From positions 64,001 to 128,000 of the forward strand of contig CAWJTV010000036.1 in assembly GCA_963845755.1 (NCBI GenBank): a stretch of 64,000 nucleotides of DNA, in the 5' to 3' direction. This DNA comes from an uncultured Planctomycetota bacterium. Lineage in GTDB: Bacteria; Planctomycetota; Planctomycetia; Isosphaerales; Isosphaeraceae. Made by a program: the position numbers and the translations under genes. Shown piece by piece: positions 1 through 64,000 of the stretch (positions are counted from its first letter, which is position 1; the number at the start of each line of letters is the position of its first letter). The notes below the pieces were generated by a model, which was not told the origin of the DNA, did no database searches, and saw only the letters and a list, made by a program, of their open reading frames with translations.

Positions 1-1
1 G

Positions 2-253
2 CCGCCGCTATTCCCGGTCTTGCTGAGAACGACCGGGGCCGGCTTCTGTTACAACATCGGTCGCATCGCCGCGGCGGCCGGAACCGTCATCTTCGGGCTA
101 TTCTCAAACGTGGGGGACTATCGGATTGCCCTCCTCTGCGCCGGGTTGCTTTTCCTGCCGGCGACGCTCCTCGCCTTGTGGTTACCCGATCTCCCCGATC
201 ATCATCCTGAGACATTATCCGTCGGCATTGAGGGCACTCGCATCGTGGATTGA
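2..253 (+). CDS. MFS transporter, C-terminal part (begins before window)
   Basis: PPLFPVLLRTTGAGFCYNIGRIAAAAG followed by two hydrophobic helices, typical of MFS TM11-12; stop TGA 251-253. Confidence 0.8.
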   Translation, partial: PPLFPVLLRTTGAGFCYNIGRIAAAAGTVIFGLFSNVGDYRIALLCAGLLFLPATLLALWLPDLPDHHPETLSVGIEGTRIVD

Positions 254-263
254 CCGTGTCGAG

Positions 264-570
264 CTAACGCGGCCTTCGGCCGCAACTCAAGAGGGATTCA
301 CGATTCCCAATTCCGGATTCCGGATGAAGAAGGATTCGGGAATCTGGAGTCTCGAATTCGGAATCTGGAATCTGGAATCTGGAATCTGGAATCTGGAGTC
401 TGGAGTCTCGAATTTGGAATCTCGGAATCTCGAATCCGGAATCTCGAATCCGGAATCTCGAATCCGGAATCTGGAATCTCGAATCCGGAATCTCGAATCC
501 GGAATCTCGAATCCGGAATCTCGAATCCGGAATCTCGAATCCGGAATCTCGAGTCCGGAATCCGGAATCG
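264..570. repeat. Palindromic element with expanded heptamer tandem array (GGAATCT/CGAATCC; 14-bp unit CTCGAATCCGGAAT)
   Basis: Terminal motif CTAACGCGGCCTTCGGCCGCAAC (264-286), a few inverted heptamers (~294-325), then ~230 bp of tandem heptamers. Same family as 37547-37917 in the opposite orientation. Confidence 0.95.
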
Positions 571-726
571 AAGGATCCCCGAGATCGCGTGCGCACGACG
601 CAGGGATCCTACGGAGGGAGACTCTTATTCGGAGATCGGCAGCTTGCCAGCGGAAAGGGATTTGCTGCTCGACGCCGCGACGATCGACCTGCGCGATAGG
701 TCGTGTGCGAGACTCTCGATCCCGCG

Positions 727-1229
727 CTATTCATGCTCCTCGCCCCTCTCGCGTCGTCCCAGGCTGTTGACCGTGCTGGTGGCGGCGTAGATGAGATCGG
801 GGACCACCGGCCCATCGGTGCGATAAGCGCCCGTGCCGCCCTGGTACCGGCGTCCGTGCGACCAGCCCAGGATCACGCGGCGTCGGAAATGCGCGGCACC
901 GGTTTCGTCCCAGCCCCAGGTCCCCTCGTCGCGCCGGCGGGCTTCACCCTGGCGATGGCCATGGCCGATCGGGACGCCACCGCCGACATAGTAACCGATT
1001 CCGCCGGGCGTCGCGCTCGGCTCCAGGTGACCGGCCGGCGTTCGCGGGTAGCCCCGCGGTCGTCGGTGTGCGGGATGAACCGCGGCTCGCCCGGCGGCGG
1101 CGTCCCCTCTTTCTTCTGGTGATGACGGGCGAAGAGGTGGAATCGCCGGGACGGGTCCTCGGCGTACGCCGCGACGCCGGCAGCCAGGATCTGGCCCGCC
1201 AGGATGGCTCGCAACACGGATGCTCGCAT
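727..1229 (-). CDS. Small secreted hypothetical protein (one indel near 1052; not given whole in ORF track)
   Basis: GGAGGGAG RBS, ATG 1229, signal peptide MRASVLRAILAGQILAAGVAAYA-E. After one frameshift it reads GYPRTPAGHLEPSATPGGIGYYVGGGVPIGH...EGTWGWDETG...WSHGRRYQGGTGAYRTDGP to TAG 727-729. Confidence 0.75.
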
Positions 1230-1245
1230 CAGCTCCCTCCGAGGA

Positions 1246-3352
1246 TCACGCCTTCTTCCTCCGCGGCGCCGGCAAGGGCAAGGGCAAGGCCGACCCTTCC
1301 GCATATTTGGGACCGCCGATCGGCACGTGCGGGTTTCGGTTGAACTTGAAGAACGGCAGTCGGACGCCCCGGACCTTCACCATGTCGGCACGCTTCCGAC
1401 TGGGCGGGGCATAGGCCAGCGCCGCCTCCGCGGTCACGTCGTCGTCCTGGAACACACCGTCACCGCTGACCCCCAGGCCGCCGACGAGCGGCTTGGTCGC
1501 TCCGGTGCCGGTGAGGTCCTTGTACAACGGCGCACTGCCGGGGAAGAACACCACGCCGTTCTGGTTCGCCGGGTTGGACGGGTCGTGGAAGTTCGCGTTG
1601 GGGTTGAAGTCGGCGTAGCCCTGGAGGCTCTGATAGTCCTTGGCCGGCAGTGGAGCGCCCTGATTCGTGCCGTACGGGGTCACGCCACCGTCGGTCAAGA
1701 TCGAGCCCGGACCGGCCGGGTCGATATCGATCCCCTCGGGGAAATGCGGCAACGAGAGGTAGCGGAAGGTCCGGGCGGTGAGCGCCGTGCCGGCGGGAAT
1801 CCCCTTGATCTTGTCGGCCGGCTGGAGCTGGCTGGCGTTGTCGTAGTAGGCGACGTTGCGGGCCTTGGCGACCGCCACGCCGATCGAGAAATACGTGGCG
1901 TCCGGCATGCGGTACAGGCCCAGGATGTCGCCGTTCTCGTCGCTGACGGCGAAGACCATCCGGGTGGTACTGTTCAAGGGCAGTCGGATCTGGGCACGGA
2001 CCTGGCCGGCCTCGGCGATCCCGCGGGCCACGATCGCCTCGACGTCGGCTGCGGTCAGGTCGCCGCCGGCGTGGGGCGTCACCAGCCAGCCATAGGGCAC
2101 ACCCTGGCCGGGCAGGTAGATGTCCCCCTGCGCGTCAACCGGCTGGTCCGTGCCGTCATCGGGACTCCCCGCCCCGAATTTCGCGCCGTAGCTCAACACG
2201 TTCTTGACGCCTTCCAGCCCGCCGTGACCGAAGAGGTTGAGCGTGATGCCGACCAGGTCGATCCGGCCGAAGGGCTCGGTGAAATTGGGCAGCGCCGGCG
2301 CGCCGTTGACCGGGCCGTTGATCGGCACCCCGGCCTGCGAGCTCCCTCCGGCCGCCACGAACGCCATGTACTCGGCGACGTCCGAGTAATCCGGCTCCTT
2401 CTTGTTCCGCAGGAGCGGCGTGTTCAGAGTCGAGTTCTCTTCGGTAGCGTAGCCCGTGGTACCGGGGAAGAAGACGCCGATGCCGCCGACCTCGGCGAAG
2501 GTCCCGTCCGGCTGCTTCTTGTACAGGGGCAAGCCGCCGGGCAGGGTCGCAATCCCCCGCGACTGCGCCGTGGGCAGGATGCCCGTGACCTGCCCGTACG
2601 ACTCGGGCGCGACAAGGTTGCCGCCGGCCGGAATGTCCTGTGAGGGGACGTTGAACCGCGTCCCTGTGGCATTGCTGATGCTGTCCCGGTTCGTGCCCTC
2701 GATGTCGAAGAGATCGACCTGCGGCGTGAACTGGATGCCCGGGGGGAAGTGTCCCTTGATCGCCACCGGCGCGACGTAGCCCGGGCCGTAGATCGTCGAG
2801 TTGCCGCCCGGATCGGGGACGTCGGGGTTGGAGTTCGACCTCGCGCTGGGAGACCGTGGTCTGGCTGATGTCCTGGACGGTTCGGGAGGTCAAGGGCGCC
2901 GTGTCGTTGGCGAAATAGGCGCCCGTGCGAGCCAGCGAGACGGCGCCATCGATGGCGAAGACCTTGTTCGTCACATCGTCCGTGATCTGCGTCGAGACCC
3001 CGCTCTCGATCCGGACGCCCAGGATCGTCCCGTTGCGGTTGACCACGGCGATGATGGCATCATTCAGGTCGGTGGCCGCCGCCGCGCGCTCCAGGAGCGT
3101 CTTCACGTCGCCGGGCGTGAGCACCTGGTCGGGCAAGGGCGGCGCGGAGGGATCGTCGGGATTGGTCGGGTCGTAGCCATGCACGCCAGGAGCGATGTCG
3201 GTGCCGCTGGTGACGGCCGAGGAGACATGCGCGGCGGAGTGCCGGGCCGACGCGCTGAGCAGCATACGCGGCTCGAGCCGGTCACACGACAGGCCGACAA
3301 CTCCGTCCCACCTGCGGCGCGGACGGGAATCGCGCAAGCTCCACCATCGCAT
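1246..3352 (-). CDS. Secreted heme-binding protein with tandem GlcG/HbpS (DUF336-like) domains (indel near 2833)
   Basis: Planctomycete export motif DRLEPRMLLS. Two GlcG-like units (AIIAVVNRNGTILG...LPGGLPLYK...VGGIGV; MVFAVSDENGDILG...AVAKARNVAYY...FPGSAPLYK...VGGLGVSGDGVFQDD). Joins ORFs 2156..3487 and 1246..2766. Confidence 0.8.
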
Positions 3353-3789
3353 GGCGTTCCGTCGCCTCTCGCCTCGGGTTCCCCGGGCCGACGGGCCATG
3401 AGCCGCCGGACGCGCCGTACTCCGAGAAATGGGCCCTTGACCGCCGTCCCTATTGCCGACGGTCGATCGCGTTCCACGCTCCATCACTCAGGAGGATCGG
3501 CGGTCCTGCCGTCACAGATCACTTTTTCCGTGCGATCGTGGCCATGCATGTGATCGCGACAATCGAAAGATTCGTCAAAATCCTCAACTTTTCCTGTCGT
3601 GTGAACCGATCTTGAAGCGACAGACCATACCTTGTCTTCGTGGTATCGGTCCGGGCCGAATACGTCACGTCGTGAGTCACCGATCGACTCTTCATTTCCG
3701 GCAGGCGTCACCAGCCGTGTTCTCGCATGCCGTCGGGACACGTATCGTTCCTGCGCCCCAGCGCCAACGAAGATCTCCGGGGGAAATCG

Positions 3790-5786
3790 ATGGGGCTGAG
3801 CCGCCGAGCCTGGGTCCTGGCTACGACACTCGCGCGATCGGCGCGTGGTGCGGGCCGGTCGGCGCCCAGGAGCGAACGACGCCTTCGGTCCCGCCGCCGG
3901 CGGCGTCCGGCTCGCCCTCGGATCCGAGTCCGACGAACCTGCCTCCGGTCTTCCCCACTCCGGACTCGCCGAGCGAACGAATGACGCGGGACTCGGGGGC
4001 TACGAATCGCCCGCTCACCGGCCCTTGGCCCGGCGTGCTAAGGCGGCCGATCGACGTCCCGTCCTCGCCGGCCCTGGTCGGGCCGCTCTTCGACACCGGC
4101 CCGTTCCTCCAGGTACCGATGGATCCCCCGACCGGCTATACCGGACCGTCCGGAGTGCTCCCCACCGAGCCGCAGCAGTCGAGCCATTTCGTCCCGGTCG
4201 AGGATCGCTGGCGGATCGGATCTCCCACCTGGGACCGCTACGACAAAGGCCATCCGATCACCGACGAGTACCCCTACATGCCCGGCCGATTGCTCGACCC
4301 GTACAACCTCAACGTCTTCAAGGGGGATTACCCGATCCTCGGCCAGCATACGTTCCTCGACATCAGCGCGACGGCCAACCTCGACTTCGAAGGCCGTGAG
4401 ATCCCGACCCAGACCTCGGGGTTCGAGAGCACGGAGCGCCCGTTCTCCGGAAACTCGTTCGGCCGGCCCAACAGCTTCTTCACGCTCAACTTCTTCTCGT
4501 TCTCGTTCGACCTGTTCCACGGCGATGGGGCGTTCAAGCCGGTCGATTGGCGCATCAAGCTGGTCCCGACCCTGGGCGTCAGCAACTTCTCGTTCAGCGA
4601 GCAGGCGCAGACCAGCCCCAACGTGGCCCAGGGGACCATTCGCACCCGAGAAGTCTGGGCGCTCCAGGAGGCGTTCGCGGAGTACAAGCTGGCCGACCTC
4701 GGCCCCGATTACGATTTCGTCTCGGTCCGCGCCGGCAACCAGCCGTTCAACGCCGATTTCCGCGGATTCCTCTTCTCCGACATCAACCGGGGAGTCCGGC
4801 TCTTCGGCACCCAGCACTCGAATCGCGACCAGTTCAACCTGGTGTACTTCCGCCAGTGGGAAAAGGACACCAACACCGGCCTGAACACGTTCAACGACCG
4901 CGGACAGAACCTGATCTTCGCCAATTACTACCGCCAGGACTTCATCTTCCCCGGCTACACGGCGCAGGTGAGCCTGAACTACGACAACGACCCGGCGTCG
5001 ATCAAGTTCGACAAGAACCGGTTCCTGGTGCGCCCGGACCCCGTGGGCAACTTCCAGCCGCACGAGGTGGACGTGGCCTATCTGGGCATCGCGGGCGACG
5101 GACACTGGGGCCGGTTCAACCTGACGAACCAGTTCTACTGGGCGTTCGGCCGCGACAGCATGAACCCGCTGGCCAACCGCCCGCAGACGATCAATGCGCA
5201 GATGGCGGCGATCGAAGGCTCGTACGACCGCGACTGGGTGCGGTACCGGCTGTCATTCTTCTTCGCATCGGGGGACGGCAACGTCAACGACACGCACGCC
5301 ACCGGGTTCGACACGATCCTCGACGCGCCCAATTTCGCCGGCGGCCAGTTCAGCTTCTGGAACCGGCAGCAGATCGGCCTGCAAGGAGTGAACCTGGTAC
5401 AGCGGCTCAGCCTGGTGCCCGACCTGCGCTCGAGCAAGATCCAGGGCCAGGCGAACTTCGTCAACCCCGGGCTGATCCTGCCCACCTTCGGCATGGACTT
5501 CGAGCTGACGCCCACGCTCAAGCTGATCACCAACTACAACCTGGTCTGGTTCGACAAGACGGCCCCGTTACAGCAGTTCTTGTACCAGGGGAACATCGAC
5601 CGTTTCGTCGGGTTCGACATCGGCTATGGCTTCGAGTATCGACCGCTGTTGAGCGAGAACGTCGCGATCATCGGCGGCGTGCAGATGTTGATCCCCGGTC
5701 AGGGTTTCCGTGACATCTACAACAATTTCGACAATCGGGTCGGCGGCCTGGTCGCGGGGTTCCTCAATTCGGTGTTCACGTTCTAG
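3790..5786 (+). CDS. Putative outer-membrane beta-barrel protein (indel near 3835 in the signal peptide)
   Basis: ATG 3790 MGLSRRAWVLATTLA joins AIGAWCGPVGAQE. Pro-rich linker, then aromatic-rich alternating beta-strands, ending FLNSVFTF (terminal Phe, beta-signal-like). Confidence 0.7.
5712..5786 (+). repeat. 75-bp direct repeat, copy 1 (3' end of barrel gene; attL-like)
   Basis: 69/75 identical to 14729-14803. Confidence 0.95.
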
Positions 5787-5828
5787 AGCGCATGGCGTTC
5801 GAATTGCGACACGGTGCGAGGCCGCCCG

Positions 5829-6158
5829 AGTTAACTTGGTCCTTGATCTGTTGAGGCCCATGGGCCCATGATCTCATTTCTTTCCGAACATTCTTTGCCC
5901 ATCTTCCGTGCTCGCTCCCCTATATGTTGCTATTTATTACCTCTGATCTGCTTTGTTCTCGGAATAATTTCCGCCTTCCATAGCTGGCGATTCCCTAACT
6001 AAGTAAGGCATGTTAATTTTTATCAACAGTCTGTTGACCGCGCATTGGATCATTGTTATCAGAAGAGAATCCATGCGGATGGTCGTCGTTAACTTGCGGT
6101 CGCGGCTCGGGTCGGGCTGTGGGTGAGGAAGGCGAAGAAAGGGATCGAAGAGAGTTAA
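5829..6158. repeat. 330-bp AT-rich non-coding direct repeat, copy 1
   Basis: Near-identical to 12865-13195; GAGTTAA at both ends of this copy. Confidence 0.95.
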
Positions 6159-6185
6159 ATCACCTTTCGTGATTCTGGGAGACTT

Positions 6186-6353
6186 TCATCCAGCGCTGGC
6201 TCGCGGGTAGCAATGGTGCCCGCGCTTGTTCCAAGCCTCAAGGTAGATCTTCTTGTTCCATAAGTTTCTCCATGGTCGGGCACCGATGGTTCCATGGGAC
6301 GGTGGCGTGTAAGTCCTCCCAGACCCGTTCGATGCGATTGTGATCGGGGCAGT
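6186..6353 (-). pseudogene. IS630-family transposase C-terminal remnant
   Basis: Minus strand reads CPDHNRIERVWEDLHATVPWNHRCPTMEKLM, matching the IS630 DDE C-terminal P-x-x-N-x-I-E-x-x-W signature. Confidence 0.7.
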
Positions 6354-6358
6354 CAGCC

Positions 6359-6800
6359 CGGGCGTACCTGAAACAGACCGGCTATCGCCATGGGCTCCTG
6401 TTCTGGGCCGAGAAGAACGGCCAGGGTGGTCCGTTGCGATATCAATGAGACTCCTCGCCGATCTCCATCGGGTTTTTATGATAACATGAAGGTAGAAAAG
6501 GACTTAAACTCATTCCCACGCTCCGCGTGAGAACGAGAGGGGGAGCGTCGGGCGGTGGCGATCAGCGAGGAGTCTCATATCAATCGGTGCAAGAACGCTG
6601 GGCGGGCTACTGTGCCCGGGCCGGGGTCTGCTGCACGCTCCACCGGTTGCGTCACACGCACGCGACCGAGCTGGTTAAGGGAGGCGTGAGCCTAGCGACG
6701 ATCCGCAAGCGTCTGGGGCACAAGACTCTCCAGACCACATTGCGATATGCCAAGCAGTTCGGATGCGACGGCCGATGGGAAGTGCGCAGCGGAAGCAATT
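6359..6800 (+). pseudogene. Tyrosine recombinase/integrase C-terminal remnant interrupted by a MITE
   Basis: RAYLKQTGYRHGLLFWAEKNGQGGPLRYQ|SVQERW...LHRLRHTHATELVKGGVSLATIRKRLGHKTLQTTLRYA: HxxR, LGH and catalytic Tyr present; N-terminus missing. Confidence 0.85.
6446..6577. mobile_element. 132-bp MITE
   Basis: Terminal inverted repeats TGAGACTCCTCGC(C/T)GATC (17/18). 6-bp target duplication TATCAA at 6440-6445 and 6578-6583. Removal restores the integrase frame PLRYQSVQERW. Confidence 0.9.
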
Positions 6801-6938
6801 GCGATCCCGATGATAATCCTAGACGACGTTTGCGGATGAGCCAGGCCCACTCACCGGGGCTCAGAGCATGTTTTCGCAGCAATCTGGGCGGCACCATGAG
6901 TCCGAAACTGGATTGCTCGAGCAAATTGGGACACCTAG

Positions 6939-8587
6939 GAGCCTGTCCGAGAATTCGCCCGTGTCTCGCCTTGGCCCCTGGGTTCCCACCGGGCCTTGGC
7001 CATTTCGGCCTCGGCCGCGCCCTCGGCGCGCACTATCCCACTCAACTCTCGGCGGCGGCGCAGGTGTGGCGCCAAATCTTCAGTAGATTGTGGGTCAGGC
7101 AGATCAGTTGCCACTCGGCGGAGACTTTCTCCAAGCCACGGAGCAGAAACTGGCGAATCCCCCGCGCGAATTTGATCTGGCCGAAGACCGGTTCGACGAT
7201 CTGCTTCCGCGCCGCGTACAGGGCTTTGCCGGCCGCCGTACGCAGTTTGTGCTGCATCTTCTCGTTCACACTCGCTTCCGGTGCGGGAGCCGTCGTCGCC
7301 GACGTCACCGCAGCCACGTGGTGCTTCTGACGCTCAACAGCCACATACGGGTCCATGCCGAGCTGCTCCAGTCCCGCCACCGCTTTCGCGCTGAAATAGC
7401 CCGTGTCCGCCGTGTTCGGAATCGGCGTCGGGGTCCCGTCGCTGGCCATCGGCCGCGGGATCCCAGCCGCCTCCAGATTGTTTAAGGCTGCTTGCGCCAT
7501 CGGCACCGCCTGTTCCTTGTCGTTGGGCGCTCGAGGTCACGTCCGGGGCGACGATGATCTGGTGCGCGCCATCCACCACCGCCTGGGCGTTGTACGAATA
7601 ATCGAACCCCTTGTTGCTCTGCTTCATGATCTTCGCTTCGGGGTCGGTGAAGTTCATTTGCGCCTTCTCCTCGGGACTCGGATCGATCGGAGCCGGTGGC
7701 TTGCCCCGGCGTTTGCGGCCGTCCGCTTCCCGCTGGGCTTGGGCCTGATCCCGGCGGCGTTGTTCTTCGTCCGCCCGGGCAGCCGCCTCGGCTTCCAGCC
7801 GCGCTTTCGCCTCGCGAATCTTGGCCAACCGATCGTCACGCCGCTTCAATTCCGCCGGCAGTTCGTCGCCGCGACGGCTCCCCAACGCCGCATCTTGCTC
7901 GGCGTCGAGCTGCTCAGCTTCCTGGAGCATTTGCTCGATCTCGGCCTTCAGCCGTTCGATTTCCTTCCCCATGTAGCCGTAGCTCATCGCCTTGTGCCGC
8001 GAGGCGTTGGCCCCCATCTTGGTCCCGTCGGTGGACAGGTTCCCCAACTTGACCATCCCCAACTCGCCCGCGATGCGCAGCACCTCAAGGAACAGGGGCC
8101 GCAGTGCCGCCAGGTGGATCTTGCGAAAATCGCTGATAGTGCGGAAGTCGGGCCGATCGATACCGACAATGGCTCGGAACGCCAGATTGCGCTCACAGGC
8201 GGCGGCGATCTTCCGGCTGGAGCGGACACCGATGCAGTAGGCATAGACCAGCAGCGTCACCATCATGGTCACGTCGAAGGGGGGTTGGCCGCGCAGTTCC
8301 TGGGCATAATGCTTGTGGAACGGAGTGAGGTCAAGCTGCGGGATGAGATCGATGAGGAAGAACACCAGATCGTCTTCGGGGAGCGCCTCCCGCGGCGAGA
8401 TGGCGTCGTGACCATTCTGTCGAGGGTCCCAGGCTCGGTAGGTCTTGCGTCGGCCCTCCATGATTCGGCTCCCCGATCAGGCACCAAGGTAGAGGAAAGG
8501 TCGGAAACCCGCATTGTGCCCGAACCGACTCCGTCCGTACACCTGGCTCATCCGCGACAATGCGGGTCAGAGTTCTCAGACAGGCTC
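6939..8587 (-). mobile_element. IS1182-family insertion sequence, 1649 bp
   Basis: TIR GAGCCTGTC(C/T)GAGAA(T/C)TC (16/18); CTAG duplicated at 6935-6938 and 8588-8591. Confidence 0.9.
7042..8461 (-). CDS. IS1182-family DDE transposase (indel near 7527)
   Basis: GQPPFDVTMM...RSSRKIA...PDFRTISDFR, STDGTKMGANAS, NFTDPEAKIM, ADTGYFS, RKQIVEPVFGQIK. Confidence 0.9.
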
Positions 8588-8760
8588 CTAGCCTGCGATT
8601 GGCGTGACCGAGAGGCCGAAGGTGCAGTACTGGAAATGCCGTCTGCCGTTTACCCCATACCGAGGGTTTCGAAATCCTCTCTCGGCAAGGTGCATGATGC
8701 CCAACGAATGTGGTGGTCCCCCCTGTTTCGAGATCGCTCGCATAGACGTGGAATTCGGCA

Positions 8761-9918
8761 ATGATCGGCCCTCTATTGAGCCCGGCTTTCGAGAGCGGCG
8801 GGCCAATGCGTGGGAGCTTCCTATTGCCTACCATCTGCCGGATCGTTGATCGCAACGGCGAGCTGGTCGCCACGGTCGCCAACCTCGATGAGATTCACGC
8901 GCTTCTCAGCGACAATACCCCTCGGAAGCCGTTGCGAGGGAAGCCGCCTTTGCTGAGCGTGGTCATCCCGCTGTTCAACGAAGAGCTGAACGTGGAGCAG
9001 CTCCATCGTCGGCTGGTGGATTCGCTCGACACGCTAGGTGAACCCTACGAGATCCTCTTCGTCAACGACGGCAGCCGCGATGATACGCCGGGGCGGCTGG
9101 AGCGAATTCAGGACGAGAGTCCCCAGGTCACCGTGATCCACTTGAGCCGGAATTTCGGCCACCAGGCGGCCGTATCGGCAGGGTTGGAATATGCCAGGGG
9201 CCGGGCCGTCGTCGTGATGGACGGCGACCTCCAGGATCCGCCCGAAGTCCTCCCGCAGTTCGTGGATCGCTGGAGGAAGGGCTACGACGTGGTCTACGCG
9301 GTTCGTCTGCAGCGGAAGGAGGGGCCGATCAAGCGACTCTGCTACTTCCTCTTCTACCGGATCATGAACGCGATCAGCGACATCGACATCCCGCTCGATA
9401 GCGGCGATTTCTGCTTGATGGACCGCAAGGTGATCGAGGTCCTGGTCGGCCTGCCCGAACGGATGCGTTTCGTCCGCGGGCTGCGTACGTTCGTCGGGTT
9501 CAAGCAAACGGGCCTCGAGTACAAACGTGCGGCACGTGCGGCCGGCAAGCCGAAATATACCTTGCGTTCGCTGATCTCGTTGGCCATCGACGGGCTGGTC
9601 AGCTTCAGCGGCTATCCGTTGCGGCTCTTAGCCTACGTGGGAGTCGCGACCGCGTTCGCCTCAGGCCTGGTGACGGTCTGGGTGCTGATCGACGCCCTGG
9701 CCAACCATACGGCCCCCCGCGGCTGGGCCAGCGTCATGGCCGCGATCCTGTTCGTGGGCTCGATCCAGCTCATCGGGCTGGGGGTGGTCGGTGAATACAT
9801 CCGCCTGATCTTCCTCGAGTCGAAGCGACGGCCCATGTACATCATCGGCGAATATCGCCCCATGGGGTTCACCGCGGCGGAGGGCTATCGCGTGGCCCCG
9901 CCGATCGAGATCTGCTAG
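8761..9918 (+). CDS. Family 2 glycosyltransferase (GtrB/ArnC-like polyprenol-phosphate glycosyltransferase); start uncertain
   Basis: LSVVIPLFNEE, VNDGSRD, LSRNFGHQAA, MDGDLQDPPE, GDFCLMDR and two C-terminal TM helices. Confidence 0.9.
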   Translation: MIGPLLSPAFESGGPMRGSFLLPTICRIVDRNGELVATVANLDEIHALLSDNTPRKPLRGKPPLLSVVIPLFNEELNVEQLHRRLVDSLDTLGEPYEILFVNDGSRDDTPGRLERIQDESPQVTVIHLSRNFGHQAAVSAGLEYARGRAVVVMDGDLQDPPEVLPQFVDRWRKGYDVVYAVRLQRKEGPIKRLCYFLFYRIMNAISDIDIPLDSGDFCLMDRKVIEVLVGLPERMRFVRGLRTFVGFKQTGLEYKRAARAAGKPKYTLRSLISLAIDGLVSFSGYPLRLLAYVGVATAFASGLVTVWVLIDALANHTAPRGWASVMAAILFVGSIQLIGLGVVGEYIRLIFLESKRRPMYIIGEYRPMGFTAAEGYRVAPPIEIC

Positions 9919-9929
9919 GAAGTCAAGAC

Positions 9930-10760
9930 ATGATCCACCGCTGGTCCGAGGGCGTGGCCGCCGACAACATGGCGGAGGACATCCTCGTCGAGTTGGGCTC
10001 GCTCATCAACCGCCACCCGTGGTGGCGGGCGCGGTCGCGGCTGACGCAGGAGCTCCTCGGTCGCCTGGGCGTGGCGCCGCCGGCGCGGGTGTTCGATGCG
10101 GGCTGCGGCTGGGGCACCACGTTGGAGGCCCTGGAGCGGGCGGGATACCGCGCCACCGGCGCCGACATCTCGCGGAGGGCCCTCGAGCGACTGGATCGAC
10201 CGGGCCGGGAGCTGGTGGAGGTGGACCTCACCAAGCCCTTGCCTCCGGAGGAGGTCCGGGGCTACGACGCCGTGCTGGCCCTCGACGTGATCGAGCATCT
10301 CGACGATGACCGGGCCGCGGTCGGCCGGCTGGGCGAACTGGCACGCCCGGGCGGATACGTGGTCGTGAGCGTCCCGTCCCGGCCCGACCTGTTCTCGGAG
10401 TTCGATCGCATCCAAGGGCATCGCCGCCGCTACCTGCCGGAGACCCTGGAGCGGGCCTTCCAGGTCGCCGACCTGGAACTCGAGCAGACCTTCTGGTGGG
10501 GCGCCTGGATGGTGCCCCTGATCCGCTGGTCGCGCGGCCGCTCCAAGGCGGCGGCCGGCAAGTTGACCGCCGCGGCCTACTGCCATTATCTCGCTCCCCC
10601 CTTGGCCGGTGCCGCTCGCCATGAAGGCCGCCTACGCGATCGAGCAGCCCCCGCGCTGGCCGGCAAGCTCCGCGACGGGACGTCGCTCTTCGCCGTCGCT
10701 CGCCGGGTCGCGCGAACCGAGGCCATGCCGTCGGCGATCCTCGAACCGGAGCGAACATGA
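9930..10760 (+). CDS. Class I SAM-dependent methyltransferase
   Basis: HPWW-R, VFDAGCGWG motif I, LDVIEHLDDD, GHRRRY; possible indel near 10610. Confidence 0.85.
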   Translation: MIHRWSEGVAADNMAEDILVELGSLINRHPWWRARSRLTQELLGRLGVAPPARVFDAGCGWGTTLEALERAGYRATGADISRRALERLDRPGRELVEVDLTKPLPPEEVRGYDAVLALDVIEHLDDDRAAVGRLGELARPGGYVVVSVPSRPDLFSEFDRIQGHRRRYLPETLERAFQVADLELEQTFWWGAWMVPLIRWSRGRSKAAAGKLTAAAYCHYLAPPLAGAARHEGRLRDRAAPALAGKLRDGTSLFAVARRVARTEAMPSAILEPERT

Positions 10761-12485
10761 GCCCCACACCCGACCCGGCCAAGACTGGCGCCACCCCGTC
10801 GTCTTCTCCATCGGGCGAGCTGGGCTCCATCCTGCTGCTGACGGCAGCCTGGGTGGGCATGGCGACCCTCGTCGATCCGCGGGGCGAGTTCTCGCTGAAT
10901 GATGACTGGGCCTATGCGCTTCCGGTCAAGACCCTCGTCGAGCGGGGCTCGATCCGCTTCACGTTCTGGCAGTCGATGACCCTGATCGCCCAGGTGCTCT
11001 GGGGCGCCCTGTTCTGCCTGCCCCGAGGGTTCTCGTTCCTGTGCTGCGGGTGTCGATGCTGACGGCCGGTCTAGCGGGCGTCTTGGGACTCTACCGCCTG
11101 TGCCGGCATATCGGTGCGGGCACCGCGCTGGCGACCTTGGCCACTCTGACGCTCGCCCTCAACCCCATCTACTTCGGACTGTCTTGCACGTTCATGACCG
11201 ATGTCTCTTTCACGGCAATCATGATCCTCAGCATTCTGGGGCTCTTCATGGGGCTCGATACGAGGAGGGATCGGCTCCTTCTGGTCGGGTTGGCAGCGGC
11301 TTTCGCAGCCCTGTTCGTCCGCCAGCTTGCCCTGGCGGTGTTCCTGGCCTTCCTCGTCGCCTCTCCGCTCAAGCTCGGCCTCGGTCGCCGATGGCTGCTC
11401 TACGCGGTGTCTCCCACGCTGCTCGCGGGCGTCTCCCTGGCAGCCTATTCTCGCGTACTTACCTACTTCGGCCGGCTTCCGGGGATGTACTACGCGAAAG
11501 CCAATACCCTCAACGCGATGATCCGGGATCTGCTCTATTTCCGGCCCGGCGCGGTCAAACCGGCCTTGGCGCGGCGATCATGATGTTCATGCTCGCGGGG
11601 CTCTTCGCCCTACCCGTGCTTTCGGCACTCTGGCCCGCGCTGGTCTCAGGATTCGAGAGGGGCCGGCGGAATCGCCGCTACGGCTGGATCGCCGGCTTCA
11701 CCTGTGCCGTGACCGCGGGCCTCGCCGCGATGGGCAACTTGCTGCCCATGTCGGGGAACATCATGCAAGATCTGCGGATGGGGATCGTCTCGCTTCCGGG
11801 CTCGGGTTTGGCGGCGGCCCCGAAGACTTACTGGATCGTCCTCACGGCGGCCGCGGCACTCGGGCTGTCGCTTCTGCTCCTCGTCCTCCTCGACCTTTCG
11901 ACGGCCGCGTTCCACGCGCGGGACGAGAATGGGACGACATTGCGGTTCCGCATCGTTTTCCTGGTGCTGACGGGCGTGCTTTATTTCGGCCCGCTGGGCT
12001 TGCCCTATCAGGCCATGCTGGACCGCTATGTGCTGCTGATCCTCGCCCTGTTCATCGCCCTCTCGGTACTCGTGCTCCAAGTTGATAGCGGACAAGTCAC
12101 CCGCCGCTCGCTGGCGACCGGCCTGATCCTCGCGGCCATGTTCGGCGCGTACACGGTGGCGACAGTGCACGACCTCTTCGCATGGCAGAGGGTGCGCTGG
12201 GAAGCCTGCAACGACCTGATGGCCGGAAGGGTAAACGGCGTCGAGGTGTCCTCCGACCAGATCGACGGCGGATTCGAGTTCAACAACCAGATCCCCAACG
12301 AGCGGACCATTTACACGACCAGCGTCAACGGAGACCTGGTCACCGATGCCCAAGCCCGACCCTACGCAGTCGCGTTCAGCGAGCTGCCGGGTTTCGAGAC
12401 GCTGGAACGCCGGAGGACTCCGGTCTGGCTCCCGTATCCGCCGCAAGAGATCCTAGTTCTCCGCCGGATCCAGTCGCATCCTTGA
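10757..12485 (+). CDS. Multi-TM GT-C type glycosyltransferase (ArnT/PMT-like); indels near 11040 and 11575
   Basis: LNDDWAY luminal motif, FMTDV, FVRQ, DRY and more than 10 TM segments across ORFs 10757..11062, 11041..11583 and 11100..12485. Confidence 0.7.
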
Positions 12486-12543
12486 GGGGTAGGGCAACGA
12501 TTCGCGAGCAGCCGGGCCATTCTCGTCGGGCGCGTCCTGGCGT

Positions 12544-12703
12544 CTCATCGAGGAGGACGCCTATCGCACGCGGTTCCCGGGCGCACTCGACGCGGGGCGA
12601 TTCGATGCCATCATCGGCCCGCCGTTCGCACTGCCGACGGTTCCGCATGGCGGCTGCATGGCGGGTCCCGCCTTCAGCTACGCGATGCTGTACAACCTCA
12701 TGG
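12544..12703 (+). pseudogene. Amidase-signature-family internal fragment (tentative)
   Basis: AYRTRF...RFDAIIGPPFALPTVPHG...SYAMLYNLMG resembles the amidase C-terminal region; no start or stop. Confidence 0.4.
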
Positions 12704-12774
12704 GAGCGCCGAGCTGGAACGGATCTTCCCGGCCCTGGCTCCAGCTCATCTGGCCGCCTGACCCTCTACTGGCC

Positions 12775-12870
12775 GCCTTGGAGTGGACCATCGCGTGGCT
12801 GCATTCCTTCGGCCGGCTGCGCCGCCGTTGGGATCAGCTCGCGGAGATTCAAGCGCCTTCCTCAAGTTAG
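12775..12870 (+). pseudogene. IS5-family transposase C-terminal fragment
   Basis: LEWTIAWLHSFGRLRRRWDQLAEIQ-AFLKL resembles VERTxAWLxxFRRLxxRxE; cut off where the 330-bp repeat begins. Confidence 0.6.
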
Positions 12871-13195
12871 TTTGGTCCTTGATCTGTTGAGGCCCATGGG
12901 CCCATGATCTCATTTCTTTCCGAACATTCTTTGCCCATCTTCCGTGCTCGCTCCCCTACATGTCGCTATTTATTACCTCTGATTTGCTTTGTTCTCGGAA
13001 TAACTTTCGCTTTCCATAACTGGCGATTCCCTAACTAAGTAAGGCATGTTAATTTTTATCAACAGTCTGTTGACCGCGCCATTGGATCATTGTTATCAGA
13101 AGAGAATCCATGCGGATGGTCGTCGTTAACTTGCGGTCGCGGCTCGGGTCGGGCTGTGCGCGAGGAAGGCGGGGAAAGGGGTCGAAGAGAGTTAA
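12865..13195. repeat. 330-bp AT-rich non-coding direct repeat, copy 2
   Basis: Near-identical to 5829-6158. Confidence 0.95.
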
Positions 13196-13357
13196 GGGGT
13201 CGGGAACCCGAATGTGGAATTCGGTTCCTGATCGCTCTGCTGCCCCACGGACTCAGTCCGAATCGACGGCCAGGTCCGAATCGACGGCCGGCCGAGATTC
13301 GCCGACCGGGTGCGTTGCTGCTCACGGGCGAGTTCTCTCGCTAAAGGTCATTCATGA

Positions 13358-14591
13358 ATGGCTGCCATAGTGGGGAAACGACCAATCCATCCGAACGCGC
13401 CGCCGCGGGCTAGCAATGCCGCGGTCGCGAACAGTTCCACGGATTCCGCGCCCGTCTCGAACGTCCCCGAGACGATGGCGCGGCCGCCGAAGAGACGGAA
13501 GATTCTCGCGGGCTTGACGTTTCTCGGGTTCAGCCTCGTCCTGAGCGTGTTCATCGTCGAGATCCTCAGCCGGTTCCTTTTCCGCAGAGTCGCCGACGAC
13601 GTGGCGTATTACGCGAGGCTTGAGGGTAACGTGGTCCGCTCTGCGCCAATCCTGGAGCCCACGAGAAAGCCGGGAACGTTCGACGCCAAGTTCGGTTACG
13701 TACTGTCGCCCAACGCGACGCATACCTCCTCCCGCCTCGGAAAGACGATCACCGAGCGAACGAACTCCCTGGGTTTTCGGACCCGGGAGATCGAGCCGCG
13801 GCTTCCCGGGGAATACCGTGTGCTGCTCGTCGGGGACTCCTACTTTTACGGCCACATGATGAATGAGGAGGAGACCATCGCAGTCCGGCTCGAGCGGATG
13901 AGCGGATCGGACCCGCGGGTCAAGCGGCCCCTTCGGGCCTACAATTTCGCCCGCTCGGGCTATTGCAGCGTGCAGGAACTCCTCGTCGCCCGGACGTACG
14001 CGGCTGAGGTCCAGCCCGACATCATCATCCTGGGTTTCTTCGCCGCGAACGACGTGATCCCCAACCGCGCTGACGCAGATCGACGACGAGGGGCACTTCG
14101 CCCCCGTGGCCGAACGTATCGAGCGGTTCCGGAACGAACTCCGAGCGGAGTTGGGACCGTGGCCTCACAGCGAGATCTTTCGGATTGTCTCCCTGACCAA
14201 GCCCTTCGGGTCTCGGATGGTTTACCGACTCGGCCGGCAGCCCTGGGTCCTCGAGCAGAATTACGAAGTCCTCCGCCAGTTTCAGAGGTTCGCTCGGAAT
14301 CAGGGGTATCGGTTCGGCGTCGTGTTCCAGCACACGGCCGACAGCCTCGACTCCGGTTTGCGGGCGGCCCTTTACCCCCGTGAGGATGTCCACCGCCCCC
14401 TCAGCGCGTTCTGCGAACGCGCCGGAATCCCGTTCGTGGACATGCGCCTCGAGTTCCTCGAAGCCGGCGACTGGGAGCGGTTCATCATCAAGGGGGACGG
14501 ACACTGCACCGTCGAGGGCGTCCGCAAAACAGCCGAGGCGATCTACCGGCAATTGATCCGGCCGGAACTGGTCTGTCAGGATCGACGCTAG
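13358..14591 (+). CDS. Membrane-anchored SGNH/GDSL-fold protein (indel near 14066)
   Basis: N-terminal TM, TNSLGFR, VLLVGDSY (block I), NFARSGY, FAAND, GDGHCT (DxH). Confidence 0.8.
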
Positions 14592-14728
14592 TGCCGTGTC
14601 AAGCGATCTCCGGCGGTCGAGACATCACCAGAATGCCCCGTCGGTTCGGCTCGACGTTTGCAGGATACCGGCGAGATTCTTGGCGAGCCAGGGCCCAGTA
14701 TTCGTTCCATCCCCTTTCCGGGCCCCGG

Positions 14729-14803
14729 GACATCTACAACAATTTCGATAATCGCGTCGGCGGCCTGGTCGCGGGGTTCCTCAATTCGGTGTTCGCGTTT
14801 TGA
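14729..14803 (+). repeat. 75-bp direct repeat, copy 2 (orphan 3' end of barrel gene; attR-like)
   Basis: Encodes DIYNNFDNRVGGLVAGFLNSVFAF* versus ...VFTF* in copy 1. Confidence 0.95.
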
Positions 14804-14809
14804 ATGCAC

Positions 14810-15786
14810 TCACGAGCCGGCATACGCGATCCCGGGGAATTCTACGCGAGCACCCTGGTATTGCTTCTCCCACTCGGGCGGCCAGCCGAATGCCTTGCGG
14901 GCGAGCGGCCTCAGGTCCTTATTGGCGGCCCCGCTCATGAAGTGGAGGAACTCGCCCCAGTTCATTTCGCGCGTGTAGTGCAGAGTCTTCCCCTGCCCCT
15001 CCGGGCCCTTGGGGTAGTGCTGGGCGAGGAGGCGGAAGAAAGCCGGCATCAGCCGCGAGCGGCCATGATCGCGCCAGGCCGGATAGAAGAAGTCGCGGAA
15101 CCAGTGGGTGCCCGGCCTCGGGAAGTCGTCGGACTGGGCGGTGAACCGGTCGAAGGCGCGGCGGGCCTCATCCTTGAGGCGGAGGCCGACGAAGAGGTCA
15201 TACTGGTAGAGCTCGATCCATTTGCTGTCCTTCCAGAGCCCGAAGGCTGGCGACTCGTGGACGCCGTTGCTGGCACTCTCGACGATGTGGCCGATCTCGT
15301 GGGTCGGTATGCCCAGCGACGGGACGTCCCAGGGGCCGGGCCCGCAGTCGGTGACGTTCCGGTGATCGTGCGAGGCGTCGAAGTAGGTTGACGGATGCCC
15401 GCCGCTGTAGCGCCCCTGGTGGAAGATCGCGTAGAGGCGGCCATCGGGGCCGCCGAAGGGTCCATACGTCGCCTTGGTATAGCGCCAGGCCCGGCTCATG
15501 AACGGGGCAATCCAGGCGGTCGCCTTGCCGCGGGGGACGTCGTCGTCGAAGTAGATGGCCACGTCGTCGTTGGAGCTGACGAGCGTGACGACCCGATCAT
15601 GCTCGAACCAATGTTCCTTCCAGGTCCGCGGCGGCGCGGCGCGGGCACCTTCGCCTTCCGGGCCGGCTTCGCAACCTCCTTGGCGGCGGGTTGCTGGGCG
15701 ACGCCGGACTGGGCGACGGCGGCCGCCCCCGCGAGACCGGCCACTCCCAGCAGACCGATGGCAATCCTCGGGCGATTCGACACCAT
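14810..15786 (-). CDS. Secreted protein with HExxH motif (putative zinc metallopeptidase); indel near 15635
   Basis: Signal peptide MVSNRPRIAIGLLGVAGLAGAAAVA joins PPRTWKEHWFEH...PTHEIGHIVES...WIE. Confidence 0.7.
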
Positions 15787-15915
15787 GGCCACCTCTCAAC
15801 TCGAGTTGGGCGCGGGACCACGTTACCGACTGGCGGATTCTATCGATTTCGAGGAGAAAATGGGACGGATCGGGGGAACGGGGGCGGGCCACCGTGAGGT
15901 CATCCGTTCCCGCTT

Positions 15916-16026
15916 GGTCGGGCAGTCCGCGCCGGCTGCGAGCGCGAGCGACGCGTTCTTCAGATCATTTTCCGCCTTGGCGATCCATTCGCGGATCACC
16001 ACGATGACCGGATTAGGGGCGGACAT
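15916..16026 (-). pseudogene. HEPN toxin, truncated after ~37 codons
   Basis: MSAPNPVIVVIREWIAKAENDLKNASLALAAGADCPT overlaps the MNT stop; the FHAQQ helix and remainder are absent. Confidence 0.75.
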
Positions 16027-16354
16027 ACAGGACCTTGCCTTCCCGGGTCGCCGGCCACTCGATGGTGCCGACGTAGTCTTTTCGCCATGCGAAGTCCTCG
16101 GGGGTCGTGACGATGATGTCCACGGGAACGGGGATGCTGTGAAGCGCCTCGCGTATATCGAGGCTCTTCTCAAAAATCGAGCCCTCCACCGGCATCACGA
16201 CCAGCAGGTCCACGTCGCTATCCGGACCGGCATCTCCCCGGGCCTGCGAGCCGAAGAGGATGATCTTCTCGGGGTGAAACCGCTTGACGATCCGCTTGAC
16301 CATGCGGTCGATCTGCTCGGGAATGCTCAGGGTTTTCCGCCTGGCTCTTGGCAC
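16013..16354 (-). CDS. Minimal nucleotidyltransferase (MNT) antitoxin
   Basis: GAGGAGG RBS, GTG 16354; IILFGSQARGDAGPDSDVDLLVV (GS-x10-DxD). Confidence 0.9.
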   Translation of the reverse strand: MPRARRKTLSIPEQIDRMVKRIVKRFHPEKIILFGSQARGDAGPDSDVDLLVVMPVEGSIFEKSLDIREALHSIPVPVDIIVTTPEDFAWRKDYVGTIEWPATREGKVLYVRP

Positions 16355-16629
16355 GATCGACCTCCTCACGTCGGCACGCGGACCCGTCGGCACGCTTCCG
16401 GATTGTAGCAGCGCGACGGCTCGCGGTCGATCGAGTCGCCTCGTTGAGAGGGCGAACGAGCCTACTGCGGGATCGCCGCCGGTGCTGGGTGGGTTGAGCC
16501 GCGAATTCATCGAAGGCCCGAGGGGTTCAGGAACTGATTCGGCGTGTCGGCTCGTGACCCTCTTCTGCCTCCGAATCCCCTCGCCTAAGCCGGGCACAGC
16601 AGGTATCCTGGAGCCAACAGGAGCATCAC

Positions 16630-16953
16630 ATGATCGCACTCACTCCCGAACAGCGCCAGACCATCGATCGACAATTCCGGAACCTGGCGAATCAGTGGTC
16701 CGAATTGACTGCGTATCGTTCGAACATGGGTGCCCTGCGCCATCATCCGGTCTATCAAGAGTTGGTTGCCTTGGGCGAACCGGCCATCCCCTTGATCCTC
16801 CGCGAGCTGGAACGGGAGCCCAGTGTATCGTGGTTCGGCATCCTTACCGCGATCACGGGCGAGAATCCGGTCCCACCCGAACTGGCGGGTCGCGTCGTGG
16901 CGATGGCCGGGGCATGGCTCGAATGGGGACGTCGGCAAGGATACCTGGCGTGA
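16630..16953 (+). CDS. Hypothetical helical protein coupled to the downstream gene
   Basis: AGGAG RBS; HPVYQELVALGEPAIPLILREL...WLEWGR; GTGA overlap with the next gene. Confidence 0.75.
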   Translation: MIALTPEQRQTIDRQFRNLANQWSELTAYRSNMGALRHHPVYQELVALGEPAIPLILRELEREPSVSWFGILTAITGENPVPPELAGRVVAMAGAWLEWGRRQGYLA

Positions 16954-17392
16954 GTGCCGAGCTGGAACGGATCTTCCCGGCCCTGGCTCCAGATGGCTAT
17001 GTGGTGTCGAGCCCCGAGGCCACCGCTTACAACTGCATCGCCTGGTCCGTGGGGGAGTCGCATCGCTGGCGGGAGCCCGGGACCTACTGGCCGATTCAGC
17101 CTGGGACGACCTGGACCTTCAATCTCTTCACATCGCTCGGCTATTCCCTCTGCTGACGACCAACTCGAGACTGGCTATGAAGAAGGTCGCGGCTGCTATG
17201 CCGACGATTGCGGCGAATGGACGCACGCCGCCCGGCAGCTCCCGGACGGTTGGCGGACGAGCAAGCTCGAGCAGGCGGTTGACATCCTTCACCCGGACCC
17301 CAGGGGCCCTGGTGGGCGATGCCTATGGGGATGTCCGGGCCATCATGAAACGAGCGAGACTCCGCGTCGCCGAGGATAACCATCCAGGCTAG
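16950..17392 (+). pseudogene. Degenerate Cys-His (papain-like, DUF7689-like) protein, several frameshifts
   Basis: SAELERIFPAL...YNCIAW...YWP / WTHAARQLPDGWRTSKL / ALVGDAYG spread over different frames. Confidence 0.55.
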
Positions 17393-17430
17393 CCGGCATT
17401 CGTGACCGTCTTCTCGCTCGCTGAGCAGCT

Positions 17431-17657
17431 TCACGGCATGTACTCGGCGAAATCCTCGAGATGGTCGTCGTCGTCCGAGAGGATCGTCAGCATGCCTTTA
17501 CCGCGTCCTGGCAGCGGGCGGGGCACCTCGGTGGTCGTCCCGACCAGCTTTGCGACCGGCCGCTCGCCGCGCGTGACAACGAGCTCCTCGCTCGGCCTGA
17601 GACCGGCGATCAACTCATCCAGATGAGCTTGGCTTCCTGGAGCGTGACTGTAGACAT
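17431..17657 (-). CDS. Phd/YefM-like (VapB) antitoxin; one indel near 17630
   Basis: MSTVTLQEA(Q)AHLDELIAGL...VVTRGERPVAKLV...DDHLEDFAEYMP*. An overlapping GTG at 17434 gives MKLL (VapC-like start) and similarity then stops. Confidence 0.8.
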
Positions 17658-17829
17658 GGTACACGCTGCTCCTGGCACGGCAACTATATGGATTTCTTGA
17701 GAGTCCTGCGGTCATAAACTCACCATACGCAAATTGTCATCTCGTCTGATAGTCCCGGACCCCCGTCCAGTTCCGGTCCCAATGTTCGTTCGGTCCCCTT
17801 TCCGGGCCCCCCCTTTCCGGGCCTCCTGG

Positions 17830-17911
17830 CCGGACATCCATCCCGCCTGCCCCGCAGCTCGTCGCAGCTCGACCAGAGGGAGGAGTCGAGTTCGGATTTC
17901 TTCAGGGCCAT
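17830..17911 (-). pseudogene. hsdM: Type I R-M methyltransferase N-terminal fragment
   Basis: MALKKSELDSSLWSSCDELRG-GMD matches the HsdM N-terminus; truncated. Confidence 0.7.
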
Positions 17912-17949
17912 GTCGCCAGCTCCGATCCACAATCACCATGGGTTGAACT

Positions 17950-18423
17950 ATCTTGCTATTTACGACGTTCAAGGTAATTGCCTGGATGAGCACGAATGAG
18001 GATGGAAGCTTTGGCGGCATCTTTACCGATCCCGAATACTTCGCTGCCGCGGCCCTTTTCTTGTTGTCCTCAAGCAACACGTCAACACAGTCATCCACTC
18101 GTACCAGGACGACGTTGCAGGGACGCGGCCCGGGATGTTTGCCAATATGAATTCTCTCCTTCCAGACACCATCAGCGTGGGGCTTGATCCGACACATCGG
18201 CCAATACTTGTCATCAGCTTGGGTGAAGAGCCAGTAGTTTCCTTTGAGTTTCCTGTGGGTCCCGGAAATCTCAACCTCACCGGGGAGAACAACATCCCGC
18301 ATAGGCGGGTGTGTGATCAGAATGATCCCATTTCGCCACTTGTCGAGAAAGCCCAACCCCTTGGTACGCCGTGTTACCGATGCTCCAAGCTGTTTTCAAC
18401 CCCTCGAACCCAACTTGACCCAT
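17950..18423 (-). CDS. Hypothetical low-GC protein (ends uncertain)
   Basis: Core of ORF 17712..18356 (ILITHPP...VEISGTH...YWP...GVW) looks beta-sandwich-like; probable indel near 18358. Confidence 0.35.
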
Positions 18424-18891
18424 CTCCACGCCGCAGGCCAGCATCGCCGTCCCGCCCATCGCTGCCCTCCACCAGGTGTTGTTTGGAAGCCGCAGTATTC
18501 GGGTCCAATCGGTATCAGGCCTGGTTTCGAGTTTTTTTATGCCCTCGACATCCCCGAGATCGGCCCTCGCCTTCTTCGGGGAGGTTTGTGTCCTCTCCAT
18601 GACCACCAGAGGCGGGCTCGACACGGAGAGAGGGCGGTCGACGAGGCGGGGCGTTCGACCCAATGCCGTGAAGACATCGGCGATCGTATGGACGGTGAGG
18701 TTGGACCCGTAACGCAGCATCTTCGTCACGTAAGCTCGGCTCTTCCCCAGGCGCGAGGCCAGCTCAGCGCGGCTCACGCCCTGGTCATCCATGATGCGCA
18801 AGATCGACTCGGTGACTTCCGTTGCCAGACGCTCGCGCTGGAATTCCCTCATCCGCTCCGGCGAAGCGGCGATCTGATCGAGTAGGTCCAT
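18277..18891 (-). CDS. XRE-family HTH antitoxin (HigA-like); true 3' end uncertain
   Basis: AAGGAGG RBS; QGVSRAELASRLGKSRAYVTKMLRYGSNLTVHTIADVFTALG. Confidence 0.8.
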   Translation of the reverse strand: MDLLDQIAASPERMREFQRERLATEVTESILRIMDDQGVSRAELASRLGKSRAYVTKMLRYGSNLTVHTIADVFTALGRTPRLVDRPLSVSSPPLVVMERTQTSPKKARADLGDVEGIKKLETRPDTDWTRILRLPNNTWWRAAMGGTAMLACGVEMGQVGFEGLKTAWSIGNTAYQGVGLSRQVAKWDHSDHTPAYAGCCSPR

Positions 18892-18903
18892 CGCAAACCT
18901 CCT

Positions 18904-19374
18904 TCAAGTGCGTTGTGGAGGACCTTGACCAGCGAGATCCTCGCAAATAATCGGCTCTGCCCGCTTCGTCTGAACGCTCAGGTTTTCACCTTTGCGAAAG
19001 CCGTGTGTCAGGACCCACTGTCTGCCCTGAAGGAAAGCCATGATCCGCTGGCCACTTCCCGAATGAATCTTGAACTCTGCGATGGGCACCGTCTGGCTGC
19101 GATTGCCCACTTTGCAGGTCGCCTCGCCGGCGTTGAACCGAAACTTCTCGGTATTGCGAATCTCGCCGCGTTCGGCCATCCAGATAAAGAGAACGTTGAA
19201 TCGGTCTTGATCCGACACCGAGAGACTCTCCAGGAACTCCTTCGCGGGTGACGATCCATCATCTCGAACCGCGAACACGATTTCGCGAACCGGACCCCTG
19301 TGGTGGATCGGTCTTGGGCGCGAGGGCCTTGGAGGGGGAGTCGCTGCTTGGCCCCTTCGCCTATGCTTCCCCAT
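18904..19374 (-). CDS. RelE/ParE-superfamily toxin (HigB/Gp49-like), toxin-first order
   Basis: DGSSPAKEFLESL...EFK...RIMAF...VLTHGFRK; directly upstream of the HTH gene. Confidence 0.75.
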   Translation of the reverse strand: MGKHRRRGQAATPPPRPSRPRPIHHRGPVREIVFAVRDDGSSPAKEFLESLSVSDQDRFNVLFIWMAERGEIRNTEKFRFNAGEATCKVGNRSQTVPIAEFKIHSGSGQRIMAFLQGRQWVLTHGFRKGENLSVQTKRAEPIICEDLAGQGPPQRT

Positions 19375-19379
19375 GGTTA

Positions 19380-19397
19380 GTTAACCTCAATGTTAAC
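19380..19397. promoter_or_regulatory. Candidate TA autoregulatory operator
   Basis: GTTAAC-CTCAAT-GTTAAC dyad, 5 bp upstream of the toxin ATG. Confidence 0.45.
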
Positions 19398-19521
19398 ACG
19401 AAATCAAGGGTGAGCCTCGGCACCGACTCATTTTCTTGGGCCTCCTCTCAGGGCACCAGCCTCGACGCCGGATCCTGGATCTGATGAAGTTCCGGCTTCG
19501 TATTGCAGTTGACCATGGGGC

Positions 19522-19654
19522 CAGTCGGAGTCAGGCCAGATTTCGGGCTTTTTTCATGCCCTCGACATCTTCGAGGAATCGTAGGGTCGCTCCATAACGA
19601 CCAGGGGCGGGCTCGACACGGACAGAGGCCAGTCGACGAGGCGGGGCGTTCGAC
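19522..19654 (-). repeat. Diverged duplicate of the 3' half of the HTH antitoxin gene
   Basis: RTPRLVDWPLSVSSPPLVVMER versus RTPRLVDRPLSVSSPPLVVMER at ~18505-18659. Confidence 0.85.
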
Positions 19655-19752
19655 TCACCGACGCCTTCTCGAACTCCACGAGACCGGTTCGGGCATCGGC
19701 TCATGTTGGGGCCGAATCGCGGGGCCGGTCGCAGTGTCGGGCTGGTGTCACT

Positions 19753-20448
19753 TCAGTCCTCGTGGATCTGGACCTTTCGGAACTCGACCCGGCCGCTGTG
19801 GCTCTGGAGTGCCACGTATCCCCGGCGCGGCTTGTCCTTCGGCGCGGGCGCCGCGGCCGGCCGGGTGGCCACATCGGCGAGTTCGGACTGATCGGCCTCC
19901 AGGATCGTCCGGCCATTCAGCCGGATGGTGATCCGGGGGCCGGCGCACGTGACCTCGATCGTGTTCCACTCGGGGGCCGGCCGCGCGGGGTTGGCGGTCG
20001 GGCTCTTGTACCGATAGAGCGACCCGGTCCCGTGTGCCGACGGGACGCTGCCGGCGTCGTCGAGCAACTGCACCTCGAAGGCGGCGTACGACGGGCGGGT
20101 CTCACGCGACCGACTGGGGTCGAAACGGCCCGTCCGGATGCCGAGCCCGCTGTTACCTTGCGGTTTGCCCGCCGGCGCCGGGGTGAACCGGTACTCGACC
20201 CGGAAGGTGAAGTCGCCGAACTCCCGGCGGTCGTACCGGAGGAACCCGAACCCCTCCCCGAGGCAGACGATCCGCCCGTCCTCGACAGACCACATCGTCC
20301 GTCCGGCCTTGTCCCTGGCCGGTCCCTCCACGACCCAGCCGTCCAGGCTCTTGCCGTCGAACAGGTCGCGGAAGTCGTCGGCCGAGGTCGCCGGGGCGAG
20401 GATGAGCAGCAGGACGAGCGGGGCCAGGCGGAAACCCAGTCGGGACAT
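19753..20448 (-). CDS. DUF1080 (3-keto-disaccharide hydrolase-like) secreted protein
   Basis: Signal peptide; LFDGKSLDGW, GNSG, FEVQLLD, EWN, GYVALQSH, VEFRKV. Confidence 0.9.
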   Translation of the reverse strand: MSRLGFRLAPLVLLLILAPATSADDFRDLFDGKSLDGWVVEGPARDKAGRTMWSVEDGRIVCLGEGFGFLRYDRREFGDFTFRVEYRFTPAPAGKPQGNSGLGIRTGRFDPSRSRETRPSYAAFEVQLLDDAGSVPSAHGTGSLYRYKSPTANPARPAPEWNTIEVTCAGPRITIRLNGRTILEADQSELADVATRPAAAPAPKDKPRRGYVALQSHSGRVEFRKVQIHED

Positions 20449-20483
20449 CGTTCGTCTCCTTCGCGAGATCGGAGGTGCCCTGC

Positions 20484-20864
20484 TCAATCGAACCACTCAT
20501 CGGCCGGGTCGAACGGCGGCACCACCATGTTCAGAATCGTCATCCGGCCGATGGCCCGGTGCCGGACGCCCGGCGGGATCATCACCGCATGGCCCGTTGC
20601 CACCGGCACCCGTTCGCCGTCCAGCTCGATGGCCGCGCCGGGGGCACACTCCAGGATGTAGTAGAACTCGGTGTGCTCGCGGTGGTAGTGGGTGCGGGCG
20701 TCGACCTCGACCTCGACGCGGTGGACGCTGGCCGGCGCATTGGGTATGTCGGCGAACGCGCGACGGGCCCAGCCGCAGGGGCATCGGACCGGCTCGATCG
20801 TGGAGTAGTCGGCAACGATGGGTGCGGCGGCGTCGGCCGGGATCTCGGTCGTGGCTCGACTCAA
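20484..20864 (-). CDS. Cupin-domain protein
   Basis: CPCG; HYHREHTEFYYIL; IPPGVRH. Confidence 0.85.
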   Translation of the reverse strand: MSRATTEIPADAAAPIVADYSTIEPVRCPCGWARRAFADIPNAPASVHRVEVEVDARTHYHREHTEFYYILECAPGAAIELDGERVPVATGHAVMIPPGVRHRAIGRMTILNMVVPPFDPADEWFD

Positions 20865-21836
20865 GGGATTGCCCTCATGCGAGGTTCGGTCGGCTCGGTC
20901 GTGACGGCTGGGATTCCAGCATACCCGCTCACGCCGCGCCCGGAGTCGGAGACCGGGACCCAGCTCGTATAGAGCCTATCATAACGACCAGGTTGGACAG
21001 ATCGTGTCCAACGTGCCCCATGTTCACCTCGAGGAAATCCCCGTCCTCTCCGCGGTCATTCGGCGGTTGGAGTGGAACGCCGTCGTCACAATCGTCCCAA
21101 CCCGACCCGACAAATCCCCGAGTCCAGATGCCGGGCCCGACAACGGAGCGTCATCGCGGACGACCAGCAGTCGCCGTGCCCGTCGCGGCGGACGCGGGGG
21201 AGCGGTCGTCGAGCGGGCCGTCAGGTCGGATCTTCCCGTCGTCCGCCGCTTGCCCTCCCCTCGGCCCGCCGACGGCGGAGCGCAATCTCCCGTCAAGAAA
21301 TTTTTGAAAAGATTTTTATCTCCCACGGCTGTTGAGAGTTCGGAAGCAAAAAACCGTGGATCCGGTACTAGGTGCATTAACGCTTTTCCAAAGTTGCGGC
21401 ATCCTGATAATAGAGGGGCCGCACGATCACTTCCCCGCCACGTCCGAGGCATCAGCAACCCATGTCAGGGGACACCGGAACTCGCCGCCGTCCGCCGGCG
21501 GCCGGTCGCAAGACCCGACCGGACCAACTCGGCAGACGCTCGTCCCGAACTCGTTTCAGGCCAACGCGATCGGGGATGGGCCGCTTCGTAATTGATGTTA
21601 GAATGTGCCCCTTTGTGCCACGACCCGCACCGCAGGCCGCCTCCCGGGGGTCGGACGCGTTCCAAAACGGGGACCGGCACCTCGAAGACTCGGAGCCGGT
21701 CCCCATCGTTGGAAAGAGCGTCCAGGGATCGGCGATCGCCGTTGACGGGTGTGGGCATCGATGTTATGGTCCGGCCCCCTGGTCTCATTCCGCGCCGGGG
21801 TGATGGGAGCCCGTGGACACGGAGGTTGACCGCAAT

Positions 21837-24800
21837 ATGACCCGGTCCCGCTGCGCAACCTCGCCGCGCCTGCGAGCGAGCCAGGCCCTCGCCCTGGCGG
21901 TCCTCATCATGGCAGCCGTCCTGTTCGGGACACCCGGCCGTCGCGATGGGCATGAGGCGATGGCCCAGGCACCACCAATGTCCCCACCCTCGACACGGCC
22001 CGCCACACCCAGATCGACCGTGCCTTTCCCCGTTCCGCCCGAGCTCCAGGGCATCGATCTGTCCCGGCAGACGGCCGAGGAGGCAGCCGCCAGGAGCGCC
22101 GGCTGCGTGACGTGCCATCGGGGACAACACGAGCCCCACGGCAAGCCGGAGACGGTCCGGCTCGGCTGCGTGGACTGTCATGGCGGCGACCCGCGGGCGA
22201 CCGACCTGCAACACGCCCATGTCTGGCCGCGATTCCCCGACGCCTGGGGCGGTTCCGGCAACCCGGTCCGGTCGTACACGCTCCTGAATCACGAGTCGCC
22301 CGAGTTCATCCGGTTCGTCAATCCCGGCGACTTGCGAGTCGCCCACCTGGGTTGCGGCACGACCAACTGCCACGCCGACCAGGTGCTCCAGGTGCGCAAG
22401 AGCATGATGACCCACGGCGCGATGCTCTGGGGCTCGGCCCTGTACAATAACGGCTCGGTCCCGTTCAAGCCGGCGCGATTCGGCGAAAGCTACAGCATGC
22501 ACGGGGCCCCGCAACGGCTCCAGACGGTCCCACCGCCGACCCCGTTCGAGATGGAATGGAAGGCCGTGGTGCCGTTCCTCGACCCGCTGCCGCGGTTCGA
22601 GATGTCGCAGCCGGGGAACATCCTGCGGATCTTCGAGCGTGGCCGGCGCGACCCGCAGGAGGTCGGCATTCCGAACCCGTTTGAAGACCCCGGCAAGCCC
22701 CGCGCCGGGCTGAGCGCCCGCGGACTGGGGACCCGCAACCGCACCGACCCGGTCCTCGTCAGCTTGCAGAAGACCCGCCTGTTCGACCCGACGCTCAACT
22801 TCCTCGGGACCAACGACCATCCCGGCGACTATCGATCCAGCGGCTGCACCGCCTGCCACGTGATCTACGCCAACGACCGATCGCCGGTCAACTCCGGCCC
22901 GTACGCCGCCTTCGGCCACCAGGGACTGAGCGCTCAGGCTGACCCCATGATCCCGCGCGATGAGCCGGGCCACCCGATCCGGCACCGGTTCACTGTGGGA
23001 ATCCCGACCAGTCAATGTATCGTCTGCCACGTCCACCCGGGTACCAATGTCCTCAACTCATACACCGGCTACATGTGGTGGGACGAGGAGACCGACGGCG
23101 AGCTGATGTACCCGCCGCGACAGAAAGACCCCACCGCCGAGGAATTCACCCGCTCGATGATGTCGAATCCGGACGAGACGGCGGCGCGGGGGAACTGGTC
23201 CGACCCGGCGTTTCTGGAACGGGTCGCCGAGCTGAACCCGCAGGCGCGGCACACGCAGTTCGCCGACTTCCACGGCCACGGCTGGGTCTTCCGCGCCGTG
23301 TTCAAGAAGGATCGGCACGGGCAGTTGCTCGACCACCGCGGCGAGACCGTGACCGACCAATCGACCGCGGCGCTGATGGCGGCCGTGCGGCTGCCCGCCG
23401 AGCTGAAGGAGCGCTATCGCACCCGCAATGCCGCCGCGACCCAGCAGGCCGCGTTCGATCGCGCCGAGGCGCGGCGCGATGGGGTCCCTGTCCACCAGCT
23501 CGACATCCACCTGGAGAAGGGGATGCACTGCGTCGATTGCCACTTCATCCAGGACGTGCACGGCAACACCAAGCTCTACGGCGAGGTCCGCGCGGCCATC
23601 GAGATCCAGTGCAGCGACTGCCACGGCACGCCCGCTCGACGGGCCGGCCTGATCACCTCCGGGCCGGCCTCGGACACCTCCGCGGTCGAGTCGGGCAAGG
23701 ACGGTCGCGACCTCTCGGCCTTGCGGACACCCTTCCGACAGCGACGTTTCGAACGACGTGGCGGCGCGATCATCCAGCGCTCGATGGTCGAGCGCGACCT
23801 GGAATGGGAGATCACTCAGGTCGCCGACACGATCGATCCCAAATCCAGGCACTACAACGAGCGCGCCCACCTGGCCAAGACCGTGCGGTTCCAGGGCGAT
23901 CAGATGGTCTGGGGCGACATCCCCGGCGGCAAGGAGCAGGTTTGCGCCCACGCGAGCGAGAAGATGAGCTGCATCGCCTGCCACTCGGCCTGGAACCCGA
24001 GCTGCTTCGGCTGCCACCTGCCCCAGCGCGCAACAAGAAGATGCCCCAGCTCCACAACGAGGGCGACGTCACGCGCAACTACGTCTCCTACAATTTCCAG
24101 ACGCTGCGCGATGATGTGTTCATGCTGGCCAAGGACGGCAATGCGACCGGCAACCGGATCGGCCCGGTCCGGTCGTCGTGCGCGATCCACGTCGGGTCGT
24201 ACAACGCCAACCGCGAGTCGATCTATGTCCAGCAGCAGACGATCTCGGGCGAGGGGATGTCGGGGGTCGCCTTCAGCACGAACGTGCCGCATACCGTGCG
24301 GGGCGGGCCGCCGGTCCGGCACGATCCGCGCCGTCCGGATAACGGCCGCCCGGCCAATGCGGGTGCCTATCAAGCCGGCCACTCCGACACCAAGACCTGC
24401 ACCGACTGCCACCTCGCGAAGGGCGATGACAACAATGCGATCCTGGCGCAGCTCCTGATGCAGGGGACGAATTATGTCAACTTCATCGGGCGATACTGCT
24501 GGGTCGCGGCGGGGGACCACGGCCTGGCGGCGGTGGTGGTCACCGAGCGCGACGAGCCCCAGGCCGTCATCGGCAGCTCGCTCCACCGACTCGCCTATCC
24601 CGAATACTACCGCGAGCACGTCGAGCGCGGCGGCAGACTGGTCCACTCGCACGAGCATTCCGGCAGGGACGTCGGCGAACGCCTCCGCCGGCCGGAGGTC
24701 CTCTCGATCCAGGCGCGCGGCGAGTACCTCTATGCCGCCTGCGGCGAAGCGGGGCTCCGGGTCTTCGACATCGCGTTCATCGATCACAAGGGCTTCTCGG

Positions 24801-25852
24801 AACGGATCGTCACCGCGCCGGTGTCTCCGATGGGTCAGCGCTTCTTCGTCCGGACCTCGTATTCCACGGCGGTCGCCGCGCCCACCACGACCGCGCCCGA
24901 CCCGACCCGCAGCCATCGCCCGGAAAACTCCGAAAAGCCCGTCCACGCGCTCTATGGCTACATCTACGTCACGGACCGCGACGAGGGCCTGATCCTCGTC
25001 CCCGCCGCGACCCTACTCGACGGCAACCCCCTGAACAACTTCCTCGGCCGCGAGCTGACCTTCAATCCCGACGGCGTCCTCAAGGGGGCACGTGGGATCA
25101 CGATCGTGGGGACGTATGCGTACATCTCGTGCGACGCCGGGCTCGTCGTGATCGCGCTCGACGACCCGAAGCACCCGCGCGTGACGGCCGTGGTGGGCGA
25201 GCCGTTCGTGAAGCATCCGCGGGCGGTCCAGGCCCAGTTTCGCTACGCTTATGCCTGCGACACGGAAGGCATCAAGGTCCTGGATATCACCGACCTGGCC
25301 CACCCCCGGCCGATCGCGATGCTCCCGATGCAGGATGCCCGGAGCATCTACCTGGCGCGGACCTACGCCTACGTGGCGGCCGGGAAGGAAGGGCTGGTGA
25401 TCCTCGACATCGAGCGGCCGGCGCAGCCGCGGGTCGATCAGGTGTTCAATCCCGGTGGCTGCATCAACGAGCTGAACGACGTGAAACTGGGGATCACGTA
25501 TGTCAGCGAGTTCGCCTACCTGGCCGACGGGCGCAACGGGCTGCGCGTGGTGCAGCTCACTTCGCCCGAGACGCCGGGTAACGCTGGGTTCAGTCCGCGG
25601 CCTACCCCCCAGCTCATCGCGAATTTCAAGCTACCGGTCGGCGCCCGCGCGCTGGCGATCTCGAAGGGGCTCGACCGCGACCGCGCCGTGGACGAGTCGG
25701 GCAACCAGATCGGAGTCTTCGGGCGCATCGGCGCCCGGCCCCTCAATGCCGAGGAGCAGCGCAGGCTGTACATTCACAACAATCAGATCTGGAAAGTCAG
25801 CGACGATCCGCAGGATTCAATCTACCGGCGCATTCCGGAACGCGCGCCGTAA
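21837..25852 (+). CDS. Large multiheme cytochrome c with C-terminal LVIVD repeats (indel near 24030)
   Basis: Signal/anchor helix; 9 CxxCH (CVTCH, CVDCH, CTACH, CIVCH, CVDCH, CSDCH, CIACH, CFGCH, CTDCH) plus CGTTNCH; repeats such as [16 protein letters not shown] and [16 protein letters not shown]. Confidence 0.88.
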
Positions 25853-26173
25853 TCATGTCTCCCGACCTTGCCCCCGGTGAACCAACCGTTCCAATCGACC
25901 AGGTCCCTGCCCGGATTCGCTCGGGAGATCTCCCCGAGGTTCTCGATATACTACATCAGCGCTTCTGCGATGATTGACATCGATAAGAAACACAACTCTA
26001 ATGATGAAAGCGACTTGAGTGACATCACCAGACTTCGATCGGGCCAGAGAGACCGAGGGCCCAGAAGAAACTGGGGGTTTGCCTGCGGAAATCGCCGGGC
26101 TCAATCGATGGTATAATAACGGGTTTGCGCGGGAATCGGCGACTCTATTCGCGGGGATCGGGAAGGTTCAATC

Positions 26174-28947
26174 ATGACTCACGGGAAGATTAGACAACCT
26201 TTGCGCCACCATCGCGGTTTTCATGCGTGGGGCGAGCCGCTCGAACCGCGAACGCCTCTGTCGGGGATCACGGTTAACGTCGTCACGACGCTGGACACGG
26301 TTGATCTGGTCTCGCTTCGGGTCGCGATTCTCACGGTTGATAACCAGGGCAGCCCGACGAGCCCGAATACCATCAACTTTCACATCCTCACGTCCGACCC
26401 CGGTTACGACCCTGTCAACAAGACGTTCACGATCGGTTCGTTCGACGCGTTGCCGCCGATCACCCGGCCGGTCATCATCGACGGCACCAGCGAATCGGCC
26501 TTTCTCGGACAGCCAGCGGCCATCGCGATCGACGGTAGTGAAACGAGGGAACCCTTCTCCAACGGACTGATTCTGGCCACCGGCTCAGACGGCAGCACCA
26601 TCGATGGCCTGGAAATCGGCCACTTCAATAACTCGGGTATCCTCGTCGAATCGACGGGCAACACGATCGGCGGCACAACCGCCGGCACAGGCAACATCAT
26701 CGGCCCAAACACCACGGCAGGTGTGGAGATTCTCGGATTAGCCAACCCGCCGATTACGAGTGCTGGTGCGAACGTCCTGGTCGGTAACTTTATCGGCACC
26801 AATGCCAAAGGCGCCGACCTGGGCAACGGTACCGGCGTGGACGTCGAAAACGGAAGCAACACCATCGGTGGAACCACGACGGCCGCGGCGAACGTCATCG
26901 GATTCAACCTATCTGCGGGCGTGGAGATTCTCGGTCAATCGGTGACGTCGAACGTCGTGGAAGGCAACTTCGTCGGCACCAACGCCAACGGCGCCAACCT
27001 GGGCAATCCGATCGGCATCCTCGTTCAATCGGTGGGCAACACGGTTGGTGGGACCACCGCCGGCGCGGCGAACGTGATCGGCTTCAATACCACGGCGGGC
27101 GTGTCCCTGATATCCGGCTTGAACGCTGTGGAAGGCGACTTCATCGGTACCAATGCCAGCGGTGCCTACCTGGGCAACGACGTGGGCCTGACTCTAGTAA
27201 GCAGCCCGAACAACACGATCGGTGGGACACCACGCGCCGACGGCGAAACATCATCGGCTTCAATACCGCGGCGGGCGTCGCAATGACATCCGCGTCGAAC
27301 GTGGTGGAAGGCGACTTCATCGGTACCAATGCCAGCGGTGCTAACCTCGGCAACGGCGTCGGCCTGATGGACAGCAGTGGCGGCAACACCATCGGTGGTC
27401 CCACCTCAGGCGCGGGAAACATCATCGGCTTCAATACTACGGCGGGCATGTCTTTGGTATCCGGCTCGGACGTCGTGGAAGGCAACTTGATCGGCACCAA
27501 TGTCAACGGCGCCAACCTGGGCAATCCCATTGGCATGCTCATTGAATCGGGGGGCAACACGGTTGGTGGGGTGACGGCCGGCGCAGCAAACATCATTGGC
27601 TTCAATATATCATCAGGTTTATATTTAATGTCTGGATCGAACGTTGTGGAGGGTGACTTCATCGGCACCAATGCCGCGGGTGCCAATCTGGGCAATGCCG
27701 TCGGCGTGCTCGACCACAGTGGCGGCAACACAGTTGGCGGAATCACCGCCGGCGCGGCAAACCTCATCGGTTTCAACACCTCCGCGGGCATTCAGATCGG
27801 CGGCACGGCCACTTCAGGAGACATCCTGATCGGTAACGTCATTGGCACGAATGCCTCGGGGCAGGTTGCGCTCGGCAACGGCATCGGCGTGCTGATCAAT
27901 GGTGGCTCATCGACCATGATTGGTGGAACCACGGCCGGAGCCGGCAACGTCGTATCGGGGAACCTGACGGCTGGAATAGAAATCGATGGGACCGCGGTCA
28001 GTGGGACGCAGATCGTCGGAAACCGGATCGGTACCGACCCGACCGGAACTTCAGCGGTTGTTCAGACCGGTCAGTCCGATCCTCAGGTTGCTCTTCAGAA
28101 CGCCGGGATCGTGATCATCGGCTCGCAGGGTAACACGATCGGCGGCACCAGTTCGGAGGCGCGTAATCTCATCTCGGGAAACTACGTCGGCGTGATGCTC
28201 GCCACGATCTCGGGACAGGGTAACCCCAACCAGGTGCTGGGTAACTGGATCGGCACGGATGCCTCCGGCCAGAAGGCGCTCGGAAACATCGTCGGGATCT
28301 ATATCAACGGGGCATCGGGGAACCAGGTTGGCGGGACGGGACAAGGTTCCGGAAACACGATCTCCGGCAACAGTTCAGTCGCGGTCGAGATCTACGGAAG
28401 TGCCTCGACCGCCAATCTCATCGAGGGCAATATCATCGGCCTGGCTGGCGATGGTCGCGGGGTCTTGCGGAAAGGCAATGGCCTGTTCGTTCAACCTGAA
28501 GGCATCTTCCTCCAGGATGCGTCCGGCAACGTGATCGGCGGGACCGCCGCGGGAGCGGGGAATGTGATCTCGGGCAATGAATCGGCCGGGATCTTCATCC
28601 TGGGCCGTACCGGGGTCTCCCGAGGGAACATCGTGGAATCGAACCTGATCGGCCTGGGGCCGGGCGGGAGCCCCGGTCCGGGAAACGATGGATACGGCGT
28701 CTTGCTCGCCAACGCGCAACACAATCAAGTCCAGCGCGCCGGGCCGGCCGCGAACCGGTTCGGCCGCAATGGGATCGCGAGCGTCCGACACGTTACGGGC
28801 CCTCTCAGCGCGGACCAGGCCCTGGCCTCGGCCCGCCGCACCCGCAGACTGACCTCGACCTCGACGCGGAAGCCGGTCCATCCCGCCGGGCCTGCGCGTT
28901 ATTCAGAATCCGCCAACCACGGGCGGAGTCGTGGGTCGTCGCAGTGA
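26174..28947 (+). CDS. Secreted right-handed beta-helix repeat protein (indel near 27240)
   Basis: EPLEPRTPLS motif; VSLRVAI; repeated GNTIGGTTAGAxNxIG / NxVEGxFIGTNAxG units. Confidence 0.85.
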
Positions 28948-30374
28948 CCGGCCGTAGTAGACGTTCAGGAAGACCATCGACTCGAAGTCGAACGGCTTGG
29001 GGCTGGAGACTGGCGTCACGATCGCGAACGTCAGAAGACTCCGGTCGTAGATCCCGATATTCAGGCCATACGTGAAGTCGACGATATTGGGCGATCCGGC
29101 GGGATCGCGGGGGTTGAATGGATCGTTGTGGTTGAGCGGCGTGTTGACGTGGACCTCGAACGTCGGCGCGATCGTCGAGATCATCGGGTTCACGCTCGAA
29201 TTCGGATCGGGTCGGCGGATCAGATAGCCCACTGCCGCGTCGTTGTACCACAAGGTCGGGTTCTGAGAGTTCGCCGCGGCGTCGATGATGCTGAATCCCT
29301 GAAAATAGATCCGGCCGGAATTGAGGATGTAGCCGAGAAACGGCTGAAAGCTCGTGGTATGAGTCGTGCTGGCGAAGGTATCGAAGCCAGCGAACTTGCC
29401 CGGGCCCGTCGGCGCCGTGACCGCCAAGCCTCCGGAAAGGATACTGCCGCTCTGGCGATCCTCCAGCAGGATGTACTTGGCATAAATGCTCAGGTCGCCG
29501 ACGGCCGTGCTCGTGCCGCCGAAATTGCCGTAGTTCCGCGGCACGCTCGACATGGCGGTGACCGTATCGATCGGCGGCGCGCATACCGATCGAGGCCTGT
29601 CCGTCCAGGAAGGTCTTCTCGAAACCGGCGATGTAACGAAAGACCTGGGTGTAGCCGATCGGCGCCTGCAATCGCTGGTTAACCTGGTCGTTGACCCCCT
29701 GGAAGTAGTTGAAGGTGAAATAAACGCGATCCTGGGGTCGTGGCGACTGATTCTCACTGATCTTGATGCCGCGGATCGAGGGAACCACCATCGACGCATG
29801 CCTCGGCCCGGGCACCCCCGGCGGTCGCGGAGGCGGAAACGGAGACGGGAGACTGATCCGAGATGCGAGCGGGCCCAGGTCGCCGATCATCTGGGGGATA
29901 CCGCCCGACGAGATTCCGGCCAAGCTTCCAAACGTCCCGGGCTGGCCCGGGAGCGTCGAAGCGTCGAGTTCTTCGGAGAGCAGCCGGTCGAGATTCGCCC
30001 GCGCGGATTCATTCGGGGACGGAGCGGTCGCCGTTGCCGATGAAGCGGCCGGCTGGGAAGTCGCTGGAGCCGCTCCCGGGGTTCGGGGTTGTGACGGCGC
30101 CGCCGGCTGAGGGGTTTGGCCCGGAGTCCGAGGCTGAGGAGCCGTTGGTCTTCGTGGCGGAGTCTGAGCCGGCGCAGCGGGCCGAGGTCCGGTCGTTGTC
30201 CCTCCAGGCCGGCTCGGAGGCGACGTAGGCGCCTGCCCCGGCTGGGTTTGGGGTCTCTCTTGCGCGGGATCGGGGATCGGGGTTATCGCCGTGCCCAACG
30301 ATGCCCCGTCGTCCTGGGCGTAGGTCCGCGCAGAGGCATGGGACTAAGGCCAGGTACAGAACCCCCAGGATCAT
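28903..30374 (-). CDS. Secreted protein: Pro-rich N-terminus plus probable beta-barrel (indels near 30300 and 29580)
   Basis: MILGVLYLALVPCLCA signal; KISENQSPRPQDRVYFTFNYF, GFEKTFLDG, GDLSIYAKYIL, PTFEVHVNTPLNH. Its 3' end overlaps the convergent gene by 45 bp. Confidence 0.7.
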
Positions 30375-30662
30375 GGTTCTCTCAAACCTCACGGGATTCT
30401 CCGTCGGCGCGAAAACGATGGACCATCCCCTCGTGACAGGCAACCTTCGCGGCATCGCAAAGGCGATAATTCCGCCATATCTGGTGGAATCGTCAAATTC
30501 ACGCCCATTCCTTGAGTGGATTTCATGGAAAGAGGGTCCTTGCTGGTTCGCGCAATCTGGGGCAATTGCGAAAGCCAGGACCATCGCACAACCGTGCGGG
30601 ATCGGGATTTGGCAAACGCCCCTCCGACCTCGGGCCTCGGCCGAGTTGTACTCAAGGCGGCT

Positions 30663-33600
30663 TCAACCCGAGCGGACCGACTCGGGCATCGAATCGCGGA
30701 GTCTCCTGAAGTCGTCGCGATCGCGAAGGGGTTTGAGGTCCGGTAGGTCGAGGATGGCCCTGATCCGGATGACGTGGTCTCGCACAGCGTCGCCGAGGAC
30801 TTTGACAGCTCGGGCCAGGCTGTCCTCCGCCAGTTTCTGCCCTTCGCTAGAGTTCGCGGCCGTATTGGCGCACCGGATCAAGAGGGTGGCCGCGTGGAGG
30901 TAGACCTTGGGATCAGTCGGGTGTATTGCCGGGAGCTGTTCGGCGGCAGCCTGGGCGTCGGCGAGACGGCCGGCGTCGATCAGGGCCAGCGTCAAGAGAA
31001 CCTGATCCTCGGCCAGGTAGACCTGGTCCGAGTCCGAATCGGGCCGGGCCTCCAAGACCTGCTTGTGGAGCGATTTGGCCTTTTCGGCATGATTCACGGC
31101 CTCGGCGGGCTTATGTCCGAGAAGGAGCTGGGCAAGCTGGTAGTGACCGCGGCCCAGAGTGCGCTGGTATTCGGGGACGTTGGGGTATTCGGCCAGCAGC
31201 GCCGACTCCACGTCCAGCGCCTTCACGAGGGCGGTCTCTGCCTCGATCCACGCGGTTCCCGCGAGGGCTCCTCCGACCGCAGCTTGCGCGATGGCCAGCT
31301 TCATACGATAGGAGGGTGTTCCGGGGAATCGTTGCTTCAGCGATTCGAGGAGCCGTGCCGCCTCCTTGTAGGAGGCGACGGCCTGCTCGGGCTGACGCTC
31401 GCGTTGGGCCAGGAAGCCCAGGTTGTATGCAACGGAGGACAGTTCCAGCGAGTACTGTGCGATGGCCGCGTACTCGGTTGCGAGCGTCCGCAGGAGTTTC
31501 TCGGACGTGTGAAGATAGTTCGCCGCTTCCTCGCTCCGTTTTTGCGGGAGCAGGGCCCCCAGATTGTTGGAAGCCCGGGCGTATTGCCATCTCGTCGCGG
31601 GGAGCGATTCGGGGCCTTCCAGCGAAGGGGCAAGCAGGTCGAGCGTGGCGCGGAAGGTCGTCTCGGCATCGGAGGAATGCCCCGAGGCTTTCTGAAGGAT
31701 CCCGAGGTTATTCCGGTATCGCGCCAGCCGGGTGCGATACTCGGGTCGATCGCCGAATTGCTTCAGGAGCCCTTGTTGAACCTCGATCGCGGTCTGATAC
31801 GCCGCCAGATCCTCGGCGCGGTTGCTGCCGCGGCGGGCCAGCAGCGCTCCCAACTGATAGCGACTGTCCGCCAGCGCTTGGTGGTCCTCGGCGGTCGGAT
31901 CCGGCAACTGGGTGATCTCCTCACGCAACCGGATGGCCCGGCGCAACAGGTCTTCCCCCTGCTGGAAGCGATTGGCATCCTTCAGCAGAACGCCCATCCC
32001 GTGAACGGCGCGGGCCAGGTCGCGACGGAAGTCCGTGTTGGCCGGGTCCAGTTTCGCCAGGTCCTCGAGCTCCGTGACCGCCCGACGATACGAGGTTTCC
32101 GCCTTGGGTAGATCGCCCATCAACGCTTGAATATCGCCGAGTCGGACCAGCGACCGCCCGGCTCCCCAACGGATCAGGGGATCGTCCTCCTTCTGAACCA
32201 GGAACTGCTGGTAGCCCGCTTGCGCCTTCTCCAGCAACCGCTGGCGCACGGGCTCCATCTGAGGGATATCGGCGAGATCGACATCGGCCACCTCGGCGAG
32301 CAGGCCGTCGGCGGCATCCTGGGCTAGCCGGAGGTTGTGCAGGGCACGCGCGGCGTTGGCGATGGCGATCTCCCGCTGCTGCTCGGCGATCGTTCGTTGC
32401 GTCTCGGTCCGTCCCCGCTCGCGGTCGATCAGCACGACGCCGACGGACAGGCCGATCACCGCGGTGACCAGGAGCGCGGCCAGGGTCGTCGCCAGGGTGC
32501 GGTGATGCCGGCCCCATCGCATCAATCGGACAGTCAGCGCGTCGCGATGAACCGAGACCGGCTCGTCGAGCAGCCAGCGGCGGACGTCCTCGGCAAGGTC
32601 TTCCGGACGCCGGTAACGATGGTGCGGATCATGGGCGAGTGCCTTGGCGCAGATGGCCTCGAGCGCCCGGGGAACGGTCGGCTCGAGTTCGCGCGCCTTG
32701 GGGAGGTTTCCTGCCCGGATCTTGCTAAAGACCTCGCCGATCGTCGCCCCGGAAGCCGGGGGCTGACCGGTCAGAATCTCGAACAGGATCGCACCCAGCC
32801 CGTAGACGTCAGTCCGGACATCGATCAGGTCACTCCGGCCTTCGACTTGCTCGGGGGCCATGTAGGCCGGCGTGCCGGCCTGGCCGCGCGTCTGCTGGGT
32901 CTCGGCGTCGGCGGAGACGGAGATGCCGGGCTCGGGTTGCGTCTTGAAGTCGTCGTCGGTCTGACCGACGATCTTGGCCAGGCCCCAATCGAGGACCACC
33001 ACCTCGCCGTGGCCCCCGAGGACCACGTTTTCCGGCTTGAGATCGCGGTGGATCACCCCGCGAGAGTGGGCATATCCGATCGCCTGGCACACCTTGACGA
33101 ACGGTTCGAGCAACTGCCGTTGCAGCTCGAGCCGGTCGGCGGCCTTGTCGGCCCGGCGCCGATGGAACTCGGCGATGGCATCCCGGAGGGTCTGCCCTCT
33201 CAGGAATCGCATCGTGTAGAACGGCTGATCGTCCTCCTTGCGACGGGCCAGCTCGTAGACCGGGACGATATTGGGGTGTTCGAGCTGCCCCGTGATCTGG
33301 GCTTCCTTGAGGAATCGGCGCCACGATTCGGGGCTGGGGGTCGCCTCCGATTTGATTTCCTTGAGCGCGACGTCGCGATTCAGGTCCGTGTCGTGCGCGA
33401 TCCAGATCTTCCCGAGTCCGCCTTCGGCATGCAGGCGCGTGAGGGTGTATCGCATCGCATCGCGCTGGGCCGCCGGTGGCACGAGCGTTTCGACGAGAAC
33501 ATGGCCCCGGGCCGGCGACAGCCCGTTGATCGACTGGCGAACGGCCGGGTTGGCGATCGCCCCCAGGACGTCCCGCGCCTCGAACTCGGCCACCGCACCC

Positions 33601-33839
33601 AGGGTTGCGCGCAGATCGCCCTGGTGCTTCTTCAGCTTACGTTCGAGCTTCCGCTCGACGTCGCCCCGGTCCTGTTCCGTGATCCATCGGCGCTCGATGA
33701 GCAGCTCGGCCAGCGGCCGCTCCAGCCGCATGGCCCAGCCGGCGCAGACATCGGCGAACTGGGCCTGATCGATCAGGTCATCCTGGAGGGCGATGACCGC
33801 GAACAGGAGATTGCGATCGATGTTGATGTTGGGGGACAT
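30663..33839 (-). CDS. Ser/Thr protein kinase with TM helix and TPR repeats
   Basis: AEGGLG, VALKEI, HRDLKPEN, DWG, GTPAYMAPEQ, DVYGLG; TPR-like helices after the TM. Confidence 0.93.
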   Translation of the reverse strand: MSPNINIDRNLLFAVIALQDDLIDQAQFADVCAGWAMRLERPLAELLIERRWITEQDRGDVERKLERKLKKHQGDLRATLGAVAEFEARDVLGAIANPAVRQSINGLSPARGHVLVETLVPPAAQRDAMRYTLTRLHAEGGLGKIWIAHDTDLNRDVALKEIKSEATPSPESWRRFLKEAQITGQLEHPNIVPVYELARRKEDDQPFYTMRFLRGQTLRDAIAEFHRRRADKAADRLELQRQLLEPFVKVCQAIGYAHSRGVIHRDLKPENVVLGGHGEVVVLDWGLAKIVGQTDDDFKTQPEPGISVSADAETQQTRGQAGTPAYMAPEQVEGRSDLIDVRTDVYGLGAILFEILTGQPPASGATIGEVFSKIRAGNLPKARELEPTVPRALEAICAKALAHDPHHRYRRPEDLAEDVRRWLLDEPVSVHRDALTVRLMRWGRHHRTLATTLAALLVTAVIGLSVGVVLIDRERGRTETQRTIAEQQREIAIANAARALHNLRLAQDAADGLLAEVADVDLADIPQMEPVRQRLLEKAQAGYQQFLVQKEDDPLIRWGAGRSLVRLGDIQALMGDLPKAETSYRRAVTELEDLAKLDPANTDFRRDLARAVHGMGVLLKDANRFQQGEDLLRRAIRLREEITQLPDPTAEDHQALADSRYQLGALLARRGSNRAEDLAAYQTAIEVQQGLLKQFGDRPEYRTRLARYRNNLGILQKASGHSSDAETTFRATLDLLAPSLEGPESLPATRWQYARASNNLGALLPQKRSEEAANYLHTSEKLLRTLATEYAAIAQYSLELSSVAYNLGFLAQRERQPEQAVASYKEAARLLESLKQRFPGTPSYRMKLAIAQAAVGGALAGTAWIEAETALVKALDVESALLAEYPNVPEYQRTLGRGHYQLAQLLLGHKPAEAVNHAEKAKSLHKQVLEARPDSDSDQVYLAEDQVLLTLALIDAGRLADAQAAAEQLPAIHPTDPKVYLHAATLLIRCANTAANSSEGQKLAEDSLARAVKVLGDAVRDHVIRIRAILDLPDLKPLRDRDDFRRLRDSMPESVRSG

Positions 33840-33926
33840 GGCAGCGACCTCTTCCCGGGAAGCGAGCCGACGAATTGAAGACCCCGGTGTCTCTCGAGCG
33901 GCTCACGCTTGGGTTGCGGACGGAGG

Positions 33927-33993
33927 AGTAGGGTGCTCTGTGAGCACCGATGCTCGTCGCCGGCCCTTTGCGGTGCTCACAGAGCACCCTACT
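33927..33993. repeat. GTAG-type REP doublet
   Basis: Perfect 23-bp inverted repeat AGTAGGGTGCTCTGTGAGCACCG (33927-33949 / 33971-33993); related half copy at 40801-40823. Confidence 0.85.
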
Positions 33994-34075
33994 TAACTTA
34001 CGAGGTCCATCAGAGAAAGTAACAAATCTTCCCGGTCGCGATGGTTCTCTCGACGGCCGAACGGGTTTTCCGACC

Positions 34076-35833
34076 TTATTTGGACTTGAGCTCGAGGATC
34101 GGATCGAATGGCGTCGGAGGGGCCTTGAGGCATTCCACGGCCCGTCCCAGGAGCGTCAGACTCGGTAGGTCGTAGGTTCCCCCGGCCCCATTCAGCATCG
34201 GAACGAGAAGCTGGCAGCATTCGCTCCACCTGGCGGCTTCGAAAAGGCCCAATGCACGCTCGTAGGACTCGCTCCGACCCTGCCAATCTCCGGAAGCCGT
34301 CTCGGCGTGAAGCTCATGAAGGTCCACTTCCCCGGCAATCCCCACGACCCGCGTCCGGCAAAGCCGGCGGGTCGCGAACGAGCGGCCTAACAGGTTGCGT
34401 GTCGTCCCGGTGATCAGCAGACTCACCCCCAGGTGCTTGGTCGCCCCCTCGACGCGGCTGGCCAGGTTGACCGTATGTCCGAGCGGGCCGTAATTGAACT
34501 TCTTGTGGCTGCCCGTGTTGCCGACCAGGGCGGGTCCCGAGTTGATGCCGATCCCCAATCCCAGAGATCTCCCGAGCCGTCCTTCCCAGATCCGGTTGAG
34601 CTCTGGCAACCCGTCCCTCATCGCCAGCGCCGCGCGGCAGGCTCGCACGGCGTGATCGGGCTGCTCCAGCGGAGCGTTCCACATCGCGAGCAGTCCGTCG
34701 CCGATATACGTGACGACGACCCCCGCACATTCCATGATCTTGGCCGTCAGATGTTCCATGATCTCGCGAATGAGCTCGCAGGTCTGCCGGGCGGACAGTT
34801 GCTCCGAAAGCGCGGAGAACCCGCGAATATCGGCGAACAGCACGGTGACCTCGCGCTCGCGGCCATCGAGCAATTCGGGGTCGCGGTCCAGCGCGGCGGA
34901 CAGGTCGGGCGTGAAGAACTGCTCGAACTGGACCCGACGCCGGGCGGCCTGGGCCTCGCTCTCGAGTCGTGCCAGCCCCGCCGCCACGGCCGCGGCCAGG
35001 ACCTGGGTCAACTGGGCCTCGAGCGGGCGGATCTCGGGCGAGCGCCCCGTCCCGCGCCGGGCTCCGTAAACCACCCCGATGACCTCCTGAGCCTCGTTGA
35101 GGATCGGCGACGCAACCACGGCGGCCACGCCCAGCAGGCTGGCGGCCGTCGCGTGCGCCTCGACCCCCTGGAAGAAGGTCCGTCGTTCGCGGACGACCGT
35201 CTCCAGGATCGAACGGCTGAACTGATCTTCGGCATCCGCCTGCTGAGGATGAGCGGCCACGCGCACCCAGTCACCCTCTCGCGACAGCAGGACCAGGCCG
35301 ATATCCAGACCGATCAGCTCGACGACGGCCCGCGCGGTCTCGGCGAAGAAGTCGGGCGACGATGCCGCGGCCCGTTCCACCCCGACCAGGGCTTCAAACC
35401 AGCGGGTCAGCTCTTCGGTGTCCGGCGCGTCGCCCAGTCGGGGCACCAGGGTCCGGCCGGCAAGACCGGTGGCGAGGGGTGGGTCGATCGTCCTCAGAGG
35501 AGTCGCTCCTGGCGGCTCCTCGCAAACCGCGCACTCGATCTCGATGAGTGTGTCACCCAGTTGAAGTCGGGCCGGTAGACTGGCGGATCGCTCGCCGCCG
35601 GGCTCGATCAGGCTCCCGTCCGCGAGCCGTACCGTCACCTTCGTACTCAGGTTGCAGAGACGGACTCGGTTCCCCTCCTGTTCTTCCAGGCAGAGCTGAT
35701 TGTTGGAAACCGTGGGGTCCTGGAGCACGCTACGGGCGACATCCCTGCGGGGACCACGCCCGAATTCGAGCGGGCCGTCCCGATGAAGGAAACGCTCGCG
35801 CTCCGTCCGATTGCTCACGAGAATCCACAACAT
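34076..35833 (-). CDS. FHA-GAF-class III nucleotide cyclase
   Basis: FHA-like FGRG...DPTVS; GAF; VLFADIRGFS, YIGDG, GIGINSG, VNLASRVEG. Confidence 0.9.
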   Translation of the reverse strand: MLWILVSNRTERERFLHRDGPLEFGRGPRRDVARSVLQDPTVSNNQLCLEEQEGNRVRLCNLSTKVTVRLADGSLIEPGGERSASLPARLQLGDTLIEIECAVCEEPPGATPLRTIDPPLATGLAGRTLVPRLGDAPDTEELTRWFEALVGVERAAASSPDFFAETARAVVELIGLDIGLVLLSREGDWVRVAAHPQQADAEDQFSRSILETVVRERRTFFQGVEAHATAASLLGVAAVVASPILNEAQEVIGVVYGARRGTGRSPEIRPLEAQLTQVLAAAVAAGLARLESEAQAARRRVQFEQFFTPDLSAALDRDPELLDGREREVTVLFADIRGFSALSEQLSARQTCELIREIMEHLTAKIMECAGVVVTYIGDGLLAMWNAPLEQPDHAVRACRAALAMRDGLPELNRIWEGRLGRSLGLGIGINSGPALVGNTGSHKKFNYGPLGHTVNLASRVEGATKHLGVSLLITGTTRNLLGRSFATRRLCRTRVVGIAGEVDLHELHAETASGDWQGRSESYERALGLFEAARWSECCQLLVPMLNGAGGTYDLPSLTLLGRAVECLKAPPTPFDPILELKSK

Positions 35834-35854
35834 CGGAAACCCATCCTCGGGACG

Positions 35855-37316
35855 TCATCGAGACGGCGGTGTCGGGGAACGCGGCTCGAGTCCCGACGGG
35901 AGCCGGACGGGCTCGAAACCTTTCGGGCTGTCCAACCCGTCCGGGAACACGAGCTGTTCGCGGAGTCCCTCGAGCCGAGCCCGCAGCCGGTCCTGCTCCG
36001 CTTTTCGCCCGGGAGCCAGATCGATCCAGGACTGGCGCAGCGGCACCAGGGCCAGGTAGCGCTGGGCCGCCTCGTCCCAGCTCGCGATCCGATTCCCGGC
36101 ATCCTCACGATCGAGCCGGCCGATCAGCGTCTGGACATCATCGGCATGGAATCGCCTCGAGGCGACCGCCCTGAGGCATTGGTCCACCGAGGAGGTCGCC
36201 TCCCGCAGAGCGACCCGGACGGCCTTCACATCGGGGACGTCCTTCTCCATCTGGGCGGACAGCCGGCGCAGCGATTCGAGGGACGGCCGGGCATCCGGCT
36301 CGGCCACGATCTCCTCGACCAGGGGGAGCGTCCAGGAGCCCCAGCGCGGTGAGCCGATCGACGTCCCCGACGGTCGAGGTGCACGACGCCAGGCCTGGTC
36401 GCGCAGGTCGTGATGACAGGAGAAGCAGCCGTACTCGGTGAACTCCGGCCAGGGCGCCGCGTGCTGGTCAACCGCGTCGATCCGCGATCGTAACAGCTCC
36501 AGCGACGACTTCATGACGGCCAGCCGGCCGATCGCCCAGGCGTGCGCCGGGAAATCCACGGCGCGCGCGGGAGAGGACGGGGCCGTCGGCGTCGCATTGT
36601 CCCCCTTCTCAACCCAGTGGGGCGGCATATTATCCAGATAAGCCGAGAGCTCGAAGATCAGCCGCGGGTGGCCGGCGGCGATCAAGTCGTGGTTCACGTC
36701 GCGGACCGGCTGCCCATTGCCGGCGCCGGCGCCGACATGGCAGCCGGCGCAGAGTCTGGGCGCGATGCACGAGATCCTGGGCATTCACCAGGCCCAGCGC
36801 CTGCTTCTCGGGCCAGGGCCGGTTTCTCCACCCAATCGTCGTATGCGGACCGAGCCAGCGCCCGGAACCGCCATGACAGGACTCACAGCCCACGCCGTCG
36901 GAGTCCATCCACGCCGTCGTCGTCAGCTCCGACGCCGGGCGCGGCGTCGTGTGGCAGGCCAGGCAGCGATCGTCCCGATGAGCGGGCTTCACCCGGGCCG
37001 GGTTGACCGCGAGGTTGCGGACGATCCGATCCGAGCGTGGGTCGAACAGGACCTGGTAGGCTCGGGAATGGGCGTCGTCGGCCAGCCAGGTGGTGTGCTC
37101 ATTCCCGAGGATCGTCGAGAGCGAGGACTCTCTCGGCGCGATACTCCCGTGACAGGCCGTCGCCGAGCACGAGCCGGACCCTCGGAACTCGGATCCGGAC
37201 GGCGCCTCCACCGTATAAAGCCGGCGAACCTGACGACCCGGCGTCTCATCTCCGCGGCAGAGCACGACGAGCCAGACTGCGGCCAGCAGTAACGGACTCC
37301 AGCGTGCTCGACTCAT
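35855..37316 (-). CDS. Cytochrome c554-like multiheme protein (indel near 36750)
   Basis: Signal peptide; CSATACH, CLACH, GVGCESCHG, CAGCH, CFSCHH; HDLIAAGHPRL. Confidence 0.88.
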
Positions 37317-37546
37317 CACGGCCTCCGGAGGTTCGGCGCGATACGCGTTCGACCGATGGGACGGACTTCGTCCCCTGCCAGGATAAGGTGCGGATGGAGA
37401 AAAAGCCACGAATGGCTGAGGTCCCGGCTTTCTTGTAATATAACATTCGACAAGAATCCGGGCGGATCCGATTACGGGATATGACGCCGGCAAGAAAGTG
37501 GGTCGGGCTTGAGAGTCTTCTTCGGTAAGATCTCTGCGCCGTGCGC

Positions 37547-37917
37547 GCATCTGGGGAATTCTGGATTCCCGATTCGAGATTCGAGATTCCCGATGGGACG
37601 ATTTCTGGATCCGGAATCTCGAATCTCGCATCGGGAATCCCTCTGGGGTTGCGGGCGAAGGCCACGTTAGCATCTGGGGAAATCCTGGATTCCCGATTCG
37701 AGATTCGAGATTCCCGATGGGACGATTTCTGGATCCGGAATCTCGAATCTCGCATCGGGAATCTCTCTGGGGTTGCGGCCGAAGGCCACGTTAGCATCTG
37801 GGGAGTCCTGGATTCCCGATTCGAGATTCGAGATTCCCGATGGGACGATTTCTGGATCCGGAATCTCGAATCTCGCATCGGGAATTCCTCTGGGGTTGCG
37901 GCCGCAGGCCGCGTTAG
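37547..37917. repeat. Three tandem ~123-bp palindromic units
   Basis: Units start at 37547, 37670 and 37794. Each has a ~27-bp heptamer-built stem and ends in GTTGCGG(C/G)CG(A/C)AGGCC(A/G)CGTTAG. Confidence 0.95.
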
Positions 37918-37972
37918 GCCTGAGCCCGACCTACGGTACCGGGAGCGACTGATTCGAGGTGGTAGAGGCGGC

Positions 37973-38949
37973 ATGCTGGTCTTCGACCGTGACAACTGGC
38001 CGTATCATCGCTCCTGGTGTCTCGCCATCGTGTTGGCGACGGCGGCGGGCGCGATCTGGTACGTCATCTACGGGTTCAGCTCGGGCTCCTGGCACTGGCC
38101 CGGCGGCGGCAGTCCGCCCGGCTTCGCGTACGGGGCGCTGGGCGGCGCGATCATCCTGTTCGAGATGCTGCTCTGGCCGCGCAAGTCGCTCTGGCGGGGA
38201 TGGCGATTGGGCCGCACCAAGTGGTGGATGACGGGGCACATCTGGCTGGGCCTCCTCGCGCTCCCCTTGCTGTTGCTGCACGGCGGGTTCCATTTCAATC
38301 CCGCCACCTCCACGCTCGCCGCCGTCCTCATGTGGTTGCTGGTCGTCGTGGTCGGCAGTGGCATCTTCGGCCTGGTCGTTCAGAATATCGTCCCGCGGCT
38401 CATGCTCGAGCGGTTACCGGCCGAAACGATCACCTCGCAGATCGACCGCGTGCTGGCCCAGTATCGCGATGATGCCGAGTGGTTAGTGCGCGCCACCTGC
38501 GGGGACCCGCCGGCCGATGGGCTGGGCGAGGCCGCCCGTGAGGCCCCGGGATTCGTCGCGATCGGTACGGTACGGCAGGTCGGGCGGGTGCAGGGCAAGG
38601 TCGTCCAGGCCGCCTTCGAAGCCGGCTACGTGCCCGAGTCCGAGCCGCTGCTCGCGTTCTACCGCGAGCTGGTCGAGCCCTACCTGCGGCGAAGTCCGGG
38701 ACGGGGCTTCCGCTGGGATCGTCGCGGCGGACCGCACCGCTGTTCCAGGCCCTCAAGGATCGCCTGCGCCCGGAGGCCCATCCCGTCGTCGATCGACTGG
38801 CCGACCTCTGCGACCAGCGCCGCCAGTTCGACCTCCAGGCCCGTCTACACAGTTGGCTGTTCACCTGGCTCGGCGTCCATGTCGCCCTGTCGGTCGCGCT
38901 GCTGGTATTGATGGTCATCCATGTTTTCTTGGCGTTGAAGTATGTCTGA
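37973..38949 (+). CDS. Integral membrane protein, probable di-heme cytochrome b (indel near 38690)
   Basis: Two TM helices each with a His pair 14 residues apart: GHIWLGLLALPLLLLHGG and VHVALSVALLVLMVIHV. Confidence 0.75.
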
Positions 38950-40527
38950 AACGAGCAAGCAGCGACAGTCGCGGATCGACCTGGGCTATTATCGGCTCCC
39001 CGACGCCCAGTCGCGCCGGCGGCGCTGGCTGATCCTGTCGGCCCTGCTGATCGCGGTGGCCTGGGTCGCGGCCGCACCGATCTGGAGCCAGGGGCGGGAC
39101 GGCGCGCGTGCGGTTCTTCCAGCAGGCCGGGCTGGCCTCGAAAGGGCCGCTGGCCCGGCCGCACGCGATGTGGGAGTCCAACTGCGAGGCGTGCCACGTC
39201 CCGTTCACGCCGGTCAACGGCTCGCGGTGGTCGCCGTCCTTGCGGAGCGGGTCGCATGCCGGCGAGGATTCCTGCCGGGCCTGCCACGCCGGGCCGAGCC
39301 ACCACGCGAGCCAGCTCGCGCGGGACGTCCCCTCGTGCGCCGAGTGCCATCGCGATCATCGCGGTCGGGACGCCTCGCTCCTGGTCATGGACGACTCGGC
39401 CTGCACTTCCTGTCACCGGGACCTGTCCCAGCACCGCGACCCGGCCGCCGGCCGGATGCTGACGGCGGCCTCGGTGACCCGGTTCGGCGCCGACCCGGCC
39501 CAGCACCCCGGCTTCACACCGCCGCTTGGCGTGCCGGGGCCCGACTCGGGGCGGATCAAGTTCAGCCACGCCCGGCACCTGGCCAATGGCCTGACGATGG
39601 CGAAAGACGGCGTCCCGTTCACGTTCGCCAGCCTGGACGAGCCGGACCGCGCCCGATACGGCTGGACCACCGGCCGGGACAGCGAGTCCATCCAGCTCCG
39701 GTGCGACTCATGCCATCGACTCGATGGCGGGGACAAGGAAAGCCCGGCCCTCCCGCGTTCGCCGGGTGCGTCGATGCGGCCGGTCACGTATGAGACGGAC
39801 TGTCGCGCCTGCCATCCGCTCCCTTTCGACGCGAAGGATCCTCAGCGGAAGATCCGTCATGGCCTCCGGCCGCGAGAGGTCGTCGAGGAGCTGAATCAGC
39901 TCTACACCGCACAGGCGGTCAAGTCCGATCCCGCCCTGCTCCGCCGGTTCGTGCCTCCGCGGCCGATCCCCGGCCGGCCCGTGGCCGAGGAGCAGGCGCG
40001 AGCCGAGAAGGCCGCGGCGGACAGGACGCTGTCGGCCCTCAAGCGGCTCTTCGGCTCGGCCGTCGACGAGGGGGTGAGGAGCAGCCAGGGGCTCCCGATG
40101 GGGCGAGGGGGCTGCGTCGAGTGCCACGAGCTGACACCTTCGTCCCGGCCGCTGGTGGACCTGGACGCGGTATCGAGCCTGGAACTCAAGCCGGTCGTCG
40201 TGCGGTCGCTGTGGTACGAGAGCGCCGCCTTTAACCACGCGGCCCACCGGGCGCTGGAGTGCGCGGGCTGCCACGCGGGAGCCTCGGAGTTCGACCGACC
40301 CGGCCCGCCTGCTGCTGCCGGATGTCGGGCAATGCACGAGTTGCCATGCCCCTGCGACAACCCAGGGGAGTCGTCCGCAAGGCGGGGCCGGTGTATCGTG
40401 CGTCGAGTGCCACCGCTATCATGACGGCGATCATCCTACCCGGGGGGTCGGGTCCACCGCGCGCCGGGGCTCGGTGGAAATGAGCCTGGAGCAGTTCCTG
40501 AGCGGTGGACCGCCGCGCGGGCGGTGA
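38942..40527 (+). CDS. Membrane-anchored decaheme cytochrome c (c3-like); indels near 39105 and 40290
   Basis: N-terminal TM; 10 CxxCH (CEACH, CRACH, CAECH, CTSCH, CDSCH, CRACH, CVECH, CAGCH, CTSCH, CVECH); FSHARH and FNHAAH distal ligands; overlaps the upstream stop. Confidence 0.88.
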
Positions 40528-40577
40528 GCTTTGCCGATGGCGCGGGCGGTGAGCAAGGCGACCGGATAACTTCGGAT

Positions 40578-40770
40578 GACTCACCACAGAGTCACAGAGA
40601 GCACAGAGAAAACAGAAAAACGTACGAATTCTGATTTTCGGTCCGATCTGCTGGGGGGAAGCGATTCCGCATGCGCTCAAGGGATCACGACGCGTCTTCG
40701 TCTTCTCTGTGCCCTCTGTGACTCTGTGGTGAGTCTCTTGTGATTGGTTGGTTGCGGCTCGGCCGCGCTG
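40578..40770. repeat. Nonamer-built inverted-repeat element
   Basis: 33-bp IR GACTCACCACAGAGTCACAGAG(A/G)GCACAGAGAA (40578-40610 / 40703-40735), followed by GTTGCGGCTCGGCCGCGCTG. Confidence 0.9.
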
Positions 40771-40866
40771 TGAACACCGAATTCGGCAAAGTCCGCCGGA
40801 TCGGTGCTCACAGAGCCCCCGACAAAGAGCTTGCGAGACAGTCACTGAGAGAGGTCGGAGCCAACG

Positions 40867-43800
40867 ATGCCGCTGTACTCGGGACGCTATGCTCAGATCC
40901 TCGAGGAAGAACAGGATCCGGAACGATTCATCCGCCGCTTCCTGGCCGTGCTGGAAGCCGACCTGCGTGAGACCGCGCTCCTGGGACTCGCGGCCTGGCA
41001 TCAGGCGAGTCTCCCGAAGGAGCAGTGGCAGGCCGCCTTGCCGAACCTCTTCAAGGCCATCGCCGGCCTGCAGAAGCCCGCGTACGGGCACTGGAACGGC
41101 CTGCTCTATTCGCTCCGGGACGCGTTGAGGCTGGCACAACCGGCGCCGGGTTCCCCGTCGGACGCGAATGCGCCGTGGATGCTGGAAGCGATCCTCGCCT
41201 GGCTCCGGGAGCCGACCGAGCCGCTGGTGGCCGCGGCCCTTCGGGGCATGTCCCAGCCGCTGGGCTACTCGCTGCCGGGTGATCTCAGCCGATGGCACGC
41301 GATCAGCCTGACGGTTTGCCTGCGGAACCGGATCGCGCACGAGCATCCGGTGGACGCCTGGTGGGCGGCCATGGCCCCGGGAGTGATTCGGCTGGCGTCC
41401 AGCCTGGCCGCCCTTCCCCCCTGCCTCGATTCGGGTCGGTTGGTCTATCCGAGCCCGTGGTTCCTCCAGCGCGAGGGCGTCCTTTATGCCTTCGGCGGGA
41501 TCCAGGGGGATGACGTGATCTACGCCGCGCCTGGGCTCGCCGCGGTGCGCCTGCCGGCGACCCAGACAGAGATCGTCCGGGCGTTCCAGCACGCCCTCGG
41601 CCAGGCGGAAATCCAGCAGGCGGCGTTCCGGGAGATGCTCTCGAAGCTGGCCCCCGAGGAGATCCGGGGCGTGTTGCTCGGCGACTTCCTCCTGGGTCCT
41701 CCGGTCGCCCAGGGCGGGTTCGCGGTCGTGCACAAGGGCTATCAGCTCAGCACGCAGCGGAAGGCCGCCCTCAAGGTCTTCCCCGACGCGTTGACGGAGT
41801 CGAAACGCGCGCTCATGCGGAAGGAGGCGACCCATCTGGGGGCGTTCAACACCCCCGAGATCGTCCGCCTGATCGGGCTCTATGAGAACGTCCCCTGGGT
41901 GATGCCGGCTGATATCAGCCTGTCCGCGGAACCCTGGTTCCGGACCTACAAGAAGACGTCGCCCTTCAAGACCTTCCTGGCGATGGAGTGGGTGGACGGC
42001 GAGAAGCTCGATGATCTGTATCGACGGCCCGCCGCCGCGGCGCCGGCGATCCCCGTCCTGGTGGAGTGGTTCGCGACGGCCGCCGAGGCGCTGGCGAAGG
42101 TGCACGCCCATCCCGGCGGCCTGATCCATCGCGACGTCACGCCGAACAACCTGATGGTGACCGTCAACGGGCAGCTCAAGCTGATGGACTTCGGCATCGG
42201 CGCGGAGGAGCCGAGCGGCGCGACCTGGTGACGCGAACCCAGCTCGGCGTGGGCACTCCGGCCTACATGGCACCCGAGCAGCTCGACGAGGTCTGGACCG
42301 ACCGGTCCGACGTGTATGCCCTGTGCGCGACGTTCTACGAGTTGTTCGCAAGAAAGCGGTTGTACGACCACGATCGCTCGGACATGGCTACCGTCAACAA
42401 GAAGAAGCGCGACGGCGATCCACCGGATTCGCCGCGGCGCGGCAATCCCGAGGTCCCCTGGGAGATCGACACCCTGCTCCTGGGCAGCCTTCGGAAGGAA
42501 CCGGAGCTGCGTCCGGCGAGCCGTGAGCTGGCCGATGACCTGCGCCGGGTTCAGGCCAATCAGCCGATCCACTACAAACGGCCGCCATTTCGGCGACGGA
42601 CGGCCTTGTGGTATCGGAGGAACCGCACGGCGGTGAGGGCCGCCCTCGCCGCCTGCGTCCTCCTCGGCGGCCTCTCGACGGTCCTCGGCATGCTCTGGTT
42701 GGGAGAGCAGCGTCGGTCCACCCAGATGACGAGTCAGGTGGGGGGCCTCAAGCAGGCGGTCGATGTGAGCGAGCGGCTGGCCGAGGAGCGATCGAAGGAA
42801 GCGGCGCTGCGCAAGGGGCGCGAGCTTCGCACACGCTACCTGATCGAGGTCAAGGACGCCTACAAGGCCTGGGAGGCGAATCATCCCGATGAGGCGCGAG
42901 TGCTGCTCGACCGGCTGGTGCCCGCGAACACCGGGGGGCCCGACCTGAGGGAGGTCGAGTGGTATTACCTCGACTATGTGCTGAGCGCCACCAGCCGCGA
43001 GCTGAATTTTGGTGGCCAGGTGCACGCCGTCCGCTTCAGCCCCGACGGGAAACGTCTCGCCGCATTGGGGATTGCCGACGACGACTCTTACTGCGTCAAT
43101 CTCTGGGAGTCTCCCGGGTTCAGGCACGAGCGAACGCTGGTGCTCGAGCCCAAGGCGACCTCCGGGAACATTTCGCCAGTGCGCAGTGCGCTCGTCGGCC
43201 CGGAAAACCTGGCCTTTAGCCAGAAGGGATCGCTGCTGGCGGTCACGTATGGATTCCGGCAGAAGACCCGAATCGACGGCATCGTCAAGGTCTGGGAATG
43301 CGACACCGGCAGACAGGTCTTTTCTGCCTCCGACGCCGGTATCGCGGGTGGGGCGGTGCTCTTCAGCCCGGACGGCCGGTACCTGATCGCCGGCGGATAC
43401 AACAACGCGGCCCTGGTCTGGGATCTCCCGGGCGGAAGCCTGCGATGGACCCTGCCGGGCTACGACTCGAGCGGAGTCGTCGGTACGCCTTCGGCCGTTG
43501 CGCACAAGATCGCGCGCCCCGTATTGAACTCGGCAGTCGGGCTCGAGGCTGACGTACGATTGATGCCCTCGGTGAAAGACGTCAGTGAGATCCCGAGACA
43601 GGGCAAAGACCTGCTCATCGTGGCTGAGGTGGATCACGTGCTGCATTTCCGCATATTCAACCGCGCTGGCTACCTGGCCGGGAACAATTTTGAGAGCAGG
43701 CTGCCGTACCGAGCCCGGCAAATCGAGGATCTCCGGAAGCAACTTGTGGACTTGTGGCCTCCTCACCAGCTTACCGAAAGCGAAAAGGGCCGGGTCATCA

Positions 43801-45362
43801 CTGCTGTCGCATCAATCCTCCCTGACACTCACGGGCTCCCTGCGGCGGTCAACCATTTGCTATTCAGCCCGGGAAATCGATACCTCGATCGAGATTCCGG
43901 GACGGGCTGCGCACGAACGGGATGGCCTCCGGCCGATCCCCCTGCCTACGACGATGGGAGGCGGGCTAACGGGACCGTAGAGCGCGACACGATCCTGGCC
44001 TACAGCCCGCCCCAGGGTTCATGGGGGCTGTCGAACGATGTGAGACAGGATCGGCTGACGCTGTTCCATGCGGCGGCCTGGAACGGCGGCCGGCCGGCCG
44101 AGGACAAGACGACCGCCTCGCCGGTACGGGACTTGCGAAACGATTTCTCTCTCGGAATCGGTCAGGATCGGATCCAGACCTTGGCGTTCGGTTCGGACCA
44201 TGTGGCGATCGCCGACGCCGCCGGCCAAGTCGCGGCCATCCAGTTCGACGTCAACGGCGGCACGATCCTCGCGCGTTGCGTTCCGAAGGGCCATAAAGGC
44301 GAGGTCCGCTGCCTTGCCTTCAGCCCGGGTGCGGGCCAGTATCTGGTCGCGGCCGGGCCGCGTAGTCTGACCATCTGGAGTCACATCTTCGCCCTGCCGG
44401 GAAACCGGTTGTTCGCCGATGCGCTGAGGTTGAGGAACGCTGCCAACGCGCTTGATAGCCGCGGGGGTACCAATGGCCGATGGGAATACCGCCTGCTCCC
44501 GGCGCATCCAGGGAGAGGGAGATTCCAGGCGATCGTCGAAATCGATGACCGGGCCTCCCGGCCTGGTCCGCCCCGGAAAGTGGTCACCCCGTTCACGAGC
44601 GCCTTCGCGATCGCCCTGAGTCTCGACGGTACTCGCCTTGCGATCACGAACAACGAGCGGACCACCCGCGCAAAGGCGCCACCGAACCCGGCGCTCGATA
44701 ACATAGAGGGCGCCCGCAGAGAGCCCCCCGACGGACACAATATCTGGATCCTGGACGCCATGTCGGGCGAGCCCTTGCACGTGCTAACCGTGCCCCACGC
44801 TCGGGTGACTCTGAGCCTGGTGTTCGACCGCGACGGAAAGACCTTGCTATCGTCTTCCACCGACAATCAGATCCGGCTGTGGGACGTCGATACCGGCAAT
44901 CTCTTGCGGCAGATGGACTCCAAAGGCGGATTTCGCGAACGGCCGGAGTTAAGCCCCAATGGCCGATGGATCGCCGTCGGTTCCGTCGGAGGCGCCATCA
45001 GTGTCTGGGAAACCGCGACCGCAAAGGCCGTGGCGCATTTTGAAGGCGAACCCGAGCGCTGCATATGGGCATTCCACGACAACCTGCTGGCCGTGCCGGA
45101 GCGAGGGCGGCAGATCAAGGTCTGGGACCTCGAGAAAGGCGCGTTTGTCCAGGAGATGAATGACCTCGGCCGCAAGATCCAGGACCTCGCGTTCCTCGCA
45201 GACGGAAAGCGGCTGGTTTCGTCCAGCGAGGGCACGATGACGCTGTGGACGCTCGAAACGGAAAGTGAGATTTGCTCGATTCCCGTGCCATCCTATATCA
45301 ACGGGCAATGGCCCAAAATCGTGGAGGTGCTCGAGAAGTTGAAGCGGCCGCCGCAACAGTGA
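40867..45362 (+). CDS. HEPN-like domain - Ser/Thr kinase - TM - WD40 protein 1 (indel near 42210)
   Basis: KPAYGHW...LRNRIAH; AQGGFA, HRDVTPNN, DFG, GTPAYMAPEQ; divergent WD40 blades. Confidence 0.85.
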
Positions 45363-45714
45363 GGGCGGACGTTGCAACCCGCCACCACCACGTGACCACG
45401 GGCGTGAGCCCGTGGTTCGGATGGGGAACCTCCAGCCTCGCACGACAGTGCGATCCGCGCAGCCGCTCGGATCGGGCTGACGCCCGAGCTTGGAGGGTTT
45501 CACCCACCCGACGAAAGTCCGATGCCGCTCTCGGGCCGTTTCTGATCCCACTTCGGAAGCGAGCGTCGCAGTCGCTTGCGAGGACGGCATGCTGTGCGTA
45601 TCGTGATATGACGAGGACCGGCAATCGGCCGGTTGCAGGGACGGAGCACGTCCCTACTGGCGAAGTTCACTCGGGAATGATAGCGAGGTTCGCCGAGTGT
45701 CGGGAGCGGCGGAC

Positions 45715-50057
<4,343 letters not shown>

Positions 50058-50180
50058 CTCGATCCATATCAATAGTCTACACTCAGTCAACGATGGACGT
50101 GTGAAGGTGATCAGTCGATGACAAGCCCTCTGAAGGAATCCTCGCAGCAGGAAAAGCGGAGGCGCGCTGAGCGGCCTGAC

Positions 50181-50350
50181 GGGCCGCGGGAGCCCAGCCC
50201 GGGGTGAAACCCCGGGAGTAGAGCGGCCACCTCCAGCCTCTGGCGGCCTGAAGGGCCGCAGGAAGCGTCTCCCGCACCCTTGCAGGGTGCACCGCAAGGG
50301 TCCTAACCGAGGTTCCCGGGGTTTCACCCCGGGCTGGGCTCCCGCGGCCC
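50181..50350. repeat. Intergenic REP-like inverted repeat
   Basis: Perfect 37-bp IR GGGCCGCGGGAGCCCAGCCCGGGGTGAAACCCCGGGA (50181-50217 / 50314-50350). Confidence 0.9.
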
Positions 50351-50486
50351 TTTGGGCCGCATGTCACCGCGATCCCGATCCAGGAGCCCCGGCCTGAGGG
50401 AAAGTGTCGTTCGAGAGACGAAAACTCCTTCGGTTGTCGAGTTCGCGACGATCGTGACGTCCGTCAGAGGTTCGGGAGCCGTACGC

Positions 50487-54901
<4,415 letters not shown>

Positions 54902-55011
54902 GCAGCGGCTCTGGGTTCCGTCGGGAGGGTGACACTCCGTCCGGGACAGCCTCGCTACCGGGGCTCGGACGGAGCCTTGCCCTCGCGGAGACCGCAGCCT
55001 TGTCGGGCAAG

Positions 55012-57144
55012 CTATGAAACGCCGCCGAACCTCACGAAGATCTCCTCAATCTCCTCAGCCGTGAGTAGCGTCCCCGATTGGGGCGAATCGACGATGGTGA
55101 ACCCGTGGGCGCGGCCGTCGTACCAGGGGTCGGCGTTGTCGTAGCCGGCGCGGAGGGGTTTGGGCACGCCGGTGGCCGGGTCGGTGACGCGGTCGTCGTC
55201 ACCGTAGACCTGCCGGCGACGGTCCGATTCGGCCCGGTCGAGGAGGGCCGCCAGGCCGCGGAGCGAGGCTCCGCTGTCGGGCGATACCGAGAGGATGCAA
55301 CGACGGGGGTCGCGCGGCGACTCGGAGATGAACACCGAGAGGCCCAGGAATCCCTCGCCGCCCGGCGATCGCTCCCGATCGCTCCGGGCCCAGTCCTTGA
55401 AGAACATGCAGCGCTCGGGATCATCCAGGTTCTGGACGTCGCGGACCAGGAGTGCGTCCAACTCCACGCGTCCGCCAAATTGCCCCGGGAAGCTCAGCCG
55501 CGCTTGATGCGCGTGGGACGACGGGTCGGCCAGCTTGCGGCGATAGCGGTTGACGTCGGCCAGGACGTCTTGCCGGTCCTGTTCGTCGAACAGGCCGGGG
55601 CAGGCGAAGGCGTCGATCGACGGCAAGGCCCGCCCATCGTGCCGACTCCGTTCCAGGATGAACGCGACCAGATCCAGCCCTTGCTGGACACACTCTCTCC
55701 AGTACGCGTGATCGGCCGGCCGGCCCAGGCGTCCGTGGCGATTGAGCAACTGCATGTAAGCCGCGTAAGGCGCGAACGGGTTGCTCAAGGAGTGGCCGAT
55801 CGAGCCCTCGTCGATCTTGTCGGCATAACGGGCCAGGGCCTCGGTGCCCAGGGGGAATTCGCCGGTCGTGAGGACGGTGACCGCCAGATAGGCCGAGGCG
55901 ACCGAATCGAAGTCGGGCGACTCGTGAAGCACGATGGTGAACGGTGCGGTCGGGTCGAGCTGGGGTTGCACCGCGCCCAGTACAAGCTCGGGGTTCGAGC
56001 TGACGAGCTGGGTCGTCGAGCCTTCGTAGGCTTCCAGGTGATGGTGGTCGAGCACGCCGGGCCGGAGGTCGTTGCCGACGTCCAGGAACAACCGGCCCGG
56101 GGCCGGCCCCCCCTTCGGCGCCGAGGAGCCGGGGCCGACAAAAACGAAGCGGATCGCATCGCGGCGGACGAGCGGCAAGGTCGTGGGCATGGTGGTGACC
56201 TTTCTCCGGCGCGGCGGACCGGACGGCGCGGCTCCCGGCCGACCCTCCAGGTAGGCATCGAGGTCCGCGGCGAATTCGGCCATGCCCGCGTACCGGTCTT
56301 CGGGCTCGCGGGCGCACGCCCTGAGAGTGATGGCTCGCAGGGCCGGGTCGACCTCGAGCGGAGCGGGCGAGGACGAATCGAGAATGGGGGTGTCTTCGTC
56401 GGGATCGGCCGGGGCGGTTGGACCGGGGGTCGCCGTCGGTGTCCCGCGTTTGAGCAGGTTGACGAGCACACAACCGAGAGCGTAGATGTCGCACTTCGGA
56501 CCGATCTTTTCCGGGTCGCCGAAGAGCTGTTCGGGCGCCATGTAACGAACGGTGCCGGGCCGGACGTTGGTCGAGCTCAGTCGCGTCGCCTCATCGTCCA
56601 GCCGGAGCGCCAGTCCGAAGTCGATGACGACCGGGGTACCGTCGGGCGTGATGACGATGTTCGAGGGCTTCAGGTCGCGATGCACCACGTTCTCGCCGTG
56701 GGCCGCCGCCATGGCGATGGCCACGTCCCGGACGATGGCCGCGCTCTGCCAGGCATTGAGGTTCGTGACTTCCGACAGCGGCGTCCCCGGGACATACCGC
56801 ATCACCAGGTAGTGTGTGCTGGCGACCTGGCCGAGATCGATCACCCAGGCCAGCCCGGGGTGAACCAGCCGCGCGGCATAGCGGGCCTCGCGGCGGAATC
56901 GCTCCATGAGCCGAGGCTTGGCGAGGAAGTCTCGGCGGGGGATCTTCACAGCGACGTGGATCTCCAGCTTGAGGTCTCGGGCGAGAAAGACCATTCCCAT
57001 GCCGCCCCCGCCCAGATACTCCAGAAGCCGATACCGGCCGAACTCCTGAGGAAAAGGGCCCTTCGGATTCGGCATGAGGTCGGACCCGCTGGAGGATCCC
57101 GGATCGCCGATATCCCGCTCAGGGTCGGTGGTCGGGTCCGACAT
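55012..57144 (-). CDS. Ser/Thr kinase fused to a DHH-like phosphoesterase domain (start uncertain; ORF open to 57267)
   Basis: LGGGGMG, HRDLKPSN, DFG, YMAPEQ; then FLDVG, VLDHHH, HESPDFD, DKIDEG, PWYDGR. Confidence 0.8.
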   Translation of the reverse strand: MSDPTTDPERDIGDPGSSSGSDLMPNPKGPFPQEFGRYRLLEYLGGGGMGMVFLARDLKLEIHVAVKIPRRDFLAKPRLMERFRREARYAARLVHPGLAWVIDLGQVASTHYLVMRYVPGTPLSEVTNLNAWQSAAIVRDVAIAMAAAHGENVVHRDLKPSNIVITPDGTPVVIDFGLALRLDDEATRLSSTNVRPGTVRYMAPEQLFGDPEKIGPKCDIYALGCVLVNLLKRGTPTATPGPTAPADPDEDTPILDSSSPAPLEVDPALRAITLRACAREPEDRYAGMAEFAADLDAYLEGRPGAAPSGPPRRRKVTTMPTTLPLVRRDAIRFVFVGPGSSAPKGGPAPGRLFLDVGNDLRPGVLDHHHLEAYEGSTTQLVSSNPELVLGAVQPQLDPTAPFTIVLHESPDFDSVASAYLAVTVLTTGEFPLGTEALARYADKIDEGSIGHSLSNPFAPYAAYMQLLNRHGRLGRPADHAYWRECVQQGLDLVAFILERSRHDGRALPSIDAFACPGLFDEQDRQDVLADVNRYRRKLADPSSHAHQARLSFPGQFGGRVELDALLVRDVQNLDDPERCMFFKDWARSDRERSPGGEGFLGLSVFISESPRDPRRCILSVSPDSGASLRGLAALLDRAESDRRRQVYGDDDRVTDPATGVPKPLRAGYDNADPWYDGRAHGFTIVDSPQSGTLLTAEEIEEIFVRFGGVS

Positions 57145-57309
57145 CACTGGCGAGGAAACCGAGGTCGGTTCATCCGGATTGGCCGACGGGCCGATAGGGC
57201 TCGATGATGGAGGTTCCGGCGTTGGCAAGGTGGGCTCGAGACCGTCCACGGAAGGCCCTCCAAACAAGCCGATGAAGTCCTCAGGAGACGCGTGCCGGAC
57301 GAAGATCGC

Positions 57310-57395
57310 AATAATCTATGAAAAATTGTTAGATTCGCTCAATAATTGATATTGTTTATATATAATTATAATAATATATTTGCATTTTATTGACG
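57310..57395. promoter_or_regulatory. Very AT-rich tract upstream of the kinase-DHH gene
   Basis: AATAATTGATATTGTTTATATATAATTATAATAATATATTTGCATTTTATTG in otherwise high-GC DNA. Confidence 0.4.
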
Positions 57396-57627
57396 CCAAT
57401 GCAACTAGTGTACGATTGCTCCACCTGTTATTCCACCTGTTATCAGGAGCACGGCTCTCGATCGATTCACGCCCGGATCGTGCCCGCGCCACACGAGCAA
57501 AGTGGTGTGCGCCACTCATTCGTGAAGCGATCTGGCCCGACAGACATTTTATGAGGAATCCCTCCCGGTCTCAACCGTCAGGGAACGCGGGTCGCTCCAG
57601 ACCACAGGCCGAGCACGGCCGTCGGTG

Positions 57628-59515
57628 TCAGGAGGTCTCGCCCACCACGTCCCAGACCGGTTGTTCGCCGAGTTCTTCCAGGCCCTTGGGCAAGATGGTG
57701 CGAGGCGAGTCGTCGCGGTATCGGAACCGGCCTCGCACTTCGTCGTGCGTCCGCCGGCTGATGCAGGGGATACCCGGCTGGGCCTCGCTCTCCAGGCGAG
57801 CTCCCAGATTGACGGTCGTCCCGATCGCGGTGTAATCCATCAGATCGTAGGTGCCGACGTTCCCCAGCACGGCGTCGCCCGTGCTGATGCCGATCCGGAT
57901 GGCGAAGGGACGCAGGCCGAGGATCGTGCGCGGCTCGTTGAAGTCCGCCATCTCCCGGCAGAGATCCAGGCCGGCCGAGACGGCGCACGCGCTGCGTGAT
58001 GATGTCCGCGGAACATCGCCATGAAGCCGTCGCCGCGGAAGACGCTCACCAGGGCGTCGTGCCGGCGGAGCGTGGCGACCATGTCGGACATCATTTGATT
58101 GAGGGTCATCATGACCACCTCGGGCGGATTGTCGAGGGCATAGGACGTCGAGCCCTTGAGGTCGAGGAACAGCACCGTGAGCGGCTCGGTCGTCCCGGCG
58201 ATGAGCGAGTCGGTCTCCTCCGGCATGCCGCGGCCCCGGACACGGCGGAAGATCCGGGCGGAATACGCGTCGCCATTGACGACCTTCAGCTCCTCGCCGA
58301 TCTGCCGGACCAGATGGGCGCGGCGGCAGGATTCGGCCAGGTCCAGGGCCGAGAGGTACTCACGCGTGGTCAGCGGCCGTGGCTCGCCGGAGGCACGGGA
58401 CAGCCGCGCGATCTCCCACTGCGTCAGGGCCTGCTCGGCCTGTTCTCGCGTCCGGGTGAAATGGTCGAGTGCGGCACGGAGCTTCTGCTTGGCCTCGTCG
58501 TACCGGCCCTGCTGACGGCGGATCATCCCCCAGGATCGGTTGACGTGGGCCAGCCCTTCCGCGAACTCGACCCGACGAAAGAGGTCCTCGGCCTGCTGGG
58601 CCACGGCCTCGGCGGCCTCGACTTGATCGGTCGCCAGGTGGAGCAGGGCGCGATCCTTGCGGGCATAGCCTTCGCTGACGGCCCAACGCCCGGTCGAGGC
58701 GCGAATGCTCGCGTCGAGCCAGCCGGTCGCATCCTCCCAATGCCCGCGCGCTTCGCTCGCTCGGGCGGCCGCGGCGGCGCGGTTGCCACGCTCCAGCGCG
58801 ATCCGCCCGAGACTGTTCTGCATCAGCGCCTCGCCCCATCCGTCGCGCGTGTTCTGCGCGATGGCCAGGTCTTCCAGGAAGCACTTCTCGGCTTGATCCA
58901 GATATCCCCAGTCGAGATGAAGCCGGCCGAGGTTGCCGTAGCTGACCGCCAGGCCGGCCTGATCATCCCATGCCTTCTTGCGCCGATCGCTTGCCGGAAG
59001 AACTCCTCGGCGGCGTGAAAGTTGTCCCGGGCGGCGTAGACCATGCCGAACGTGTCGAGGATCCGCCCGGTGCCGTAATGGTCCCCGCCCAGCAGCCGGA
59101 GCGACTCGCGCAATTCGCGCAGGGCGCCGTCCAGGTCGCTCTTGTGGAACGCGTTGGCCCCGCGAATGTGGGCCACGGCGGCCCGAAGCAGGGTGCTCTC
59201 CGGCTCCGGATCGACCGAATCGAGCAACCGCTCGGCCTCTTCGAACTGCCGCTGACGCATCGCGAGGAACGCCTGGATAAATCGTCTCCATCTCTGGGCC
59301 GCGGGACTCTCGTCGGCATCTTGCAGCAGCGTCTGCGCCGCGTCGTACGCGCCGCGTTCGGCGGCCATCCAGCCGGCGAAGAACGCCAGATCATTCCTGC
59401 GCCCGGCGTCGGACGTCGCGGCGATTTCTTCCCTCAGCTTCTGCAAGCCCATCTCCCAGCCGTACTGGCGGAGCAGGGACAGGACTTTGTCGCCGGTCTC
59501 CGGTTGATTGATCAT
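57628..59515 (-). CDS. TPR-repeat class III nucleotide cyclase (indels near 58985 and 57985)
   Basis: ATG 8 bp after the upstream stop; TPR helices (GLAVSYGNLGRL); VLFLDLKGST, FRGDG, RIGISTG, YTAIGTTVNLGARLES. Confidence 0.88.
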
Positions 59516-59523
59516 GAGTGCTT

Positions 59524-62070
59524 CTACCCTCGTGCGTCCTGTCGACGCACCAGATCCAGCAGCTCCGTGCCTTTCATACGATGGGCGGCGTCGTGGGGGC
59601 AGGCGTAGACGCAGCTCGGCTCCGCGTTCGGGCCGAGGCTGGTACACAGGTCGCAGGTCGTGGCCTTGCGCACGTCGGCCTTCCTCGACTTGTCGTACTG
59701 CTCGACCATGTTGATGTTGCCATAAGGGCAATTCTCGGCACAGAGCCCGCAGCCGATACACCAATCCTCGATGACGATCTCACCTCCCGATCCGGGCGAC
59801 GATCGTCGCCGGATCGATCCTACCGGACAGCCGACCATGCAATACGGATCGAGGCACGAGCGGCACGAGCTGGCCACGAGGAACTGGTCGAACCGCAGTC
59901 CTTCGCGGATCAGGCGGGTCACGCCCTGGTGCGTGTCGGCGCAGGCCTTGGTGCATTCGTCGCAGCGGGTGCATTTCACCAGGTCGAGGACCAGCAGGCT
60001 CTGGGCCTCCATCAATCCCTGGTCCAGGAACGACGCGAGCGGCGTCTCGCGAACTTGTTGCAGGTCGCGCAGGTTGGCCTCGATGCGCTGGCGGGCCTCG
60101 GCGATCACCGCGTCGCGGACGGCGGGCGCCTGGTCGAGGATGGCGCGGAAGTCCGCCGGGCTGATTCGCACCAGGTCCACGTGATCGAGCGCCGTGCAGG
60201 TCGCAACCCGGACGCCGGCCGGGTTCAGCTCGCGCAGCTCGGGCAGGTCGGAGACCACGCCGATCTCGCCGATGTAGCCGCCCGGCCCCACGTAGTTCAG
60301 GACGCGCTCGCCACCGGTCCGTGCCTGCGAGACCTTGACGAACCCGGTCCGCACCAGGTAGAGCCCGTCGGCCGCGGGCGCCCCCTGGCGGAAGATCACC
60401 TGGCCCGGCTCGCAGCGTTGTAGCGAGATTCGCGGCCGCAGATCGTCGACGATCCGTTGAAACCGGGGCTCGTCGTCGCGCAACGGCGCGAACAAGGGGA
60501 TGCTTCGCAGGTGGTTGTCGATGGCGCGCGCCCGGTACTTCGCCTCGAGATCGCGGCGAAACGACGGGCTGCGCTGCATGATGTAGAGCACGTTGCGGAG
60601 CATCTCCAGCACCGTGCAATCCTCCGCCGCGCGGACGGTCGCCGAGTGGGGGTAATGACTCATGCAGGTCATCTCGCCGAAGATGTCGCCTTCGCGCAGC
60701 GTCGCCTGGGGCCGTGCGTAGGGCAAGGCAACCGGGGCGTTGACCGGGATGAACTCGCGCCGCCGATCGTCGGGGCGCGTGGTCATCCGGGTGGTGAATC
60801 GGCCCAGGACGCCCCAGAGGCCGCGCTGGGGCTGATTCTCGACGTGATCGGTCGGGGTGCGGATGTAGATCTCGACCGAGCCCTTCTCGACGAAGAAGGC
60901 CGTCGAGCCATACTCGCCCTCCCGGCAGATGATCTCGCCCTTTCGGAACTCGCGCCGTTTGATCGCCCGGATGTTCCACTGCAGGAACGGGCGCGACACT
61001 CCGCGGAACGCCTCGCGGATCTCCGGGTTCTCGTGCTGGATCAAGCGGTCGACATCGACCGCCCCGCCGCCGGGGAGCTGGGTCTCGACGACTCCGCGGT
61101 GCATCAAGGCGCCGGTGGGGCAGTCGTCGGAGCACTCGCCGCACGCCACGCAGGACGATCCGCCCATCGGGGAGTCGAGGTCGAAGGCGATCCGCGCCTG
61201 ATAGCCTTTGCCCATCCGGCCGATGACGTGGTTCTCCTTGATCACGTCGCAGCCCCGCACGCAGCGGTCGCAGAGGATGCAGGCGTTGTGATCGACGGCG
61301 ATGACCAGGGATGAGTCGTCGCGACGGAGGTCGGCCGCCCGCCCCTCGAACCGGTCCCCGGCCACCCCGAACCGCCGGGCCAGGGCCTCCAGCTCGCAGT
61401 CGCCGGCGCGCTGACGTTCCTTGACGCACGGGGTCGGATGATCGGACATCAGCAGCGACAGCAACGTCGTCACGGCGGACTCGACCCGATGCCGGGCGCC
61501 CGCGTCGGGCGACGCGATGGTGTCGACGATCATCCCGTCCTCGACGCGATGCTGGCACGCGGGGAGGAGCTTGTCGTCGACCTCGACCTTCCCCGTCCGC
61601 CGTCGGAACCGGGCCAGTTGGACGACGCAAACCCGACACACCGCCACCGGGTCCATGTAAGCCGTGTGGCAGAGTATCGGGATCGGGTTATTCGCCTCGC
61701 CGGCCATCCGCTTGAGCGGGCCCACGGAGGGCGAACGGCCGCCCGCTCGCGGGCCGAGATCGGTCCCGTTGCCCTCGACTTTCTCGTAGCGGCGGCCGAC
61801 GGCGTCGTAGATCGTGGTCGGTCGGGGGATGATCTGACCGTCCCCATCATACCTGGGGTCGCCTTGCTCGTCCGTGGCCACCACGGCCTTCTTGACCACG
61901 ACCTCCTCGCCGTCGATTGTGAGCGTGACCTCCTTATCGAGTTCCTCGCGCGTGGCGGCGTCATAGCGGATCAACCGCCCATCGAGATCGCGAACGAATA
62001 GTCCTTCATCCGACCATTCCCATTCGTCGCGATCCTCATTCGGAAGTTCGGCCCGCGGTTCTATGCTCAT
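59524..62070 (-). CDS. Fe-S protein: NuoG/FdsA/HoxU-like N-terminal module + two cNMP-binding domains + 4x[4Fe-4S] ferredoxin
   Basis: LCH...CRVC...PAC; CILCDRCVRGC; CVACGECSDDCP; GEIICREG...FGEM...SATVRA; GQVIFRQG...IGEI...RVATCTA; CTRCDECTKAC, CRSCLDPYCMVGCP, CIGCGLCAENCP, CDLC...CVYACP. Confidence 0.9.
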   Translation of the reverse strand: MSIEPRAELPNEDRDEWEWSDEGLFVRDLDGRLIRYDAATREELDKEVTLTIDGEEVVVKKAVVATDEQGDPRYDGDGQIIPRPTTIYDAVGRRYEKVEGNGTDLGPRAGGRSPSVGPLKRMAGEANNPIPILCHTAYMDPVAVCRVCVVQLARFRRRTGKVEVDDKLLPACQHRVEDGMIVDTIASPDAGARHRVESAVTTLLSLLMSDHPTPCVKERQRAGDCELEALARRFGVAGDRFEGRAADLRRDDSSLVIAVDHNACILCDRCVRGCDVIKENHVIGRMGKGYQARIAFDLDSPMGGSSCVACGECSDDCPTGALMHRGVVETQLPGGGAVDVDRLIQHENPEIREAFRGVSRPFLQWNIRAIKRREFRKGEIICREGEYGSTAFFVEKGSVEIYIRTPTDHVENQPQRGLWGVLGRFTTRMTTRPDDRRREFIPVNAPVALPYARPQATLREGDIFGEMTCMSHYPHSATVRAAEDCTVLEMLRNVLYIMQRSPSFRRDLEAKYRARAIDNHLRSIPLFAPLRDDEPRFQRIVDDLRPRISLQRCEPGQVIFRQGAPAADGLYLVRTGFVKVSQARTGGERVLNYVGPGGYIGEIGVVSDLPELRELNPAGVRVATCTALDHVDLVRISPADFRAILDQAPAVRDAVIAEARQRIEANLRDLQQVRETPLASFLDQGLMEAQSLLVLDLVKCTRCDECTKACADTHQGVTRLIREGLRFDQFLVASSCRSCLDPYCMVGCPVGSIRRRSSPGSGGEIVIEDWCIGCGLCAENCPYGNINMVEQYDKSRKADVRKATTCDLCTSLGPNAEPSCVYACPHDAAHRMKGTELLDLVRRQDARG

Positions 62071-62111
62071 GGATCGGGTCCTGATCGGCCGGGCTTCTGC
62101 GTACCAACTGG

Positions 62112-64000
62112 TCAGGCTTTCCAGCCTGAAGCGTGCGGGGAGTCGGGCTGGAAAGCTTGACCTACGTGAGATTCGTGCTGGTTCCAGTCATGCTCGAACA
62201 GTGAGGCCATGGGCTTGGATGCGGAGGTGCCCAGGCCGCAGATCGAGGTTTGCTCCAGGGTCTCCTGGAGGATGCGCACCAGATCGAACAGCGCAGCACG
62301 CTCCGAGGGGTCGGACGGTCCCTGCGCGAGCCGCTCCCCGATGCGGACGAGCTTCTGGGTGCCGATCCGGCAGGGGACGCACTTGCCGCACGATTCGTTG
62401 CGGAAGAACGTCGTGGCATTGAGCGCAAGGCCGAGCATCTGGACGGCCGGATCGAGCCCCGGGGACCTGGCGACGACCAAGAGCCCGGCCCCGAGCATCA
62501 GGCCCAGCTCATCGAACTCGGCCTTGTCCAGCGGCAGTTCCAGCAGGCTCAGCTCGTTGCGCCCGGCCGGGAAGCTCCTCCGCTGCTTCGCGGGCAGGTC
62601 CGCGGGAGTCAGATTCGCCGGCAGGAATCCGCCCGACGGACCCGAGGGTGCCAGTGCCAGCAGCGGTAGTCCCTTCCGCATGCCCCCGGCCATCGCGACC
62701 AGCTCGCCGACGGTCGTGCCGACGGGCACCTCGTAGACGCCGGGCCTCGCCACGTCGCCGCAGATCGAGAAGAACCGCAGGCCCTTGCCGCGTGGCCATC
62801 GTTCCGGTTTGTCATCGGGCCTTCGACGAGAGACGTACCAGGGGCTGTTCGCCATGCCACTGTCTCGATACCACGCCCCGCCCTTGAGCGCAATCGACGG
62901 GACCCAGGCGAAGGTCTCGACATTGTTCAGCAAGGTCGGCCGGTTGAACAGGCCGTTGGCCTCGATCACCGGCGGCCGGTTGCGCGGCTCGGCCCGATGC
63001 TCCTCGATCGCCTCGATCAGTGCCGACTGCTCGCCGCAGATGTACCCGCCAGGGCTCTCGAAGACCTCCAGCTCGAAGGGCTGGCCGGTCCCCAGCACGT
63101 CCGGCCCGACGACGTCCAGGGCCCGGGCTCGGCGGATCTCCGCCTCGACGGCGCGGATCTGCTCGAAATACTCGTGCCGGATGTAGACGTATCCCCGACG
63201 CGCCCCCACGACCAGCGCGCCCAGGACCATCCCCTCGACCACGAGATGAGGGGCCCGGAGCAGGATCTCGCGGTCCTTGAATGTGGACGGCTCGCTCTCG
63301 TCGCCGTTGCAGATGACGTAGGTCGCATCGGCGCGCTCGGACTCGTCACGGACCTCGCCCCACTTGCTGAATGCGGGGCGACCCGCGCCGCCCATACCGC
63401 GCAGGTCGGACGTCTTCAGGGCGTCGACGAGCGCCTGGCCGACCGCCTTTCGAGCCGCGGGATCCCCGGCCTGCTCGATCGCCGCGGCGAACGCGCGCGC
63501 CGCGGCGTACGGCTCCGGCGGCCGTGCGGCGGGCAGTTCCTCCGCTGGGGAGCCGGCCGGTTCGCCCGGCGTCTCGGCGTGATAGGGGTCGATGCGCCAG
63601 CCCCGCGGCGCGCGATCGACCGGGTCCGGCGGTACCTCGCGGCCGTCGAGGTGCGCCCGGATCAGCTCCCGCATGCGCGCGGTGCGGTCGTCGATCGCGG
63701 TGCGGTCGAGGAACCGCAACTGGTCATGTTGCCCTTTCCGATGCAGCTCGATCAAGACGGCCGGCGCCCCATCGCAGCGGCCCAGGCAGGAGACCCCCTC
63801 GACCTTCACCCGCGACTCGCCGCCGAACTCGCCTGCGACCACCTGGAGACCCAGCAGGCACTCGGCCGCGCCCCGCAGATGGCAGGCCTGGTCCCGGCAC
63901 ACGTGCACCTCGACATCCGGCGGCGGCTCCAGCCGAAAATGCGGGAAGAAGCTGATGACCTCGTGCAGTTGGTGTGGTGGCACGCCGAGACGGTCCGAGA
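62112..64000 (-). CDS. NuoE-NuoF-like fused NAD(P)H:FMN oxidoreductase (start beyond window)
   Basis: CRDQAC...CLGRC [2Fe-2S]; LRGMGGAG, CNGDESEP, YICGEQSAL, ESCGKCVPCRIG...ICGLG. Confidence 0.9.
   Translation of the reverse strand, partial: SDRLGVPPHQLHEVISFFPHFRLEPPPDVEVHVCRDQACHLRGAAECLLGLQVVAGEFGGESRVKVEGVSCLGRCDGAPAVLIELHRKGQHDQLRFLDRTAIDDRTARMRELIRAHLDGREVPPDPVDRAPRGWRIDPYHAETPGEPAGSPAEELPAARPPEPYAAARAFAAAIEQAGDPAARKAVGQALVDALKTSDLRGMGGAGRPAFSKWGEVRDESERADATYVICNGDESEPSTFKDREILLRAPHLVVEGMVLGALVVGARRGYVYIRHEYFEQIRAVEAEIRRARALDVVGPDVLGTGQPFELEVFESPGGYICGEQSALIEAIEEHRAEPRNRPPVIEANGLFNRPTLLNNVETFAWVPSIALKGGAWYRDSGMANSPWYVSRRRPDDKPERWPRGKGLRFFSICGDVARPGVYEVPVGTTVGELVAMAGGMRKGLPLLALAPSGPSGGFLPANLTPADLPAKQRRSFPAGRNELSLLELPLDKAEFDELGLMLGAGLLVVARSPGLDPAVQMLGLALNATTFFRNESCGKCVPCRIGTQKLVRIGERLAQGPSDPSERAALFDLVRILQETLEQTSICGLGTSASKPMASLFEHDWNQHESHVGQAFQPDSPHASGWKA

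Follow-up and report, generated by a model that had tools for sequence, protein, structure and literature searches.

Closest described systems

The closest relatives of the locus are two published gene clusters, PCC4, described by He et al. 2017 (PMC5566968), and ptdABCDEFG, described by Elbon et al. (bioRxiv 10.1101/2023.11.21.568154). Judged by the content described for them, PCC4 and ptd appear to be one and the same cluster, which is likewise present in Planctomycetes. No experiment on PCC4/ptd or on the system reported here was found in the literature.

An earlier sequence-only reading of the window, i.e., the whole 64,000-nt stretch analysed, had been unable to match its redox genes to a characterised pathway. 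No characterised pathway was found to match, as that reading held, but on profile and motif comparison the inner core (the cNMP/Fe-S protein, the HX13H cytochrome b, the anchored decaheme and the c554-like cytochrome) is homologous to PCC4/ptd; the inner half has thus been described already, whereas the outer half differs. Shared parts are a cNMP/Fe-S protein, a decaheme, a small multiheme of c554-like type, a gene for an NAD(P)H oxidoreductase and a porin. The cytochrome b family carries the PCC4 inner-membrane signature (SGXXG and two WX3HX13H motifs), the Fe-S/cNMP protein combines a cNMP domain with 4Fe-4S clusters (pfam13247) as PtdE does, and, as with PtdG, a periplasmic decaheme lies beside the membrane protein. 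Loci with the ptd gene order and haem counts of 5/4/10 score 183-191 bits on the Fe-S profile and 110-137 bits on the cytochrome b profile, and four of five ptd-type decahemes match the anchored decaheme profile (66-110 bits). The c554-like protein is homologous to PtdD-type proteins (hhalign 99.8%, E 2e-27), with five haem motifs instead of the four of PtdD.

The remaining parts diverge. PtdA, a pentaheme carrying a beta-sandwich at its C terminus, is replaced in the window by the LVIVD decaheme, which aligns with PtdA-type proteins over 27 columns only (30.6%); the c554-like protein does so over 88 columns (81.8%), confined to the haem region, the PtdA-type rows having been chosen by gene order and haem count and not from the papers' accessions. 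No homology of the barrel to PtdB-type porins was detected (hhalign 0.2%) in a comparison of a 49-row with a 4-row profile, the small size of the latter limiting sensitivity. The HbpS-like protein is an addition relative to PCC4/ptd, and the FNR-type PtdC (FNR-2Fe-2S in ptd-type loci) gives way in the window to a functional analogue, NuoEF, together with a HoxU-type domain.

Among more distant systems, those built on the ferric-reductase domain (NOX, FRE/STEAP, MsrQ and MsrQ-like proteins, including the clusters of MsrQ-like and NuoF-like genes, PMC8238504) share the two HX13H pairs and a cytosolic NAD(P)H module that feeds a membrane di-haem protein. Compared with them, the window adds a cNMP/Fe-S relay between flavin and haem, a multiheme c output and an outer-membrane module; no flavinylation genes were seen among its recurrent neighbours. 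HoxEFU diaphorase and NuoEFG have the NuoE, NuoF and HoxU/NuoG-type Fe-S domains in common with the window, where cNMP domains and a four-cluster ferredoxin take the place of the catalytic partner. The peat EET1 'porin-scaffold-cytochrome' cluster of Terriglobales (bioRxiv 10.64898/2026.05.27.727921), as far as its description goes, resembles the system in its acidobacterial hosts and its porin and multiheme genes. The Uet cluster (10.1101/2022.05.06.490989) was rejected as a relative, having different parts and a separate LVIVD protein.

In the reading that we consider somewhat more probable than all others together, the locus encodes one conserved envelope redox system in which electrons likely travel outward from NAD(P)H and a cyclic nucleotide likely switches the cytoplasmic relay. 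Its direction, gating and nucleotide identity we infer.

Gene content of the window

ORF, Pfam and motif checks recovered all of the previously named parts at their positions (Table 1), and the gaps of 21 bp and 8 bp that separate two cyclases from the redox genes ahead of them proved exact. The start codon of the NuoE-NuoF gene lies about 70 nt past the window end. The neighbouring Fe-S/cNMP gene is intact and encodes 848 aa, with Pfam matches that include PF00027 and PF13247 and, at the C terminus, a ferredoxin that has four Cys clusters. The cytochrome b gene overlaps the start of the anchored decaheme gene by 8 nt.

Table 1. Features of the window, with frame state and supporting evidence
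Feature	Position	Strand	Frame state and evidence
Small conserved protein beside GlcG	727..1245	-	Frameshifted; 72-73% identical homologues beside GlcG in G008, G330, G310; no match in Pfam search
HbpS/GlcG-like protein, likely exported	1246..3352	-	Frameshift near 2830; PF03928, E 2e-13
Outer-membrane beta-barrel, predicted 18 strands, AlgE/Occ-like	3790..5786	+	AF2 model, AlgE match
LVIVD decaheme with C-terminal beta-propeller	21837..25852	+	Frameshift near 24030; 10 c-haem motifs (CX2-4CH), PF08309
Ser/Thr kinase-TPR, linkage confined to some relatives	30663..33839	-	Adjacent to or near cyclase in G310, G330, L070, L039
FHA-like/GAF/class III nucleotide cyclase, conserved with cluster	34076..35833	-	PF00211, PF01590
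c554-like pentaheme cytochrome, homologue of PtdD-type tetraheme	35855..37316	-	Frameshift near 36785; 5 CX2-4CH motifs, PF13435
Ferric-reductase-like, predicted di-haem cytochrome b (PtdF/PCC4 family)	37973..38949	+	Frameshift near 38705; two WX3HX13H, SGXXG
Membrane-anchored decaheme cytochrome c, PtdG-like	38942..40527	+	Two frameshifts; 10 CX2-4CH motifs
TPR cyclase and kinase pair, not conserved with the system	55012..59515	-	Homologue in 1/200 other genomes
HoxU/NuoG-type Fe-S domain, two cNMP domains, four-cluster ferredoxin; PtdE-like with N-terminal extension	59524..62070	-	Domain and motif searches
NuoE-NuoF fusion, NAD(P)H/FMN input module	62112..64000	-	PF01512, PF10589, PF01257

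Five of the previously named genes are frameshifted in this indel-rich assembly (GlcG, LVIVD decaheme, c554-like, cytochrome b and anchored decaheme); in relatives the same parts are intact. Since the intact proteins align across every one of the five breaks, and 28 abutting same-strand frame switches were counted in 240 kb elsewhere in the genome (four 60-kb stretches), the frameshifts are likely assembly indels. In soil run X1, whose coverage was thin and fell outside the five key breaks, single low-depth contigs took out a base at 29576 and another at 37348.

Conservation and linkage across genomes

Linkage of the divergent units had been inferred; searches with HMMs and of gene neighbourhoods bore it out, the components co-occurring and remaining syntenic in other genomes. 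Compact clusters of these genes recur in further Planctomycetota, in Acidobacteriota and in Sphingobium. Genomes G002, G022, G023, G027, G008 and G006 have such clusters, and Sphingobium herbicidovorans NZ_CP020539 has every one of the seven core parts inside 16 kb. Synteny, co-occurrence and fusions indicate that the scattered window genes form one conserved system.

The barrel and the LVIVD decaheme are present in an identical set of 25 of 151 genomes. Across 201 Planctomycetia genomes, the LVIVD decaheme and cytochrome b occur together in 62, singly in 4 and 3, respectively, and neither in 132, so that 62 of the 69 genomes having either one have both; P values for such co-occurrence are too strong, as the sampled genomes are related and not independent. 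The barrel gene adjoins the decaheme gene in 53 of 67 loci, a GlcG/HbpS-like homologue is found in 23 of 32 loci with full flanks, and the NuoEF gene adjoins the Fe-S/cNMP gene in relatives. What speaks against the preferred reading is distance: in 12 of 29 genomes with both modules on one contig, the inner and outer modules lie 70 kb to 4.8 Mb from each other. Three kinds of gene fusion join the parts: cNMP-cNMP-FeS-cytochrome b (L079, L097 and L100 have the Fe-S/cNMP protein fused with cytochrome b), FHA-TM-multiheme-TM-FeS-TrxB, and tetraheme-barrel.

That unrelated genes lie together by chance would suit the way they are scattered over 64 kb among IS, glycosylation and kinase genes; it is highly improbable given the co-occurrence data, the compact clusters in three phyla and genome G330, which keeps the gene order of the window with 110 bp between barrel and decaheme.

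Thirteen of 25 carriers at first seemed to have no cytochrome b; this was discarded as mostly a threshold effect, only full-length matches having been counted. In the partial stretches examined, nine of the 13 have a divergent cytochrome b, either close to the cluster or on an examined contig (G079, G145, G149, G120, G136, G086, G093, G064 and G114), G107 has it on another contig, and none was found in the stretches examined for G046, G130 and G097.

The system is carried by about a third of the sampled Planctomycetia (66/201) and by at least 571 GTDB stretches. It is common in lineages of soil and freshwater, and peat lineages also carry it.

Inner core and probable direction of electron flow

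The input was confirmed as an NAD(P)H flavoprotein with NuoE and NuoF domains. Four distinct NAD(P)H-flavoprotein modules occupy this slot across loci: NuoEF, a TrxB-like protein (Sphingobium), an NDH-2-like protein with a cNMP domain of its own (G023) and FNR-2Fe-2S (ptd-type loci); some variants, e.g., L074 and L082, have no flavoprotein gene inside 10 kb. Within the cNMP pockets of the relay, the family keeps Gly-Glu and Arg (Arg in 50/51 and 51/51); window domain B retains the phosphate-binding cassette Gly-Glu...Arg, and domain A has His for Arg.

The four conserved His of cytochrome b form two HX13H pairs, and W82-H86-H100, S124-G125-G128 and W305-H309-H323 are nearly invariant in a 27-row alignment, which suggests that the protein binds haem b. 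PF01794 matched the G023 orthologue below the cut-off (E 2.5e-5), and a PDB sequence search with the cytochrome b profile gave no meaningful match. As to the five transmembrane helices of the PCC4 membrane protein, simple hydropathy scans returned four peaks per protein, which differed between two orthologues, and the alignment is compatible with five. Relatives of the anchored decaheme have a single N-terminal hydrophobic helix, the Sphingobium decaheme carries FHA, and the sole PDB match of the c554-like pentaheme was Nitrosomonas c554, a weak one.

For PCC4, He et al. (PMC5566968) proposed an inward, quinone-linked route, in which envelope cytochromes would take electrons from an outside donor and cytochrome b would pass these on to the pool of quinones, with the flavoprotein as a side branch. 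The full set of PCC4 motifs in cytochrome b, the presence of PCC4 in Fe(II) oxidisers, the loci with no flavoprotein nearby and quinone binding by the related MsrQ speak for this route. It is nevertheless unlikely: an NAD(P)H flavoprotein turns up repeatedly, in four forms, and fusions tie it to the multiheme or Fe-S chain, and quinone reduction would presumably need no cytoplasmic Fe-S relay fused to cytochrome b. The four input modules and the fusions of neighbouring parts support instead the outward flow of the preferred reading.

Outer module

The AF2 model of the barrel (pLDDT 81.5) has 18 long strands, and its best matches are AlgE (Z 26.7, rmsd 2.9, 366 aligned) and Occ porins. The LVIVD decaheme, 1330 aa long with about 130 residues per haem, is 43-47% identical to its Sphingobium orthologue. 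Fold searches with the whole 1199-aa model of the G023 orthologue gave propellers only, searches of PDB sequences with the barrel and LVIVD decaheme profiles gave no meaningful match, and an ESM Atlas search returned only unnamed multiheme and HbpS-like clusters. An HbpS-like Pfam match and a weak LEPR-XLL motif suggest that the GlcG protein is secreted and haem-binding, and the outer proteins may be in contact with one another.

MtrCAB, MtoAB, PioAB and the Geobacter porin-cytochrome conduits likewise place a barrel gene beside a decaheme gene. With tetraheme-barrel fusions and carriers of soil and peat lineages, this layout recalls a respiratory wire to extracellular minerals or humics. Such a wire is quite improbable, as the barrel is predicted to be AlgE-like with 18 strands instead of the about 26 of MtrB, the long decaheme carries a propeller and far exceeds the wire-like values near 33 residues per haem, and the input is NAD(P)H and not quinol, a route that seems to offer no evident coupling site. 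The earlier view that the parts are not Mtr-like stands, and its wire to the exterior is not supported by the predicted strand count of the barrel.

Cyclases, kinases and phosphodiesterases

The sequence-only reading had assigned the locus its own cyclases and kinases. This holds for the FHA-GAF cyclase, found in 39 of 66 decaheme carriers versus 26 of 135 other genomes, lying at most 30 kb from the cluster in 21 of the 39 and occurring in all 21 system carriers of the window genome's own family; it was not detected at threshold in 27 of the 66, including all 13 genomes of genus g22. The TPR cyclase was rejected as a member, its single homologue lying on a different, off-cluster contig in reversed order. 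Altogether the window genome has six cyclases, three of them beside system genes. The claim for kinases was abandoned: the genome holds 263 kinase motifs, and only the kinase-TPR stays near the cyclase, in a few relatives (matches at E<=1e-95 in 8/201 genomes, with several copies each in G330 and G316). WD40 kinases were likewise rejected as members.

The best PDB match of the FHA-GAF cyclase is Cya2, which the E488K substitution turns into an adenylyl cyclase. At the specificity sites, the family has Asp (8/9) and Gly (9/9), mirroring the Glu/Gly of Cya2 (E488), residues of guanylyl-like type; the window copy has Thr at the family Asp site and Gly at the second. Cyclases neighbouring acidobacterial clusters are of the CHASE2 type with adenylyl-type residues. 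Class II phosphodiesterase-like genes lie inside clusters L016, L026, L028, L047, L079 and L124, and a single query found no orthologue in the window's own 88%-complete genome. The carriers in which no cyclase was detected, its occurrence in non-carriers, the adenylyl-type acidobacterial cyclases, the Thr and the pocket-A His of the window copy, the phosphodiesterase not found and the variants with no flavoprotein nearby all count against the preferred reading.

So many signalling domains (cNMP pairs, FHA on the Sphingobium decaheme, cyclases, phosphodiesterases) would also suit a redox sensor, whose envelope haems signal the outside redox or haem state inward through cNMP, FHA and cyclase and do not serve as a bulk conduit; Streptomyces HbpS is a redox-stress sensor, which counts in its favour. 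We regard this as improbable, since 25 c-haem motifs and a flavoprotein would be costly for sensing, and no recurrent DNA-binding or histidine-kinase output gene was found among the neighbours.

Proposed mechanism

In the preferred outward reading, the NuoEF flavin would be reduced by NAD(P)H, and the Fe-S/cNMP protein would relay electrons to the predicted di-haem cytochrome b. From there, the anchored decaheme and the pentaheme would feed the outer module of LVIVD decaheme, predicted 18-strand barrel and HbpS-like protein. The cytoplasmic relay is likely switched by a cyclic nucleotide, which may be cGMP. Electron export along such a route would draw on membrane potential instead of building it, as in NOX and ferric reductases, so respiration is a poorer fit than the regulated delivery of reductant to an enzyme of the envelope. 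The HbpS-like partner leads us to guess that the acceptor is haem/iron or else some other small redox-active molecule located at the outer membrane.

More tentatively, the whole may be a widespread second-messenger-switched export chain, in which a dedicated guanylyl-type cyclase and a phosphodiesterase set cGMP, cGMP bound between two Fe-S arrays opens a wire from NAD(P)H to the periplasm, and the electrons are consumed at the cell surface by an as yet undescribed enzyme module of the outer membrane, made up of 18-strand barrel, propeller decaheme and HbpS-like protein; the inner core would then be a socket common to PCC4/ptd, with swappable input and output modules.

If the preferred reading is true, this is an electron-transport chain under direct cyclic-nucleotide control, for which we know of no precedent, and the PCC4/ptd cytochrome b would be NAD(P)H-fed rather than only quinone-linked. 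The orphan PCC4/ptd cluster is now tied to a second outer module. A complete copy is held by the cultured Sphingobium herbicidovorans MH, so the system is directly testable.

Gene map and sequence integrity

The window covers positions 64001-128000 of contig C36 in the source assembly (G000; 14.3 Mb, 88% complete). The named proteins that match it most closely come from Isosphaerales/Isosphaeraceae, which marks the source as a planctomycete. Genes were mapped with a codon model and domains were scanned with Pfam and NCBIfam; every part that the sequence-only reading had named was recovered at its position, and the 21-bp and 8-bp gaps it had placed before two cyclases are both exact. The cytochrome b and anchored decaheme genes overlap by exactly 8 nt, and 10, 5 and 10 haem motifs were counted in the anchored decaheme, the c554-like pentaheme and the LVIVD decaheme, respectively. 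Five redox genes of the window carry frameshifts, over each of which intact copies from relatives align, and 28 comparable frame switches occur in four other, unrelated 60-kb stretches of the genome. Assembly indels are the likely cause of the five frameshifts.

Table. Features of the window (positions without prefix), of its genome (G000) and of other sampled genomes (G), with contigs (C) and fetched loci (L)
Location	Feature	Observation
Near 300-560	Repeats	Like those of 37545-37920
6500-21000	Genes between barrel and LVIVD decaheme	IS (DDE transposase), glycosyltransferase, methyltransferase, toxin-antitoxin-like and small genes; missing from G330 and G310
26174-29800	Repeat-rich protein and small barrel-like protein	No strong Pfam match; pair kept at the same position in G330 and G310 only
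34076-35833	FHA-GAF cyclase	Thr and Gly at the specificity sites
37545-37920	Palindrome-rich ~130-bp repeat, about three copies arranged head to tail	Between the divergent pentaheme and cytochrome b genes; a single short-read contig omits 130 bases within the region
40867-54900	Three kinase-WD40 genes	Two have an unannotated N-terminal domain in common with an 88%-identical paralogue on C22
55012-59515	TPR cyclase paired with a kinase	Unannotated C-terminal domain of the kinase has an HHH motif
59524-62070	Fe-S/cNMP protein	His at the conserved pocket-A Arg
G000, C36, 138-160 kb (L001-L002)	Large NRPS gene cluster	~10 kb past the window's right end
G000, C25, 47312-52077	Second, near-identical GlcG and small gene	Converge on a second FHA-GAF cyclase; no other system genes found nearby
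G000, C11, 925295-926956	Second c554-like cytochrome	Alone amid TPR genes
G330, C6, 616-621 kb (L148)	TPR cyclase/kinase pair	Together, order reversed, away from redox genes
G033, C81, 114-127 kb (L132)	Fe-S/TrxB-like/ferric-reductase fusion; 23-, 11- and 7-haem cytochromes; barrel-like gene	11-haem protein gives 147 bits against the LVIVD decaheme profile
L089, 4853-7384	Five haem motifs, cNMP and four-cluster domains in a single ORF	Real fusion or assembly artefact

Linkage and distribution

The scattered genes had been read as one system, and this linkage is borne out by compact clusters, synteny and co-occurrence in other genomes. Compact clusters of the parts were found in G002, G022, G023, G027 and G008, with a partial one in G006, and in Sphingobium herbicidovorans MH (NZ_CP020539, B6S01_RS18410-18455) all seven core parts lie inside 16 kb. 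Genome G330 keeps the gene order of the window with 110 bp between the barrel and LVIVD decaheme genes, so that the 16 kb separating them in the window represent an insertion.

A GTDB scan detected the LVIVD decaheme in at least 571 stretches, of which the best 80 belong mostly to Planctomycetota and Acidobacteriota. Among these best 80, the 32 loci with full flanks contain the barrel (29), GlcG (23), cytochrome b (20), pentaheme (17), decaheme (17), Fe-S/cNMP protein (16) and NuoEF (11), and the barrel lies directly upstream of the LVIVD decaheme in 53 of the 67 loci with enough flank. Of 151 Planctomycetota genomes, the 25 that have the barrel are the same 25 that have the LVIVD decaheme. 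Of 201 Planctomycetia genomes, 62 have both the LVIVD decaheme and cytochrome b, 4 only the former, 3 only the latter and 132 neither; these counts include kin genomes and hence are not independent. The inner half (NuoEF to pentaheme) and the outer module (GlcG, barrel and LVIVD decaheme) lie 70 kb to 4.8 Mb apart in 12 of 29 same-contig cases. A chance neighbourhood of unrelated genes is an extremely improbable explanation.

Other Planctomycetota lineages (L106-L116, L138 and L140) encode a divergent cytochrome b, with 15- and 17/18-haem cytochromes replacing the decaheme and pentaheme.

Relation to described clusters

The accessible text of He et al. (2017, PMC5566968) describes the porin-cytochrome cluster PCC4 as a porin with 4-, 5- and 10-haem cytochromes and the same membrane protein as in the window, and places it in Planctomycetes too. 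The set ptdABCDEFG was named by Elbon et al. (bioRxiv 10.1101/2023.11.21.568154), where the accessible text states its function as unknown. Planctomycete loci L127, L128 and L130 match ptd in genes, haem counts and gene order, and L129 matches in genes and haem counts but is rearranged. In comparisons with these stand-ins, picked by layout and not by published accession, D, E, F and G proved homologous to the pentaheme, Fe-S/cNMP protein, cytochrome b and decaheme of the window, while homology of A and B to the LVIVD decaheme and barrel was undetectable. In the window, therefore, the PCC4/ptd core is present, yet the system falls short of full membership. The proposal of a signal-controlled NAD(P)H redox chain that could be matched to no characterised pathway is partly supported: NAD(P)H-type input modules do recur, but the core is homologous to PCC4/ptd, and what was observed is best described as a variant of that kind.

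MsrQ-like clusters with a NuoF-like gene, as presented in the accessible text of PMC8238504, are a further analogue. Literature searches, which cover few subscription journals, returned no description of the GlcG-barrel-LVIVD module; judging from its accessible text, the peat EET1 cluster (bioRxiv 10.64898/2026.05.27.727921) could overlap with it.

Inner chain and direction of electron flow

The cytochrome b conserves two WX3HX13H motifs and SGXXG, a pattern that the accessible text of PMC5566968 links to ferric-reductase domains with two b haems. The 848-aa Fe-S/cNMP protein combines HoxU/NuoG-type Fe-S motifs, two cNMP domains and four C-terminal Cys clusters, and is fused to cytochrome b in L079, L097 and L100. 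In the latter two, a single chain holds an FHA domain, a multiheme segment flanked by two hydrophobic helices, an Fe-S pair and a TrxB-like domain; a tetraheme is fused to the barrel in L079, L090, L097 and L100. In the window NuoEF occupies the input slot; Sphingobium has a TrxB-like domain there, G023 an NDH-2-like protein that carries a cNMP domain, and the ptd-type loci an FNR-2Fe-2S protein. This recurrence of NAD(P)H-type modules, our best evidence, points to NAD(P)H as the cytoplasmic partner.

We regard outward flow from NAD(P)H to the outer module as the most likely explanation, albeit with some reserve. Electrons would pass from NAD(P)H through FMN, the Fe-S arrays, the b haems, the anchored decaheme and the pentaheme to the outer module, and the cNMP domains, placed between two Fe-S arrays, would control the contact of these arrays. 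Inward or quinone-linked flow has been proposed for PCC4, whose core is shared; with NAD(P)H-type modules in the input slot, we consider it unlikely here. Redox sensing, in which the cNMP domains could also have a place, is improbable. Outward flow from NAD(P)H runs downhill and would consume membrane potential, so that tight control would make sense and a respiratory role becomes less likely.

Outer module

Eighteen long strands were counted in the barrel model (pLDDT 81.5), whereas 26 are given for MtrB in the accessible text of the Uet preprint; the model's best structural match is AlgE (Z 26.7, rmsd 2.9, 366 aligned). With this difference and the cost in membrane potential taken together, Mtr-like respiration appears very improbable.

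The LVIVD decaheme of the window's planctomycete and that of Sphingobium share 43-47% identity. A propeller forms the C-terminal part of the model of the G023 orthologue (pLDDT 80.2), and fold searches with that model returned propellers only. The low haem density of the LVIVD decaheme and its strongly conserved non-haem loops would fit an enzyme or a docking platform better than a plain wire. Loops at model residues 174-253, conserved although modelled with low confidence, are candidate sites of contact with the barrel. The repeat-rich protein of 26174-29800 is presumably beta-helix-like.

Cyclases, nucleotide pockets and kinases

Gly-Glu and Arg are kept in both cNMP pockets of the protein family, Arg in 50/51 and 51/51 members; the one exception is the window's copy, a real change or a sequencing error. 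Of the six class III cyclases encoded in the genome, two lie in the window, and another is next to the second GlcG copy.

That the system has its own cyclases holds for the FHA-GAF cyclase, whose family occurs in 39/66 genomes with the LVIVD decaheme (carriers) versus 26/135 non-carriers, and in 21/21 versus 4/29 within the host family; it does not hold for the TPR cyclase, for which one genome out of 200 others contained a homologue, on a different contig. In 21/39 carriers, no more than 30 kb separate the FHA-GAF cyclase from the LVIVD decaheme or cytochrome b, and in G083 it adjoins a ptd-type core; in genus g22 it was not detected at the search threshold in 13/13 genomes. The PDB entry it matches best is the guanylyl cyclase Cya2, for which the accessible text of PMC5995499 reports that E488K confers adenylyl activity. 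The two specificity sites of the family hold Asp (8/9) and Gly (9/9), and Thr replaces Asp in the window's cyclase only (1/9), again a real change or a sequencing error. We take the Gly position to be the second specificity site.

Class II phosphodiesterase-like genes lie inside six related clusters; one query found none in the window's own genome, at 88% assembly completeness. Kinases, also claimed as the system's own, are abundant, with 263 motifs in the genome and 4 of them in the window; in a few relatives the kinase-TPR, alone among them, remains close to the cyclase.

Follow-up and report, generated by a model that had tools for sequence, protein, structure and literature searches.

A PtdE-like protein with paired cNMP-binding domains between Fe–S relays as a candidate ligand-gated subunit of a planctomycete electron conduit

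We propose that an 848-residue protein encoded in the window (the 64,000-nucleotide stretch of planctomycete DNA analysed here) is likely to be the cytoplasmic Fe–S subunit of a PCC4/ptd-type conduit that carries electrons from NADH across the membrane. In the model that we favour, to which we give a probability of about one half, electrons would flow from NADH to FMN, through an Fe–S wire to membrane haems and then to cytochromes, with a cyclic nucleotide (cNMP) acting as the gate. An allosteric electron switch, as suggested by an earlier note on this DNA, is plausible as the best model of the protein, because the residues of its cNMP sites are conserved in distant homologs and cyclases are enriched beside its gene. 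There are several implications. To our knowledge, control of bacterial respiration by cAMP or cGMP acts through transcription; a cNMP sensor within the electron path, if true, would permit control on a scale of seconds and would amount to a molecular wire under ligand gating, a redox analogue of cyclic-nucleotide-gated channels. Moreover, clusters of the PCC4/ptd type are common in soil and aquatic bacteria, and a system known from two papers and still lacking an assigned function would gain a likely input (NAD(P)H, via two unrelated modules), a structural template (WorA–WorS) and a candidate ligand (cGMP).

Table 1 Positions of the Fe–S/cNMP gene, its domains and candidate partners in the window
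Feature	Position	Strand	Remarks
Fe–S/cNMP/cNMP/Fe–S protein, 848 aa	59524..62070	-	PtdE-like core with HoxU/HydA-type N-terminal module
[2Fe-2S] ligands C134, C145, C148, C172	61555..61671	-	all four kept in 71/71 aligned loci
Degenerate His-ligated site H211-x3-C215-x9-C225	61396..61440	-	by alignment to HydA chains
2x[4Fe-4S] domain, C264–C317	61120..61281	-	all 8 Cys in 74/74 aligned loci
cNMP domain A, GE(465-466)...H475-S476-A477	60571..61023	-	His codon 60646-60648; Arg in the family
cNMP domain B, GE(601-602)...R621-V622-A623	60076..60513	-	R-T-A in the family
4x[4Fe-4S] domain, DmsB/HycB/WorS type, 16 Cys	59560..60009	-	all 16 Cys in 78/78 aligned loci
NuoE–NuoF (HoxEF-like) fusion, 652 aa	62112..64000, start 70 bases beyond window	-	
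TPR–class III nucleotide cyclase	57628..59515	-	starts 8 bases past stop codon of Fe–S/cNMP gene
Inner-membrane protein, PCC4 IMP/PtdF type, predicted di-haem b	37973..38949	+	one frameshift
Decahaem cytochrome c, PtdG type	38942..40540	+	8+2 CxxCH across frameshifts
Tetrahaem cytochrome c, PtdD type	35855..37316	-	4 CxxCH and one CxxxxCH; one frameshift
GAF–class III cyclase, 585 aa	34076..35833	-	Thr/Gly at base-selecting positions (family Asp/Gly)
Large multihaem/LVIVD-repeat protein	21813..25831	+	travels with cluster; one frameshift
Predicted outer-membrane beta-barrel, porin candidate	3453..5783	+	travels with cluster; model and Foldseek
HbpS-like haem-binding protein	1249..3121	-	travels with cluster

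Domain architecture and Fe–S sites

The reading frame is intact, and 3859 homologs of its product were recovered at E<=1e-20 among 8000 scored candidates. Residues 123–328 match HoxU (NF005745, E 5e-35), [FeFe] hydrogenase A6 (E 4e-41) and NuoG; these scores all fall far under the full-length cut-offs, none reaching the NCBIfam cut-off. The two halves of the middle region separately score as Pfam cNMP_binding (E 1e-17 and 4e-17), and residues 688–837, which hold 16 cysteines, match DmsB, NrfC and HydN; the PF13247 match of the protein scores 24.8 bits for a cut-off of 26.2. These profile matches bear out the earlier description of a NuoG/HoxU-type Fe–S module, two CAP-like domains and a 4x[4Fe-4S] domain, and domain searches reported no molybdopterin-fold or hydrogenase catalytic domain, just as had been claimed. 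A missing hydrogenase or formate dehydrogenase partner was also considered and rejected, as none recurs among the neighbour families found in at least 3 of 82 loci. The predicted structure is poor (pLDDT under 50) in both Fe–S regions, and fold searches with this model returned, among the matches listed, cNMP domains only.

With gapped rows left out of the motif counts, the Cys ligands of the [2Fe-2S], 2x[4Fe-4S] and 4x[4Fe-4S] sites are invariant among aligned loci (Table 1). The [2Fe-2S] ligand region aligns with HydA and NuoG chains, and the 4x[4Fe-4S] domain, which ends in a predicted C-terminal helix (residues 834–847), has PDB sequence matches to AorA (8c0z), HycB and 9mqx_E. The HPTPC-x9-C motif occurs in the sequence as claimed, as do the cassette motifs YPHSATV and GVRVATC. 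This His-ligated site lacks the second Cys of the canonical motif, with Glu, Gln or His near that position, and is indeed atypical: the canonical form, H-x3-C-x2-C-x5-C, appears in none of the sequences covering the site (117, 87 and 72 in the three sets of close homologs, distant representatives and loci). The site is dispensable in most distant homologs, however, being retained in 115/117 close homologs but lost in 55/72 loci and 68/87 distant representatives.

The earlier note described the cNMP pair as inserted between two Fe–S relays. That domain order stands, but comparison of homologous chains suggests that the layout is better read as a swapped input module at the N-terminus of a cNMP2–Fe–S core. 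In Sphingobium herbicidovorans, the core, with its phosphate- and ribose-binding residues largely kept, carries an unrelated pyridine nucleotide-disulphide reductase (flavin reductase) N-terminus and has the same neighbours; thus, one and the same core is served by two different NAD(P)H inputs. NuoEF also occurs as a natural fusion (P0150), and in many relatives of the core the N-terminus is an FHA, low-complexity or additional cNMP segment and the chain has no NAD(P)H module. Cultured carriers include Tautonia sociabilis and Rhodopirellula sallentina as well as S. herbicidovorans.

Nucleotide-binding sites and candidate ligand

Domain A is interrupted by an insert of ~50 residues, and the model of domain B superimposes on PKG II CNB-B with a Z-score of 19.3 (rmsd 2.1, 145 residues aligned). 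Among distant homologs, the cassette Gly, Glu and Arg are 89–99% conserved against a median of 46%, placing these nucleotide-binding residues within the top 7% of conserved columns in the cNMP region, and both Arg residues are missing in only 3 of 204 sequences. The window's copy departs from this pattern. Its site B cassette is complete (G601, E602, R621), but the site A Arg is replaced by His475, at a position that is Arg in 209/217 distant homologs (96%), 115/120 close homologs and 77/77 aligned loci. His475 is shared with four close homologs, and it sits at scattered tips of a tree of 54 sequences (residues 340–840) whose deep support is weak. We rejected a sequencing error, because those four homologs also have His and a contig of another run that covers 60525–60806 (a single contig, depth 4.8) has six differences, none of them at the His codon among the three listed. 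A family specificity mark was rejected too, given Arg nearly throughout the homologs and His only at scattered tips; one comparison behind this rejection took 110 of 121 proteins (740–1000 aa). Set against 96% Arg, the scatter of His475 therefore suggests that site A has weakened in this lineage, not that it has gained a new specificity. The earlier note had taken His475 as a ground for a ligand other than cAMP; a rare, tip-level change does not carry that argument, and yet a ligand other than cAMP may be right for other reasons. With R475H and T622V both off consensus, this copy probably binds weakly at site A and probably has less preference for guanine at site B. Since neither site matches the consensus, the window's copy is a poor choice for binding tests.

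For the family as a whole, two lines of sequence evidence make cGMP a more likely ligand than cAMP: Arg-Ser/Thr at the sites and Asp/Gly in the cyclases. The residue after the cassette Arg is Ser or Thr in 178/217 sequences at site A and in 153/213 at site B, and this position is a guanine contact in PKG (PMC3080414). In isolated PKG CNB-A, Thr alone favours cGMP just two-fold. Arg-Ser also occurs in E. coli CRP, whose ligand is cAMP. At the two base-selecting sites, linked cyclases have Asp first (13/16) and Gly second (15/16), a pair that resembles the Glu/Gly of Cya2, though Asp is not Glu. The cyclases of this genome itself depart from Asp/Gly, with Thr/Gly and Val/Thr in its place, and the top PDB sequence match of its GAF cyclase is the guanylyl cyclase Cya2. 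We rejected the Asp/Gly signature as specific to this system, since Asp at the first site is lineage-wide in our control (23/29 planctomycete cyclases). A bolder reading, which we hold only tentatively, is a widespread bacterial electron-export line switched directly by cGMP bound within the Fe–S wire. There, cGMP would make or break contact between the interchangeable NAD(P)H input and a di-haem/multihaem output, and the line's own GAF-regulated, guanylyl-type cyclases would be encoded alongside.

The altered cassettes of this copy could also mean that the wire is constitutive and that the cNMP domains act as spacers or scaffolds, or serve to bind a different small molecule, without controlling flow. 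The R475H change has arisen at several tips, the site B Arg is missing from some metagenome members, and CRP-fold domains often bind other ligands. Nevertheless, the phosphate- and ribose-binding residues rank among the most conserved columns and are largely kept even in Sphingobium, and cyclases are enriched nearby; we judge an ungated wire improbable. Alternatively, the system may be decaying after rearrangement in this genome, with the cassette changes reflecting relaxed selection. Here the cluster lies split and inverted, neither the two cassettes nor the linked cyclase follow the consensus, and a same-genus genome (G001, 87% complete) has no match to the Fe–S/cNMP protein or the membrane protein. 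By contrast, the 848-residue frame is unbroken, the [2Fe-2S] and six [4Fe-4S] sites retain their Cys ligands, and the frameshifts are scattered assembly-wide, two checked ones being corrected in contigs of other runs. Decay thus seems very unlikely.

Gene linkage and direction of electron flow

The NuoEF fusion ends 41 bases from the Fe–S/cNMP gene and lies directly upstream of it in all 62 loci whose flank is 2.5 kb or longer. Among 40 loci longer than 20 kb, NuoEF is present in 40, a membrane protein with the di-haem-b motifs in 37 and a decahaem cytochrome in 37; among 22 metagenome loci longer than 14 kb, the numbers are 22, 18 and 18. These counts include kin and are not independent. Two W-x3-H-x13-H motifs, linked to two b haems in the available text of He et al. 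2017 (PMC5566968), occur in 46/48 membrane proteins, including that of the window, and SGXXG in 47/48. The beta-barrel gene is linked in 12/40 loci; its low-confidence model (pLDDT 49) has ~18 long strands and Foldseek matches to AlgE and porins. A pentahaem cytochrome gene is found in many loci and, in this genome, solely on contig C11; contigs C11 and C47 also carry two further loci with NuoEF and a NuoG-type gene. In the window, the partners of the Fe–S/cNMP gene are 19–25 kb distant on the opposite strand, the cluster being split and inverted. Gene order varies elsewhere too, with the Fe–S gene upstream of the membrane gene in Sphingobium and many metagenome loci and the order reversed or split in planctomycete loci. 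Our genome search matched 12 genomes, two of them via the N-terminal module only.

A class III cyclase lies within 10 kb in 14/40 long loci, where about 0.13 would be expected; 26/40 long loci and 20/22 metagenome loci have no nearby cyclase, and a class II phosphodiesterase is nearby in 4/80 loci. The TPR cyclase of the window has two frameshifts, near 58983 and 57990, with compensating indels in contigs of other runs; these are probably assembly errors. We rejected this cyclase as a conserved part, as its TPR parts occur in 0/136 related loci and are specific to this genome. The Fe–S/cNMP gene also adjoins Ser/Thr kinases, and the kinase C-terminal part is a neighbour in 0/136 related loci.

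Such neighbours, the TPR cyclase after the gene and the kinases beside it, would suit a signalling or stress device in place of a respiratory branch. A cNMP could activate an NADH drain of the NOX kind, or the clusters' redox state could set the amount of cNMP that the protein retains and link redox to the kinase/cyclase network. The ferric reductase/NOX-type His motifs of the membrane protein, the FHA domains that replace the input module in some relatives and the precedent of CyaC, reportedly a redox-responsive di-haem cyclase, point the same way. However, neither the TPR cyclase nor the kinase part recurs in related loci, and 4-, 5- and 10-haem cytochromes with a beta-barrel fit bulk electron transfer better, leaving a signalling role quite improbable.

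We favour a conduit that exports electrons. NADH would reduce the FMN of the adjacent NuoEF, with which we infer that the protein forms a complex. The N-terminal module would then take up the electrons at its [2Fe-2S] and two [4Fe-4S] clusters, the degenerate His-ligated site being a side position left out of the route. Next, a transfer to the C-terminal 4x[4Fe-4S] domain could follow, paralleling the WorA-to-WorS step of WorABCSL, and from there electrons would reach the membrane protein's two b haems and then the decahaem and further cytochromes of the periplasm. Meanwhile, nucleotide binding in the tandem cNMP domains could shift their hinge helices, as happens in PKA/PKG, and this movement would dock or undock the C-terminal Fe–S domain.

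Electron bifurcation was rejected, because NuoEF lacks the extra C-terminal clusters of bifurcating (Bfu, HydABC-type) enzymes, in this window and elsewhere. The NuoEF tail beyond the last cluster ligand is 18–61 aa where measurable, and the CxxCxxCxxxC motif is absent in 44/47. The same lack weighs on the possibility that this conduit works inward, taking electrons from a donor in the periplasm or outside the cell and delivering them to NAD+ or quinone, whether or not a cNMP controls it. NuoEF-type modules are reversible, as established for HoxFU and FdsABG, and a soluble transhydrogenase-like gene follows the Fe–S/cNMP gene in 6/80 loci; against this, proteins of the ferric-reductase/NOX fold normally carry electrons outward from NAD(P)H, and no component of the cluster looks capable of driving uphill NAD+ reduction. 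PCC4 from Fe(II) oxidisers has been modelled with flow inward to the quinone pool in the available text (PMC5566968), which speaks for inward flow; overall, we consider that direction unlikely.

Comparison with known systems

Going by the published description of PtdE, the system is a variant of PtdE/PCC4. The ptdABCDEFG cluster was published without an assigned function and is also reported in Planctomycetes (available passages of bioRxiv 10.1101/2023.11.21.568154). As described there, PtdE is a cNMP-binding protein with 4Fe-4S clusters, linked to a ferric-reductase-like membrane protein (PtdF), a decahaem (PtdG) and a tetrahaem (PtdD) cytochrome, as here. The ptd cluster also has the pentahaem PtdA; a pentahaem gene is present in many of the loci examined and, in this genome, on contig C11. 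Several features differ from those in the preprint passages. The cluster is split in this genome, unlike the published one, and the place of the input oxidoreductase PtdC (FAD/NAD(P)) is taken by NuoEF and the fused HoxU/HydA-type module. In Sphingobium, the core itself bears a fused PtdC-like domain. The C-terminal domain here has 16 Cys, for four clusters, where the preprint gives PtdE two, and the same passages propose no cNMP control.

PCC4 subgroup II, as far as the available text of He et al. 2017 (PMC5566968) describes it, combines an IMP bearing two WX3HX13H motifs and SGXXG with 4-, 5- and 10-haem cytochromes and a pfam13247-type Fe–S gene, and it includes Planctomycetes. In that subgroup the Fe–S gene lies upstream of the gene for the IMP, whereas the membrane gene is upstream in planctomycete loci, and flow is modelled inward, whereas our best model runs outward from NADH. 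The terms 'cyclic', 'cAMP' and 'nucleotide-binding' appear nowhere in the main text available to us. A literature search found no work joining PCC4 porin–cytochrome clusters with cyclic nucleotides; one for cNMP-binding, 4Fe-4S, NuoF and cyclase together in Planctomycetes found none, the ptd preprint being the sole relevant match elsewhere.

Chains of WorABCSL (Acetomicrobium mobile, PDB 9MQX) are PDB sequence matches of both Fe–S parts. Its WorA, according to the available text, is a NuoG/BfuA-type N-terminal module without a catalytic domain or cluster A3, and it exchanges electrons directly, over 10.7 A, with a 4x[4Fe-4S] subunit whose chain finishes in a docking helix (PMC12318220). WorABCSL differs in having separate chains, a tungsten enzyme at the far end, a bifurcating B subunit and no cNMP domains. 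The FMN/NADH subunit and the relay of [2Fe-2S] and 2x[4Fe-4S] clusters are shared with HoxEFU, the NuoEFG N-module, HydABC and FdsABG, but here there is no catalytic domain, the His-ligated site is degenerate and NCBIfam cut-offs are not reached. Finally, the tandem cNMP domains with GE...R cassettes have their top sequence and fold matches in the PKA regulatory subunit and PKG; in contrast to these, the protein has inserts in both cassettes or their flanks, and its output is an Fe–S domain instead of a kinase.

Domain architecture and exchangeable inputs

The gene under study is an uninterrupted frame of 848 residues. Its product resembles HoxU, [FeFe] hydrogenase A6 and NuoG over residues 123-328 and DmsB/NrfC/HydN-type proteins over residues 688-837, in both cases with profile scores under the curated cut-offs; each middle domain, taken singly, scores as Pfam cNMP_binding and matches PKA/PKG regulatory domains by sequence and by fold search. 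An earlier note had described this layout, a NuoG-type Fe-S module, two cNMP domains and a DmsB/NrfC-type Fe-S domain, and the profile searches agree; the three motifs it quoted (YPHSATV, GVRVATC and HPTPC-x9-C) are all present, and the Pfam and profile searches likewise report no catalytic domain. In the predicted structure, pLDDT is under 50 in the Fe-S regions.

This architecture is a real, conserved and uncharacterised family. A homolog search with the 848-residue protein returned 3859/8000 scored candidates at E<=1e-20; the best 120 homologs share 52-82% identity over the best local alignment. Homologs bear Isosphaeraceae names, and the 80 best genome loci come from records titled as Planctomycetota. 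The protein finds a match in 12 of 41 related genomes, in two of them via the N-terminal module only, and in a same-genus genome it finds none.

All three regions are covered in 66 of 150 representatives and only the cNMP and C-terminal regions in 57; some of the latter are fragments, and several have long, dissimilar N-termini. Alternative N-termini (25 scanned) include FHA domains, low-complexity stretches and apparently a further cNMP-like domain. One homolog, P0150, has NuoEF fused ahead of the Fe-S/cNMP protein, and the core from Sphingobium herbicidovorans has an attached pyridine nucleotide-disulphide reductase domain and adjoins membrane protein, decahaem, multihaem/LVIVD, beta-barrel and haem-binding genes, as in planctomycete clusters. 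Judged from these alignments, the conserved unit is cNMP-cNMP-4x[4Fe-4S], with a swappable NAD(P)H input; varied N-termini on a shared core indicate a swap, not cNMP domains 'inserted' between two Fe-S relays, as had been supposed.

In five homologs (P0197, P0198, P0211, P0207 and P0213), FHA domains or an apparent third cNMP-like domain replace the redox input on the cNMP2-Fe-S core. The S. herbicidovorans decahaem protein bears an FHA-like domain, and two calcineurin-like phosphoesterases, possible cNMP phosphodiesterases, adjoin that cluster.

Gene neighbourhood

NuoEF, which lacks bifurcation domains, is encoded upstream of the Fe-S/cNMP gene in 62/62 loci with enough flank. The 40 loci longer than 20 kb encode NuoEF (40), the membrane protein (37), the decahaem protein (37), a class III cyclase (14), a beta-barrel (12), a haem-binding protein (10), a multihaem/LVIVD protein (10) and a class II phosphodiesterase (2); the 22 of 56 metagenome loci that exceed 14 kb encode NuoEF (22), the membrane protein (18), the decahaem protein (18) and a cyclase (2). 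Two W-x3-H-x13-H motifs (46/48 membrane proteins) and SGxxG (47/48) form the signature described for the PCC4 inner-membrane protein (PMC5566968).

The window also encodes tetrahaem, GAF cyclase, multihaem/LVIVD, beta-barrel (a low-confidence model whose fold matches AlgE and porins) and haem-binding genes; a pentahaem gene lies outside it, on contig C11 of the source genome. The TPR cyclase retains both metal Asp residues and the Asn/Arg pair, has Val where the base-selecting site usually carries Lys/Glu and is a neighbour in 0/136 related loci. Many single-base frameshifts interrupt otherwise conserved genes across the window, and the 14.3-Mb source assembly has many; because the two in the TPR cyclase are both corrected in contigs from other runs, those in the window are probably assembly errors.

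In 6/80 loci (L022, L025, L028 and L030-L032), a flavoprotein gene (Pfam Pyr_redox), presumably soluble transhydrogenase-like, lies directly 3' of the Fe-S/cNMP gene. Loci L006, L008, L030 and L053 are titled 'Candidatus Kuenenia stuttgartiensis' and are typical Planctomycetia-like loci; these labels are possibly loose, and we therefore draw no anammox conclusion.

Locations of the features discussed
Feature	Location	Strand	Remarks
Transposase-like gene	window 7045-8461	(-)	presumably IS1182-like
Repeat	window 37541-37970		upstream of membrane protein gene; translates as two near-copies of ...DSRFEIRDSRWDDFWIRNLESRIGN...
Membrane protein gene	window 37973-38949		
Decahaem gene	window 38942-40540		
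Ser/Thr kinase and WD40 genes	window 40867-57267		~16 kb parting the cluster's two halves, which face each other; several share an unannotated N-terminal domain (LPLPLAKL.../FPTPLAKL...)
Ser/Thr kinase	window 55012-57267	(-)	fused C-terminal domain (~380 aa; DHH and D-x-D motifs), no Pfam match; presumably DHH-type phosphoesterase-like
TPR-class III cyclase	window 57628-59515	(-)	directly downstream of Fe-S/cNMP gene
Fe-S/cNMP gene	window 59524-62070	(-)	
Second HbpS-like gene	G000:C25:47600-52000 (source genome)		adjoins a second GAF-cyclase of this genome
S. herbicidovorans cluster	L182:7568-24945, plasmid pMSHV		flavin reductase input

Nucleotide sensing and the His-ligated site

In distant homologs, G465, E466 and R475 of site A and G601, E602 and R621 of site B are 89-99% conserved versus a median of 46%, and both cassette Arg residues are missing in 3/204 sequences. 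The window's copy has Val at a site-B position that is usually Thr, and His475, from which the earlier note had argued for a possible non-cAMP ligand. That argument falls, as residue 475 is Arg in 115/120 close homologs, 132/140 aligned distant representatives and 77/77 aligned loci, and His in four close and four distant sequences. A tree built from 54 close sequences, with weak deep support, places five His475 carriers at four positions amid Arg carriers, and one contig from another run spans the codon with no difference listed there. Given the dominance of Arg, the scatter of His and the agreement of the second run, His475 is, on sequence evidence, a real but recurrent tip change.

Ser/Thr follows the cassette Arg in 178/217 (site A) and 153/213 (site B) sequences. 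At that position in PKG, Thr is described as touching guanine; replacing it by Ala or Val increases the cGMP requirement 27-29-fold and by Ser 4-fold, and the isolated domain has just a two-fold cGMP preference (PMC3080414). A class III cyclase lies near the Fe-S/cNMP gene in 14/40 loci versus ~0.13 expected from the density of GAF cyclases in related genomes (42 sites in 291 Mb), the loci being non-independent kin and the background coming from a single query. The window's GAF cyclase best matches Cya2; this guanylyl cyclase carries a Glu/Gly pair, and the E488K substitution makes it an adenylyl cyclase (PMC4215837, PMC5995499). Linked cyclases with readable base-selecting sites have Asp (13/16) and Gly (15/16); two carry Lys, and of the two cyclases nearby in the source genome, one has Thr/Gly and the other Val/Thr. 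Asp at the first site is lineage-wide (23/29 GAF-class III cyclases from the 41 related genomes, L096-L125; Lys in 1/29), which warns against over-reading. With Asp common and Lys rare, planctomycete GAF-class III cyclases may produce cGMP or some messenger other than cAMP. We lean slightly towards cGMP as the predicted ligand of the cNMP domains; cAMP, or cAMP and cGMP both, is a less likely alternative, and another molecule, or none, is improbable.

Across aligned loci, no Cys ligand of the [2Fe-2S] site or of the six [4Fe-4S] sites varies. The H-x3-C-x9-C motif (H211/C215/C225), rightly called atypical, is retained in 115/117 close homologs, gone from 68/87 representatives and 55/72 loci, and canonical in none. 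A His-ligated cluster links protomers in HydABC (PMC9499530), and WorA is described without cluster A3 (PMC12318220), which we take to be the same site. Frequent loss, the inter-protomer role in HydABC and the missing A3 suggest that this site is likely a side branch of the electron path.

Proposed switch and known systems

From the observed domains, motif-assigned ligands, gene linkage and module swaps, we propose, as the earlier note did, an allosteric electron switch, to which we give roughly even odds. Electrons from NADH would enter the FMN of NuoEF, pass via the [2Fe-2S] and two [4Fe-4S] clusters of the N-terminal module to the C-terminal 4x[4Fe-4S] domain, and then reach the two b haems of the membrane protein, the decahaem protein and other cytochromes. 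In WorABCSL, a NuoG/BfuA-type module without a catalytic domain docks onto a 4x[4Fe-4S] subunit across 10.7 A (PMC12318220), and the two chains match opposite ends of the 848-residue protein in a PDB sequence search. On this model, the cNMP pair would be a hinge that docks or undocks the last domain, rather than a straight-line insulator.

The window's cluster corresponds to ptdABCDEFG and PCC4 subgroup II, described without an assigned function (bioRxiv 10.1101/2023.11.21.568154; PMC5566968). The ptd preprint names the cNMP domain (bioRxiv 10.1101/2023.11.21.568154), and gating is proposed in neither the ptd nor the PCC4 text. No study of the Fe-S/cNMP/cNMP/Fe-S fusion was found in the literature searched; the ptd supplements and PCC4 supplementary figures may show the architecture. 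The 848-residue protein itself falls outside the hydrogenase, formate dehydrogenase, complex I and bifurcating families, and the system would, by analogy, work like a diaphorase-fed transmembrane conduit.
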